From the NCBI GenBank assembly GCA_025558095.1, contig JAIVFI010000041.1:310001-374000 (forward strand): DNA of 64,000 bases. The letters run 5' to 3'. The notes beneath the pieces are model-generated. The model saw only the letters and a list, made by a program, of their open reading frames with translations, made no database searches and had not been told where the DNA came from. The position numbers and the translations under genes were made by a program. This DNA is from Hyaloraphidium curvatum SAG 235-1 (lineage: Eukaryota; Fungi; Monoblepharomycota). This document shows positions 1-64,000 of this stretch, piece after piece. Position 1 is the first letter of the stretch; each line of letters opens with the position of its first letter.

Positions 1-1
1 C

Positions 2-436
2 GTGCCTTTCGTGGCTGGCGTCGCCGCCATCGCCGCGGGCTCGTGCGTCCCGCTGTGGTGCCCCCTCGTCCTGCTCTTCTTTTTCTTCCTCGCCTTGAGG
101 GACCTCCTCGCCGTCGCCGCTGCCAACGCGCAGGTATCCACCACGCAGTCCCTCCTTCGGCGGGCGCACCGCGAAGCCGAGTCCATCCTCGCCCGCGCCT
201 CCGCCACGCCGGGGGGACCACCCCCTGGCCCCGCCGCCGCACTGGGCCACCACGCGGCGCTTCTGGCCGCCTACGCCGGGGACGCTTCGGCGGTCGCGAG
301 ATTCCTCGGGTTCGCGGCGGATTGGGGAAGCGCAAGGGCGGTCGCGGCCACGCTTCTCACCGTTGCCGTGGGACTGTGGTCTGTGCTGAGGTCCGCGGGG
401 GTGTACCTGACGCCGGACGTTGCTTGCTGGGCTTGA
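2..436 (+). CDS. 3' part of a GR-like/7TMIC-like seven-transmembrane family protein (copy 1, runs off window start)
   Basis: Carries the family motifs GSCVP, LxxVAAANAQV and ARFLGFAADWGSARAVAATLLTVAVGLWSVLRSAGVYLTPDVAC shared with eight other loci in the window. Confidence 0.8.
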   Translation: MPFVAGVAAIAAGSCVPLWCPLVLLFFFFLALRDLLAVAAANAQVSTTQSLLRRAHREAESILARASATPGGPPPGPAAALGHHAALLAAYAGDASAVARFLGFAADWGSARAVAATLLTVAVGLWSVLRSAGVYLTPDVACWA

Positions 437-907
437 GGTATCTGTGCAGAGCTGGCGAAGCAATCTCATCAAGCACGAATGCCAAACCCGGACGTCAGCG
501 ACCGTCGAATCCAATTCAAATACTTCGTTCTCCTGCACACGGCGATGACAGCTCGCTGCTCCCTGCCCGATTATTGTCCGTACCACTTGCATCCACGAGC
601 ATCGGCACCGGCAGGTCAATCCATCGATCGTCAATCTCCTTCCTTCTTTTCCGTGACCACGATGCCGCCTTTTGGGCGTGCGGCCCAATCACTAGTGCCC
701 CTACACCTGTCCGCAGTAGCCCGGCACTATTCTGGCCTACTGGCCAATGCAACAACTGGGTGGAATCTCTCCATCGTCAGCATCACCCTGAGGGACCTGT
801 ACACGCTCCATAGTACGAATCCTCTAATAAAGGAACTTCCTTCTCGCACATCTATCTGCTACTGGGAATCACCATCGTCTTCGTAGCCGGCGGATAGGGC
901 TTCCACG

Positions 908-1783
908 TCAACCCCAACGGATCACGAGAGGCACCATCTCCGTGTTGGACGGCCAATGACTCGGGTACCCTGCAGCTTCCACCGCGTGGGAGATCCAGTC
1001 CGAGTGCCCGATGATCGCGACGCGGGCCCACGGTCCGTCCAGGATCCACTTGAGCGTCCTCAAGGCGCGGAGCCTCACTTCAGAAGGGTCCTCGCGCGCA
1101 ACAGGATCGTGCCAAGGATCCTCGTCGCCCTCCAACAGGCCAAAATCGACCTCAGGATACGCTCCCCGGAGTTCGCCGCGAGCGCGCCGCATGTCACAGA
1201 TGTTGCGGCCGTGCCGCTCCCGGACCATCTCGGCGGCGACCACCGGCACCCTCTCCCAAAAGTCCTTGAAGCCAATCGCACCAGTTTCGAGAGCCCGCGT
1301 GAGCGGGGACACGACCAGCGCGTCCAGCTCTAGGCCGCCTTCCGCCGCACCCGAGACCGCGGCCCCCAGGTTCGCCGCCTGCTCCAAGCCGGCGTCGTTG
1401 AGCGGCGGGTCAAAGTACTTCGGGTCGGTGGCCTCCTCGCGCCACCTCTCCTTGCCCAGCTCGCGCTCGGCCGCGTTGTGGATGCCCTCCCCGTGCCGCA
1501 CCAGAAGGACCACCTTGGCGCCGGCGTCCCTCGCCGCGGCGAGCAGTTCCGTCCAGGAGTGTCCCGGAGAGACGCCGAGCTTAGAAACGTCCGAGTCGTT
1601 CCACTCGACGTGGGGGAGCGGGACGTGCGACAAAGTCCGCGGGTCGTCGGCAGGCGGGAACGGCGGGAGGGCGGGGAGGCGCGGCGGGGAAGCGGAGGAG
1701 AGCGACGCCGACGGCGGCATTGGGGCGAGGAAAAGGAGAGCGAAGGAGAGGAGGAGGACCCCGATGCTCCGAAAAATGGACAT
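908..1783 (-). CDS. Histidine phosphatase / phosphoglycerate-mutase-like protein (PMU1-like) with N-terminal signal or anchor
   Basis: LVRHGEGIHN catalytic motif, DPPLNDAGLEQA, SPLTRALET, ERHG..CD.R, late GHS His; hydrophobic N-terminus. Confidence 0.9.
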   Translation of the reverse strand: MSIFRSIGVLLLSFALLFLAPMPPSASLSSASPPRLPALPPFPPADDPRTLSHVPLPHVEWNDSDVSKLGVSPGHSWTELLAAARDAGAKVVLLVRHGEGIHNAAERELGKERWREEATDPKYFDPPLNDAGLEQAANLGAAVSGAAEGGLELDALVVSPLTRALETGAIGFKDFWERVPVVAAEMVRERHGRNICDMRRARGELRGAYPEVDFGLLEGDEDPWHDPVAREDPSEVRLRALRTLKWILDGPWARVAIIGHSDWISHAVEAAGYPSHWPSNTEMVPLVIRWG

Positions 1784-1921
1784 CGGCGCCGAGACGCGTC
1801 CCTGGCCGTTTCAAGCCCACCAGACGTCCCTGAAGCACTCCCCAAATCTCAACGGCCGGCGTATATATCATCCGCATGAAAACCGGATACAAGTCCAACT
1901 TCGAGATAGATTCCTAGCCAG

Positions 1922-3531
1922 CTATTTCGGAGTGTACGGCGTCTTTTTCCACGTCGGGCATCGCTTTTCCTGCCCGGGGACCTGGCCGTAACCGTTCTTG
2001 GCCAGCTCCCCCATGAAGCGGTCCATCCGCGCCACGATGTCCTTCATCTCGGCCATCTGCACTAGGATCCCCTTCCTGTTCTTGCTCCCGACCAGCTGGG
2101 CCTGGGTGAGGGCCTTGTAGCTGGATTTGAACCATGTGGGCTGCCTCGGCTTGATGTAGTTCTGCGGGCACGCGGACGGGGATCAGTTCCTTGAAAGATG
2201 CGGCCGGGCGCCGAGGATCTCGTACCTTGAACGCAGTGAGCTCGCTGTAGAAGATGTTGAGCGTGGACCAGGTCTGCACGGGGATGCCGGGGTCGAGCGC
2301 TTGCTCCCAGGCGTGCTCGTCGCCGTGCCGGACAAAGTTGCCTAGTCCGTAACCGTGAGCAAGCACCGCCGTCAGAACGTGCCAATGAACCCACAGTCTC
2401 TCGACCAGTTGACCCCGAAGCGCTTGGAATCCCTCGTCCTGTAAATGGCCGATGCGTTGGCGTCGTTGCAGTAGTAGTGACTGCTCCTGTCCGCGAGCTC
2501 GTGGAGGTAGATGCCGTACCGCACCCAGATCTCGGGGACCGTCTGCCCGGTGGTGTTGCTCTTGGCAAAGGGAGAGGCGGCCATGTACGGGCCGAGCTGG
2601 CGAACGCGGGTTATGTTCTTCAGGCGGATTCGCGGTCAGCGGAAGAATGGCGCCGACAGCGAGTGGATCAACGCACGGTTATGGTCGCCGGGGTCGGATC
2701 GGAGCAGTCCGGGTCTCCGACGCAGTCAAAGTCGACGATCTGCTCGCCTAGTGTCGTGTTGGCGTTGGACGCGGGGATGGGGCCGATGATAATGAACTCC
2801 TCAATCGGCGGACGGAAGGTGTTGTCGATGAAGGAACCGTCGTCCAGGCATTTCGTGCCCTGAGCGGCGAGATCAGATCAGTGGCCGCAAGGCGCGATCA
2901 CATCCGGGCTCACCCTAAAGTAGTTCCCGTTGCGGGGCACGGTGATCCCGGCGGCACAGAGCAGGTTGGATCTCCCCCAGGCCCAAGTGCGGGCCTGGGC
3001 CAGCATCCCCTCGGAGTTGTAGTCCGTCACGGCGGGGGCCAGCCCGTTGGTGGGGGGCCGGTTGAACCCGAAGAGGATGCCCATGTGGCGGTGGAAGCTG
3101 CCGGTGATCGTCGCGGTCCTCATCATCCCGCGCATCTTGGGGGGGAACCACTTGGCTTCCAGCGGGGTTCCGCACGAGTCCGTCGGGGTCCACTGCGCGT
3201 AATCGATGGTGTTGGAGCTGGCGGCGAACCAGTACGCGGCCTCGGGTGTGAAGCCGAGCGCCTGGGCCATGAAGAAGATAGCATCGAAGTGGATGAAGCC
3301 CCTGCACGCGGTGGAGGCGAAGGTCCTGGCCCCCGAAACGAGGTTCGAAGCCACGCAAAGGGGGTTTGTCCCGTTGACTTGGCAACCGAGTGTGATCGAC
3401 GACTGGAAGAGCATCGTCACGTCGCCGTCGGCGAAGCACGCGTCTTCAAGGTACGCCGACGCCGGGGCGACCAGCGAGACGGAGAGGATCAGGGCGAGGA
3501 ACGCGGCGGCCGAGCGACGCGGGCGGTGCAT
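1922..3531 (-). CDS. Secreted multi-exon protein, probable zinc-dependent phospholipase C/P1-nuclease-fold hydrolase
   Basis: Signal peptide MHRPRRSAAAFLALILSVSLVAPASA; intron 2913-2860 plus further short introns join ORFs 2878-3612, 2372-2584, 1914-2366 and a last exon ending PYTPK*; motifs IHFDAIFFMAQALGF..AAYWFA....ID and GIYLHELADRSSH. Confidence 0.6.
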
Positions 3532-4199
3532 CCTGGCGCCACGGAGCGGTGCCCTTCGACGCGCCGCGCTGCGGGAAGTGGGGAGTGCGACTGGAGGCCG
3601 GCACTGCGCCAAGTCCGCGTTTTGCCGTTGGCGATTGACGCGTGTTTGGGGCAGGGGGGTCTCGTGAGGGACGCCGATGGGGACAAGGGGTTCAAGCCGC
3701 CCGTCCCCCTAACCAGCCCGGCCCACGCGGCCGCGGGACGCGGCGAATTCATGCATCATGGGCGAACTTTGAGTGTGGATGCGATTCCTGGGACAGTAGT
3801 GGTGCACGGTAGGGTGCGCGGGTTCTCCACGGCTCCGGCCCGGCGAAATTGTGGGGTAAGCATGAACCGGTTTTCGCTGCGCCGTTAGCCGCCCGGACTA
3901 CCGGAAAGCCCTGGCAACTCCTCCAACGTCCGTGTTGGACCAAAGATCAGGACAAATTCGGCGTGACTGATGACGGAAGTCCGCGAGTTGAGTACCCGGA
4001 GTCGACGTCGCGCGTTTACGCATCCAAGGAAAGCCGTGGCGGCGAACACCTCCATTTGAGCATCTCCTTGGGCGGGGCACATGGCGGGTTCGAACGCGGA
4101 TGAGCTCGCCAGTCCGCACACCATGGATGCCGGACGATGTAGCTGCGCCAATGGCACGCACGCCGTCGGGAGGCGCGCAGACGTCACCGGGCACCGAGA

Positions 4200-4931
4200 T
4201 CAGGATCCCACCGCCCTCTTCACCTCCTCCACCAGCTCCTCCAACCGCACCGCCCCCTCCCACAGCAAATCGGCACCCTCCCCGCCCCCCACCACCACCG
4301 CCGCCGCGTGCGTCCCCGCGACTACCCCCCGCCCGACGAACCACGCCCTGTCCGCGTCCGGATCCCCGGTTGGGAACTCCAGCCGGTCCGAAACAGGGTC
4401 CGCGCCCAGCCCGCCGCGGAGCACGGATGTGATGCCCCGACGAGAGGCCTTGGCGAAGGCTTCCTTGGCCGTCCATATCCGCGCGAACCCGGCTTCCCTC
4501 TCCCCGGGGGGGAGCGAGGCCAAGTACCCCCGCTCCCTTTCCGTCAATTTGCGCAGCACGCGCGGCGGGATGTGCCGGGAGAGCGGCTCGACGTCCAGGC
4601 CCAAAGGGAGGGAGGGGGAGGGCGACGCGGCGGCGGCGGCCATCCCCGCGGCGTGGGAGAGGCTGAACGACGGCGCGGGGCCCGGCAGCGCGACGAACGG
4701 GCGTCCGTCGTCTCCGACGGAAATCGGCACGTCCGCCGGCCGCGTTCGGAGAACGGGAGCGAGCATCAGCCGCGCCAGCGCGCGGGCGGCGGCGTGCTCC
4801 AGGTGGCGCGCGGGGGAGGCGAGATGGGGGAGGCGCGTGCGTTCGGCGGGGGAAAGGATGGGGAATAGCGCGTCCGGAGAGGGCGGAGAGGGAGGGAGGA
4901 GGACGGCGCGGACGGTGACGCGGGGAGGCAT
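4200..4931 (-). CDS. 4'-phosphopantetheinyl transferase (Sfp-type / ACPS superfamily)
   Basis: GRP, FSLSH, GLDVE, LTERE and WTAKEAFAKA motifs; start taken at MPPRVTV. Confidence 0.9.
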   Translation of the reverse strand: MPPRVTVRAVLLPPSPPSPDALFPILSPAERTRLPHLASPARHLEHAAARALARLMLAPVLRTRPADVPISVGDDGRPFVALPGPAPSFSLSHAAGMAAAAASPSPSLPLGLDVEPLSRHIPPRVLRKLTERERGYLASLPPGEREAGFARIWTAKEAFAKASRRGITSVLRGGLGADPVSDRLEFPTGDPDADRAWFVGRGVVAGTHAAAVVVGGGEGADLLWEGAVRLEELVEEVKRAVGS

Positions 4932-5104
4932 GCTCCGGGACCGAGACGCGATCGGTGTGTTTGCGCGGCGTCGTGCCGATCCGTCCAACCCCGAGCTGCT
5001 CGTTCGGACCGAGGCATGGAGCCGCAGGATGTCGAGGCAGGCCATGGCCGGGTATCAAGCATTTAGCTGCAGAGTCAGGGCGATACACGAATACCGCCTG
5101 GCGA

Positions 5105-5761
5105 TCACACGAACGCATTCACCACGAGCGGGTTCGGCACGTAGCCCCTGCACCACTCCTGCCACCTGAATCTACCCTGGACCACCTTCCGCACCGACAC
5201 CTCGAACTGCTTGTGCCCGTCCGCATCCGCCCTCCTGGCCGCCCACACACCCCTCTCGGAATCCGCCCACCCCTCGCCGCCGACTGAGTAGGTCGACGTG
5301 GCGGGCCAGCAGTCCAGCGACGCCCCGAACTTGGGCGTGCCGATGGTGGGGTTGGAGGCGACGATCCAGTACGCTGGCGTCCACGTGCCGGAGGCCTCGT
5401 CGGGTAGGTACAGCAGCAGGTCGACGTCGTACGACGGCGAGCCCCGGGAGCCTGAGTACGACGCGCATTCGCCCGGTTGGAGCAGCCGCGGCTCGCGGAG
5501 CTCAAGGGGGTCGCCCGGCTTGGCGGGGACTTCCATTTCCATGGGCGCCGGGGCGGGGCCGAAGCGGTGGGCGACGGCGAGGGGGGGTTGGAGGCCCGAG
5601 GGAAGGCGGGGGAGGTGGTTGCACACGCGGACGCGGGTGGGGGCGGCAAGGCCGCGTTCTTCGAGGAAGGGGCCGGGGAGGGGGGCGCCGGTGCAGGGGG
5701 CGGCGAGGGCGGCGGCGAAGAGGGCGGCGAGGAGGCCGATGCGGCGGATGGCGGATGCCAT
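5105..5761 (-). CDS. Small secreted protein of unknown function
   Basis: Signal peptide MASAIRRIGLLAALFAAALA; beta-rich body with SNPTIGTP; the 3' end may be spliced differently. Confidence 0.6.
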   Translation of the reverse strand: MASAIRRIGLLAALFAAALAAPCTGAPLPGPFLEERGLAAPTRVRVCNHLPRLPSGLQPPLAVAHRFGPAPAPMEMEVPAKPGDPLELREPRLLQPGECASYSGSRGSPSYDVDLLLYLPDEASGTWTPAYWIVASNPTIGTPKFGASLDCWPATSTYSVGGEGWADSERGVWAARRADADGHKQFEVSVRKVVQGRFRWQEWCRGYVPNPLVVNAFV

Positions 5762-6080
5762 GTCGGGAGGGGCTGGCGGGTTGGGTTCGGATCGCGTCGC
5801 AGGCTCGCCGGGGACGGTGCCGGAGACGATGCGGCGCATTGTTCTAAGTACTGATTTCTTCCGGGACCAATTGGATGACCCGGGGGGCTGCGGAGTTTTC
5901 GGACGGCATTCGATTCGGGGCGCAGCCCGGCCGAATTCCAGGGGTGCACAGCCGTCGCACGTGGACCGGACCCACCAGCATCATCCGGCCGGGAGGCACT
6001 AAAATCGGCACCACAGCGGACCCCGGGCGTCAGACCCGACGACACCACCTTCTGCCGCAGTAGACCGCACATCGCCGAAG

Positions 6081-9000
6081 ATGCGCCTGCGATTCGCGCT
6101 CCTCGTCCTCGCCGGGCTCGTCGCCGCGGCGGCCGCCGACGAGGCGCCCGTCGCAGTGCAGCCGCCGCTGCAGACGGCGTTCGTGTGCCACGGCGCCGAG
6201 CCCGTCGTTGCCGCGTGCCCCGCCGGCACGGCCATCGCCGTCGCCGACGCGTTCTACGGCGGCGACGACGAGCTCAGCCTCGACTGCCCCGCCGCGCCGA
6301 CCGACTGCGCGCACCCGCCCGCCCGCGCCGCCGCCGTCGTGCTCGCCGCCGCGCGCGTCTGCAACGGCAAGCCGGACTGTGCGCTCGCGCAGGACGCCCT
6401 GCTGCCGGTCGGCGACCCGTGCATTGGCGTAAACAAGGCAATCAGGCTGCGCTACGAGTGCGTGCAGCCCGCCGCCGCCGTTGCCCCCAGCAGCCCGCCC
6501 TCGGACGCCGCCATGTTCGCCCGCCGCCCCGGCACCTACGCGGGCGCAGGCTGCCCGTCGCTGCAGGCCGCCCTCGACGCCGGAAACAGGGCTGGCTACC
6601 GCTTCGTCAAGGACACCGAGGCGCCCATCAGGCTGCAGTTCGCTGACCTGGACCTGACGCAGCTGGATGCCAAGATCCGCGAGGCGACGGGAGGTGCCCT
6701 GGGGGTAGACACCGCAGCCAACATCGACATCGTCGCCGTAAACGTCCTGCTTCCTGCCGGCTCCGCCGTGTCCATCGGCAGGCACGCGAAAGCAAAGGTA
6801 GCGCTCTCCATCACCGCCATCAACATCGTCGCCGGGCCAGGGAGCAGGCTGGTGGTCTACTCGCTCGACGAGCGCGCGGACCCGCTGCCGGGCCCCGACG
6901 TCATTGTCCGCGCCGCGCGGATCATGGGCGAGCTGCACATCGACCAGAACGGGCTGGGCACGGACGACCCAGTGGGCCCCAAGGTCGGGCCGTTCAGCTA
7001 CAAGCGTGGGGCCGTCGGCGCGATCGATCGGCACGGGGCGATCTCTGATGACATCGCCACCCCCGTCCAGTCAACCCCTACAACGGTCCCAAGATCGGCG
7101 CCGACGGCCAGCCCAACTACGGCCTCGGCACGCACGGCCTCGCCAACATGCGCCCCGAGAACCTGCTCGTTCGGCAGATTCCCATCCGCGTCGCTTCACA
7201 CCCAGACGACTGCAACGGGACCCTGCTCTGCACAACGGACCCGGCCAACTACGACGCCATGTCGCCCTCGCAGGAGCTTACCGGGCTGCATCTTCAGACC
7301 TTCTACGCGCGCACCTGGCCCTCCGCCGCTCCCCAGGGCCAGAAGTTCGCGAGGTGGGGCACCAACGCGGACCGCTTCTCGTGGCCGGGCAAGGACGCTT
7401 GGGGCTCCGTCGACGCGAGGGTGGGCGGGTTCCTCCCCTTCGACGGGGAAGGCGCGCCATCCGCCTCGGGGGTGCGCGGGGAGAGGGGGATCGCGGCGTC
7501 GGCCGAGCACGAGGTGCGGCTGGAGGAGGACCCGGCGCAGATGTCCGAGATCCCGGGGGGCGTATTTCGCGCGCTGCGGGAGGTCAACGCCGCGCGTATG
7601 CGAGACCCGGAGGCGGTGCCGGAGCTCAACTACATCAAGCACGAGTGGCTGCGGGAATCGTTCGGGAGGCACAAGCACTTCCGGTACGAAGCCGTGCACA
7701 CCCCGCTGCTCGCGGACCCGGAGGCGTGGGGAGGTCCGGCACCGGAGGCGCTCGAGATCCTGGAGCTCTGCCTCGCCGAGACTGTCTCGGCGTCCCGCTT
7801 CGCCGAGGCCGCCGCGCGCGTGGCTGACCTCGCCGACGTGCTGCCCGACGCTGGGGGCGACGGCGACCCCGCGGCGTCAGCGGCGGTGGGCCGCATCCTG
7901 GGCGCGCACAGCGGGCTGCTTACGGGGCGGAGGGAACAGGCGATCGCCGTGGTGCCGTACCTCTCCGTGGACGCCATCTCGGGCCGGGTGAGTAAGGAGC
8001 TGGAGCACCTCCTCCAGCTCGAGGCAGAGGTGGGAAAGATCAACGCACAGGCGTCGTCGGTGGACGTCGCGCGACAGGCCGTCAGGCTGGGCACCGTCGC
8101 CGTCGAAGGGCAGGTGGCCAACTACGAGGGCGAGCTGGCGGCCTCGCAGACCTTCATTACTGCGCTGCAGCAGAAGGAGGCAGACATGCAGAAGGCCTAC
8201 GACGCGCTGCAGCCCGAGATGGAGGCGGCGGCGGCCAACTTCAAGAAAGCGCTGGAGAAGAAGCTCGCCATCGAGCTCACGTTTGCCGCCGTGGCCCTGA
8301 TCGGCGAGTTCAGCAACGCCCTCTTTGTCTTTTCGGCCGCACGCAAGGCGGTCAACGTCTTGAAGGATGTCAAGGAGAATGAGACGCAGGCCAAGCGGGC
8401 CTTCACCGAGATGGACAAGCTGGTCAAGGTGCTCGAGCTCATCGGCAAGTCTATCCAGCAGCTCCGGTACCTCAGCAGGGTTCGTCTGCGGGCGCGGTCC
8501 CGGTGCCGCGGGAAGCTCACGCCGCCTTGCGCCTACCTTTGCAGGCGATCCAGCCGGTGTACGCCGTCGCCATCGCCACGCACAACTCGAAGCCCATCAT
8601 GCTCAGCAAGGCGAACATCACCGAGTACTTTTCCACCGTGGTCGATTCGGGGTCCCTCTCCACGCTGGCGACGAGCGCGCTCGGGTACCAGGAGCTTAAG
8701 GACGCGGCGTACATCGCCTTCCAACCCGCCGTGGCCCTGGGCGTATCCGCGGCCACCAACGTCTCGCAGACCATGGCCAAGATCGCCAACGTCGGCGCGG
8801 AGCTCGTGGCGACGCAGACCCAGCTGCTCTCGGCCATGAACGCCCACGTACTCTCGGCCTACAAGCTGCAGTCGGCCCGCAAGCAGGCCGAGCTGGTCGC
8901 CAAGGATCGCGACGACCTGGACCGAGACGCGCAGGCGCTCGTCCGGGCGGCGTTCAGGCTCAACCAGGCCATGATCGCGCAGAAAGGCGTTGCGCTCGCG

Positions 9001-9708
9001 CGGGTGTACGAGGCCTGCCGCGCGTACGAGTTTGCCCAGACCCGAGCGTGCCCCGTCGAGCTGCCTGGGCTGGACAGTCCGGCCGGGGACTTTGCACGCC
9101 AGATCGAGTCGGTCGCCCTCGAGGGGCTCAAGCCCGAGAGCTACATGAGCCAGTGCTACTGCGGCGCGGCGTTCAACCTCACCGACCCGGCACTGATTGC
9201 GGACCTGCGGGCCAACGCCAGCGCGACGGTGGATCTCACGGGGCTCTACAGGGATTCGCACCTGGCGGTGCTGGACAACGTGCACCTGGCGCGGATCGAC
9301 GTGCGGCCGCACGGGGTCGCCCCGCCCGAGGGAGCATCCAAGCCCGTGCTTTCGATGGTGCTCTCCACGGACGGCTACTACCTCAACACCGATTCTGTCG
9401 CCGGCACGAAGGCTGTGCGGAGCTTCCTCGCCCCCGGGTTCACCGTCGCCAACCAGGTCCGGCCGACCGTGGGGTGGCAGGTGCTCGTGGCCGGGCGCTT
9501 CACGGACCAGGAGGCCGCGCGTTTTTTTTCCGCGACGCCGTTCGCGCGGTTCGCGCTCGCCGAGCACCCGCTGGGGGAGAAGTGGGACTGGTCGGGGGTC
9601 GAGGCGCTCGAGGTCGTCCTCAGCGGGTGGGGCAGGGCGAGCACCGCGTCATCGTGGCGGGTAGGGGAGCAGACCATGGTTGGCAATACGTGCGGTTCGT
9701 GCTGGTGA
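6081..9708 (+). CDS. Secreted SUEL/galactose-rhamnose-lectin plus putative pore-forming toxin-like protein, paralog A (~1165 aa, 3 exons)
   Basis: Signal peptide; SUEL pattern CPAG..IAVADAFYG...CNGKPDC...GDPCIGVNKAIRLRYEC; introns 7006-7070 and 8480-8544 restore one frame; VPYLS followed by a coiled-coil region and hydrophobic hairpin; C-terminus ATPFARF...WDWSGVEALEVVLSG. Confidence 0.75.
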
Positions 9709-10175
9709 TTTCACCTTCGACGCATAGAAATGGGGCACCGAATCGGCCTGGTTACTCGCGTCGATCCGATCGGCGCTCCCCGCTCCCCGTGCGACTCCTG
9801 CGGCCGGTTTCCCGTCAGCGGCAGTACCGAAGCGTCCCCGAGGAGCGGGGCCCTCGCGACCGACAAACTAGCTGCGGACTATGGACCCTGGGGCTTTGCT
9901 GGTCCCCGGGCCGACACTTCCTGCGCCAGAGCGTCCATTCGCAGCGCTCGGCGGCCTCCGTGGGAAGGAAAGGAAGTGGGGCGACTTCTGCGAGCAGCGG
10001 GCTGCAACACCGGCTGTGTGCCAAGCCCGACCTATTGGAAAAATGGATCCTTCGTTCGGTGGCCGGAGCTGTGCGCTGCGCCCGCGGGGAAACTTCAGGG
10101 CGGCTGGCGGACGGGGCTGGGTTCAAAAGGAGCGGGCCGATCGGCCGTCCGCGCCAAAGCTCTCCCACATTCGCC

Positions 10176-13100
10176 ATGCGTTCGATACCCTCCGCCGCCG
10201 CCGCGCTCGCGGCGCTGCTGCCGCTCCTCGCGGGCGCCGTCCACGCGGCGCCGCTCTCTGCCCGCCAGGCGGGCGCGCCGCCGCCGCTCGTGCCGCTCGC
10301 CACTTCGGGCTTCACGGCCGCGTACTGCGCCGGCGGGGCCGCGCCGGCCATTTCCTGCCCCGCCGGCCGTGCTGTGCAGGTCACCCGCGCCGCGTTCGGC
10401 TACGACGCCGCGTGCCCCTCCTCGGCGTCCGCGCCGGTCGCCTGCTCGCTGACCGCGCAGTCCGCTGCCGCCCTGGCCGCGTGGGCCGCCGCGCTCTGCG
10501 ACGGGCAGTTGCAGTGCGCGCCGCCCGCCCCCGCGGACGTCGCCGCCGCGTTCGGCTCGCCGTGCGCGGGCGCCGCCGTGCGCGTGGACTGGGCGTGCCG
10601 CGACTCGGCAGTCGACCCGCCGACGCCCGCCGCCCCGCTATCCAGCGACCCGCTGAGGCGCGCCTTCCCCGCGACCACCGTCGGTCAGAAGTGCCCCAAG
10701 TACGCAGCGGGAGTCGCCTCGGCGGTCAACGGCGCCTACGCCCTCTCGCAGAAGTTCGCCGCCGGCGGCCCTGCGCCCACGGGCATCTCCATCTTTGCCG
10801 CGGACCTCGCCGCCACCAACCTCGACGCCGCCGTGCGCGCGGCCTCGGGCGGCGCCCTCAACCTCGACACCGTGACCGAGCTCAACATCACCGCCTTCAA
10901 CTTCGACCTCGGCAACGGCACCGTCGTCGTGGCCCGCAACAACTCGGGCTTCACCAAGGTGCGCGTCGAGGCTTTCAACTTGATCTCCAACGGCGGCAGC
11001 CTCGACGTGCGCTCGCACGGGCCGGACGCCTCGGGCCGCTTCGGACCCGACGTGACCGTCAGGGCCGCACGGGTCTTTGGTCCGGCCTACTTTGTCCAGA
11101 ACGGCGTGCCGGCCGGCACGGCCCAGCAGGTGCAGGACATGACGTGGAACAGTGGGTTTGCACCACGCAAGTGCGCAGGACCTGCGGAGCTGATCCTTCG
11201 ATCCCGCAGTACAAACCAACTACCTGGACGGGTCCGGGGGCTTCGACTACACCAAGGGCGGATGCTCCCTCACATCGGGCGAGGGAGGATCCCCCGGACG
11301 GGGCTGGGACATCATGTTCCAGAGTTATGCATGGGCATGCAACGACACGGCAGGCTCGCTGCAGCCCCTGTGCTACACAGACCTGACGTGCAACGAGACC
11401 CCCTGCACGACGGCCCAGATCTCCTGGGCCACGACGGACTACATCGGCCCCAACGCCGCCCCGCCGCAGGCCGACGGCCTGCCCTACCAGGTCAACCTGG
11501 ACCGCTTTGTCTTCCCGGCATTCGTCGACAACTTTGGTGGCACGGGCGCCAAGGCCCCCGGCAAGACGGTGGCGTACGGCTCGGCGACCTCGCAGGCCGG
11601 CGCGTTCTACACCCGCGACGGGCTCACCACCGCCTCGGCCGCCAACCCGACCTCGGGAGGCACCTGGGGCTTCGGGCCCGCCATAGGCATCATCTCCACA
11701 GCCGACTTTACCTACGACCTCGGCGCCCTACCGAGCTCCAACCACCCCTCGGAGGCCTTTTCCATGACCTACCCCTCGCAGCCCCCCACGGCCGGCCTCC
11801 TCGGCCTCGTCGGCGGTCCCAACACGCCCGCGGGCGCCGCCGCGCCCTTCCCTGGCGCAACCTACTACCAGAAGCTCGTCACGGCCATGTGCGGCTCGCT
11901 GGACGACTTTCCTCCCTTCGCCGTGACCGGCGTGATCGACTACAACACCGCCATGGCTGACCCCGTCGCCTACGGCGGGCCTTCGACCGTGCTCTCGCGG
12001 TTCGCCGCCGGATGCGCGGACGAGATGGTCTCGGCCGGCCGCTACGCAGACGCCCAGGCCTTCCTCTCCGACGCCCTCCCCTCCCTCCCCGCCGCGGACC
12101 CCGCCACCGCGCGCGGCTTCGCGACCCTGGGCTCGCTCCGCACCGCGCGGCGCGAGGTCCCCTCCCATGCGGTCCCGCTGCTCTCCGCCGCCACCCTCGA
12201 GCAGGCCGTCGGGACCGAGCTCGCGGCGATGCAGTACCTCGAGGCCAACCTGACGTCGCTGCAGGCGCAGGGCACGACGGCCGCCGGGGCGCTGTCGGCG
12301 TTGGTGGCCGCCAACGCGACGATCGGGGCGGCGGTCGGGGCGGCGCAGGTGCAGGTGCAGGGGGACCTCAAGAGCGTGCAGCTCTACAGCAACGCGTTCC
12401 AGGCGCTGAACCAGACGTACCAGGACCGCTACACGGACGTGCAGACCAAGCAGGCGGCGTTCCAGGACGGGGTCAAGAAGGCCGAGAGCGCCGCGATCGC
12501 CGAGATCGTCGTCGAGTTCATCCTCGACATCGCGGTGCTGCTCGCGACCGAGGGCGCCGCGGGCTCGTCGATCGCCAACACGGCCAAGGAGGCCGGCAGC
12601 CTCGCCAAGGCATTCGCCAACCTGGAGAAGTTCGCCTCCATCCTGTCGCAGATCGGCACCATGCTCTACAACGTGCAGCAGCTCGTCGCGGAGCTCATCC
12701 CCCTCGTGAACCAGATCCAGTCGCTGCCCTCGGACCCCGGGGTCCAGATTCCCCCGGACGCTGTGGCCGCCGCCTCGGGAAGCAACGACACCATCGCCTC
12801 GCTCAGCTCCGCCCTGCTCAGCTACCAGGACCTCCGCGACCAGGCCACGGTCTACCTGGGCCCGGCGATCCAGCAGGGCATCGACGGCGCCTCTGACTAC
12901 GCGCTCTCGCTCTCCGCCCTGGCCAACGCGGGCATCGACATGGTCGGCCTGGAGACGCAGCTCGTCACGGCGCAGCTCAAGCTGGTGCAGTCCGCGGCGA
13001 AGCTGCAGGCCGCGCTGGCCGCGCAGACCGAGATCGCGGGGCTGCTCGCGGCCGCCCAGGGCTCCGCGGGCGGGATCGCAGCCGCCGCGACGGCGGTGCA

Positions 13101-14031
13101 GCTGGACCTGCTGGACCGCAAGGCGCGCGCGCTGGACCTGGTCTACCAGATCGGCGAGGCCTACGGGTTCGCGCGCACGGCGACGTACCAGCTCCCGCAG
13201 GGGCTGCCGGACCCGTCGTCGCCCGCGGCGCAGTTCGTGGCGGCCGTGGACACGGCGATCCAGGCGCTGGACAACCAGGTGTCGCTGTCGCAGCCCGTGT
13301 GCAACAGCAGCTGGATCGTGCAGGACCCGGCGTTCATCGGGAACCTCTCCAAGACGGGGATTGCGTTCCTGGACTTTACGGACCCGACCCAGCTGAACCT
13401 GGCCAACTTCTTCTCCGGGCTCGACGATGTTCACATGCTGCAGATCAATTTGAAGCCCTACGGGATCCGGTACAACGGCACCGGCATCTCCAACCCCGTC
13501 CTGGAGCTCGACATCGACCCCACCGGCGCGTACCGGAACACCTTCACCGCGGCCTCGGGCACGCGCTACGTCGAGGACTTCCTCGCCGTGCCGTGGTCCT
13601 TTGCCATGCAGGTCGAGCCCAACAACAACTGGCAGGTCACCGTGCCCGGGTCCCTCACGGGCGACCCGGCGCAGCGCTTCTACGTGCCAAGCATCTACGG
13701 CCGCTTCCGCGTCTCGGGCAACCCGGACATGGTCGCCTCGTGGGACTGGTCCGCCGTGTGGGGCGTGCAGGTGGAGCTTTGGGGCTTCGCGACAAAGGCC
13801 GGCGCGCCGCAGACCGGGGCCTCCGGGATCGAGGCGCTCAGGGGGTGCCAGTCGCTGTCGCCGGCGGCGATCGAGGCCGTCACGCCCAAGGGGCTCTCGC
13901 TGGGGGTCTCGAGGCCCGCGGTGCCGGTGACGACGACGACGAGGCCCTCGGGAGGGAGGGGCGCGGGGGCGGGGGCGGCGCAGCTGGCGGTTGCGGCCGT
14001 TGCGGCCGTTGCGGCGCTGTTTGCGATCTGA
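10176..14031 (+). CDS. Secreted, probably GPI-anchored SUEL-lectin plus toxin-like protein, paralog B (~1265 aa, 2 exons)
   Basis: Signal peptide MRSIPSAAAALAALLPLLAGAVHA; degenerate SUEL domain (CPAGRAVQVTRAAFG..CDGQLQC..FGSPC); intron 11152-11209; VPLLS, helical region, WDWSAVWGVQVELWG; Thr/Gly linker and hydrophobic C-terminal tail. Confidence 0.75.
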
Positions 14032-14139
14032 TGTCTCCTACTTCGATATCCTACTTCGAAAATTACTACCGAAAGGTCGTTCTTGATCTATAGCTACGTG
14101 TCCCCTCATCTCCGTCTCTAAATTGTGATGGTGTCCCAG

Positions 14140-15348
14140 CTAGAGCTTGGTTGTGCCGTCCACGACGACGACCAAAGGCTTCGCCGGGTCGTCCAATACC
14201 ACCAGGGGTGCGATCGTGGCGAAGAAGGCGTCGGGGTCGGCGGCCTGGTCGGGCGGAACGACGCCACGCTTGGTGATCTTGCCCTGGAAGAAGAGGTGCA
14301 CGGCCGCGGCAAGCGGCGAGCCCGTGACGGGCCCCATGCCGCCGGGGATCACGCCGTTGAGCCAGGCCGCCGCGATCTTGCCGTCGTCCGACTCGGCGAA
14401 GGCCATGATGTCGGGCAGCTCGGTGTTGGTGCCGAAGATGGCGTCCTTGCCGACGGCAAGAGCCACGCGCGCGTTCTCCGAGATCGTGAAGCCCTCCTGC
14501 GTGTCGGTGTACTCGATGAGCTGATTGGCCGCCTGCTCCACCGTTGACCCGCCCGAGTCGACGCGCTCCGCAATGATCTTGAGGATCTCGATGAGGGTGA
14601 GCGAGAAGCCCATCGCGTTGACGCTCTCGCGTACACTCGGGTAACTGAGCGGCAGCGTGACCGCCTCGGGGTGGCCGACCGTGTGCAGAGTAACGTCGCC
14701 GACGGTCGGGACGTCGAGCTGGACCGTCTGCAGAGGCTTGACGGGGGTGCGCTTGCCGTCCTGCTGCACCAGCACCGTGCCTGTCAGCTGCTCGACCCAG
14801 TGCACCACCGCGGCGCCGTGCAGCGGCTCCCTCGTTTTCTCCTGTCGGTCGCTGCCCCACGTGGTGATCATGCGCGATGGCTTGCCGCCCACGCGCGCGG
14901 CGGCCAGGGCGGCCAGCATGTTGGAGAGCCCGGGGCTGGCACCGAAGCCGACGACGCAGGTGAGGCCGGCCGCGGCTGCCCGGTCCGAGAGCGCGAGCAT
15001 GTCCAGCGTCGGCTCGGGGTCGTCGCAGATGTCGAAGTAGTGGCAGCCCGCGTCTATGGCGGCCGAGAGCACGCGGGCGCCGAACACATAGTAGGGTCCG
15101 ATGGTCGCCGCGACCACCTGGTGCTGGGAAAAAAGCGCACGCAGCGCGGCATCGTCCTTGGCGTCGACCGCGGCGTGCATCACGCGCGGGTTGTTGAGCT
15201 CGGCAGCGAACGCGGCCGCGGCGGCGCCGTCGCGATCCGCGATGGTGAGCTTGTCGAAGCCGCCGCCGAGCTTCAGCAGCGCGCGGATGAAGGAGCGGCC
15301 CATGGCACCGCAGCCGCCAAGGGCGACGATACTGGCAAGGCGGGTCAT
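14140..15348 (-). CDS. Saccharopine dehydrogenase-like NAD(P)-dependent oxidoreductase (intronless, bacterial-like)
   Basis: GGCGAMG Rossmann motif, IADRD, GPYY..G..VL.AAI.AG.HY.DICDD, GFGASPGLSN, GHPE. Confidence 0.88.
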   Translation of the reverse strand: MTRLASIVALGGCGAMGRSFIRALLKLGGGFDKLTIADRDGAAAAAFAAELNNPRVMHAAVDAKDDAALRALFSQHQVVAATIGPYYVFGARVLSAAIDAGCHYFDICDDPEPTLDMLALSDRAAAAGLTCVVGFGASPGLSNMLAALAAARVGGKPSRMITTWGSDRQEKTREPLHGAAVVHWVEQLTGTVLVQQDGKRTPVKPLQTVQLDVPTVGDVTLHTVGHPEAVTLPLSYPSVRESVNAMGFSLTLIEILKIIAERVDSGGSTVEQAANQLIEYTDTQEGFTISENARVALAVGKDAIFGTNTELPDIMAFAESDDGKIAAAWLNGVIPGGMGPVTGSPLAAAVHLFFQGKITKRGVVPPDQAADPDAFFATIAPLVVLDDPAKPLVVVVDGTTKL

Positions 15349-15619
15349 GGTTGCAGTTTGGTCCGATGGTGGGGATGAGCCAAGCACATTTAAAGAGTCC
15401 AGCGGAACGAAAGCGGAGCGGAACGGGTCCCGGATGACATTTTTCGCATGCGCACGCGCGCACCACAGCTGTGTCAGAAAAATCTGAAGACCCAAACAGG
15501 CAACCGGATAAGCGCAATTTGCCAGGAAGCTTTTACCAACGGCTGTCCTCTGCTTCGAGCCCCCCGCTTCCGTCGAGCCCCTTCCCTGCTGCAACAGCCC
15601 TCCGCCCTCCCGCAACAAC

Positions 15620-16075
15620 ATGGCGTCTTCCCGTAACTCCTTCGACGTCGTCCTCTACGCCGGCATAAGCGGCATCTGTGCCGGCTACTACCTTAAGTGT
15701 CACTGCCCGGATCGCACTTTCGCGATTCTGGAAGGCCGTGATAGCATCGGCGGCACGTGGGACCTCCTTCGGTAGGAAGAGCCCGACCGGTCCCCGACCG
15801 TCAGCTTGACCACCCGGCCTTTCCGACGATGTACCCGGGCATACTCTCCGACTCGGAGATGTTCGCCTTTTCGTACTCGTTCAAACACTGGACCGCCAAG
15901 GAGTCCATCGCCAGCGGTGCCCAGATCCTTGCCTACCTCCTCGAGACCGCCGGCGAGTTCAGCATTACGCCGCACATCGGGCCTTCACACAAGGTGTTCA
16001 AGGTGTCTTGATCTTCTTCCAAGGAGCTCTGGACCGTCGACGCCGGCGCCGCGGGCACCTTCAGCACCCGATTCG
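15620..16075 (+). pseudogene. Truncated flavin-containing (Baeyer-Villiger/EthA-like) monooxygenase fragment
   Basis: DVV..AGISGI.AGYYL, ILEGRDSIGGTWDL, YPGI.SDSEMF.FSYSF; damaged GAG motif, frame disruption, and only the N-terminal part is present. Confidence 0.75.
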
Positions 16076-16077
16076 TG

Positions 16078-16232
16078 AACAGGGACACCACCTCTCGTGC
16101 TCGTTCAGCGCGTCGAAGCTTTCAGAAAGCGAGAGGGGCGCGGTGCGCAGGCAGAAGGTGCAGCGCAGCGTGTGCTTGCCCAGGGCCGAGAGGGACGACC
16201 GGGGGGAAGGGGACCCGCCCGACAGCGCGAGG
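16078..16232 (-). pseudogene. Inverted ~150 bp duplicated fragment of the zf-C3HC/Rsm1 gene at 19490
   Basis: Translates LALSGGSPSPRSSLSALGKHTLRCTFCLRTAPLSLSESFDALNEHERWCPC, matching about 20150-20306. Confidence 0.85.
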
Positions 16233-16488
16233 GTGGCACACACTCGGCCCCTGACTACATTTTGAGCATTGTGGCGCCTTTATTCGTCGTCGACCACCAC
16301 AGCTCGCAGTGGTTGCTGCACCAAGGACTGCCAGGTCGCGGACAGGAAGCGGAGGCACGGGGTCAACTGCAAGGTGATCAGAGAGAATCGTGGTTCCCGT
16401 CGAGGCGTCTGGAGCTCGCAAGGCTAGTTATATGTCGAAAGGTTGGCTTACAACACCGAACAAGGTCGAACCAGCACGAGACACTCCG

Positions 16489-17226
16489 TCAGGGGACACG
16501 CGACCATGCCGCCACCATAGTCTCGGCCATCCACTGCTCGCGTGCCGTCTGACGCTCATTCTGGAGCCGCTCGGCGAGCGTGTCGATCCCGATGTCGTCG
16601 GTCGGCACCCCGGCCTCGATCAGCCGCGGTGCTACCATCCTGATCCGGTCCGCGATGGTGTCGGGCTGGCCGGGCGCGGCGACGTCGACCTCGGCCCGGA
16701 CGACGGGCCACGGAAGGCCGGCGTCGGCAAACAAGCTCGGCAGCCGGAGGCCGAAAGTGGAGGAGGCTCCTTCGCGCTCGAGCATGCGGCGGAGCCAGCC
16801 CGCGACCTGGTCGTGGAGTGGCAGGCCGGCGTGCGGCCCGTCCGCCAGCACGAACTCCTGCACGAACACGAGCCCACCGGGGCGCAGCAGCGCCAGCAGC
16901 CGCCGGAGCACGGCCGCCGGGTCGGGGAGATACATCAGGACGCGGCGCGCGACGACGGCGTCGAACGTGCCGAGCTCGGCCGGCAGCGGCTGCAACAGGT
17001 CGGCCGCGACGAACGTTGCGCGGTCGCCGTGCCGGGCGCGGGCGGCGGCCAGGAGTCCGTCGTGGCGGTCGAGTCCGACAACCGCGCCCGCACCGCCGAC
17101 GCGCGCAAGGAGCAGTCCCGTGACGTTCCCCGGGCCGCACCCCACGTCGAGCACCCGGTCGCCGGGCGCGAGCCCTGCCTCTTCGAGCCACCGGGCGGTC
17201 ACGGCTTGCGCTTCCTCGAAGATCAT
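16489..17226 (-). CDS. Class I SAM-dependent methyltransferase (intronless, bacterial-like)
   Basis: VLDVGCGPG motif I, GLD, FDAVVARRVLMYL.DP, LRPGG. Confidence 0.88.
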   Translation of the reverse strand: MIFEEAQAVTARWLEEAGLAPGDRVLDVGCGPGNVTGLLLARVGGAGAVVGLDRHDGLLAAARARHGDRATFVAADLLQPLPAELGTFDAVVARRVLMYLPDPAAVLRRLLALLRPGGLVFVQEFVLADGPHAGLPLHDQVAGWLRRMLEREGASSTFGLRLPSLFADAGLPWPVVRAEVDVAAPGQPDTIADRIRMVAPRLIEAGVPTDDIGIDTLAERLQNERQTAREQWMAETMVAAWSRVP

Positions 17227-17538
17227 TGCCTGGCGTTGGGCCTCGACGAGGGCGCGGCGAGGGCTTTTGCTTCAGTGCGGAAGGTCGGCTTCTGGCTTTA
17301 CCTCCTCTCACAAAGATCTCTTCTACTACTCTGCAGGTCCTCGGAGCATCCCAGGCCATCAGCCCGTCCACTTGGCACCGATCCGCCTTCGGTGCGATGG
17401 GGTAAGGCTCCTCGGAAGCCACTTGTTCAACCGTTTGGTCACGGCGGCCCGGAATGAGGCGGCGGACTTCGGGAGGGTACCACACCGCAATGGCAAGCAC
17501 GACGGCCAGCGAGAGCACCAACAATTGTGCCGTGGTGC

Positions 17539-19028
17539 TCACGTGCACGCGAAATCCATCGTCATCCTGACGCCCAGGCCCCTCAGGATGCTCCAGATGC
17601 CCACGATCAGAGTGATCGTCGTCACCACAACCGTCCGGACCACACCGTAGTCCACCGTCAGCCCCAGGAACTTCCCTCTGATCCCCGGGTCCTCCAGGTA
17701 GCCCGACAGCCGGGCGTCGTGCCGTGCCGCCGCGCGGCGGAGCTCCGCATCGGGCGGGTCCGGAAGCTCCCTGAGTTCCCGCCTCGCGGCGTGGTACAGC
17801 GCGCGCACTGAGTTGACTTGCCCGTTGCTGGCGGCCAGGTTGAGCAGGTCCACCAGGGCCAGTCCAAGCACCAGGTAGGCGAAGAAGATTGGATAGAGGG
17901 CCGGCAGGCATCCGCCCGAAACCATGACGATGCAGCTGCAGACCAGAGCCGTGAGCGCCGAGACCACGAGGGCGCTTGAAAAGTTGGTCTGCGATACGCG
18001 CGAGCGCCACGTTGCGGAGAGGGCGCGGTGCACCTCGACGTAAAGGTCCTCGTCATGCGGATCCCCTGGACCGGGCTTGTCCAGCGGTGCCGGGGGCTCC
18101 CCATGATCCACGGCGGAAAGAACGCGGTGACGCAGGGAGCGCAGCACGTGCGAGAGGGCAAGCCGCATCATTCGGTGCGAGATTCGTTCGGAAAGCTGGA
18201 ACATGGCGATGTTCCCGCTGAAGCGGACGGCGGTGGCAGAAGCTGTACAACACAATGGCGGCGACTGCGAGGGCGGAACGTTAGCACTAGGCAACTGCAA
18301 TGAACGACTGTCTCACGGCTCAAGGCCCCCAGGGTCGCGGACCATGGGGTTCGCCAAAAGTCATATCCTTGCGTGACTATGGGCGTAAAAATCATGATGA
18401 CCATCGCAAAGGTCAGCAGGACGGATTTGAAGGCCAGTTCGAGCCAACGAAGGAGCGCAGCCCGGGCACCGAGCCCTCCTGCGCAACCCGGGAGCGGACA
18501 CGGGCATAGCTCGTCGGCGGAATCGTGGACCAGGATGTGTTGCCCACTCCGCTGTGCCTCAGACCACCTCACTAGGGGGGCGAGGGGGTGCTTGTCGAGG
18601 ATTGCGGAGCCCGAGGTCGGCAGCCTGAGGGACCCGCGGTACGTGGCCATGAGACCCTGCCCCACCGTCCATTGCGTAACGGCCACCAGCAGCAAGGCGA
18701 AGCCAAGCGAGAAGTTGTTCAGGGGGAACTGCGCGTGCGGGAACGCCCACGACGCGCTCAGCACAGCGGCGAAGGCGGCGAACATGAAGGCCGCCCGGAC
18801 GATGCCCGCCGCCGCCAGGGGCGCTAGCACGAGCTGCATGCGCGTCGCGGCGCGCAGGGCTGGCCACGGCGCGAGTCCGTCCACCAACGCCCGTGGAGTG
18901 AGGGGTCGAGCATCCCGCGCCGTCGCCGCGCGGTCGGGAAACGGGGGCGCTCCGGAGAGACTCGGCGGCGCAGAGGGCCACGCGGGAAAAGCGGCCAGCC
19001 AGGTTTCGGCCGTCGGCTCGCCGCTCAT
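17539..19028 (-). pseudogene. GR-like 7TM family copy 2, with an apparent frameshift
   Basis: ETWLAAFP, HDSADELCPCPLPGC, GGCLP, LAASNGQV, GKFLGLTVDYGVVRT...IWSILRGLG..C; after intron 18316-18265 the frame shifts near 18240 (pseudogene or sequence error). Confidence 0.7.
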
Positions 19029-19489
19029 GTGGAAAGCGTCAGCTCTTCTGTCTGGGGGACACCGATTCTTCTTTGATTCTCGGGGACACCGCCGCAACCC
19101 TGCCAAGCCATTCCTCGTCTTACACGAACGCTAGCGGCCTGCCTCATTTTCGCGATCGTTCTGATTGGCGAACTTCAAGGAGACGGTTGCGAGGAAGTCT
19201 CCACGTTTCCCTCTCTCACAGCCGCTGCGCGCCCCGCCCGATATATTCGAGTAGGGGGAGACGGCGGGGCTAGGTGTTCACCAAGCTGCGGGTACAGGCC
19301 TCCTTGACCTTGTTCAGAAGCTTAGCAGCCAGCTTTGAACCACAGTTGAGCGACAGCGCGCGCCAGTCGAGGTCCAGGTTCCGGCGAGGAAAGGCGGAAG
19401 ACAGCTGCGGGCGACGCAAGTGAACCGCGTCCAGATAACCGAATCCGCCGCCTATCACGCGGAAGACGCGCCGTCCGCCTTCCTTAGGA

Positions 19490-20527
19490 ATGGACGACCG
19501 CGTGGCGTCGGCGCTCTCGCGGCTGCGCGCGGCGGCGTCCCCCCGCGCGGCCCCCGCGGCCCCCGTCCCCGCAGACGCGTACCGCCTCCCCCTCGCGGTG
19601 CGCGCGCGGCTGGCCACCTTCTCCCCGCGCACGTGGCACGCCAAGCCGGTCGGGCTGCTGGACGCCGCCACGTGCGCCGCCGCGGGGTGGGAGAACAGCG
19701 GGCCGGACGCGCTCGAGTGCAGGGACTGCGGGCGGCGGCTGCTCGTCAAAGTGCGCGAGGTTTCGCACCCGGCGACCGAGGAAGACAAACGGGAGGCCGA
19801 ACTGCAGATGGCGGTGGCGCGGACGTACCACGCCAAGCTGGCCTCGGCGCACGCGGAGGGGTGCCGGTTTCCGAGGGCGGCGGCGTCGCCGGACGAGATG
19901 GCGTTCCCGAGGGTGCCCGGGGCCGCCGCCGCGGAGCTGCTCGCGGGACGGGCGGCGGAGATCGGGCAAATTCCCGACGGAAAGCTGCCAAAGGAGGTTT
20001 CTTTCGGCGGACGACCCCTCTCCCAGGCCGTGGGTTCCCGCACCCAGCTGCACGGCCGCAAGCTCATCCCTGCTCCCATGCTCCAGATACCCGACGCCCT
20101 CCTCCAATCACTCCTCTCCCTCCTCCCCTCCTCTCCTTCCCCGACCCCCCTGGCCCTCGCCCTGGCAGGCTGGTCCCCCTCCCCCCCCTCCTCCCTCTCG
20201 GCCCTGGGCAAGCACGCGCTGCACTGCACCTTCTGCCTGCGCACCGCGCCCCTGTGGCTTTCCGAACGATTCGACGCGCTGAGGGAGCACGAGAGGTGGT
20301 GTCCCTGGGTCGCGCGCGGGGTCGAGGGGAGGGCGGGGTGGGAGGAGGCGGGGAGGGCGGTTGCGGAGGCAAAGGGGGCCGGCGGGGATGCAGGGGAGGG
20401 GCCTCCGAGGAAGAGGTACAGGGTTTCGGTCGGCGGGGAGGAGGGCGCGGGGGATGCGGGGGAGGGGGAGGAGGTGCTGACGCTGGACGCGGCGACGAAG
20501 CGGATTCGGAGCCTGCTGTATGGATGA
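19490..20527 (+). CDS. NIPA/ZC3HC1/Rsm1/Pml39-like zf-C3HC protein
   Basis: RLATF...W.AKP, CAAAGW, LECRDC..H..GC.F; second module LALAGW, LHCTFCLR, FDALREHERWCPW. Confidence 0.85.
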   Translation: MDDRVASALSRLRAAASPRAAPAAPVPADAYRLPLAVRARLATFSPRTWHAKPVGLLDAATCAAAGWENSGPDALECRDCGRRLLVKVREVSHPATEEDKREAELQMAVARTYHAKLASAHAEGCRFPRAAASPDEMAFPRVPGAAAAELLAGRAAEIGQIPDGKLPKEVSFGGRPLSQAVGSRTQLHGRKLIPAPMLQIPDALLQSLLSLLPSSPSPTPLALALAGWSPSPPSSLSALGKHALHCTFCLRTAPLWLSERFDALREHERWCPWVARGVEGRAGWEEAGRAVAEAKGAGGDAGEGPPRKRYRVSVGGEEGAGDAGEGEEVLTLDAATKRIRSLLYG

Positions 20528-20680
20528 TCGGCCGCCCCCGGTGCACTCTAGGTCTTCTCGCCCCCTGCTGTTTGCATTGTGTGCTGGAGGGGTTGCAAAG
20601 TGCGGCGAATGCCGAGGGGCCCCGAGCCTCTTTACTTCTTGCCGTCCCGCCTCAACGGACCGTCTCCCACTGTGCCGGGG

Positions 20681-22252
20681 ATGGACAGCAAGCACGCCTC
20701 CAGTTCAATTGACGACGCCCCCTCGGTCGCGCTGGGCCCCGCGGAATGGCTGCTCCTGCTCCCGGCGCCGCCGCAGCCGCCCGCCACGATGTCCGGCGCG
20801 GCGCCGCCGCCGGATCCCGCGGCGGGACTCCGCGTCGCGTCGCCCCTCACCTTGAGCGCATTCGTCTCTGCGCTCGCCGAGAAGTCGCCCGCGCTGGCCC
20901 GCTCCGTGCTCGTGCAGACGGCTTTGGAGCCCTCCGCGACGCGGCCGCTCCTCCGCTACCTCATCCTCTGGGTTTCTTTCGTGCCGCTCCTCGTCCCGGC
21001 GTGGATGTTCAACGACGGCCGCTTCGGCTCGCGGCAGCTCGCGGTCGGCACCGCCACACTCACCGTCGGCTTCTTTGGCGCGACGCTGTTCATCGGGCTG
21101 TTCGCGGCATACCGCGCCTCGCTGGCCGCCCTGGGCGCGGTCGGCGGTAAAGCCGGGCACCAGGGCGCAAAGGACCGCGAGTATTCCTCGCACGGCGCCG
21201 CGGGCCTCGCGAGGTGGATCCAGTACTGTTCTGGCGCCCTCGGCCCGAGGACCGGCCGCCTGCTGGAGCACGACGCCAAAGATTCCCTCTGCCCCTGCCC
21301 GAATCCGAGCTGCGCCGGGAACCTCGCCCGCCGTGCGGGCACCCTGAGGATCCTCGAGGCCGCCTTCAAGCTCTCCACCGTCGCGTTCGCGGCCTTCTGC
21401 TTCTACTGGACGCCCCTCGCCTCCGCGGGGATCGCGCAGCGCACCTGGACCGAGCCGTGGTCGACACCCTTCGCGGCTCTGGCCGTGCTGGGCCTCGTCG
21501 TGCTTTCCGTCCCGATCGGCCTGGTCCGGTTCTCCACCAACCTTGCGCTGCTGGACCTCTCCCGGCGCGTCGGCCTGCGCGCCGTGCGGATCTCCCTGGG
21601 CGAGATGCTCGCTCGTTACCGGTCGCTGGGCGACCCCGTGCCTTTGGAAACCGACGACCCCGCGGCGCCCGACTTCGCAGCTCCCGCCCCCGCAAGTCCC
21701 AACATCCGCCCGGGCAGCGTCTACCTCGACATGCACATCCTCTTCACCTCCGCCTGGCGCCGGCGCATCCTCTTTTTCGGCGCCTCGCTCCCCCACATCC
21801 TCGCCGCCACCTTCCAGGTCGCCATGGCGACGATCAACGCGGCGGCGTGCTCCTGCATCCCCGCCGTCTACCTGATCTACCTCTGCTACACCCTCTCGGT
21901 CAACCTCGTCGATCTGGTCAACGTGGCGGCGGCAAACTCGCAGATCGAGGCCGTGAGGGGGCTGTACCTCGACGCCCTCCTCGAGCTCCGCTCCCTCCTC
22001 CGCCGCGCCGCCCTGTCCCCCTCCCTCGAGGACGCCGCGCTGCTCCGCGCCGCATCCGCCGACGCCGACGTGCTCGCCAGCCTGGTCGAGGTCGACAGGT
22101 ACCGCGCGCGGTTCCTGGGGTTCGCCGTGACCTTCGGCATGGTGCGGACGCTGGGGATCACCATGGTCACGCTGGGGGTGGCGATGTGGTCCGTGCTGAG
22201 GGGACTGGGGGTGTGGGTGACGATGGAGAACGTGTGCACGGTGGGGCCGTGA
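20681..22252 (+). CDS. GR-like 7TM family copy 3 (intact, intronless)
   Basis: Seven hydrophobic segments; PAEWLLLLP, DGRFGSRQL, HDAKDSLCPCPNPSC, SCIP, VAAANSQI, ARFLGFAVTFGMVRT...MWSVLRGLG..C. Confidence 0.85.
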   Translation: MDSKHASSSIDDAPSVALGPAEWLLLLPAPPQPPATMSGAAPPPDPAAGLRVASPLTLSAFVSALAEKSPALARSVLVQTALEPSATRPLLRYLILWVSFVPLLVPAWMFNDGRFGSRQLAVGTATLTVGFFGATLFIGLFAAYRASLAALGAVGGKAGHQGAKDREYSSHGAAGLARWIQYCSGALGPRTGRLLEHDAKDSLCPCPNPSCAGNLARRAGTLRILEAAFKLSTVAFAAFCFYWTPLASAGIAQRTWTEPWSTPFAALAVLGLVVLSVPIGLVRFSTNLALLDLSRRVGLRAVRISLGEMLARYRSLGDPVPLETDDPAAPDFAAPAPASPNIRPGSVYLDMHILFTSAWRRRILFFGASLPHILAATFQVAMATINAAACSCIPAVYLIYLCYTLSVNLVDLVNVAAANSQIEAVRGLYLDALLELRSLLRRAALSPSLEDAALLRAASADADVLASLVEVDRYRARFLGFAVTFGMVRTLGITMVTLGVAMWSVLRGLGVWVTMENVCTVGP

Positions 22253-22536
22253 GGATTGACGTGGCGGGAAATTGACAACGAGGGGGGGATTGCAAGCGCG
22301 GGCATCCGTTCATGGAGCATCAAGGAATGATGCAATTGATATCGACGGAGCTGTGCGGGATTAAGATTTGCTTGATGCGTCTTTCACCTTCCCGTCCGTC
22401 CGGGACGGATTTTCGACAGGCTACGTCACCTCGAGGGACGTGAATGGTACGCGCCCTGCACCGTCACCGATCGCCGGTCCACACACACACCTTGACCGCA
22501 CACCTCCGCACTCCATCGCCCTAAAGCACCGCCAAA

Positions 22537-23283
22537 ATGAAAGCCCTCGTCTGGCACACCGTCCGCGACGTCCGCATCGACGACGTCCCCGACCCCAAGA
22601 TCGAGCAGCCCACCGACGCCGTCGTCCGGCTCACGGCCTCCGCCATCTGCGGCACCTATCTGCATATGGCCCGCGGCACGTTCCCGGGGATGGTGCCCGG
22701 AACGATCCTGGGCCATGAGGGCGTGGGCATCGTCGAGGAGGTCGTTGCGGACGTGCGCAACTTTGAGAAGGGGGACAGGGTGGTGATCTGCTCGACCATA
22801 TGCTGGTGAGCATGCCTCTGAGCCTTCCGACGGGCAACAAGCTGAGCCTTTTACCAGCGGGACGTGCGAGCCCTGCCGCCGCGGCAGCACCGCGCAGTGC
22901 GACGGCGCCAATACCAACGGCCCGCACGCCGGCACCTCGTTCTTCGGCGGCCCAAAGACCACCGGCCCCGTGAATGGGCTGCAGGCCGAGCACCCCGCAT
23001 CCCGCACGCGGCTGCGACCATGGTCCGGCTGCCCGAGGGGGTGTCGGACGAGCAGGGGATCCTGATTTCGGACGTGTTTCCCACTGGCTGGTTCGGTGCC
23101 GAGCTCGCCGAGGTTGGGAGGGGCGACGCGGTGGTCGTCTTTGGCTGCGGCGCCGTCGGCCTGTTCACGATCGCCAGCGCGGTGCTGATGGGCGCCGGGA
23201 GGGTGATCGCGGTCGACAAGTTCCCCGACCGACATAGAGGTTTCCTCGAGGACGAAATGCGCACTCCGCTCCTAGCGCGCTGA
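22537..23283 (+). pseudogene. Zn-dependent alcohol/formaldehyde dehydrogenase, frameshifted and truncated
   Basis: ICGT.LH, LGHEG.G, C-G-C-C-C structural zinc cluster across an intron near 22806-22857, 1-bp frameshift at QAE-.RIP (~22992), GCGAVG, ends shortly after DKFPDR. Confidence 0.8.
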
Positions 23284-23351
23284 AACCTCTCAAAACCAAC
23301 ATCGACACCGGCCTGCGATTCGGCCCGCTTCACCTCCTTCTCTCCTTCGAG

Positions 23352-23990
23352 ATGGCCGCCCTCGTCCCCGCCGACATTGCGCCCGTGCTGAACCGCGTGG
23401 CCACCGCGCTCCGCACCCGCGGCGACACCATCGCTGTTGCCGAGTCTTCCGCGGGCGGGCTCCTCTCGGCCTACCTCCTCTCGGTCCCCGGCGCCAGCGC
23501 GTACTACGCCGGCGGCGCGGTGCTCTACTCTCTCGCGTCGCGCAAAGCCTGGGTTGGGTGGACCGACGACGACGTCAAGGCGTATGTTGGGCCGACAGTC
23601 GACGGGGCCCGTGGAATCGCAAAGGCCGCGATGGAGAAGCTGAACGCGACTTGGGGGATCGGCGAGGCCGGGGTGGCGGGGCCGGCGAAGCAGTACAAGT
23701 CCGGGCTCCGGGACGCCGGTATGACTTCGGCGGGCGGACTGCGGGGCCGGCTGTTGCTGAGTGTCTCCCATGGCAGGCTACGCGTGCTTCTCCGTCGTGG
23801 GACCCGTCGAGAAGGTGCCAGCGCGCCGGTGGATATGGCTCGTAGCGCGTAGCTGACGCTCCGTTGCCAGGGAGCCGAGTACGAGTCCAAGGTCAACGAC
23901 CGCGCGGAGAACATGGTCCTGTTCGCCAAGCGGGCCTTGGAGCTTCTCGACGAGGCCCTGACAGCCGCGCCGAAGAAAGTTCTTGCTTGA
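23352..23990 (+). CDS. CinA C-terminal domain protein (NMN deamidase, PncC-like)
   Basis: IAVAESSAGGLL, VPGAS.YY.GG.V.Y, GVAGP; two short introns give a C-terminus DRAENMVLFAKRALELL. Confidence 0.85.
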
Positions 23991-24060
23991 AGACAAGGAA
24001 CAGCGGGCGGAGACTCGAGACTCGATTGTACCGCCGGAAAGATACATAGCAGTTTGCGCC

Positions 24061-24853
24061 TCACTTGCCGAGAAGCTTGCCAATCAGCACCACGGGCCAG
24101 TTGAAGGGGTTGTACTTTGTCAGCGCGCCGTAGAACCCGTTGAACCTTTCGCTTCCCAGCAGCCCCTCAAAGATAAGGAGGTAGGCCGAGATGTTGCACA
24201 AAAAGAAGCTCGTGGACCGCAGAATGTCGAGGTTCTGCAGGTAAAACCCGTAGTAGAGCGTGCGGAAGGCGAAATAGTTGGTGGCGTGCGCGATCTGCCT
24301 CTCGAGCGGGACGCCGAGCGCGTGGCCGGTGAACGCGGCGGCCAGGAGCAGGGGGAAGCCTTCGGTGAGGTTGGAGTTCGCCGCGAGAGCGCGTGCGGCG
24401 CGGGCATCGGTGATTTCGCCGGCGGCGATCTGGGCGCGCGGTGCCTTGTTGTCGTAGCCCTTGACCATCTTCCCCGGGCCGGCGCGCATCATGACGGCGC
24501 CATGGGTCGAGATGGAGTACTAGACGACAGTCGTCAGTAAGGAGAGATTGGCCGAAACAACGTCTAGTTCTCACCGTGAGCAGCGCCTGTGCCGCGAGAG
24601 CCACGAAAGGCACCTTCTTCTCCTCCCCGCCGGCGACGGCCTTGAACACGCGCTCCAGTCCCACAACGCGCGTGAAGACGTTATTGGTCTCGACGAAGTT
24701 GACGACCAGGAGTCCAGCCACGTACAGCCTGCGGGATTTGAGATTCCATGGTCGGGAGACGACAAGGGCGGGGGACACGCACTGCGCGATGACACCGCCC
24801 AGGGCGGTGAAGCCGGCGTCGACGATGGGGAGATCGGCCTTTTCCGACGACAT
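24061..24853 (-). CDS. MAPEG family membrane protein
   Basis: GYDNKAPR, RALAANSNLTEGFPLLLAA, FRTLY; two exons with an intron near 24574-24522. Confidence 0.75.
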
Positions 24854-24919
24854 GTTGGAGCGGGCGGAGGGAGATTCGCTGGAGATGCGGGAGGGAGATG
24901 CGGATCGGGGTTTTGGATC

Positions 24920-25188
24920 GCCAGCGGCTTACAGCGGCCCTGGTGCGCGGCACGGAACCCATATTCCGACGCTGGGTCAATCTTTGTGTTCGCGGCAACG
25001 GCGGCGGCTCTGCTGGAGGTTCTTCGGACGGCCAGGATTCAGGATCGGGGTCGCTGCAGGGGGCGTCCACGGCGGCTGGGAGGGCGGCCGGTGAGGTAAG
25101 TCGTCGGGTGGAGGGCACGGCTCAGTGGCTCTACGAGATGGACGGGTAAATTTCGGGGGGCAGGGCTTCGCTTTTCGTGTATATTGTC
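24920..25188. repeat. ~270 bp dispersed repeat, inverted copy at ~58295-58562
   Basis: Near-identical reverse-complement match; both copies translate to ..RWVNLCVRGNGGGS.GGSSDGQ.SGSGSLQGAST.AGRAAGEVS.RVEGTAQWLYEM. Confidence 0.9.
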
Positions 25189-25532
25189 TTTCTGGTCGCC
25201 CGCACACGATCCCGCTCGCAGCTCCCTCCCTCCGCGACTGCGAAGCGCCTAGCGGCGCCACGAAGGCAGTCGTGCCGATCCCCCCGCACGTGGGACGACG
25301 GACAGCCGGCCTCGCCGCCGCCGCTGGAGAAAACACGAAAGAAGGCTATGATCCGCCTGTGAATTCAGTGGGGATGGATCGTGGCATAGCCGATCAGGGC
25401 GCGCATCCGCGGCCGCCGCCGAGGCCGGAAGCCAGATGAAATCCAAGAGTCGATATCCGGCTGCAACCTGGGAAGAAACTAAAGCATAACAGACAACCAG
25501 TTTCGACATGATTCCACGAAAACTACATCAGA

Positions 25533-27146
25533 CTACGCCCTCTTCTTGACCGTGATCTCCAGCTCGCCCTCCTTGGGCGCCATGGTCAAGAACAGCTTCG
25601 TCTCCAAAGGCCTCCTCATTTCTGCCAGCTCCCTGTCCATGAGCCTGAGCTCGAACCTGCGGAACAGGTTCCCCAGCAGCATCTTCATCTCCATGACCGC
25701 CAGCCCCGACCCGATGCAGTTGTGCGGGCCGCGCGAGAAGGGCAGCCAGTTCCACTTGACGTCGGCCTCTTTGATGCCCATCCATCGCTCGGGGAGGAAG
25801 CTCGCGGGGTCGTCGAACACGGAGGGGTCGCGCGAGGCGGGTCCGTTTAGGCCCTCGATGCTCACCCCGGCGGGGATGACGATGCCCGTCACGGGGTGGA
25901 CAAAGTCCTGGGGGACGACGCGGCGGGTGATGCCGAAGGTGGTCGGGTTCACGCGGAAGGACTCGTGGATCACGGCGTCGAGGTAGGGGAGGTCCTTGAG
26001 CACCGAGTGCGGGAGGAGGTCCGTGGGGGAGAGCTTGCTGTCCTCGGCGGCGCGGTCGAGCTCGGCGACGAGCTTGGTGACGACGACCGGGTGGGTGAGG
26101 AGGTTGTAGGTGGTAAAGGAAAGCTGGTGCGCCGTTGTTTCGTCGCCGGCGACGATCAGCAGCACTGCGAAACAGGGATGGTGAGATGCGACGATGGAAA
26201 GGGCACAGAAGCTGACACGCACGGCAATTGTTGGCAATTTCCTTGTCCGTCAGACGCTCGCCCGTCTCCGAGTCGACCGACTCGATCATGCGCTGGAGCA
26301 GGTCGTCTCGGCTCTGGGACTTTCCAGACCGGCGATTCTTGACGATGTTCATCGCGTACTCCTCGAGCGCGGGAGCTGCTTTCTCTCCTTCGCGGATCAT
26401 GGGCACCACGGTAGCCAAAGCCAGCGCGAAGGGCCGTCCGAAAGTCATGCTGAAAACGCGGGCCCTGAAAGAGACCTGTCAGGACGGGCTTCGCGAAGAA
26501 GTGAGGTGCTGACGACCCACTTGACCATCTTCTCCGAGAGTTCGAGCACGTCCGAGTGCCCCGTCTTGACGAGGCCCCAGCGGTCCCCGAAAGCGACCTC
26601 GCCAATGATTTCCCCGGTGAACAGGCCGAAAAGCTTCAGGAAGTCAGCCGAGTTGCCGCTCTTGGCCATGCCATTGAGGCGCTCCAGAAAAGCAGTGACG
26701 ACCGAGGCGATGATGGGCTCCGTGGCGTTGAGCGACTTGATGGAGAAAGCGGGGGACAGCTTCCGCCTCATTGTCTTGTGGGCATCATGGTCAACGAGCG
26801 AGAAAAGGTTCCGCGAGCCGTCCTCGGGGTTGCCCATGTACGTTTTGGGGTCCTTGGGCCAGCCGTTGGCCGTCGCCAACGCCGCAGAAAGCACGACGGG
26901 GTCGGCGCAGGCCACCATGGTCGGGAAGGACCTAACCAGAGGCCCGTACTTTCGGATGAGGTTCGAGGTGTACTGCGCGCGCCTGCCGCGCAGCATCTCC
27001 GGCAGGAATTTGAACAGCGAGAGCAGCCCTGAGCGCGTGTAGAGCGGCCCGGGGAGGTGCACGAGCGGGCCGAAAAAGAAGGTCCACAGCTCCCGTGCGA
27101 GGACGAGGCCGACGAGGGCGAGAGCGAGAGTGGAAAAGAGCTCCAT
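25533..27146 (-). CDS. Cytochrome P450
   Basis: N-terminal anchor plus PGP, AGDETT (I-helix), ESFR (ExxR), PERW, FSRGPHNCIG heme motif; at least two introns. Confidence 0.95.
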
Positions 27147-27392
27147 GGCGTGGCCGGGCGCCGCCTGGACGCCGCAGAGACGGGGCGATGGGCGAGTGAG
27201 TTTGCCAGCTGACGGTGCTACCCAAGCGCTACCGCGTTTCCTCGGGATGTCGGGCGGGGTCGCCGGAACCACCTATTCATCCGAGTCGCACCTAGATGCA
27301 AGCAGGACGAGTAAGATACACAGCAAGAGGGCACAGAATACATCGATTCGGGACTACTCCGATGGCCACTGCACCACGGCGGCCGCCAGCAC

Positions 27393-30095
27393 TCAATAAT
27401 TAGCAAAGTTGAAGTGCTGCACTGCAGAAGCCATCCCCATCGGGGTTACAGGAAGCGCCAACCCCTGCGCCTCGATCTCGTCCAGGTATTCCTGCAGCGC
27501 CGCCTTGAACTCCTCTCCAGCCTGCGCTGCCTGCGATACCAGTGTCGAAGCAATGTACCGCGCGGCCGGCACCTCCCTTAACGCACACTTGAACAGCTCC
27601 AGGACCTCGTCCTGCTTCTCGGCAGGCGGCGGCACGGAGGGGATTGCGACGGGAAGTACCTCGAACGGATCCACCCGGTCCGCATTGGCCTCGATCACGC
27701 GCCTGGCAAGGGCCAGGAGGCCCTGCCTCACGCACAGCTTGAGGAGCAACGACGCGGCGGCGAGGTCGTTGGCGACGAGGAACTCGAGCATGTCCGGCGA
27801 TATCTCCTCCCCGGACAGCCCCAGAGAAGACGTAACGCGGGTCCGGACGCCACGCGCCACGAGCGACCGAGCCAGCTGCGGTGCACGGGCGGGGTCGTGA
27901 TGAGCGCCGGACGGGGGTTGCTCCGCGCGAGGACCCACCTCCACGTTGCCCTTGACCACGGCGTCCTGGAGGTCCCATTCTAACAGCGACGTCCCGACCG
28001 ACCTGGGCAGCGTCACCTCGTACTCCGAGCCCGGCCCCAAGTAGGGCCTCAGGATTCCCTTGGCGCACCCCGCGAGCGTCCCCAGGCCGGTCCCGGCCCA
28101 CAGCCGCAGCAGCATCGACCTGCCGTCCGCCGTGCTCCACAGATCCGAGCGCGCCGCGAGCAGCTGCGCCGCCACGGGGTGCGCCTCGGGGCCGGGGGCC
28201 GCGACGTAGTGGGTGCAGGTAAGGAGCATCGCGAGCGCGTACTCCAGCTCCTTCGCGGGGATGGGGATCAGCCGGATCGCGAGGGCGTGTGAGGCAGCCA
28301 GGGAGTCGTCGAGGAGGAGAGGGATCTGCAAAGAGATGATCAGCACGGGCACGATGGGAACGACGGCCAGACCACAGACCAGCTTCTGGGGAGAAAGCAC
28401 GATCCCCTTCGCCACCAATCTCTCCGCCTTGGCCTCGTCCCCCTCCGTCAGCGCCGCCAGCAGATCCATGGGTCCCTCCTCGGCCGGCCCCGCGTACCCC
28501 CTGAGCAGGTTGTACAGCGCCAGCCTGTTCTCGGCCCTAGCCATGGACCACTTGAGCGACGCCCGTCCGGCGAGGGTCGACCACCGGTCCCTGGTCTCGT
28601 GCTCGTGCAGCAGGAGCATGCGAAGCATCTCCGCATCGCCGGCGGCCACGGCGGCGCCGACGGCGTCCCCTCCGGCGGAGAGGCCCGCGGGGACGAACTG
28701 GTGGAACGCAGAAAGCAGCCGCTCCACCGCGGCGCCGCTGAGCGCGGGCGAAGGGCGCGGAAGGAGCGGGCCGAGGAGGTCGCGGGCGGGGGGGAAGCCG
28801 AGGAGCCATTCGAGGCAGGTTTCGGGGTCCGGGTCGGCGCGGCCTTGCGGGGGTGGGGCTGGGGGAGGAATCACTGGCGGGGGTGGGGGCGGCATGGCGC
28901 CGTAGAAGGCTCCGAGGGCGCCGTCCATGGTGAACGACCCGTGGTCCGAGCCGAGCTCCGAAGGGTGTCCCAGGTGCGCATCGCCGTACCACTCTTCCGG
29001 ATCCGGTCCTCCGAACGGAAAATACGGCGGAATGTTCTGCCTGATCTGCCTCGGCCTCGGGAATTCCTCTTCGTCCCGGTCCAGGTCGTCGAGAGAGGGA
29101 TCCCACAGGCCCATTTTGCGCGCCGTGTCCCAGAACCAACCCCGGCGGTACTGATCGGGGGAGGTGGCCACGCCGAGATCAAGCAACCGCCGGACACCCG
29201 CGCGGTCGTGCTTCGAGATCAGGCGGAGGAGGAGGGCGTAGTTCGCGTCGAGCCCGTGCACCACCACGTCCTCGGAGACGGCCCACTGCCCCGCTCCGAC
29301 ATCACGGTATGTGTCCCAACCCTTGTGCACCGTCCTCGAGGCCTCGGATTTCGCGCCGGGCCCGGAGATGGCCGGGACGCCGTACCTTTGCTGCAGCGTC
29401 CTCATCGCAGTGAAGGCAGGGTCCGCTTCCACTGCCCATCCGCCCCGCACGCCCTCCTGGACGAGGTACGCGGGAGGAAGAAGGCTCTGCGTGGCGAGGG
29501 CGCGGAAGAGCTCGTCGTCGGCCATGACGCGGACTGGGGCGGGAAGGTCCCTTTGTCCCGGGGCCGGAGGGTAGGCTTCCGCGAGGAACGCAGCCACGGC
29601 AGGCTGGAGATCGAAGCGTCCGGCGTAGACGAGCCGCCTCAGGAGCCGCTGCAGCTGGTAGCGAGGCACCGTGCCCGCCCGCCACGCCACGGCCAGGAAC
29701 AGCTTGGGCGAGGCCAGCTTCAGGTAGGCGCCGAAGCCCTGGACGGCCTCGTCCGCCCCAAAATTGCCCAAGAGAAATTCTGCGCGGGCGGCCTCGTCGT
29801 GGCCCATGGCGGCCAGCGACTTGCAGGTCCGGAACAGAATGCCCGCGTCCCACGCCGCGTGGCGCAAAGACGTCCGCGGACCGAGGAACCCGACCAGCCG
29901 CACGCGGAGCTCCGCCGGCAGTAAAAAGAGCGGCGACGCCTCCTGGGGGTCCGCATTCGACACGTCGAACGGGGGAGCGGGCTCCGCGTAGTCCGCGCAC
30001 GTGCGGCCGGCGCCCTGCGGCACGGCCGGGAGGCCCAGCGGGCCCTCGTCGTCGCCGCCGCCGTCGTCGTCCGAGTCCCACGGGTTGAAATCCAT
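27393..30095 (-). CDS. Large protein with F-box-like N-terminal motif and degenerate ankyrin-like helical repeats
   Basis: SPLFLLPAELRVRLVGFL; AVAAGDAEMLRMLL, ALTEGDEAKAERLVAKG, AVVKGNVE..LVARG; probable in-frame introns. Confidence 0.6.
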   Translation of the reverse strand: MDFNPWDSDDDGGGDDEGPLGLPAVPQGAGRTCADYAEPAPPFDVSNADPQEASPLFLLPAELRVRLVGFLGPRTSLRHAAWDAGILFRTCKSLAAMGHDEAARAEFLLGNFGADEAVQGFGAYLKLASPKLFLAVAWRAGTVPRYQLQRLLRRLVYAGRFDLQPAVAAFLAEAYPPAPGQRDLPAPVRVMADDELFRALATQSLLPPAYLVQEGVRGGWAVEADPAFTAMRTLQQRYGVPAISGPGAKSEASRTVHKGWDTYRDVGAGQWAVSEDVVVHGLDANYALLLRLISKHDRAGVRRLLDLGVATSPDQYRRGWFWDTARKMGLWDPSLDDLDRDEEEFPRPRQIRQNIPPYFPFGGPDPEEWYGDAHLGHPSELGSDHGSFTMDGALGAFYGAMPPPPPPVIPPPAPPPQGRADPDPETCLEWLLGFPPARDLLGPLLPRPSPALSGAAVERLLSAFHQFVPAGLSAGGDAVGAAVAAGDAEMLRMLLLHEHETRDRWSTLAGRASLKWSMARAENRLALYNLLRGYAGPAEEGPMDLLAALTEGDEAKAERLVAKGIVLSPQKLVCGLAVVPIVPVLIISLQIPLLLDDSLAASHALAIRLIPIPAKELEYALAMLLTCTHYVAAPGPEAHPVAAQLLAARSDLWSTADGRSMLLRLWAGTGLGTLAGCAKGILRPYLGPGSEYEVTLPRSVGTSLLEWDLQDAVVKGNVEVGPRAEQPPSGAHHDPARAPQLARSLVARGVRTRVTSSLGLSGEEISPDMLEFLVANDLAAASLLLKLCVRQGLLALARRVIEANADRVDPFEVLPVAIPSVPPPAEKQDEVLELFKCALREVPAARYIASTLVSQAAQAGEEFKAALQEYLDEIEAQGLALPVTPMGMASAVQHFNFANY

Positions 30096-30440
30096 GCCGT
30101 CGTAGCCGTCGGAGAAGGACTCGGGGCGGCGGCGTGAAGGTGGTCTCAACTTGGCTAGTCTCAATTGAAAGGAGCGCCTCCGCGTGCCCTGCCGAGGAGC
30201 CGATCCGGGGTCTATTCCACTGTGTTCCTCAAGAGATCAGCGGATGCAGACTCTTGCAGCATTGTCCGTAACAGAAAGGCTTCCTCTTTAGCTTCCCGAC
30301 CATGGTCCTTACTTCACTTCAGTGGGTGGACGGTAGGGCCACCACCGTCCGTGGCTTGAGGGCAGCTTTCTTCCTTCGGATCAGAGTACATCGGATCAGG
30401 TAGAGCACATCGGATCCCGTTCCGCAATCAATGCCCGTCG

Positions 30441-31086
30441 TCACTCCGTGCAGCTGTACACGTCGGCCCCAGGGTAGTTGATGAACGTGGAGCAGGTGCC
30501 GTGGCACAGACAGCCTTCGTTCGACGAAAACGAGATGAGGAGCTGCAGGTTCGGGCCGTTGGTCGAGGCCTTGCAGAAATCGTAGCAGTCCGAAGCCGAC
30601 GTCTTGAGGGTCAGGTTCTCTGCCTTGTCCGCTTCGCTGCAGACCTGATTGGCTGCCCGGCGCGGTGGAGCGCGCGGATCAGAGGAGGGTGCTTTCATGG
30701 CGGTCGAACCGTGCTCACCGTGGGAAATGGTGCAGATGTCGTTGAATCCGTACCGCCGGTATAGCGAGTGCGCGTCCCCGCGCGCGTACTGGACGCAGGC
30801 CACCTGGTCATCCGGCGCGCCGCTGTAGCCCACCTCGCTGTTGGGCGCTCGGGGTCAGCGCCACGAGCAGGGGTCCGGAAGCGGGCGCCGGGTCCGCCGC
30901 ACCAGAACGCTTCGGGCGCGCAGTCGCCGCAGCTGCGGGCAAAGAGGACCGTCGCGGGGCCCGCGGGCCTTGGAGGGGGACCGTCAGCATCGCGCGGGCA
31001 TGGAAACGATTTCAGAGGTCCAACCTGCCCGCGACGAGTGTGGAGCAGAAGAGCAGCACGAGGACCAGCGAGATCCTCGGGGGCAT
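30441..31086 (-). CDS. Small secreted cysteine-rich protein (multi-exon)
   Basis: Signal peptide MPPRISLVLVLLFCSTLVA; Cys-rich exons (SCGDC, DCYDFC, GCLCHGTC); exon structure uncertain. Confidence 0.5.
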
Positions 31087-31995
31087 GGTGGAGTCGAGAT
31101 TCGGCACACCGAGCGCGCGAAAGAGAGCTCGACTGCAGCTAGGGACGACGGGGAGTTGTTGCCCGCTCACTGTACCTGATGGTTGTGTCCTTGTCCCCGC
31201 CGGCGGTGCCCGCCTCCAGAGCAAAATGGGGGACCGACTCCTCGGGCTTGGGCGCAGCGGATCCGGGACATTCCCGTCGCGCTAAGCTCTAGATCCCGTG
31301 GAGTTGTTAATGCAGGGATAGGCGGTGCATCCGGTGCGCTCGCCGGCGGGCAGGTTTGCAACTGCTGTCCCTTTCGAGGGTCAAGTTGGGGCACCGCACC
31401 ATCGTGCCGCTTTCGTACAAGTCTGCGCTCCCAAGGCTGGCCATCACGCAGTTTAAGGCAGATACATTCGAAAGCGAATGAGACACATTAACGCGCTGCA
31501 CAACTCTCTCCTGAAAGCACTAATACCCAGACTTCTCGCCCCCGGCTGCTTCGCCTCTGCCCGAACAAATGTATCCGCGATGTTGAGTCCCAAACAACCA
31601 AGAAAGCTGACATGGCACCCGGCTGTCCATGCCCCGCGCAATCCACTTTCAAGGCACCTCCTTGGCAGCCGGCCGACGTGGAAGACTATGACGTAAGCCG
31701 ACGCAGAACCCGGCGGCTGGGGTGACCGGCCGGCCCGCGAATCCGGAGTGTGCTGCATCGGAGCATCCCGCTCGCAATCGCGTTAAGCCTTGCGGAATCC
31801 ACTTGTTGTCGTGGCCGAAGTGCGTCGGAAGGGATCCCGCCATGGAAATGGCACAGCAGATGCGCTGTTCCGCGGTGTCCTGAACTCGCGGCGTCGCAGA
31901 CATTGGCGCGCAGCAAGGCAACGACGCGCAGGAAGATCGTCCGGGCAGCCCTTTTTCTCGCCATTGGTTCGCGGTCCGTGGACCCTCAGCGTGGG

Positions 31996-34339
31996 ATGGG
32001 GAATGGGGACTTCAGCGTCCCGTAAACAACGCGCGTCGAGCACCATGCCTATGCCCCCCGCTGCGGGCGCCGAGCCGGACGGCGACGACCGGGCCGGGGC
32101 GACGCGCAAACGCCGCCTGCGGTCGTGCTTAGGGTGCCGGTCGCGCCGCCACGCCTGCCTGGGCGGGACGCCGGGCGTCGCGCGGGGCGGCCAGCCGACC
32201 GCCGCGGTGTCTTCGTGCGCGGGGTGCGAGCAACGCGGCGAGCCGTGCGTCTTCCCGGCGCGGACGCGGACCGTGCGGAATGGCTCGGAGGACGCGGCCG
32301 ACGCGCCAGGCGGCCCGAAGGACTCGCCCCGGCGCACCGCGTCCCAAGCCGCGATCGGCCCGCCCGTCCTTCCCCCTCTCGCCGCCGTCTTGGCGCCGCG
32401 GACGATCGCCGTGCCGCCGCCGCTCGCCCCGCACTTTGTGCTCCCGTCGCACGCCGCATCGGACGGCATGCTCGCGCGCTGCCGCGCCCTGCCCGCGGCA
32501 ATCGGCCGCCTGGCGCCTCTGCCCCCTCACGCGCTGGCAGTCGGCTCCCCCCTGCTGTGGACCGCGCTGTGGGGCGTTACGGTGTTTGATGGCGCCGGAA
32601 TGGGGACGGAGCTCTGGCTGGCGCCGGGCGGCGCCGCGGGCATCGCGGCGAGGGCGAAGAGCATGCTGCTGGCCGCGCTGGAGCGCTCATGCGCCGAGCT
32701 TGAGAGTCACCGGCTCGACGGCGACGCCCCAGGACCCGTCGCCGAACGTGCCGTGGTCGTCCTCCAGGCTGTCCTGCTTGCCATGCTGGTTTCGGAGCGC
32801 GCCGGCGCCATGCGCGCCATGGTCGGCCTGGTGTCGCTGGCCATCCGGTTTGCCCTCCTTTCCGCCATTGCCACGCGCAACTGGATCGCCCGGGTCTCGT
32901 CGATGCTGGCCGAGGACCGCTCCGTGCCCGGAGACGACTCGGACTTGATGGCGCTGGACGCGTGGATGGCTTCGTGGGGGATCAGCCCCGTGGTCCCTGC
33001 CTCCGAGTCGCTGTGCTTCCTGACCGCCCGGCCGTCGACTCTGCGCGCCCTGCCGCCGCCATCCAAGCACGAGATAGTCCTCCTGGCGAGGTTCGCGGCC
33101 TGCTTCATATACTGTGGGTGGCTTGCCCGCAGCCCTTGATCGTCTCGGCCCACGCTGACCTCCGACTCCGGATTCAGGCGTCGGCATCGAGAACTGGTCC
33201 GCAGAACTCGTCGGTAGCGCCGTCTACTGCACCGGCCCCGAGGTGGCCCACGTCCCCCTGCCCTTCGACACGCGGCTCTTCGGCGACGGCTCCTTCACTG
33301 GAATGCCGCCCTTCTACGTCAGCCCCGTCAGCGCCATGGGTCCCTTTATCCGGTGGTGCGACCCGGCGACCGACGCGCACCCCCGTGCGCTGATCCTGCG
33401 CGCGACCGTCACCGATGTGGGGCGTCCGCCAACGTGGCCGAACGCGAACCACGCTCACAAGGCATTCCCCCCCCCGCCAGATGTTCCGCGTCGGCAACCA
33501 CTTCCTCTCCTGCGTCCACAACAACCTCATCGGCCTCCTCACCGCCCTCCGCTCCCGCGTCCGCGCGGCCGGATTCCCCAACATCTACCCCGAGGCGTGC
33601 CTCGCCGATCCCTCCGTGCGGGCCGAGATGGACCGGCTTTCCGCGCTGCTGGAGGAGGTCGCGGCAGCGTACCCCCCGGAGATGTCGGCGGCGATCGCAG
33701 ACGGCAGCATCGGGGAGATGGTGGGCATGTTCGAGTCGTGCCCGTCCTGCTGCGCCCTGCCCGTGGCTTCCTGGATGGTGGGTCCTCCGCCGGCCTTTCG
33801 AGCCCTTTTCTGACCAAAGACCCGCGCAGGTATTCTACTACGAGTACCAAGCCACGATGTTCGCCCCGCCCCCCGGCACCCCACCTCCCCCGGGCTGGGC
33901 CCTCTCCCGCGACGGCGTGCGCTCCGCCGTCCACGCGGTCCTCTGCTCGCGCTTCCTCCGGCAGTACATGGCCTCGGGCCGGTCCCCCGACAGCCGCGAG
34001 ATCTTCCGGTGGACGCACACCCGCGTCGATCGCGTCGCATGCGTTCTGGCGGCGCACTTGGCGGCTTCCCCGCCCGGCGGCGAAGCGGCGGCGCTGTTTG
34101 CCGACGCCATGGCGGGGTGCATCGAGTGGTTCGCACGGGTGGGAGGGGGGGAGAGGGCGGACGAGTGGGTGGCGAGGCTGGGGCCGGGGGCGCTGCACCT
34201 GGGGGCGGCGATGGGGCTGACGGAGCAGGACAGGGCGCTGAGGGGGCTGCAGGATGCCATGGAGAGCGTGGAGGGGGCGGTGTTGGGGCTGGAGGAACTG
34301 GGGAGGGGGGACGCGGTGGCGGGGGAGGCGGAGATGTGA
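31996..34339 (+). CDS. Zn(II)2Cys6 fungal transcription factor (multi-exon)
   Basis: RKRRLRSCLGCRSRRHAC...CAGCEQRGEPCVFP; downstream helical exons end at 34339. Confidence 0.75.
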
Positions 34340-34410
34340 CGGGCAGCCCGGCTCTGAAAACATCTCCTTAATATCTCGCGCAATCCCGTGCTCCGAGCAT
34401 TAACCCCGAC

Positions 34411-35430
34411 TCAATTGACATGGTCCGCGGCCGTGACCTCGTCCACGTAGTCCTTCAAAGCCTGCGCAAACCTGGGGCCGGCACCGGCAGCCCGCGTCTT
34501 GAGCGATCGGACGTGAAGGGCGTTATGTACATTCCGAAGCGCGTACTTGAACAGCTCCAGTGCTTCGTCTTCATCTTCCGGCGGGGACATTGAGAAGGGA
34601 ATCGTCACCGTGACCATGTCGGAGGGGTCGGGATGCGAGCGACCACCGTAGACGTCAATCATCTTCCGCGCCGTAGCAGTCAGCCCGCGTCGAACACAGA
34701 TCGCGGGCAGCACCGAGGGAATCGAAACGCCATCCTCGGCGAGGAGATCGACAACGGCCGGTGAAAGGTCCTGCTCGCGGATTGTACCGAGCAGAAAGGC
34801 GCCCAGCTTGACGCCGCGGGCAAGTAGCTCCTTCGTCAGCTGCGTGGAGATACAGAGGGTCAACTTCGTGACTGCGAAGCAGCTCCCGCGGGGTTGCGAC
34901 CTACGTCAACGTCGCTTTTCATTGCGGCGTCCCGGAGGTCCCACTCTAGCACGGAAACGCCTGTCCACGCGTGCAAAACGGCGCGCTCAGAGCTGGGTCC
35001 AATCCACGGCCTGAAGAGAATCTTGCGGCACAAGCCACGCGGATCCTGAATATCATGCCAGAGACGTCGGAGGATCCCTTGTCCGTCGTCCGTGGCCCAC
35101 AGCGCCTGGTTCGCCGCAAGAATCAAGGCAACGGCCGGGTGACGGGTCTCGGCAGGAAGGCCACCAGCATGGAGAGAGCAGCTGCTCAAGAGTCGCTTGA
35201 TAGCAAACTCGAGCGGCCCTAGCTCAAGCGGAAGAAGGCGAATGGCGAGGGAATGAGCGTGCGAGGACTGCGATCATCCAAGAATGATATCTGCAAATTT
35301 TCAGAGGTGAGGTGCAACCAGTCCAGTGGGATCCCGGTACCCTACCAGTTTTGGCAGTGGCAGCTGGACCCCCGAAGCCACCAATCGAGATGCCTTCTCC
35401 TCATTGACCTCAACCAGCGCCGCCAACAGC
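34411..35430 (-). pseudogene. 5'-truncated paralog of the 27393-30095 gene
   Basis: HPAVALILAANQALWATDDG..ILRRLW, LEWDLRDA, LLARGV, DEALELFKYALR, ALKDYVDEV match its C-terminal third. Confidence 0.7.
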
Positions 35431-35801
35431 TCCAGTGATCCATCCAGGCCTTCGCGGGGCCGGCGACGGCGACCCGGTCCGGCGGGTGGCTTCCTACAGG
35501 TCCGGGCCCCCTCGGCGCGTGGAGCTCGCGGAGCTCACCGGGCCCCGCGGCGCCGCAACATCTTGCGACACATGGCGCCACCATCGGGGGTGCCGGAGCG
35601 CTCAAGAGCGGCGCCGCGGGCGCCTTTGCGGAGTCGGGTGATTGGACAGCTCATCGCCTCGGCCCGCGCTCAACGATCACTCCACGACCGTGTAATCAAA
35701 ACGTAGGCCAACGACAGTAATGAACATCCAGATCAGTCCAACTTCCCATAGCTTGCAGCCCCGATGCCGGCGTTCCCGAGATGCGGGTTCCGGCGACGGG
35801 A

Positions 35802-37041
35802 TCACGCCCGATCCGCGGTCCCCTCCCCTTCCGCCCCATCCCCGTCCTCGCTCCCCGAGGCGGAGCTACCCCCCGCCGTCCCCTCGCTCGCCCCGGCACT
35901 ACCTCCCCTCTCGCTCCCCCCCGCCGTCCCGTCGCTCCCCTCCTCCTCCGCCTCCTCCTTGCCCCCCACCTCCCCGTCGAGCGCCTCCAGGATGCCGCTC
36001 ACGTCCCACCCCGCCCCCCCGCACACCTCCTCGAACCCCCTGCGATCCATCACCGCGTCGTCCGGGTAGACGATGCCGGAGTTGTAGCACATCACCTCGA
36101 ACCGCTGCGTCTCCGGGGTCACTTGCAGTGCGGAGTCCTCGAGGGAGGGGTCCGCCCCGGGCGGGGGCAGCGGGAACGAGGCGGCGACGGACCAGCACGA
36201 CTGCAGGTACCATCCCCAATTCGCATGCCGCCCCGCGACGGCGGCGGGGGTCTCCCCCACGCGGACGAACCTCCCCTCGGGCCCGGTGCGGCCCTCGGCG
36301 GAGCGGACGAACCGCCACCGCGCGTCGGCGCGGTACATCGAGCCGCCCATGCGGCCGTCGGGGAGATAGAGGCGTTGCCGGGCGGGCTGCGAGAGGTGCC
36401 ACGGGTCGTCGAGGAGGAACGGGGGGCCGGCGGCGGATTTGAAGCGCCAGTGCCAGGTGAAGGCGCAGAGCTCTGCGGGGGCGTCGGGGGGGGTCAGATG
36501 GCTCCGGTGGGTGGGCGGGAAGGGGACGGGGGGGAGGCGCACCTTCTTTGGTGATGTGGTCCCGCCGCGAGTCGAGGAGCGAGAGGCGGTACGCGTCCCG
36601 TGCCCTGCCCTCCTTGAGCATCTCCTTGAACCTGTCCCGCCCGACGTCGTCAGCACGCGGTCCCCCGCCCGAACACGGCTCCTCCACGGGGAAACGCCCA
36701 CCTCTCGGGAACGTACACCTTGTCCGCCCACAACCTCGCCGTCAGCGGGGCCCACAGCTCCTGGTCCTCCGCGGCGGCGTGCCACGCCTTCGAGACGCGG
36801 GCGCAGGGAGCCAGGTCGGCGGCGGAGGGGAGGAAGGAGAGGATGTGGAGGAAGACCTGCGTTGGGTGGTGAGCGGCGGCGCGGCGCGGGCGGGGTTCGC
36901 GGGCGGCACCTCGACGGGGAAGACGACTGCGGGGTCGGAGGGGGCGCGGAGGGCGGGGGAGGACGCGGAGGGCGGCGCGGAGCGGGGGCGTTTCCGGCGC
37001 CGGGCGTCGAGCGCGAGGGGGCGGTCCTGCGCGGCGGGCAT
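35802..37041 (-). CDS. F-box protein (multi-exon)
   Basis: FPVE|VFLHILSFL..ADLA.CARVSKAW..AAEDQELW F-box; C-terminal IT.EELC..TW.WRFK...DP W...NWGW domain; acidic/Gly tail. Confidence 0.8.
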
Positions 37042-37966
37042 GGCTGCCTGCGGGGCGGGCGGTCAGCGCCGTCCGCGGCGAGAGCGGACAGCACTCGGGG
37101 GCCGTACGGGCCGGGTGGCGGGCCCCGTCCCCGGTGTCGCCGCCGGGTGGTGCGGTGCCGTTGCGCGGCCGGGGTCGCCTCCCTCTCCCTGCCGCACCGC
37201 CGTCCCGCCCGCCGCGCGACGCCCACCTTTGCTCCCGCGCGCCTGCCCCCGCCGGTGGTTTCGCTGTCCGAGGAGCGCCTGGGTGGCGTTGCGCGGCGAG
37301 GTCTGCCTCTGCGGGTGGCTGGCCGCCGGGTCCCGGGGATCGGCGAGCAAACACCGCCGGCCTCCCGCGGGCCGCGGCCGGAAAGTTCCTCCGACTAGGA
37401 AAAGGGACGGCCGAGGGTGGATGGCCAGTTTGCGCACCGTCTCGCCCGGGCAGGATGGGCAACGGTCCCGGCGCAACGCCACCGAATAGAGTTTCGGCCC
37501 GGGTGAAATCCGGTCGACCCTCCGCCAGTGCACCCGCACCTGCCGGCCACCAGATCCCCCGACTCGCCGGGACACACCCTGCTACGCGCCCAATGTGCCG
37601 TTTGCGAGGGTGGAGGGGGCCGATCGGTGCGTCCCCGCCGGGGGGAGGGGTTGCACTGCTTCGGGCCGGGCGGGGGCAAATCCGGCCGGCCGGCACCCAT
37701 CCGAGTCCGGAACCGGCCGTCGTGCCTGGCCGGCCACCGTCCGCATCTTCCTTGCCGCCGGTTAGGAAATGTTCGTCCCGCGGATCCGCCGGATGGTGCG
37801 AGCGCAAGAGGCCGGCGCCGGCCGATCCGAGGCTGTGCCGCCGCCCTTCGCATCTCGCGAGCCGTAGAGCGCGGATCGGCGAGCTGCGGTGCGGGATCTG
37901 TCGGGGAGGTGCGGAGCAAGCGGATGGCCCGGGGATGGGGCGGGAGGGAAGGGGCAAGGCGCGGCG

Positions 37967-38053
37967 CAGGGGATCGGGGAAGGGCACCACCGCGGCGGAT
38001 GGATCGGGGCCGTGCGTAGCACCGTCCGATCGGGTCGGACGGGAGAAAAGGGT
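37967..38053. repeat. ~85 bp diverged repeat with hairpins (copy 1)
   Basis: gatcggggaagggcacc...gatcggggc...ccgtccgatcgggtcgg recurs at ~39804-39890. Confidence 0.7.
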
Positions 38054-39803
38054 GCCGTTTCTGTGTTCTGGATTGTAGACAGGGAGGTACGATAACCGGA
38101 CTGGGCTCGCACGTGCGGCCCGTGCCCGTGGGGTGATGAGCTGTCGGTCCAATCACCCCGAAAACCAGAGGCCCGCGCAGTGCCCGCCGACGGCGGCTCC
38201 GGCTCGGCGCACATCCATAGTGCGCGCCGAAGATGGAAGTTGTAGTCGGCGGGGACGCAGCGGGGCCCTCGGACCGGACCGACCGGACCGGAAGCCGTGG
38301 ACCTTGCACGGAACGAGCAGGTTACGGCCGCAGCGAGCCCGAGGCGGCCCGCGGCCGGTGCTGCGGGCCGTTGCTGTGGAACGTAGTGCGGCGGGATGGC
38401 CGGAGTGGTACAAGGGCGCCGCACGCCGTCGGACTAGACTGGACCGCACACCCCCCGGCGAAGCAAGGACGGGCGGCGCCCGCCCGCCGCGGCACGACCG
38501 CGGCGTCCGACACGTGCGGATGCTCATGTCGTATCGTGCAGCTGGCGGGCGCACGGCCGCGGGCCGCGGACGGTATGTCCCTGCGGACTTGCGGACGGGA
38601 ACGGGGAGCCAGACGGACTGGGGGGCCGGGGGTCGCCCGCGGCACCGGTGCCGGCTACGGCGCCCGACGGCGACGGGCGCCGGCAACGCATTTGGCAGGT
38701 GCCGCGGGAGGCTCCCGGTTGGAGGACTGGCCGGTCGGGACCGCCACGTCACCCTGTCCGCCGGACTTCCGAGGGGACGGAACCTACCCGCGGCCTCGTC
38801 GACTGTCCAGCGAGGGACCCGTGCGGGTGCCTCGTGCTTGCACTTTGAGGCCGCTGGGAAGGGACGGCTCGTCATCGGGCGAACGAACGCGCAGGACGAG
38901 GAGAAGCCCGGAGACGCCTCCGTCCGCGGGCCGGGGCGCGGGGCGGCGCCCTACATTTCAGGCGCTGCGCCGGGTCTCCCGACTCACGGACGAGGTGGAT
39001 TGGCGGTGGCGAACGGCATGACTGTTCGGAGAGATCGGCGGGACGCCCGGGTGCATTCGTTCCTCTTCGATCGGACGGCATGGCCTGCAATGGCCGCCGC
39101 CCTGCCTCCGCTCAGGGGGACCAGTCGGCAACACCCCCGGCAACAGCGACGGCAGCGAGCCCGCTCGTTGGGGCAAGAACCTTGCGCCCTACTTCTTCGG
39201 GCGCTGAGACTTTTGTCTCCTTGGGCGTAGGGGGATTCCTAAGTGTGCGGTGGGATTGCTAGCTCCTCGCTACACACTCCTCAGGCGGGCACGTGGCCTG
39301 GACTTGCGGACCGGCGGGGCCGCGGACGGATCGGGAAGGCAATAACAGCGCCGCCGCCCGCGGCACCGATCTTTGCGGCGTCGGACAACGGCGGACGCCT
39401 ACATCGATAGGTAGATCCCGGGCCGCCGGGCTGCGCGAGGCGACTGAACCTACCCGCGGCGGGAGGGCGCCGAGGCGCCCTTCTACGAGGGGTGCTTCGG
39501 TGGTCCCAATCCAGGCCGCGGGGAGGTGGACGGCTCGCCGTCGGACAAGCGGATTGTGCGGGACGCCGAGAAGCCTCGGCTCGGGGACGCTGTGGCGGTG
39601 GGGGCGCTTCAACATAGCCTTTTCCAATCTGGGACCTTCTCCGTATCATTTGACACGCACACAAATCGTCTGGCGTCGGTTTGCACATCGTGCACGGACA
39701 GAGTTTGACGGTTCAGTAGGGACCCAGGGATCGGTTTGGGAGGTGTCGGCATGCGGGTGGTGAGGGTTGGGCCCGCTCGGGGAGGGATGTCACAGGGGGC
39801 AGT

Positions 39804-39890
39804 CAGGGAGATCGGGGGAAGGGCACCGCGGCACGGATGATCGGGGCGCTGCGTGGCGCCGTCCGATCGGGTCGGGGGGTGGAAATGGTT
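39804..39890. repeat. ~85 bp diverged repeat with hairpins (copy 2)
   Basis: Direct-orientation match to 37967-38053. Confidence 0.7.
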
Positions 39891-40309
39891 GGCCAGATTA
39901 TGTGAGGCCGTCGATTTTTCGAGAATGTCTCGCGCCGCCAGACGGGCGTGCTGGGCTGCCAACAGCTTATGTACAGGTTCAGGGAGGGTTGTACCCGGCA
40001 GCCCAGTGGACATCTAACCCTCCTCTCGTCCCCGATTGTCGTGTCGTGATGTATCGGGTTTGGGGGCCGCCGGGCTTGGCACGCGAGAGCGCGCCCGTTA
40101 CTGATGAGAGCCCGCAAGCAGCCGGTGTAGCGGGCCAGCTGACCATCCACATCCACGTCCTTGCCCTCAGCCCCGGGTCGGGGCGGCTTGACACGCCTGG
40201 CAGCGGCCTCGAGGGATTCGTGAGCCTTGGCTCCGGCCCCAGCCGTCCGATCCGATCGCTGTGGGAACTCCCACACAAAAGGTTCACTCCTCCAAGGCTC
40301 GACACCACA

Positions 40310-42152
40310 ATGGAACAGCCCGCGGCCAAGCCCAACATCCTCCTGATCCTGACCGACCAGGAGCGGTACCCACCGCCGTACGAGGACGCGGCGCTGGCCG
40401 AGTTCCGCGCCACGCAGCTGCCCGCGCGGACGCGGCTGCTCGCCGGCGCGCAGCTGCACCGGCACTACGTCGCGTCGACCGCGTGCGCGCCGTCGCGTGC
40501 ATCGCTTTTCACCGGGCAGTATCCGTCGCTGCACGGCGTGACGGCGACGGACGGCCTGAGCAAGACCCCGCACGACGAGCGGATCACGTGGCTAGACCCG
40601 GACACCGTGCCGACCATGGGGCACCTGTTCCGCGCCGCGGGCTATCGGACCTTCTATAACGGTGAGGACATGGGCACGAGCCGCGGGCATAACTGACTCC
40701 CTCGAACTTGAAAGGCAAGTGGCACATCTCCCACGCCGACCTCGTCGCCCCGGGCACACACGTGGGCCTCGCGTCCAACGATGCCGAGGGCCGCATCTTG
40801 GCCGACGTCGCCGCCATCTACGAGAAGGCCAACCGCCTGTCGCCCTTCGGCTTCGACGGCTGGATCGGGCGCGAGCCCCACGGCTCCGACGGTGCCGACT
40901 GCGGCACAGTCAAGGATCCGCTGTACGCGGACCAGGTCGGCGCGCTGCTTGCGCGCTTGGAGGAGGGCGGAGGGCCTTGGCTGGCCGTCGCGTCGTTCGT
41001 GAATCCGCACGACATCTGCTTCCCGGCACCCGTTTTCAAGCTGCTCGGGCTACCGGAGCCGGACGACACGGTGCCGGCCATCCCGGCCCCGCCGTCGCAA
41101 GCCGATGGGTTTCAAGGACGGCCGAGGGCACAGAAGGAGTGGAAGGATCTGTGGCCCGAGATGCTGATCCCAATCGAGTCCGATGAGCTCTACCGACGAG
41201 TAAGGGACCCGCCGTTTGCTCCTTGCGATTTGGTCTCAAAAAGGTCCCATCTCCGCAGCGCTACATGATGCTCCACAAGCTCGTCGATGCCGAGATCGCC
41301 AAGGTGCTCGACGCTCTCGACGCCCGCGGCCTTGCCGGCAACACCATCGTCGTTTTCACCTCGGACCACGGTGAAATGCTCGGTGCTCACGGCGGGATGA
41401 TGCAGAAGTGGTACACGGCTTTCGACGAGGCGCTGCGAGTGCCGATGGCTTTCAGCGGACCCGGCATCGGAACCGGGGACCTCCGAGCGCCGACCTCGCA
41501 CGCCGACCTGATTCCCACCCTGCTCGGCCTCGCCGGGATCGACCCCGCCGACGCGATTGCGGCGGTAAAGCGCACCCACACCGAGGTGCATCCTCTCCCC
41601 GGCCGCAACCTCTCGCCCTGGATCCGCAACCCCAGTGCTGCACCCCCGGCGGACCCCGTGTACTTCTACACCGAGGACCAGATCTCCGTGGGGGACCAGC
41701 CGAATATGATCACGGGCATCCACTACCCCCCGATCCTCGGCGACGCCAACGTCGAGTGCATCGTGGCGCCCTTCCGCGGGGGGCTGTGGAAGCTGGTGCG
41801 GTACTACCCCGACGGCGTGCCGGAGGAGGGAATAAAGGGCACGCTGGAGCTGTACAACTTGGAGAGGGACCCGGAGGAGAGGCACAACCTCGCCAAGGAC
41901 CGCGAGAGCCAGGGCCTGGTGGCGGAGCTGCTGGGGCTTCTGCACCAGGAGCGAGCCAAGAAGCGGATCAAGCCCGCATACCAGAATGCCTATGCGGAAA
42001 GCGAGGCCTTGAGGAAGGCCCGCGCCACGGCCAAGCCCCTTCTGATCCTCAGGCACTACCTGCTGCAGACGAAGAACGCGGCGCTGAGGTACGGGCCGAT
42101 CGTGGCGGCGGTGATTGCGGCAGCCGCCTACTACAGGATGAGGGCGCAGTAA
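40310..42152 (+). CDS. Formylglycine-type sulfatase with C-terminal tail anchor
   Basis: PNILLILTDQ, CAPSRASLFTG, GKWH, NPHD, TSDHGE; introns 40662-40714 and 41200-41258; C-terminus YGPIVAAVIAAAAYYRMRAQ. Confidence 0.92.
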
Positions 42153-42799
42153 TGAGAAGGCATTCGTGTAATCTGTCCGATAGTCTGTCCGACGTTTTTC
42201 TGGGAAGGTTCAAGTAACGTAACGTAACAAATAGGAGCATCTGGTGGATTCCCCTGTCTTTGACTTTTCGAATGAAATCTTACTCAGCAAATCCAGTTCT
42301 CCAGGCCCAAGGGGTGGCTGGGTCGGCGTCCGGACAAAGAGGACCACGCTGGGTGCGGAGACGCCTTGGACGCCTCCACCCGCGGGCGAGGGGTGGAGCG
42401 GCATCCGAGATCTCGGGCGGCGCTCTTTCTGCTTTCCGAGCGCGCGGGCGGAAGCGTGGGGAAGACCTCATCGCAGGTGCGTCGCTTCACTTCGGACGCC
42501 AGACGGGCTCAGGGTGCCTTCGCGCACACATTTCTGTGCGCATTCGTCAGTCGACGTGCCGGCGGCGGGAACGCAGCGGGGCCGTTGGACCGGACCGGAG
42601 CGGCAGCTTGCGGGTGACAGGACGGCACGGATTCCCGCAGCAAGGAGACAAAGGCCGCCCGCGGCCAGTGCTGCGGACATAGCTTGAGGGGTTCTTGCGC
42701 CGGGACGGCGGGCACGCGCCCCTGGGAGGCCGCAACTCTGACGCGCCGCCACGCGTATTCAACGCGTGTTCGGCCGGCAAAGACGTGGACGGAGCCAAT

Positions 42800-44406
42800 A
42801 TGGAGGAGGAGTCCGCGCCCGCGGAGCCGCTTGCCACATTCTCTCCCGCCGAGTGGGCTGCGCTGTTTCCGGCTCCGCTCCGCGCGGACGACCTGCCCGC
42901 CGAGCTCGTCCCCCTCGTGGCGAAGGCAGCCGACGAGCGCGCGGCGGCGCCACCGCTGGGCCCGGCCGACGTCAGCGCGGCGCTCGCGGACGCGCCGGTG
43001 TCGCGCCGGCTGCTGCATCTGCAGGGCTTCCTCGGCCGCGCCGTGCTGCCGCGCTTCGCCCTCCTGCGGCTCGCCCAGCAGGCGTTCTACGTTTTCTTTG
43101 CGGCGCTCGTGTGGATCGAGAACGACGGGCGCTTCGGCACCCGGCAGCTTGTCGCGGCCACGGTGGCAAGGGTCGTTGCGCAAGTCATCTGGGACTGGCG
43201 CGTGCTCGCCGGTCGCTTCTCCTCCCCGGACGACCGTGAAATCTTCCTGGACAACGAAGCAGTGGCCGCTGGCGCGGATGGCTCTGTGCTGGCCGGAATT
43301 GTCCGCTACCGGCTACTGGAGCGTGCCGGCGGAAGCTGGCTCCTCGAGCACGTGCCGGGCGATACCCTCTGCACTTGTTGCGGGTCTCGGTGCAGCGGCA
43401 ATCTGATCCGGAGGTCCCTTTGGATGTTTGCTGCCATGCCTCTATTCCTGGCGATCCTGCAATTGGTGATGTTCAACCTGCTCATTGTCTGGACCCCCTT
43501 GATCACATTTGGCGCTGCAACGTGGTCGACGCCGTGGGCGGCCACTTTCTCTGCTGTCGGCCTGGCCGTTGTTAGTTGCGCCTTAGTTGTTGTTCCCCTG
43601 GCCATCCGCCAACATAGCGTTGCGCTATTCCTGCTCGAAGCCCGGATGCACCGAAGGGCGGTCGCGAAGTGCCTGGACTCTGCCTTGGGGAGTTTCCGAA
43701 TTGCGCTGGAACCACTTCGCGAGGGGACGTGGAAGGCACGCGATGCCGAATCACGTCGCCCTTTACGCCGTGCTCGTGGGACATTGGCAGCAGGCCAGGG
43801 GAGTCGCAGACTCCGGCCGGGCCGTCATAGTCACGGGTCTCCTTGCAGAGTCGGTCGCGCTCCTTATTGTCTTGGTGGGTTAGAGCGGACAGGTGTCGTC
43901 GCATTCGACCCATTGACAAGGCTCCCCGTTCGTTGCAGCTGGCTTCCTCCTGCATCCCGGCCTACAACCTGGCGGCGGTCGTGTACAACATCTTCCTCCT
44001 GGTCACGCTCGACCTAAGCGAGGTCGCGGCGGCCAACACCTCCCCCCTGCGCATCGCGGGCCTCTACCGCTCCGCCGCGTACTCGTTCCGCTCCATCGGG
44101 ATGTCCGCCGTCGCCCGCGGACTTTCCGCGGCCGCTGCCGCGGCCGACATCCACGAACGGATCCTTTCCGGCTTCGCGGACGTGGAACCGCAGCGCCCCC
44201 GGGCCTTCGGCGTCCCCGTCACCTTCGGGCTCGTGAGGACGGTCGTGGCGACGCTGTTCACGCTCGGGGTGGGGCTGTGGAGGGTACTCAGGGGGGCGGG
44301 CGTGGGGGTGACGATCGAGATGGTGTGCCCGGTGGGTTGCGCCGGGGGTTGGGCTGCGCGCGGCTCGCTGACGGTGTGCGTGCAGACCCCAGGTCCGGCA
44401 AGCTGA
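42800..44406 (+). pseudogene. GR-like 7TM family copy 4, with an apparent frameshift
   Basis: FSPAEWAALFP, DGRFGTRQL, HVPGDTLCTCCGSRC, SSCIP, VAAAN, RAFGVPVTFGLVRT...LWRVLRGAG..C; frameshift near 43700-43750; intron ~43874-43938. Confidence 0.7.
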
Positions 44407-45033
44407 TGCGTTTACACACCGCCACAGAACGGATGTTTGCGCCCAGTTCGGCGCCTCCTTGCCGACAAGCCTTTGCGACGGCCGCCCGCGGCGGCACAGC
44501 GCGTCCACGGCGTCCGCCAGACACGGATGCTGACGCCGACGAGTTCCGCGGGCGGGGGCGGGCGCTGCTCCAGGCCCTCGAACACGAGCACCAAGTGGAT
44601 TGTGGAGGCGAACAGCAGGCTGACTTTTCGGGGAGATCGGTGGGCCGGACCAGACCGGACACGAAGACCTGCATGCCCGCGACGGATTCCCGCCGCTGCG
44701 AGTCTCGGGCGGCCGCGGGTTGCGGGCTTGTTTCACACCCCATGATGCACAGGATGACCGAGAGGGCGACAGGGACTGCCGCGGAAAAGGCTGGACCGGG
44801 AGCAAGTCGGGGCAAGTCGACGACGCCTCTTGGACTTGTTGGCCCGCGGTCCAGTAATCGGTCGCCAAACTCCTGGCGCTGACTTGTACGGGCCGTACGG
44901 CTTGGGCCGCGGGCGTGCAGGACGCGGAAGAGGGTTTCCTCAGATGTGACAATTGACAACAGTCCCCCAAGACGCAGAGATGTTGTCAGTACGAGCTACA
45001 TGTTGATGCCTGCTCAACATGCATGGCCGGTGG

Positions 45034-47710
45034 TCACTGAGGGAACAAATGTCCAGAAGCCCGCAACGCCTCCGTCGCGGCCTCCAATGCCGCGAGCAGC
45101 TTGCCCCTGTCCACGGGCTTGGGGATCCAGTCGTCGAAGCCCGCCTCCAAGCACAAAGCGCGGTCCTGGTCTAGCGCGTGGGCCGTCACGGCGATCCTGT
45201 GGATTCACAAAGTTAGACCGGCGATCAGCAAGGTCCGTGACCGGCAGAGACACTCACGCCGGGAGGCGGCTCGGTCCCCACGCGCCCTTGCCCTCGCCCT
45301 CCCTTATCCTCTGCACGAGTTCGATGCCGTCCATCACGGGCATCTGGATGTCCGAAACCACGGCATCGTATTCCCCCCGCCTCGATTCCAGCTCCCCCAG
45401 CGCCTCCTGCCCGTTTTCGCACATCCGGATGCTGTGCCCCATCTTCTTGAGCATCCGCTCGATGACGAGCTGGTTGATCTTGTTGTCCTCCGCTACCAGC
45501 AGCCGCAGAGGGACAGAGGAGAGGCCGGCGGACGGGGAGGTCGGGGATTTGGCTGTCAAGGAGCCCGACATCGTTGATCGGCGGGAGGGGCTCGGCAGGG
45601 GAGGAGGGATTGGGGCGGTCGCGGCTGACGATTCCGGGGAGCGGGCGCGGTAAGACTGTCGGTCCTCCGGCGGCAATGGAGCCTTCTGTTGCGGAATCGA
45701 TCCGGGGCGCGCCGGATCCGGCGACAGAGGCGGCTTTTCCTCGACCACCGAATGCAGGAGGCCCGGCATGTCCGACCGCCCTGCGGCATCCGATTCCGGA
45801 GGTGTCCAGGCGCTTTCGGGCAGGCCCACCAGGGCGGGTGACGCCGTCCAAAAGTCCGCGAATCCGCTGGGCAGGGACGCCTGGGGGCTCGGCGGCGGCA
45901 TCGTGACCTCCAGATCCCTCGGCGGGGATCCCCATTCCACTTCCGACAGGGCCTCGTCGTCGCATGAGGAAACCGGGACGGCAAAGAGGAACTCGGAACC
46001 GACTCCCTCGTAGGATTCGCGGAGGACTAGGGAGCCGTCCATCAGCTCGGCAAGTTGCTGCGAGATGGCGAGGCCGAGCCCCGATCCACCGTGCCGGCGT
46101 GTGAAGGAGCCTTGTCGGATGGGCGGCGAGTCAGCTCAGCTCACCGCCGGCAAAGGGAGAATGAAGGTCTCACCGTCCACCTGCGTGAAGGCGTCGAAGA
46201 TGGAACCCTGCTTCTCGGCCGGGATGCCGACCCCGGTGTCCCGGCCAAAACCCGAAGGAGGATGTCGGCCGCACCGTCGGAGGGACCTTGCGCCGCCAAG
46301 TCCACAGCGTAGAGGGGCACCGCGTCGACGGTCACACGGACCGATCCTTTGGAGGTGAACTTGACTGAAAGATGGTCCCAGTCAGCTTCCTTTCGGCGAC
46401 CGTGCGGCATCCCGGCAAGAACTCACGTGCGTTCCCGACGAGGTTCACAACAACCTGCAATATCCTCCTGCGATCGGCCCGAACAACGGGAGGCACCGAA
46501 TGCGACACATCCGCGGCAAACTCGATTCCGCGGCGGGCCGCCTGCAGCCTGGCCGGGTGCAGCACGGCAAGCAGGGCCTCCTGGAACGCAAATGCAGACC
46601 GATCCAGCCTCATCCGTCCCGAGGACACCTGCTCGAGGTCCAGCACGTCGGAGAGGATACCCAGAAGGAGCTCGCCCGATGCCCGCGCGGTGCGCAGGAG
46701 TTCGCGCTCTTCGCGGCCCATGTTGCCGTTGCTGTAGAGGTCCTCGCAGATAGCAAGGACACCGTTGAGCGGGGAGCGGATCTCGTGGGACACTGACGAC
46801 GGGGGCGGTAAGCCGGTCGGGAACAAGAGGGCCCCGGCGGGCAAAACCCACTGTTGGCCAGGAATTCCGATTTGGCCCTGTTGGCGGCTTCGGCGGCGTG
46901 TGCGGCGTGCGCGTATCTCAATCGGAGCTTTTCCTCGCCGTACCAAAAGGTGCGCCGAGACATAAACGTCACGTAGGCGCTGCTGCTCGAGAATATCATG
47001 CCGAAAATAAAATGGACAAAGAGCGGGTCCGAAGCCATGTCCACGGGGGTCTGGTGGGCGTGCGCAGGGAAGAATGTCCTGAGGAACCAGGAATACAGGG
47101 GCGCAGAGAAGCAGATGACCCAGATCCAGCTGGCCCACGCGACCACGATGAGGCGGAACAGGTAGCGGTGGTGCAGGAAGAGCGTCCCGGCCTGGATCAC
47201 GACCACCATGATGTTGGAGGAATCCTTGACCTCGCGGAGGAAGAAGAGGTGGGCGATCGAGTTGAGCAGCATGAGCCCGTCGACCATGGCCACGATGGGG
47301 TGCGCGTTGCGCGTCTCGGGGCGCCTCTCGGCCTCCTCGGGGTCGAGCTTCTCCAGTCTCCGCAGGTAGAAGACGGCGGAGAACATGGCGAACGTGCTGA
47401 CGCCGGCTAGCGTCGCCATGATCACGTTGAAGGGGGCCGGGAGCAGGAACGGATGCGCCAGGGTGAGGAGGAGGAAGTTGGCCGCCTGTAGCGTCACCGT
47501 GCGGCCGACCGTGCGCGCGGTGGCCACGTCGCCGGCCGCCCGGAGGTGCGCCGCGTTCGGCTCGTCGGCGGGCATGGGGGAATCGTCTCCCGAGAGGGAC
47601 CGCGGGAACGGCGCGGCGTCACCGCCCACGGGTCCTGCCGTGCTCCCGCGCTTCGGACCCCGGCCGCGCAGGGTGGCAGGCGGCAAAGCCGTGCTATGTC
47701 CGGCGGCCAT
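45034..47710 (-). CDS. Membrane-bound hybrid sensor histidine kinase (about 6 TM + HisKA + HATPase + receiver)
   Basis: [12 protein letters not shown]|.[73 protein letters not shown]; several introns. Confidence 0.93.
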
Positions 47711-48386
47711 CTGGCGTATTCCGATCGTAGATTCCTGGGTGGCGGGCCGTCCGCGCGGCCGCCGCAGTTGATCCGCTGTAGTCTTTCCGAGCCGCCGCCG
47801 GTCCAGACCCGGACCATCACCGATTGCGTCCCATTTGCCGGGGAATCCCGCCGGGCAGATCCGCAACGTCAACCGCACTCGGCATGGCAAGAGGTGGATG
47901 TCCGCGGGGGATCGGACGCAGGCGGAACCCACGGCGACTCCTAGGGCCGGGCGGTTGATAGGCTGGTGCGCGCGTGGACACGGTGGCGTTGCAGTGGCGT
48001 CGATCGCTGATCACCTGCGTCCCTAGGCTGTTCTTCCATTCCTCCGCGGTGCACTTCGCTGGCAGGACGGGAAAGCGGCCATGCTTATCGGAGGGGTGTT
48101 GCACGAGCTTGCATCCGGGACCATACTGTCATGCGGTCACTCCTGCCTGCGTGCGCTGAAACAGTGCACCCCAAGGGCAGACAGGGCCGGCTCAAAGGCC
48201 CAACGACGGCGGGAATCCAAGAGCGGGGCGGGACGTACCGGTGCGCCTTGGAGCCCGACGGTCACGCGGAAGAGAGACTAAACTGTTGGGCGTCGCCGTT
48301 GTAGTTGTTGTTGGCCATGATGGGCGATGGGTGGAAGTCGGCAGGAACTCGTGTTTCCGGTGTGTTGCACATCCCGGGCAAACGAT

Positions 48387-49844
48387 TCACCCCCTGCACG
48401 CGATGTCCAGGCTCACGACGACCCCCGCGGACCTCAGCAGCGTCCACAGCCCGACCAGCACCGTGAACGAGGTCAGCAGCACCGTCCTCACGACCCCGAA
48501 ATCCACCGCGATCCCCGCCAGCCGCGCCCTGGTGTCTCTCACACGCGCGAACGTGGCTAGGACGTCCGCGGCCCGCGCCGCGTCGTCCCTGCGGAGCGAC
48601 AGCCCGCGGAGCTCCGTTTCGGCGGCGGAGTACAAGGCGGCGATGCCCTCGATCTCGGCGTTGGAGGTCGCGAGGCTGACGACGTCCACGGTGAAGGTGA
48701 CGAGCATCTGCACGAGGATGGCGGGCACGTAGGCGGGCACGCACGAGCCGGCGGCGATGTTGATGATCGAGCAGACGGCGGCCGCAGCGAGGTAGAAGAC
48801 GACGTAGGGGGCGCTGGTCATGCCCTGCCCCGAGCGGGCCGCCCAGATGGCGGTAAAGAGGGCGTGCAGTACGACCAAGGGTTCGTCGGCGGAATCGGTG
48901 GGGTCAGGGACTCCAGAGGAGCCGTCTTCCTTCTCGGCGCCGTCTTTGGTCCGGAAGCGTTGCAGCAAGGCGCGCAGAGCGATGGCGGCCGCCCTGTGAC
49001 GGAGCCGGAACTGCAGGTTCCGTATCGGCGGGTTCGCAACGAAGCGCACTGCTACGAAGTAAGGGCAGCACAGTGCGAGGTAGACGACCACGCTCAGGTT
49101 AGGAACGATGCCCCACCACACGTGCCAGGTAACGGGTGCCATTGTCACCAAGCACGTGTAGACGATCAGAAAGAGGGAGGCGATAAGGACCGACGTCCTG
49201 ACGAGGTACTCTGCCCAACGCCAATAGCCTGCAGCCCGTGGTAGCCCAGCCGCACAGCTCTTCAGGAAGCACGGGCAAAGGTCGTCGTCCGCGTCGTGGG
49301 CCAGAAGGCGTGCCTCCGATTCGCCCTTGGAACGTACCACCTGCAGGTATCGGGCGACGACGGCGAAGGGGTGGGATGAGGCGTCCTCGTCGGGTCCGCC
49401 GGCAAGTCGAGCGCTTGCGCGCGTAACGAGGCCAGCGCGGGCGGCGGAGGCAATGAGGACAAAGAAGGACATGCACGCGTAGCACACAACGGCAGCTAAC
49501 CCGGCGGCCATCTGCGTCCTGCCGAAGGGGCTGGCGGCCGTGGCATTTGCGAACCAGGCGACGACGGCGCACAGCGCGGCGAACGGCGCCCACGCAATCG
49601 ACAAGAGAGGCACCGCCCGGCCCGCCCCGCGCACCAGCGATATCTGCAGCGCGGCGGCCGACCACGCCGGTGTGCAATCCCGCAGTTCGCGGAGCAGCAC
49701 GCGGCGCGTCAAGGGCTCCGCCGCACGCAACTCTCTGCCGGGGACCGCGGGCGGGGGCGCCCCCAGCACCCGCACTGCCGGTGCTGCCTTGGGCGGGGGA
49801 TCCGGAACAACTGCAAGCCACTCGCGAGGCGCTAGGAACTCCAT
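48387..49844 (-). CDS. GR-like 7TM family copy 5 (intact, intronless)
   Basis: APREWLAVVP, PFGRTQMAAG, HDADDDLCPCFLKSC, GSCVP, LATSNAEI, ARLAGIAVDFGVVRT...LWTLLRSAG..C. Confidence 0.85.
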   Translation of the reverse strand: MEFLAPREWLAVVPDPPPKAAPAVRVLGAPPPAVPGRELRAAEPLTRRVLLRELRDCTPAWSAAALQISLVRGAGRAVPLLSIAWAPFAALCAVVAWFANATAASPFGRTQMAAGLAAVVCYACMSFFVLIASAARAGLVTRASARLAGGPDEDASSHPFAVVARYLQVVRSKGESEARLLAHDADDDLCPCFLKSCAAGLPRAAGYWRWAEYLVRTSVLIASLFLIVYTCLVTMAPVTWHVWWGIVPNLSVVVYLALCCPYFVAVRFVANPPIRNLQFRLRHRAAAIALRALLQRFRTKDGAEKEDGSSGVPDPTDSADEPLVVLHALFTAIWAARSGQGMTSAPYVVFYLAAAAVCSIINIAAGSCVPAYVPAILVQMLVTFTVDVVSLATSNAEIEGIAALYSAAETELRGLSLRRDDAARAADVLATFARVRDTRARLAGIAVDFGVVRTVLLTSFTVLVGLWTLLRSAGVVVSLDIACRG

Positions 49845-50069
49845 GACGCGAGGAAGGGCGGAGGACGTGCCAGGAATACAGTAAACACAGAATCCCTTAC
49901 CGCACCCGAACGTATACCGTTGCTCGCGTCCTCCTCGCCCGTTCCTGGGCCGTTCTGAGCCTCTCTGTCGTTCAGTTAGATCGGAACGCCGTCACCGAGG
50001 TCGTTCGCTTCTCGCTGCGCTCGAACAAGGGGACCAAAAGCACCCTCGGGCAGTGCGACATTTATCTAC

Positions 50070-50338
50070 ATGTTTGCCCACTGCGACGACCCGCCCTGCC
50101 GGGAGCGCGCCGCTGCGGCCGCCAGGGAGCGGGCGGGGAACGATCCCGAGGCTTTGCCGAGGGCTGGTTCTGCGCCGCCTGCCCGGCCTTCTCCACTGAC
50201 AAGACTCGGGGGATGCAGAGATGCGGGAGGTGCAAGGCGGCCAGGTACTGCTCGGCCGCGCGCCAGCGCAAGCATTGGCCGCAGCACAAGACGCTCTGCG
50301 TGCCCAGGGACGCCAAGGCGAGGCCGGAGGTGGATTGA
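50070..50338 (+). pseudogene. Degenerate MYND zinc-finger gene fragment
   Basis: CAAC...RCGRCKAARYCSAARQRKHWPQHKTLC, with one MYND Cys replaced by Arg and a frameshift upstream. Confidence 0.7.
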
Positions 50339-50505
50339 GGCGCAATCGCCGGTGGAGGGACTTGGATTGGAAAGCCACGCCCGACTTTCCCTCTCGTCAA
50401 ATCTTGGAACAGGAAATGAATTGCATCACAAACAAGAACACAAAAGAAGATCGCTTGCGGCACTGAAGCCGCGATTTCCACCTAAAAAGTCCGCCTCAAA
50501 GCCGG

Positions 50506-51463
50506 TCAGTGTCCGTTCGCCCCGTTCACCTTGGCCTTCTTCGCCGGCTTGCCCTCTCCTTCGTCCCTTCCCTCCCTCCTGAGCTGCGACGGGATGATCT
50601 GCCCCGCCCAGTAGTTTTCGCGGCCGTACGGGAGCAGGTCCATCGCCGCGAACGCGGTCTGTAGCCCCTCCAGCCCCCGCGCGTAGGCCGCGTAGGTCTT
50701 GTACACCTTGCCGTCGCGCTTGTGGAACACGGTGATGCCGGGGAGGTACCGCATCGGGAACGGCGCCCCCGAACCCCAGTTGTACAGCGCCAGGGGGTGG
50801 TCGGGGTGGGCCTCCTTAAGCTTGGCGACCCACGCCCTGCCGGGCCCGGCGGACTTGAGGAACTCCATGGCGACGGCCACCTGCTCATCGGTGACCTCGA
50901 CGCCCATGTCGGCGGCGAAGGTGCTGCCCGCGGTGGAGTAGACGGGGATGGCCCAGCCGCGCTTGGCGGCCCAGGCGTCCATCTTGGCGGCGTCCGCGGC
51001 CGCGGTGATGACGAGCTCGGCACGCTCCATTATGTGGGCGTAGGCGCCTGAGGAAAGAGTCAGTCGGCGTCGGGGGAGGCACGCGGCCCGGCGGCGGGTC
51101 ACCTTGGAGCGAGTCGACCCAGAAGGAGCAGGTCGGGCAGCCGTCCTCGTCCTTGGGGTTGTACATCATGTGGTACACAATCAGGTCGTCCTTGTCGCCG
51201 AACAGCTCCTCCAGCGAGCGCGGGCCGCCGACGCCCTGGAGGGTGTAGCCGCCGACCTCGACCCACGGCAGCTCCTGCCGCTCGGCGACGATTGCGTCGT
51301 GCAGCCGCGTGAGCTGCCTCTCCTTGGCGGCGAGGGCCTCGCGCGCTTTGCGCCACTCGGCGGCGCCGACGACGGTGGGGGCCGCGCCGTCGGCGCGGCG
51401 CGTGGAGCGCGTCACGTCGCTCTGCTTGGGGAGGTCGAGCACGGGGGCGGCGGCGGGGGCCAT
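50506..51463 (-). CDS. DUF899 thioredoxin-like protein
   Basis: EW..AR..L..KE..LTR..D...AER..LPW, SL.ELF, LIVYHMM, CPTCSF..D, TY..YARG.E, DLLPYGR; one intron near 51101-51048. Confidence 0.88.
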
Positions 51464-52245
51464 GGCTGCGTCTTCGGAGCAAAAAGAGCGTCGGAGAAGG
51501 TAGAGTGTCTCTTCAACGTCCCGGGAACCCGAGCATTTGATTTGGGACGGGGGTTCCAGGGATTAGGCGACACGCCGCCGTGTGGCGAGGATTATCAAAC
51601 CCGCCGTCGTCCCACGCACACCGCCATCCGGAGCGGCCGGGGATATATGAAACCCCCGGATGTGAGCTGTCGTTCGATTTCCTCCGCGAATTGGAGCTCG
51701 GGGACACCTCAGATCAACTCTATTTCAGTCCAGCCAGAGGTCTTTCTGCATCCGCGCTCAACCCGTGCAACGGTTGACGAGTCGGGTGACCGCACGCGGT
51801 CAGACAGCCAGGGTTTTGCGATGTTGGAGCGCGTTGCTTATCAAATCTCCGCCCGCACTCCCGCCCGCGTCTTTCGGCGGTCCGTGCTCCGGGCCTCCAT
51901 CCACTAACCGGCGGCCGTCCGTAGCCCAGATTCTGGGTCAAACGCAAAGCGTATTTGTATAGATTTTCATCCAGCTCTCGAGAATTGGCTGGGGACCAAC
52001 GTCCGAGACAGATTAGCGAGGGGGAGGGGGATCGCACGGAAACGGTGGCGAGGCGGTCAGATGGCTTCGATCGACGCACCTCCGAGCAGGAATCCATCTC
52101 GTCCCCATGATCGACTATAGCTCCATGACTATCTGCTCCATCTCCGACATCTGCTCGATGTGTCAAGTTCCGACACCGCCCGACGGCTGTGCGCGCGATT
52201 CGAGGGTGACATTGCGCGACGCGTCCACCACCCAACAACGGCGCG

Positions 52246-53739
52246 ATGGCGGCCCCTCCACTCTTTGACTGCGTGATTATGGGCGCCGGCCTCGCCGGCC
52301 TCTCGGCGGCGGTCGCGCTCACGCGGGCGGGCGCCAAACCCATCGTCGTCGAGGGCCGCACCCGCGCCGGCGGACGCGCGTGGACCGAGAACGGCTTCGA
52401 CCTCGGGTGCACGTGGCTCCAGGACTGCGGGGAGGGTGGGAACCCGCTGTACGATATCGCCAAGAAGAACAAGCTTAAGCTAAAGGAGTCGGACTATGGC
52501 GAGACGACGCAGATGTACAGCGTCGTGGGGGAAGTCTCGGACTCGTTCGACGCCGAGACGGAGAAGCTGTTTGAGAAGGTCAACAAGAAGGTGGAGAAGA
52601 AGCGGGAGGACACCGACACGGACGTGCCCCTGCTGCAGCTCGTGGCCGAGGCCATGAACGAGCTCGGGATCACACAGAACGCGGACGCGAACAAGGTGCA
52701 CATGCAGGCCATGCTGAACGTCGGCCACGAGTACGCCGCGGATCTGGCGGAGCTCTCGGGGTGGGAGTACGACGAGGGAGAGGAATTCGACGGCTCAGAC
52801 TACGTGCTCGCGAAGGGCATGGGCCAGATCGTGTCGATCCTCGAGAAGCAGGCAGCGTGCCCCATTGTGCTCGGCGCCCCTGCCATCTACGTCACCCACA
52901 TTGAGGACGGCAACATTGCGGTCCGTGTGGCCGATGGACGCGACTTCTTCGGCCGCACGGCCATCGTCACCGCCCCGCTCGGGGTGCTCAAGGTTTCGGC
53001 CTTCCCTGGCACCCCGCCGACGCCCGCCACCATCGGCTTTCAGCCGCCTCTGGACGAGCCGGTCCTCGAGGCCGTTCGGAAGCTCGGCATGGGTGTCTTG
53101 GAGAAGATGGTGCTCGAGTTCCCGTCCTCGGCCGGAAAGCTCTTCCCCTCGGCCGAGATGTTCTCCTTCTTCGACGCCGATCCCTACTGCTCCCCGACGG
53201 AACCGGGCCGCCGCCCCTTCTGCTCGATGCTCAACCTCAAGAAGTTCACCGGCCGCCCCGCCGTTCTCGCCTTTGCCGCCGGCTCCGACGCCCGCTGGCT
53301 TGCCTCGCTCCCCGACGAGGCCGTGCGCGGCATGCTCCTCAATCAGCTCCGCCAGATGTTCGGCAGCCAGCTCCCGGAGCCCACCTCCTTCGTGCGCACG
53401 CACTGGGGCACCGACCCCTTCTCGGGGGGATCCTACTCGTTCTACGCCGTCGGCAGCAACCAGAAGGACCGCAAGGCGCTCCGGGTGCCCATGTGGGGCG
53501 GGAAGCTGCTGCTCGCGGGAGAGCACACCAGCGTGGGGTACCCGGCGACCATGCAAGGGGCATTCCTGGAGGGGAAGGACGCCGCTGGGAGGGTGCTGGG
53601 GCTGCTGGGAATCAAGGGGAAGAAGGGGGCGGACCCCGCCGCGTACCGGGACAAGGAGGCGGACGAAGATGAGGAGGAAGAAGAGGAAGAGGAAGAGGAA
53701 GAGGAGGAGGAGAGCGAGAGCGAAAGCGAAAGCGAGTAA
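52246..53739 (+). CDS. Flavin-dependent amine oxidase (polyamine oxidase/LSD1-like family) with acidic tail
   Basis: GAGLAGL.AA, EGR.R.GGR, DLG..W, T.PLGVLK, W..DPFS.GSYS, AGEHT, T.QGA. Confidence 0.93.
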   Translation: MAAPPLFDCVIMGAGLAGLSAAVALTRAGAKPIVVEGRTRAGGRAWTENGFDLGCTWLQDCGEGGNPLYDIAKKNKLKLKESDYGETTQMYSVVGEVSDSFDAETEKLFEKVNKKVEKKREDTDTDVPLLQLVAEAMNELGITQNADANKVHMQAMLNVGHEYAADLAELSGWEYDEGEEFDGSDYVLAKGMGQIVSILEKQAACPIVLGAPAIYVTHIEDGNIAVRVADGRDFFGRTAIVTAPLGVLKVSAFPGTPPTPATIGFQPPLDEPVLEAVRKLGMGVLEKMVLEFPSSAGKLFPSAEMFSFFDADPYCSPTEPGRRPFCSMLNLKKFTGRPAVLAFAAGSDARWLASLPDEAVRGMLLNQLRQMFGSQLPEPTSFVRTHWGTDPFSGGSYSFYAVGSNQKDRKALRVPMWGGKLLLAGEHTSVGYPATMQGAFLEGKDAAGRVLGLLGIKGKKGADPAAYRDKEADEDEEEEEEEEEEEEEESESESESE

Positions 53740-53883
53740 GTCTCCGTTTCACAAGGTTTAGGGGATCGCGAAGATCGGATCGAAGTGAACAGCAAGCGAC
53801 CTCTATATTCCGGTCGAGAAGCAAGCTGGACGAATCTTCTGTCTGATCGACGTGGGGCCGCCGATTCTCCACGTCCGGTCGAG

Positions 53884-55389
53884 ATGCCTCCCCCGCCACC
53901 GACGGACCTGCTGGACTTTTCCGCCGCAGAATGGCGGGTCATTTTCCCCACCGCGCCGCCGCCGTCGGCGGGCGCGCCGTTCGCGGACCGGCTGACCCTG
54001 GCCGCGGACGGGGACAGCGACAATCCGTTCCCGGGCGGCGACAAACACGCCGGCGCCGACCAATCGGACCCGATTACCTACGAAAAATGGGTAGAGGCCG
54101 CGTCGAAGCGTGGAGGTGGTTGGTTCGCGTTCCAGGAGCGTGCCATCCGGACGCTCTCTCCATGGATGGCGCTCAACCGCACGTGGTTTCCCCCTGTCAT
54201 CCACGTCCTGGGCGTTCTCTGTGTCATGCCGTTTCCATTCTTTTTGGACTTCGGGGGCACATTTGGCCGCACGCAGCTCATTGCGGGCACGGTCAATCTG
54301 GGAATAGCTGTCGTCGTGGGGAACCTCGCCTTCACCGTCGTCGTCACCAGCAAGACTAGGAACGCGCCGCGAGCATGCGACATTCATCTCTTCGTCGTGC
54401 AGCAGCTGTTCCGGCTTTGGCAACTGCAGAAGGACAGCGGGTCGATTCTCATCGCGCACGTTGACGGTGACCCTCTGTGCCCGTGCGACGAATGCGCCCG
54501 CCCACTCGTGCGGTGGATACCCTGGGAGCGCCTACTTCGGAGCTTTGCGCAGCAGATTTCCACGTTGTTGTACATGTTGCTGATGGGCTGGACGGCCCTC
54601 GTCTACCTGGGCGGCTCTGTCTGGCCCAAGTCCTGGGGTGCAACTCTCGGCGCCTTTTCGTTGTTCGCGATCCTGCAGTACAATCTTCCTGCATTCTTTG
54701 CCGGCTTCGTTCCAGCGAACGACCCGCTCGTTCGCATCGGAACTCGCATCTACCGTCGCGCTACGTACCTCGGGCTCTCCTCTTTTCTGATCCGTGCTGC
54801 CGCTGCCCTGACGGATCCCGCCTTTGACTCGGAAATATTGCCCGCCAGAGAGCTTTTCGTTGAACTTCACCGCGGCTATTCGATCCGCTGGTCCGCCTGC
54901 GGCGTCAACCCTATTACCTCCTTGCTTAGTTTTGCATTCCCCATGGCCATCCTACTGCTCATCATCGCGGTTTCCACCGGATCCTGCATTCCCGGCTGGA
55001 TTCTTTCATATTTCGTCTGGGTCCCCCTCTTCGTGGTGCTCGGCTTGTTCGAGATTCCGAGCATCAACGGCCAGATGGACGCCATCACGGAACTGTATCG
55101 CGGCGCGCACCTCTCGCTGGTCAGCCTCCTCTCCGAATCAGCGGGGCTCCCCGCCACGCCGGAGCGCGAGGCGGCGCGGGACCGCCTGCGCGCCCGGGCG
55201 GCGCTGCTCCATGCCCTGACGGGCTCCGCGGAACACCACAGGATCAAGTTTGCGGGGCTGCCTGTCACCTATGGTTTGGCCAAGACGATCGCCGTGACGC
55301 TGCTGACATTGGTGGTCGGGTGCTGGAGCATCTTGCGCGGCTTCGGAGTGTACGTGACCTTGCAGACGTACTGCCCGACGCCGGCTTAG
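53884..55389 (+). CDS. GR-like 7TM family copy 6 (intact; tandem subfamily)
   Basis: FSAAEWRVIFP, GTFGRTQLIAG, HVDGDPLCPCDEC, GSCIP, SINGQM, IKFAGLPVTYGLAKT...CWSILRGFG..C. Confidence 0.85.
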   Translation: MPPPPPTDLLDFSAAEWRVIFPTAPPPSAGAPFADRLTLAADGDSDNPFPGGDKHAGADQSDPITYEKWVEAASKRGGGWFAFQERAIRTLSPWMALNRTWFPPVIHVLGVLCVMPFPFFLDFGGTFGRTQLIAGTVNLGIAVVVGNLAFTVVVTSKTRNAPRACDIHLFVVQQLFRLWQLQKDSGSILIAHVDGDPLCPCDECARPLVRWIPWERLLRSFAQQISTLLYMLLMGWTALVYLGGSVWPKSWGATLGAFSLFAILQYNLPAFFAGFVPANDPLVRIGTRIYRRATYLGLSSFLIRAAAALTDPAFDSEILPARELFVELHRGYSIRWSACGVNPITSLLSFAFPMAILLLIIAVSTGSCIPGWILSYFVWVPLFVVLGLFEIPSINGQMDAITELYRGAHLSLVSLLSESAGLPATPEREAARDRLRARAALLHALTGSAEHHRIKFAGLPVTYGLAKTIAVTLLTLVVGCWSILRGFGVYVTLQTYCPTPA

Positions 55390-55591
55390 GACGCAATGGT
55401 GGACTGATGCAGTAGTGCCGGAGCTTTGCTTGGGACTATTGGAATGGTCGAGCGTCGCACGGAAAATCTCATTTTATCGCGTTCGAGCTAAGAGAAAGTC
55501 CAGAGCGCCCTCGATCGAGTCCGGTGTGTGTGCCAGCATCGCGCCAGGCGTGGCGGCGAGGAGGTCAAAGAGCACCTCAAGATCCTCCGCT

Positions 55592-56127
55592 TCAAACAGC
55601 TGTGCAGAACCACGTCACATGGTCGTCGAGCTCCGACCCGCCAAGTTCCGGCACTGACATGGCATCGTCCCGCGCCAGAGCCTCTTTCGCGCACCCGAGG
55701 TCATGCACGGCGTTGATGAGCCGTTCTGCGTCCATGACGGTCGCCGCCGAAAGCCTCGAAATCAGGTCCTTGTCCGTGACGAAGCTGGTCACCGTGCCCC
55801 TCAGCTCCCGGGACACGCCGAGCGAAACCACCGCAGGCGGGCCGAAAGCCACCACGCGGACGTCTGTGTCGATCTCCGGGGCGAGCAGGGAGCCCACGAG
55901 TGTGGCGATCGCGGCGCCGAGGGAGTGCGACCAGCACGATGCGGAAGCCGGCGGTTGGCGTCCACCAAAGACCTGAGGCCCATCATAAACGGTGAGGTCG
56001 GCTTTGTGACGAGCTGCGCCACGGCGAGGAAGAACCCGTGCGCGTACCCGCCTCGGAAGGGCGCGCTGTCGGCCGCAAAGTCACACAGCAGGTCCGTGAT
56101 CCCGGCACTACCGCGTACGACGATCAT
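55592..56127 (-). pseudogene. Class 3 lipase fragment (frameshift in the GHSLG motif)
   Basis: IVVRGS.GITDLLCD, AH.GFF, HSLGAAIA, AFGPP, D.ISRLS. Confidence 0.75.
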
Positions 56128-56458
56128 GAACGCGATCACGGAACTATATCGCGGAGCGCACCTCTCGCTCGTGAGCCTTCTTTCCGAGTCTGCGGGTCTT
56201 TCTGCTACAGTTCACCACGAGGGTGTGCGAGACCGTCTGCGCGCGCGGGCCGCGCTACTCCAGGCGCTCATGGGCTCGGCGGAGCACCACACGATCAGGT
56301 TTGCGGGGCTCCCGATTACTTACGGGCTTGTCAAGACTATTGCAGTCACTATGTTAACGCTGGTGGTCGGTTGCTGGAGCATCTTGCGGGGGTTCGGGAT
56401 CTTTGTAACATTGCAGTCGTACTGCCCTACGCCTGCGAAGCTAATGACCTGCGGCTGA
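56128..56458 (+). pseudogene. 3' fragment of the GR-like 7TM family (copy 7)
   Basis: AITELYRGAHLSLVSLLSESAG...RFAGLPITYGLVKT...QSYCPTPA; the 5' three-quarters is absent. Confidence 0.85.
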
Positions 56459-56723
56459 TTACGCTCGAAGCTGATCAATCAGTGTTTGCTTCTGTGGATC
56501 GGGTACTGGTCAGAGAGCTGGACCAATGGCAGTTCTTCACGTCGAATGGGGAGCGGAAGTACCCATGTATCCATGTAAGGCTCCGGCAATCAGAAAGATC
56601 GGGTCGAAATGAAGAGCCGTTTGGGGAAGCCGGCCGTGGGGAGCCTTCTCTTGGGATAACGCTCGCCAAGGGCGATGCGACGCACAGGCCGCGGTGCGCT
56701 TCGCGTGATCCGCTTCGCTAACC

Positions 56724-58220
56724 ATGCCTCCCCCACCACCAGCGTACCTGCTGGACTTTTCTGCGGCCGAGTGGCGCGTGATTTTCCCGACTGCGCCGCC
56801 GTCGGCAGGCGTGCTGTTCGCGGACCGGCTGCCCCTCGCCGCGGATGGGGCCGGCGGAGCCCACGTCGGCGACAAACACACCGACGCCGTCGAATCCGAC
56901 CCCATTACCTATGACAGATGGCTACAGGCCGCGTCGAAAGGCGGCGGGGCGTGGCTCGCGTTCCAGGAGCGCGCCCTCCGGGTACTTTCGCCGTGGGCGA
57001 CGTTCAGTCTCACATGGTTCAATCCCGTCCTCCACATCCTGGGCCTCGTCTGTGTCATGCCGGTCCCGTTCTTTCTGGACCCCGCGGGTACTTTCGGTCA
57101 CACACAGCTCATCGCGGGCACCTTCAATCTCACATTATTCATCGTTGCGAACCTCTGGTTTTCGATTGTCGTTCACAGGACGTCCAGGGGCGCGCCACGG
57201 GCATTCGTCATTCATCTTGACGGCGTGCAACAACTTTTTAGACTTTGGCAACTTCAGGACGACGCGGTGTCGATGCTAGTCGCACACATTCCCGGCGACC
57301 CTCTGTGCCCATGCCGCGACTGCACCCGCTCACTCGTGCAGTGGATCCCTTGGGAGCGCCTACTTCGGAGCCTGGTGCAGCAGACGTCCACATTCTTTTA
57401 CATGTTTCTCATGCGCTGGACGGCCCTCGTCTACCTGGGAGACTACGTCTGGCCCCAAGCGTGGGGTGCGGCTCTTGGTGCCTTTTCGCTGTTCTCGCTC
57501 CTCCAGTACATTCTCCCTGCGTTCGTTTACACCTTTTTCCCCGCGAGCGACCCGCTTGTTCGCACGAGGACTCGCGTGTACCGCCGAGCGACGTACCTCT
57601 CGCTCTCCTCCTTTCTGTCCCGGTCGGCCGCCGCCCTGATGGATCCCGACTTACACTTTGACACTCTGCCCGACAGAGAGCTTTTCGCTGAACTGCATAA
57701 AGACTACGCGTTGAGCTGGTCTGCTGTTGGCGTTAATCCGAGCACTTCTTTTCTCATTACCGCGACCCTCCCAATCACTTTCCTTCAACTCGTCATCGCG
57801 GCTTCCACGGGATCTTGCATTCCAGCTTGGATCCTTTCCTGCTTCATCTGGGTCCCTCTCTTCGTGATGCTCGCCTTGTTCGAGATTCCGAGCATCAACG
57901 GCCAGATGGACGCCATCACGGAACTGTATCGCGGCGCGCACCTCTCGCTCGTTAGTCTTCTCTCTGAATCTGCGCGCCTGCTGGCCACGCCGCACCGCGA
58001 GGGGGTGCGGGACTGCCTGCGCGCCCGGGCCGCGCTACTCCACGCGCTCTCGGGCTCGGTGGAACACCACAGAATCCGCTTTGCAGGGCTACCGGTCACA
58101 TATGGCCTGGCCAAGACGATCGCGGTCACAATGCTGACGCTGATGGTCGGCTGCTGGAGCATCCTGCGGGGTTTCGGGATCTTTGTAACCTTGCAGACGT
58201 ACTGCCCCACGCCTGCGTAG
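56724..58220 (+). CDS. GR-like 7TM family copy 8 (intact; tandem subfamily)
   Basis: Close paralog of copy 6; HIPGDPLCPCRDC, GSCIP and the same TM7 motif. Confidence 0.85.
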   Translation: MPPPPPAYLLDFSAAEWRVIFPTAPPSAGVLFADRLPLAADGAGGAHVGDKHTDAVESDPITYDRWLQAASKGGGAWLAFQERALRVLSPWATFSLTWFNPVLHILGLVCVMPVPFFLDPAGTFGHTQLIAGTFNLTLFIVANLWFSIVVHRTSRGAPRAFVIHLDGVQQLFRLWQLQDDAVSMLVAHIPGDPLCPCRDCTRSLVQWIPWERLLRSLVQQTSTFFYMFLMRWTALVYLGDYVWPQAWGAALGAFSLFSLLQYILPAFVYTFFPASDPLVRTRTRVYRRATYLSLSSFLSRSAAALMDPDLHFDTLPDRELFAELHKDYALSWSAVGVNPSTSFLITATLPITFLQLVIAASTGSCIPAWILSCFIWVPLFVMLALFEIPSINGQMDAITELYRGAHLSLVSLLSESARLLATPHREGVRDCLRARAALLHALSGSVEHHRIRFAGLPVTYGLAKTIAVTMLTLMVGCWSILRGFGIFVTLQTYCPTPA

Positions 58221-58294
58221 CGCCGAACGGGTTTGTGAATGCTTACCGACGAAGCTAATCAAATAGATGCTTGCACTGCGGATCGTAGAACACT

Positions 58295-58562
58295 CAATCT
58301 ACACAAAAAGCGAAGCCCTGCCCCCCGAAGTTTACCCTTCCATCTCGTAGAGCCACTGAGCCGTGCCCTCCACCCGACTACTTACCTCACCGGCCGCCCT
58401 CCCAGCCGTCGTGGACGCCCCCTGCAGCGATCCCGATCCGGAGTGCTGGCCGTCCGAAGAACCTCCAGTCGAGCCGCCGCCGTTGCCGCGAACGCAAAGA
58501 TTGACCCAGCGTCGGAATACGGGTTCTGTGCAGCGCACCAGGGCCGCCGTAAGCCGCTGGCG
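58295..58562. repeat. Inverted copy of the ~270 bp repeat at 24920-25188
   Basis: Reverse-complement match. Confidence 0.9.
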
Positions 58563-58829
58563 TGCCGAAGTCATGAAGAGGGCCCTCAGCCCATCGATGT
58601 CATCCCCGGGGATCGAGTCCTGCCCAGAGAGCTTTCAAATAAAGTCGCGCTCAACAACAACAGTTCTTCACTTCGAGCGAAAGCGACCATGTAACGCTCA
58701 GGCAATCAGAGGATGAGATCTAGATGACGACCGGGCAGTTGTTGTAGCCCCGTTCTAGACACGACTTTCTCGATGGACGCGCGTCTGATCGATTTACGTG
58801 GTTCCGCCGATTCTCCGCTTCCGGTCGAG

Positions 58830-60204
58830 ATGCCTCCCCCGCCACCGACGGACCTGCTGGACTTTTCCGCCGCAGAATGGCGGGTCATTTTCCCCACCGC
58901 GCCGCCGCCGTCGGCGGGCGCGCCGTTCGCGGACCGGCTGCCCCTGGCCGCGGACGGGGACGGCGGCAGCCCGTTCCCGGGCGGCGACCAACACGCCTAC
59001 GCCGGGGAATCCGACCGTCTTACATATGACAGATGGATTCAGGCCGCATCGAAGCGCGGCGGGGGCTGGCTCGCGTTCCAGGAGCGCGGCATCCGGGTGC
59101 TCTCGCCGTGGATGGCGCTCAACCTCACGTGGTTTACCCCTGTCGTCCACGTCCTGGGCCTTCTCTGTGTCATGCCGTTTCCGTTCTTTTTGGACTCCGG
59201 GGGCACTTTTGGTCGCACGCAGCTCGTTGCGGGCACCGTCAATCTGGGAATAGCTATCGTCGCGAACTTGTCTTTCACGGTCGTCGTCACCAGCAAGACT
59301 AGGAACGCGCCGCGGGCATGCGACATCCATCTCTTCGTCGTGCATCAGCTGTTCCGGCTTTGGCAACTGCAGAAGGACGGCGGGTCGATCCTCATCGCGC
59401 ACGTTGACGGTGACCCTCTGTGCCCGTGCGACGAATGCGCCCGCCCACTCGTGCGGTGGATACCCTGGGAGCGCACTCTACGGAGCCTCGCACAGCAGTC
59501 TTCGACATTTGTGTACATGTTTCTCATGCGCTGGACAGCACTCGTCTACCTGGGCGGGTACGTGTGGCCGCAGGCGTGGGGTGCAACTCTCGGCGCCTTT
59601 TCGTTGTTCGCGATCCTGCAGTACAATCTTCCTTCATTCTTTGCCGGCTTTGTTCCCGCAAACGACCCACTCGTTCGCATCGGGACGCGCATTTACCGCC
59701 GCGCGACGTACCTCGCGCTCTCCTCCTTTCTGACCCGGGCTGCCGCCGCCCTGACGGATCCCGCCTCTGACTCGGACACCTTGCCCGCCAGAGAGCTTTA
59801 TGCCGAGCTCCACCGTGGCTATGCGGTCCGCTGGTCCGCCTACGGCGTCGACCCCATCACTTCTTTGCTTAGTGTTACTTTCCCCGGGGCCATCCTTCTG
59901 CTCATCATCGCGGTTTCCACTGGATCCTGCATTCCCGGCTGGATTCTTTCATGTTTCGTCTGGGTCCCCCTCTTCGTGGTGCTCGGCTTGTTCGAAATTC
60001 CGAGTATCAACGGCCAGATGGACGCCATCACGGAACTGTATCGCGGCGCGCACCTCTCGCTGGTCAGCCTCCTCTCCGAATCGGCGGGGCTCCCCGCCAC
60101 GCCGGAACGCGAGGCGGCGCGGGACCGCCTGCGCGCCCGGGCGGCGCTGCTCCATGCCCTGACGGGCTCCGCGGAACACCACAGGATCAAGTTTGCGGGG
60201 CTGC
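58830..60204 (+). pseudogene. GR-like 7TM family copy 9, interrupted at the start of TM7 by an LTR retrotransposon
   Basis: Matches copy 6 up to ..IKFAGL, then switches abruptly to TGTCAGG (LTR end) at 60205. Confidence 0.88.
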
Positions 60205-60335
60205 TGTCAGGACGGGGCGCGGGGGACCCGTAAAGACCTGTGTTGACGACGTTGAGGAGTCACTACACAGCACTGCGCCTAGTCTTCCCTCGCCGGGGAC
60301 CACCGTCCCCCTTGCCCCGACGCCGGCGCGTTACA
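60205..60335 (-). repeat. 3' LTR (~131 bp)
   Basis: On the minus strand it begins TGTAAC directly after the PPT and ends CTGACA at the host-gene junction. Confidence 0.85.
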
Positions 60336-63300
60336 TCACCCCCCCCCAACCGCCGCGTAGGACCCGGCTTGTCCGGAAAGCGGCGGTGAAAGTCGGCAAC
60401 GGCGTCGGGGGCGTGCTGGAGGTGCTCCCACGGTTCCCATGAGCGCTCCGATGGAGGAAAGTCCTTCCAGTCCACCAAGTACTGCAAGTGATTGCGGAAT
60501 CGGCGGGAATCCAGGATCTGGTTAACCTCGTACTCGGGTTCGCCGTCAATGATGTCCGGGGGTGGAGTCTCTGCGACGCGGCCGGGAAAATCGGCGGTGT
60601 CCGAGGGAGTATAGGGTTCGAGAAGCGAGACGTGAAAAACGTCATGAATGCCCATCGTGGGCGGAAGATCCAATCGAAACGCAACGGGATTGATCTGCTC
60701 CTTAATGCGGTAGGGCCCGAGGTAGCGAACGTCGAGCTTGCGAGACGGTCGACGCGTACGAATATTGCGCGCCGATAGCCAAGCACGGTCGCCGACGCGG
60801 AAAACGGGAGCATCCTCACGACTGACGTCTGCGGAGTCTTTGTAGCGTTCCTGGGCCCGCTGGAGGTTCTCGCGAAGGACGTCGTGGAGGGCGCGAAGCT
60901 CCCGGATGCGTTCCTCGGCGGCGGGAACGCGCGGCGCGTCGGGTGCTAAAACGTCGGCTCGCGGGTCGTAACCGTAGTTGGCGCGGAAAGGCGACATGCC
61001 AATGCTGGCGTGCACCGAGTTGTTGTACGCGAACTCGGCGAGCGGGAGCTGATTGAACCAGTCGTCCTGGGCGTAATTGACGTAGGTCCGGAGGTACTGC
61101 TCCAAAATCTGATTGATGCGCTCCGTCTGGCCGTCCGACTCGGGGTGCGCGGCCGAGGAGCGGTAAAGCTTGATGTCCATGAGTCCAAGAAGCCTTTCCC
61201 AGAATTTGGCGATGAATTGCGGTCCGCGGTCGCTGACGATGTCGAAGGGGAAGCCGTGGAGGCGGAATATTTCGCGAAGGAAGAGCCGAGCGGTGTCGTC
61301 GGCGGAGAAGTCCTTCCGCGCGCCAGCGAAATGAGCCTGCTTGGTCGACCGATCGGCCACGACGAGCACGGCGTCGAATCCCTCGGACTGGGGCAGGTCG
61401 GTGACGAAGTCCATACTGATCGAACGCCAAGGTCCGTCCGGGATTGGAAGTGGCTGGAGAAGGCCGTGCGGGGCATGGCGCGGGGCCTTGGTTCGCGTGC
61501 ACGTCTCGCAGCTCCGAATGTAGCGGGCGACGGTGTCCCAAACACGCGGCCACCAAAAATCTCGCAATATGAGCTCCACAGTCTTGCGAATTCCGAAGTG
61601 GCCGGCAGTAACGGCATCGTGACGGGTTCGGAGAAGCTCCGTCCGAGACTTGCCGACCGGCACGAAGATGAGACCGTCGCGGTAGAGAACGCCATCGAGA
61701 AGATGGAAACGAGAAACGGACGCGTCGTGAGCCTCCAGAAGAGCGATAATGCGACGGGCGAATGGGTCCTTGGCCGTATCGCGACGGATCATGTCCAGGA
61801 AATCCAACGAAGTCGCGTGGAGCGCGGCGACCAGGTGCGGCCCGAGGAGCGTGACGCGCTGTTGCGTAGAGACATCGTCGAAGTTGCCCGGAACGTAGTC
61901 GGAGCGGCGAGAAAGCGCGTCGGCGACGACTTGATCGGTGCCGGGTCGATGCTTCAAAACAAAGTCGTAGCCCGCGAGGGTCATGGCCCATCGAGCCTGA
62001 CGGCGATTGAGCATCTGCTGCTTCATGAAGTACTCCAGGTTCTTGTGGTCCGTGAAGACGTCGACTTTATGCGGGCTACCCTCGAGGTATCGCCGCCACG
62101 CCTTGAACGCGTCGACAACTGCGAGTAGCTCCTTGTCGTAGATCGGGTAGTTGATCTCCGCCGGCTGGAACTTCCGGGAATGAAACGCCACGGGATGCAT
62201 AAGCCCGTCGTTGGGGGCGGGCTGCGACAGCACGGCTCCGAGGGCGAAGTCGGAAGCATCTGCCTCAACTGTGTACGGAACGGCTGGATCGGCGTTACGC
62301 AGGAACGGAGCCGAAGTGAAAGCGGATTTGAGCGCATCGAAGGCTGCGCGAGCTTCCGGCGTGAAACGGAACGGATCGCCCGGCTTGAGCTTAGTGAGGT
62401 CCGTGAGCGGAAGTGTGATCTGCGCGTAGTCCTTGATGAAGCAGCGGTAGAAGTTGGCAAAGCCGAGGAAGCTTTGGAGCTGGCGAAGGGTCGCAGGCTC
62501 GGGCCATGAGGTGATGGACTCGACCTTGGAGGGGTCCATGATGACCTTGCCGTCGCCCACGATGAACCCGGCGTACTCGACGGTCGTAACATCGAACGAA
62601 CACTTGGAGAGCTTCGCGTACAGGTGGTTGTCCCGGAGGCGCTGCAGAACCTGGCGCACATGCCCCGCGTGATCGGCTTCGTTCTCTGAGAAGATCAAGA
62701 TGTCGTCGAGGTAGATCGCGACGAAGATGTCGAGTACGTCATGGAAGATGCTGTGCATGAAGCGCTGGAAGATGGCCGGCGCATTCATGAGGCCCATGGG
62801 CATGACGAGGTACTCGAACTGGCCGTAGCGGGTGCGGAAAGCCGTCTTCCACTCGTCTCCTTCGCGGACGCGAATCTGACGGTAGGCTTCGCGGAGATCC
62901 AGCTTGGTGAAGATCTTGGCACGGGAGAGGCGGTCCAGAAGGTCGGAAATGAGCGGGATCGGGTAGCGGTCTCGCTTCGTGATCCGGTTGAGACCGCGGT
63001 AATCCTCGCAGACGCGAAGCCCGCCGTCCTTCTTCTTTGCAAAGATGACTGGAACCCCGCTCGGAGAATCCGAAGGGCGGAGACGCCCCGATGCGGAAAG
63101 CTCTTCGATGTGCTTCCGGAGTGCCTCGGATTCGACTTCGGAGAGGCCGTGGAGACGTCCAGAAGGAGGGACTGCCCCTTCTTCGAGTTCGATTGCGCAA
63201 TCGAAACCGGGACGATGCGGCGGCAGTGACGATGCAGGCTTGTCCGGGTCGAAGACGTCCGCGAAGTCGGCGTACTGCGATGGGACCGTGGGCTCGGCGG

Positions 63301-64000
63301 CGGCCGCGCTTGCAGCGCGCGCGGCGGGGTCGGAGACCATGGCGACGAAGATCTGTGCGTCCTTGCGCTCGCGACGCATCTCGGCGACAAACTGGCGCGC
63401 CGAGAGATTAGCGATCTTCACCTTAGGCGGCGGAGGCGGAGGTACTTCCGGAGGCGCGCCCCGACCGGTCCCATCGGCCGGGGTTGGCCTCGGCGGTTGT
63501 TCGTCGACCCCGCGGCCCAAGGGGACGGCCTGCGGAGGTCTGCCTGCGTCGCCCGATCCCATGGAAGCCGAAAAAGAAGCCGTGTGTGGGTATTCGGACT
63601 CCGTGATGTCCTCGAGGATGGTCCGGTCGCTGGCCTGGCTGGAGGCGGGGTCAGCAGCTGGGAGACATCCACCGGCAGAGACGGATACGTCCACCGGGGC
63701 CGCCCGGCTGGCGCCTTCAGCCGGGCTTGTCTTTGGCGGTTCCTGATCCGCCGCCGGAGCCTTAGGCGCGCTCAACGGCGGGGAAACTCCCTGTGCGAAC
63801 GGGCGAGGGATCCGCAGGGATCGACGGGACCAATCGAGCGCCGCGTTCACGAACTCGAGGTACGAGAGTCCGAGAACGACCGGAATCGACGCGCTGATGA
63901 TGTTGAAGCTGACTCCGACGGTAATGCCATCGGCTGTCAGTGCGACGGGCTCCGTCTCCTGGGTGACGTCGCCCGACGAAATAGGCCGCCCGTCCACCAC
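60263..64000 (-). CDS. Pol polyprotein: protease C-terminus, reverse transcriptase, RNase H, integrase, chromodomain
   Basis: VVLGL..L; KKKDGGLR, KLDLR.AY, YLDD; EADASD, DKELLA, TDHKNL; H..GH..C..C, SMDF, SDRG, ER.NQ; YEV..ILD...YLV.W...SWEP. Confidence 0.97.
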   Translation of the reverse strand: MVDGRPISSGDVTQETEPVALTADGITVGVSFNIISASIPVVLGLSYLEFVNAALDWSRRSLRIPRPFAQGVSPPLSAPKAPAADQEPPKTSPAEGASRAAPVDVSVSAGGCLPAADPASSQASDRTILEDITESEYPHTASFSASMGSGDAGRPPQAVPLGRGVDEQPPRPTPADGTGRGAPPEVPPPPPPKVKIANLSARQFVAEMRRERKDAQIFVAMVSDPAARAASAAAAEPTVPSQYADFADVFDPDKPASSLPPHRPGFDCAIELEEGAVPPSGRLHGLSEVESEALRKHIEELSASGRLRPSDSPSGVPVIFAKKKDGGLRVCEDYRGLNRITKRDRYPIPLISDLLDRLSRAKIFTKLDLREAYRQIRVREGDEWKTAFRTRYGQFEYLVMPMGLMNAPAIFQRFMHSIFHDVLDIFVAIYLDDILIFSENEADHAGHVRQVLQRLRDNHLYAKLSKCSFDVTTVEYAGFIVGDGKVIMDPSKVESITSWPEPATLRQLQSFLGFANFYRCFIKDYAQITLPLTDLTKLKPGDPFRFTPEARAAFDALKSAFTSAPFLRNADPAVPYTVEADASDFALGAVLSQPAPNDGLMHPVAFHSRKFQPAEINYPIYDKELLAVVDAFKAWRRYLEGSPHKVDVFTDHKNLEYFMKQQMLNRRQARWAMTLAGYDFVLKHRPGTDQVVADALSRRSDYVPGNFDDVSTQQRVTLLGPHLVAALHATSLDFLDMIRRDTAKDPFARRIIALLEAHDASVSRFHLLDGVLYRDGLIFVPVGKSRTELLRTRHDAVTAGHFGIRKTVELILRDFWWPRVWDTVARYIRSCETCTRTKAPRHAPHGLLQPLPIPDGPWRSISMDFVTDLPQSEGFDAVLVVADRSTKQAHFAGARKDFSADDTARLFLREIFRLHGFPFDIVSDRGPQFIAKFWERLLGLMDIKLYRSSAAHPESDGQTERINQILEQYLRTYVNYAQDDWFNQLPLAEFAYNNSVHASIGMSPFRANYGYDPRADVLAPDAPRVPAAEERIRELRALHDVLRENLQRAQERYKDSADVSREDAPVFRVGDRAWLSARNIRTRRPSRKLDVRYLGPYRIKEQINPVAFRLDLPPTMGIHDVFHVSLLEPYTPSDTADFPGRVAETPPPDIIDGEPEYEVNQILDSRRFRNHLQYLVDWKDFPPSERSWEPWEHLQHAPDAVADFHRRFPDKPGPTRRLGGGDVTRRRRGKGDGGPRRGKTRRSAV
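60336..60350 (-). other. Polypurine tract
   Basis: Minus strand GTTGGGGGGGGGTGA immediately upstream of the LTR TG. Confidence 0.85.

Follow-up and report, generated by a model that had tools for sequence, protein, structure and literature searches.

The 64,000-nucleotide stretch of DNA analysed here (the window; contig JAIVFI010000041.1:310001-374000, 66% GC) comes from the 31.9 Mb, 55-contig assembly of Hyaloraphidium curvatum, and raises the question of whether nine related loci recognized in it by an initial annotation, and likened to the odorant and gustatory receptors (ORs and GRs) of insects, belong to a fungal repertoire of chemoreceptor channels of the 7TMIC superfamily. H. curvatum is placed in Monoblepharomycota and is a non-motile, freshwater, single-celled, culturable fungus without zoospores, which lacks a flagellum and rhizoids and reproduces via 4-8 internal spores (PMC6899921).

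Nine homologous loci, five of them intact

All nine loci are homologous to one another by tblastn, and a search of the six frames of the window with a family HMM returned these nine and no tenth, with E-values from 5e-34 to 1e-149 (Table 1). The number nine holds for homologous loci and not for genes, as five copies are intact (A, of which only the 3' end lies inside the window, C, E, F and H) and four are broken (B, D, G and I), which rules out that all nine are genes. Chance reading frames in GC-rich DNA are ruled out by the HMM E-values, by dN/dS and by RNA.

Table 1. Features of the window, with positions counted from its first nucleotide
Feature	Position	Strand	Description
Copy A	2..436	+	3'-terminal 144 codons, covering TM5-TM7, of an intact gene for 494 aa
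Open frames	7148-14031, 27393-30164		long, GC-rich, no Pfam match
Saccharopine-dehydrogenase-like gene	14143-15621	-
Repeat pair	16080-16233, 20154-20307		154 bp
Copy B	17539..19028	-	ATG at 19028; spliced, transcribed, frameshifted in TM4
Copy B intron	18265..18316	-	52 nt, GT-AG; RNA joint 18264/18317, run X1
Intron of gene between copies B and C	20030-20086	+	57 nt, GT-AG; spliced in run X1
Copy C	20681..22252	+	intact, intronless, 523 aa, transcribed
Inverted repeat pair	24919-25186, 58295-58562		268 bp, 94% identical; one between copies H and I
Copy D	42800..44406	+	frameshift near 43740; probable intron 43875-43938
Copy E	48387..49844	-	intact, 485 aa; model pLDDT 89.8, pTM 0.90
DUF899 gene (PF05988)	50509-51102	-	family described as bacterial, here in a fungal genome
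Flavin amine oxidoreductase	52246-53739	+	directly upstream of copy F
Copy F	53884..55389	+	intact, 501 aa; model pLDDT 91.9, pTM 0.90
Class-3-lipase-like remnant	55592-56128	-	broken; HSLGAAIATL and AFGPP, frameshifted (by eye); directly adjoins fragment G
Copy G	56126..56458	+	3' fragment, 104 homologous codons, TM6 end to C-terminus
Copy H	56724..58220	+	intact, 498 aa; identical to protein P0017
Copy I	58830..60204	+	88% identical to copy F; cut in TM7 hairpin by retrotransposon
Ty3-type chromodomain LTR retrotransposon	60205..64000	-	inside copy I; ~5.5 kb in all

The gene of copy A starts ~1 kb upstream of the window, within a stop-free open frame (contig 308955-310427), and residues 351-494 of protein P0063 are 100% identical to the part inside the window. 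For the spliced copies B and D we read the sequence exon by exon, taking the frames separately. By this phase check copy B runs into a stop 69 codons past the observed splice; use of an alternative acceptor 22 nt beyond it would keep the frame open, but no such splice is seen in the RNA contigs. As the RNA contig has no indel relative to the genome, the frameshift of copy B is real, and the copy is probably a pseudogene. Copy D matches its paralogue P0059 in three frames and, judged from the genomic sequence, is a probable pseudogene, an assembly error being the alternative. Fragment G matches the 3' end of copy H at 82% DNA identity and has nothing homologous upstream. In copy I the DNA identity to copy F stops at 60204, which places the break at 60204/60205, and the missing 3' end lies outside the window (contig 375689-375842, 95% identical to copy F). 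The intervening element, whose junction starts with TG, has a long open pol frame and encodes RT, RNase H, integrase, SH3 and chromo domains. Copies F-G-H-I, which share 78-90% DNA identity and group with an SH-aLRT of 100, form a young tandem cluster; the other window copies fall on separate deep branches of the tree. The 268-bp and 154-bp repeat pairs are probably small mobile elements.

Topology and structure models

Family-mean hydropathy has peaks at 90, 121, 219, 256, 356/~376 (a hairpin pair) and 461, in line with the seven hydrophobic segments originally noted, and the helices of AlphaFold2 monomer models of copies E (from a 44-sequence alignment) and F (115 sequences) agree with it. 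The described alternation of loops is also borne out, those after helices 1, 3 and 5 being short (10, 15 and 6 aa) and those after helices 2, 4 and 6 long (74, 80 and 59 aa). K+R is 8.3 in the N-terminus and 8.3, 9.7 and 7.0 in loops 2, 4 and 6, compared with 1.1, 0.5 and 0.1 in loops 1, 3 and 5, from which the positive-inside rule predicts the proposed N-in topology; the predicted arrangement is thus an intracellular N-terminus and an extracellular C-terminus. The claim that signal peptides are lacking applies to 115 of the 119 full-length members, the other four having a signal-like N-terminal stretch. At the N-terminus, all full-length copies have a conserved short helix, F-x3-E-W-L-A-x-F-P, followed by a Pro-rich linker.

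In model E three long helices (243-303, 322-366 and 372-416), corresponding to TM4, TM5 and TM6, reach into the cytoplasm, and TM7 is split (helix 420-438, strands 441-442 and 445-446, helix 449-472); model F is alike, with its split TM7 consisting of helix 426-451, two strands and helix 463-486. The best structural matches of both models were to insect ORs/GRs (AaegOR10, AgamOR28, MhOR5, Orco, BmGr9, Gr43a and Gr64a), and not to GPCRs or transporters. Against a TM-score threshold of 0.5 for similarity to other 7TMICs, Foldseek gave 0.25-0.42 to the solved structures and 0.57-0.58 to two unannotated cnidarian and echinoderm clusters, which may or may not be 7TMICs. A GPCR, whether class A or fungal STE2/STE3/PTH11-like, is ruled out by a topology that is not N-out and a fold that is not a rhodopsin-like bundle; transporter folds are ruled out by low Z and by their absence from the significant structural matches.

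Sequence searches returned none of the known families: a Pfam scan of the nine window proteins and 44 members gave no match to DUF3537, 7tm_6 or 7tm_7, the 44 members had no DUF3537 (PF12056) match at E-values up to 10, genome scans with PF12056 and PF08395, run without a positive control, had none, and neither did a sequence profile search of the PDB. A convergent resemblance to ORs/GRs, or a generic helical-bundle match by a family unrelated to 7TMICs, is very unlikely in our estimation. In helix number, topology, loop lengths, long TM4-TM6 and split TM7 the family agrees with the published criteria for the superfamily (Himmel et al., bioRxiv 2023.08.30.555482), while lying outside GR/GRL proper and Pfam DUF3537, and we consider its homology to 7TMICs highly probable.

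In BFVD and the Atlas the models also had Foldseek matches (probability 0.69-0.84, but E-values of 0.15-0.85) to uncharacterised giant-virus proteins of 440-580 aa from Edafosvirus (A0A3G4ZRZ0), Catovirus (A0A1V0SCD1), Mimivirus LCMiAC02 (A0A4D5XEV6) and Yasminevirus (A0A5K0UB49), and TM-scores of 0.49/0.70 to an Atlas cluster of 313 aa, 57% of it viral (Nucleocytoviricota). These hint, weakly, that giant viruses may possibly encode proteins of 7TMIC fold, on which our literature search found no paper.

Conserved residues

The C-terminal consensus first proposed was over-specified: its key positions are 88-97% conserved, and none of the 119 full-length members matches it letter for letter. Near-invariant residues (copy E numbering) are H183, D187, C190, C192 and C197 in cytoplasmic loop 1, then R284, N395, G444, R453, T461 and G474, and, outside, the cysteines C368 in the TM5-6 loop and C483 in the tail. 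The loop-1 pattern H-x3-D-x2-C-x-C-x2/5-C is likely a family-specific Zn2+ or redox site, and a putative, also family-specific, disulfide C368-C483 may tie the TM5-6 loop to the C-terminal tail. S7b positions 454, 458, 461, 465, 468 and 472 (mostly T, T, T, G, S/G/T and G) share one helix face, within 40 degrees. The animal TM7 motif (T/S)Yhhhhh(Q/K/E)(F/L/M) occurs in 0 of the 119 full-length members; the T of TYhhhhhQF is kept, being 95% conserved and spaced from the hairpin as expected, and Y and Q are absent. Since this gate motif is missing, any gating chemistry must differ.

A family of about 450 loci with relatives in another fungus

A pattern built on the loop-1 motif matched the genome 435 times compared with 40 times in a reversed control, which, corrected for the control and for a sensitivity of 103 of 119 full-length members, gives ~456 loci; an independent TM7 pattern (298 matches, 39 in the control, sensitivity 68/119) gives ~453. 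Among 1.84 billion representatives at 50% identity, 468 matched a family profile at E-values up to 0.001; 30 of these were looked up, the later samples being chosen for odd composition, and comprised 25 from H. curvatum, window copy A and four environmental sequences. All these counts include pseudogenes. The repertoire of nine is accurate for the 64 kb and falls far short of the whole family, which by the pattern counts over the genome has ~450 loci on most contigs, or ~1 per 70 kb, so the window is enriched roughly tenfold. Mean pairwise identity within the family is 27%, and the loci retrieved include 45 distinct full-length open frames. The NCBI protein KAI9002171.1 (P0003), assigned to H. 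curvatum, is 100% identical to one locus of the assembly. In one public model, P0002 (788 aa), a family member is fused with a secreted protein that has a SIMPL domain (PF04402); these are probably two genes merged by annotation.

Three full-length paralogues were found in a single sequencing run, SRR26194948, on contigs of 54-55% GC whose other genes are eukaryotic and of fungal type (DIL, YVC1/TRPY1 and hamartin). Among the proteins searched their best matches are H. curvatum members (29-33% identity), one contig carries a second, split family copy, and a gene neighbouring an outside paralogue shares 65-73% identity with its counterpart in H. curvatum. In addition, a metagenome protein nests among the relatives of copy C, in a clade supported at 100. 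These outside paralogues and the nested protein indicate that part of the radiation is older than the split between H. curvatum and one or more other fungi, and the supposedly lineage-specific repertoire is not species-specific, as at least one further fungus has it too. When metagenome and viral contigs were scanned with patterns, no relative could be confirmed.

Selection, expression and turnover

All eight paralogue pairs have dN/dS of 0.26-0.33 (Nei-Gojobori), with 0-0.20 in the IL3-TM7 part, and column identity reaches 0.41-0.43 across the hairpin and S7b versus 0.14-0.19 in TM1-6. The family is under purifying selection, which bears mainly on TM6-TM7. Contigs of public run X1 cover copy B and most of copy C (21081-22232, with zero differences to the genome), so both are transcribed; the type of this run was guessed, and its two GT-AG joints indicate that it contains spliced RNA. 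The suggestion of birth-and-death evolution is supported by young tandem copies, four of nine loci broken, deep divergence and dN/dS of ~0.28.

Proposed function and alternative explanations

The seven helices, the N-in topology and the best fold matches to ORs/GRs support the 7TMIC reading, the step to chemoreceptor channel being drawn from the fold. The members are probably ion channels, and ligand-gated sensing in a broad sense is somewhat likely. We moderately favour a new and very large fungal 7TMIC lineage whose members would together form a repertoire of ligand-gated ion channels. If they resemble ORs/GRs in structure, each intact gene would most likely encode one subunit of a tetrameric channel, in which the cytoplasmic anchor (S4-S6, S7a) would hold four subunits together and the conserved S7b helices would line a single central pore. 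The variable S1-S6 bundle may offer a different small-molecule pocket in each paralogue, as GRs combine a receptor-specific pocket in S1-S6 with a shared S7b pore (PMC12635824); a filled pocket would tilt S7b and let cations enter. Taxis is unlikely in cells that do not swim, and we would guess growth, spore release, dormancy or defence as the output.

The same fold and channel could instead serve surveillance for non-self or danger (parasites, grazers, competitors or incompatible cells) and trigger defence or cell death. Immune-receptor repertoires have many dispersed copies, rapid turnover and nearby transposons, features shared by the hundreds of copies described here. A host without flagellum or rhizoids (PMC6899921) also fits such a role, but pairwise dN/dS is at most 0.5 in every region, which gives no coarse sign of an arms race, and no fused death domain was seen, making this unlikely in our view. 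We also doubt that the 7TMIC fold is used here without gated conduction, in solute permeases or in ER/vacuole proteins with a TMEM39- or DUF3537-like role. The unconserved gate Q/F, the position of TMEM39 as top named feature neighbour, the profit that many permeases would bring an osmotroph and the largely unknown role of non-insect 7TMICs speak for it; the significant structural matches, however, include no transporter fold, and conservation is strongest on S7b, with its T/T/T/G/S/G stripe, which is what a pore or subunit interface common to all members would predict. That transposons or segmental duplication merely spread copies with no selected role would account for the four broken loci of nine and the retrotransposon inside one, but is extremely improbable given dN/dS of 0.26-0.33 in 8/8 pairs, the 45 distinct full-length open frames, invariant motifs at 27% mean identity, transcription and intact paralogues in another fungus.

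Returning to the ligand-gated channel reading, its fullest form is about an even proposition: a repertoire of insect scale, independently evolved outside animals and hitherto undescribed, in which a non-motile unicellular fungus and its relatives have several hundred 7TMIC channels that are ligand-gated, lack the animal Q/F gate motif and have a lineage-specific metal-binding loop. The role of 7TMICs outside insects is an open question, and the non-animal families known are small; if the reading is true, expansion of the fold has produced a large receptor repertoire on at least two occasions. The ~450 diverged, selected paralogues represent roughly 2% of the 32-Mb genome, and these hundreds of mostly intronless genes could be used to test whether ligand-gated conduction is ancestral and to ask what takes the place of the Q/F gate residues and what is sensed by a cell that has no flagella.

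Comparison with known 7TMIC proteins

We found no paper linking Hyaloraphidium with gustatory receptors, or TMEM39 with odorant receptors, and the preprint text and supplement of the 2023 tree-of-life screen do not mention Hyaloraphidium, a prior listing in its Dryad tables being possible. TMEM39 (PF10271) is the top named language-model neighbour of the family (0.93-0.94), with no HMM match and no backing from fold searches. DUF3537 (PF12056) is another such neighbour (0.90-0.92, 182-188 shared features), and its TM7 motif is unrecognisable, as in our family, but the plant proteins have a long IL3. The family's loop 1 is fairly long (~75 aa), as is that of PHTF-like class-B 7TMICs; loop 1 of PHTF, however, is a much larger insert, and we saw no feature or sequence match of the family to PHTF. 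Fungal GRLs so far are single genes in two Spizellomyces species, compared with up to six in protists and 4-12 in plants (PMC7746228). The chytrid and protist GRLs (SpunGRL1, SpalGRL1, and those of Vitrella, Thecamonas and Protostelium) share the topology features of the family and, by eye only, a similar G-hydrophobic-x-hydrophobic-D/T/E hairpin and a basic residue ending TM7b; SpunGRL1 likewise keeps one of the four TM7 motif positions. These GRLs end just past TM7b, without the Cys-bearing tail of the H. curvatum family.

With the insect ORs/GRs the family has in common seven TM helices, an N-in topology, long S4-S6 and the S7a/beta-hairpin/S7b arrangement. It differs from them in its sequences (5-13% identity), in being ~100 aa longer and mostly intronless, in its added loop-1 Cys/His site and its outer pair of cysteines, and in belonging to an organism without neurons. 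Conservation peaks at the pore and anchor in a large birth-and-death family, as in the insect receptors, and a conserved pore and anchor beside a variable ligand region has been described for ORs and other 7TMICs.
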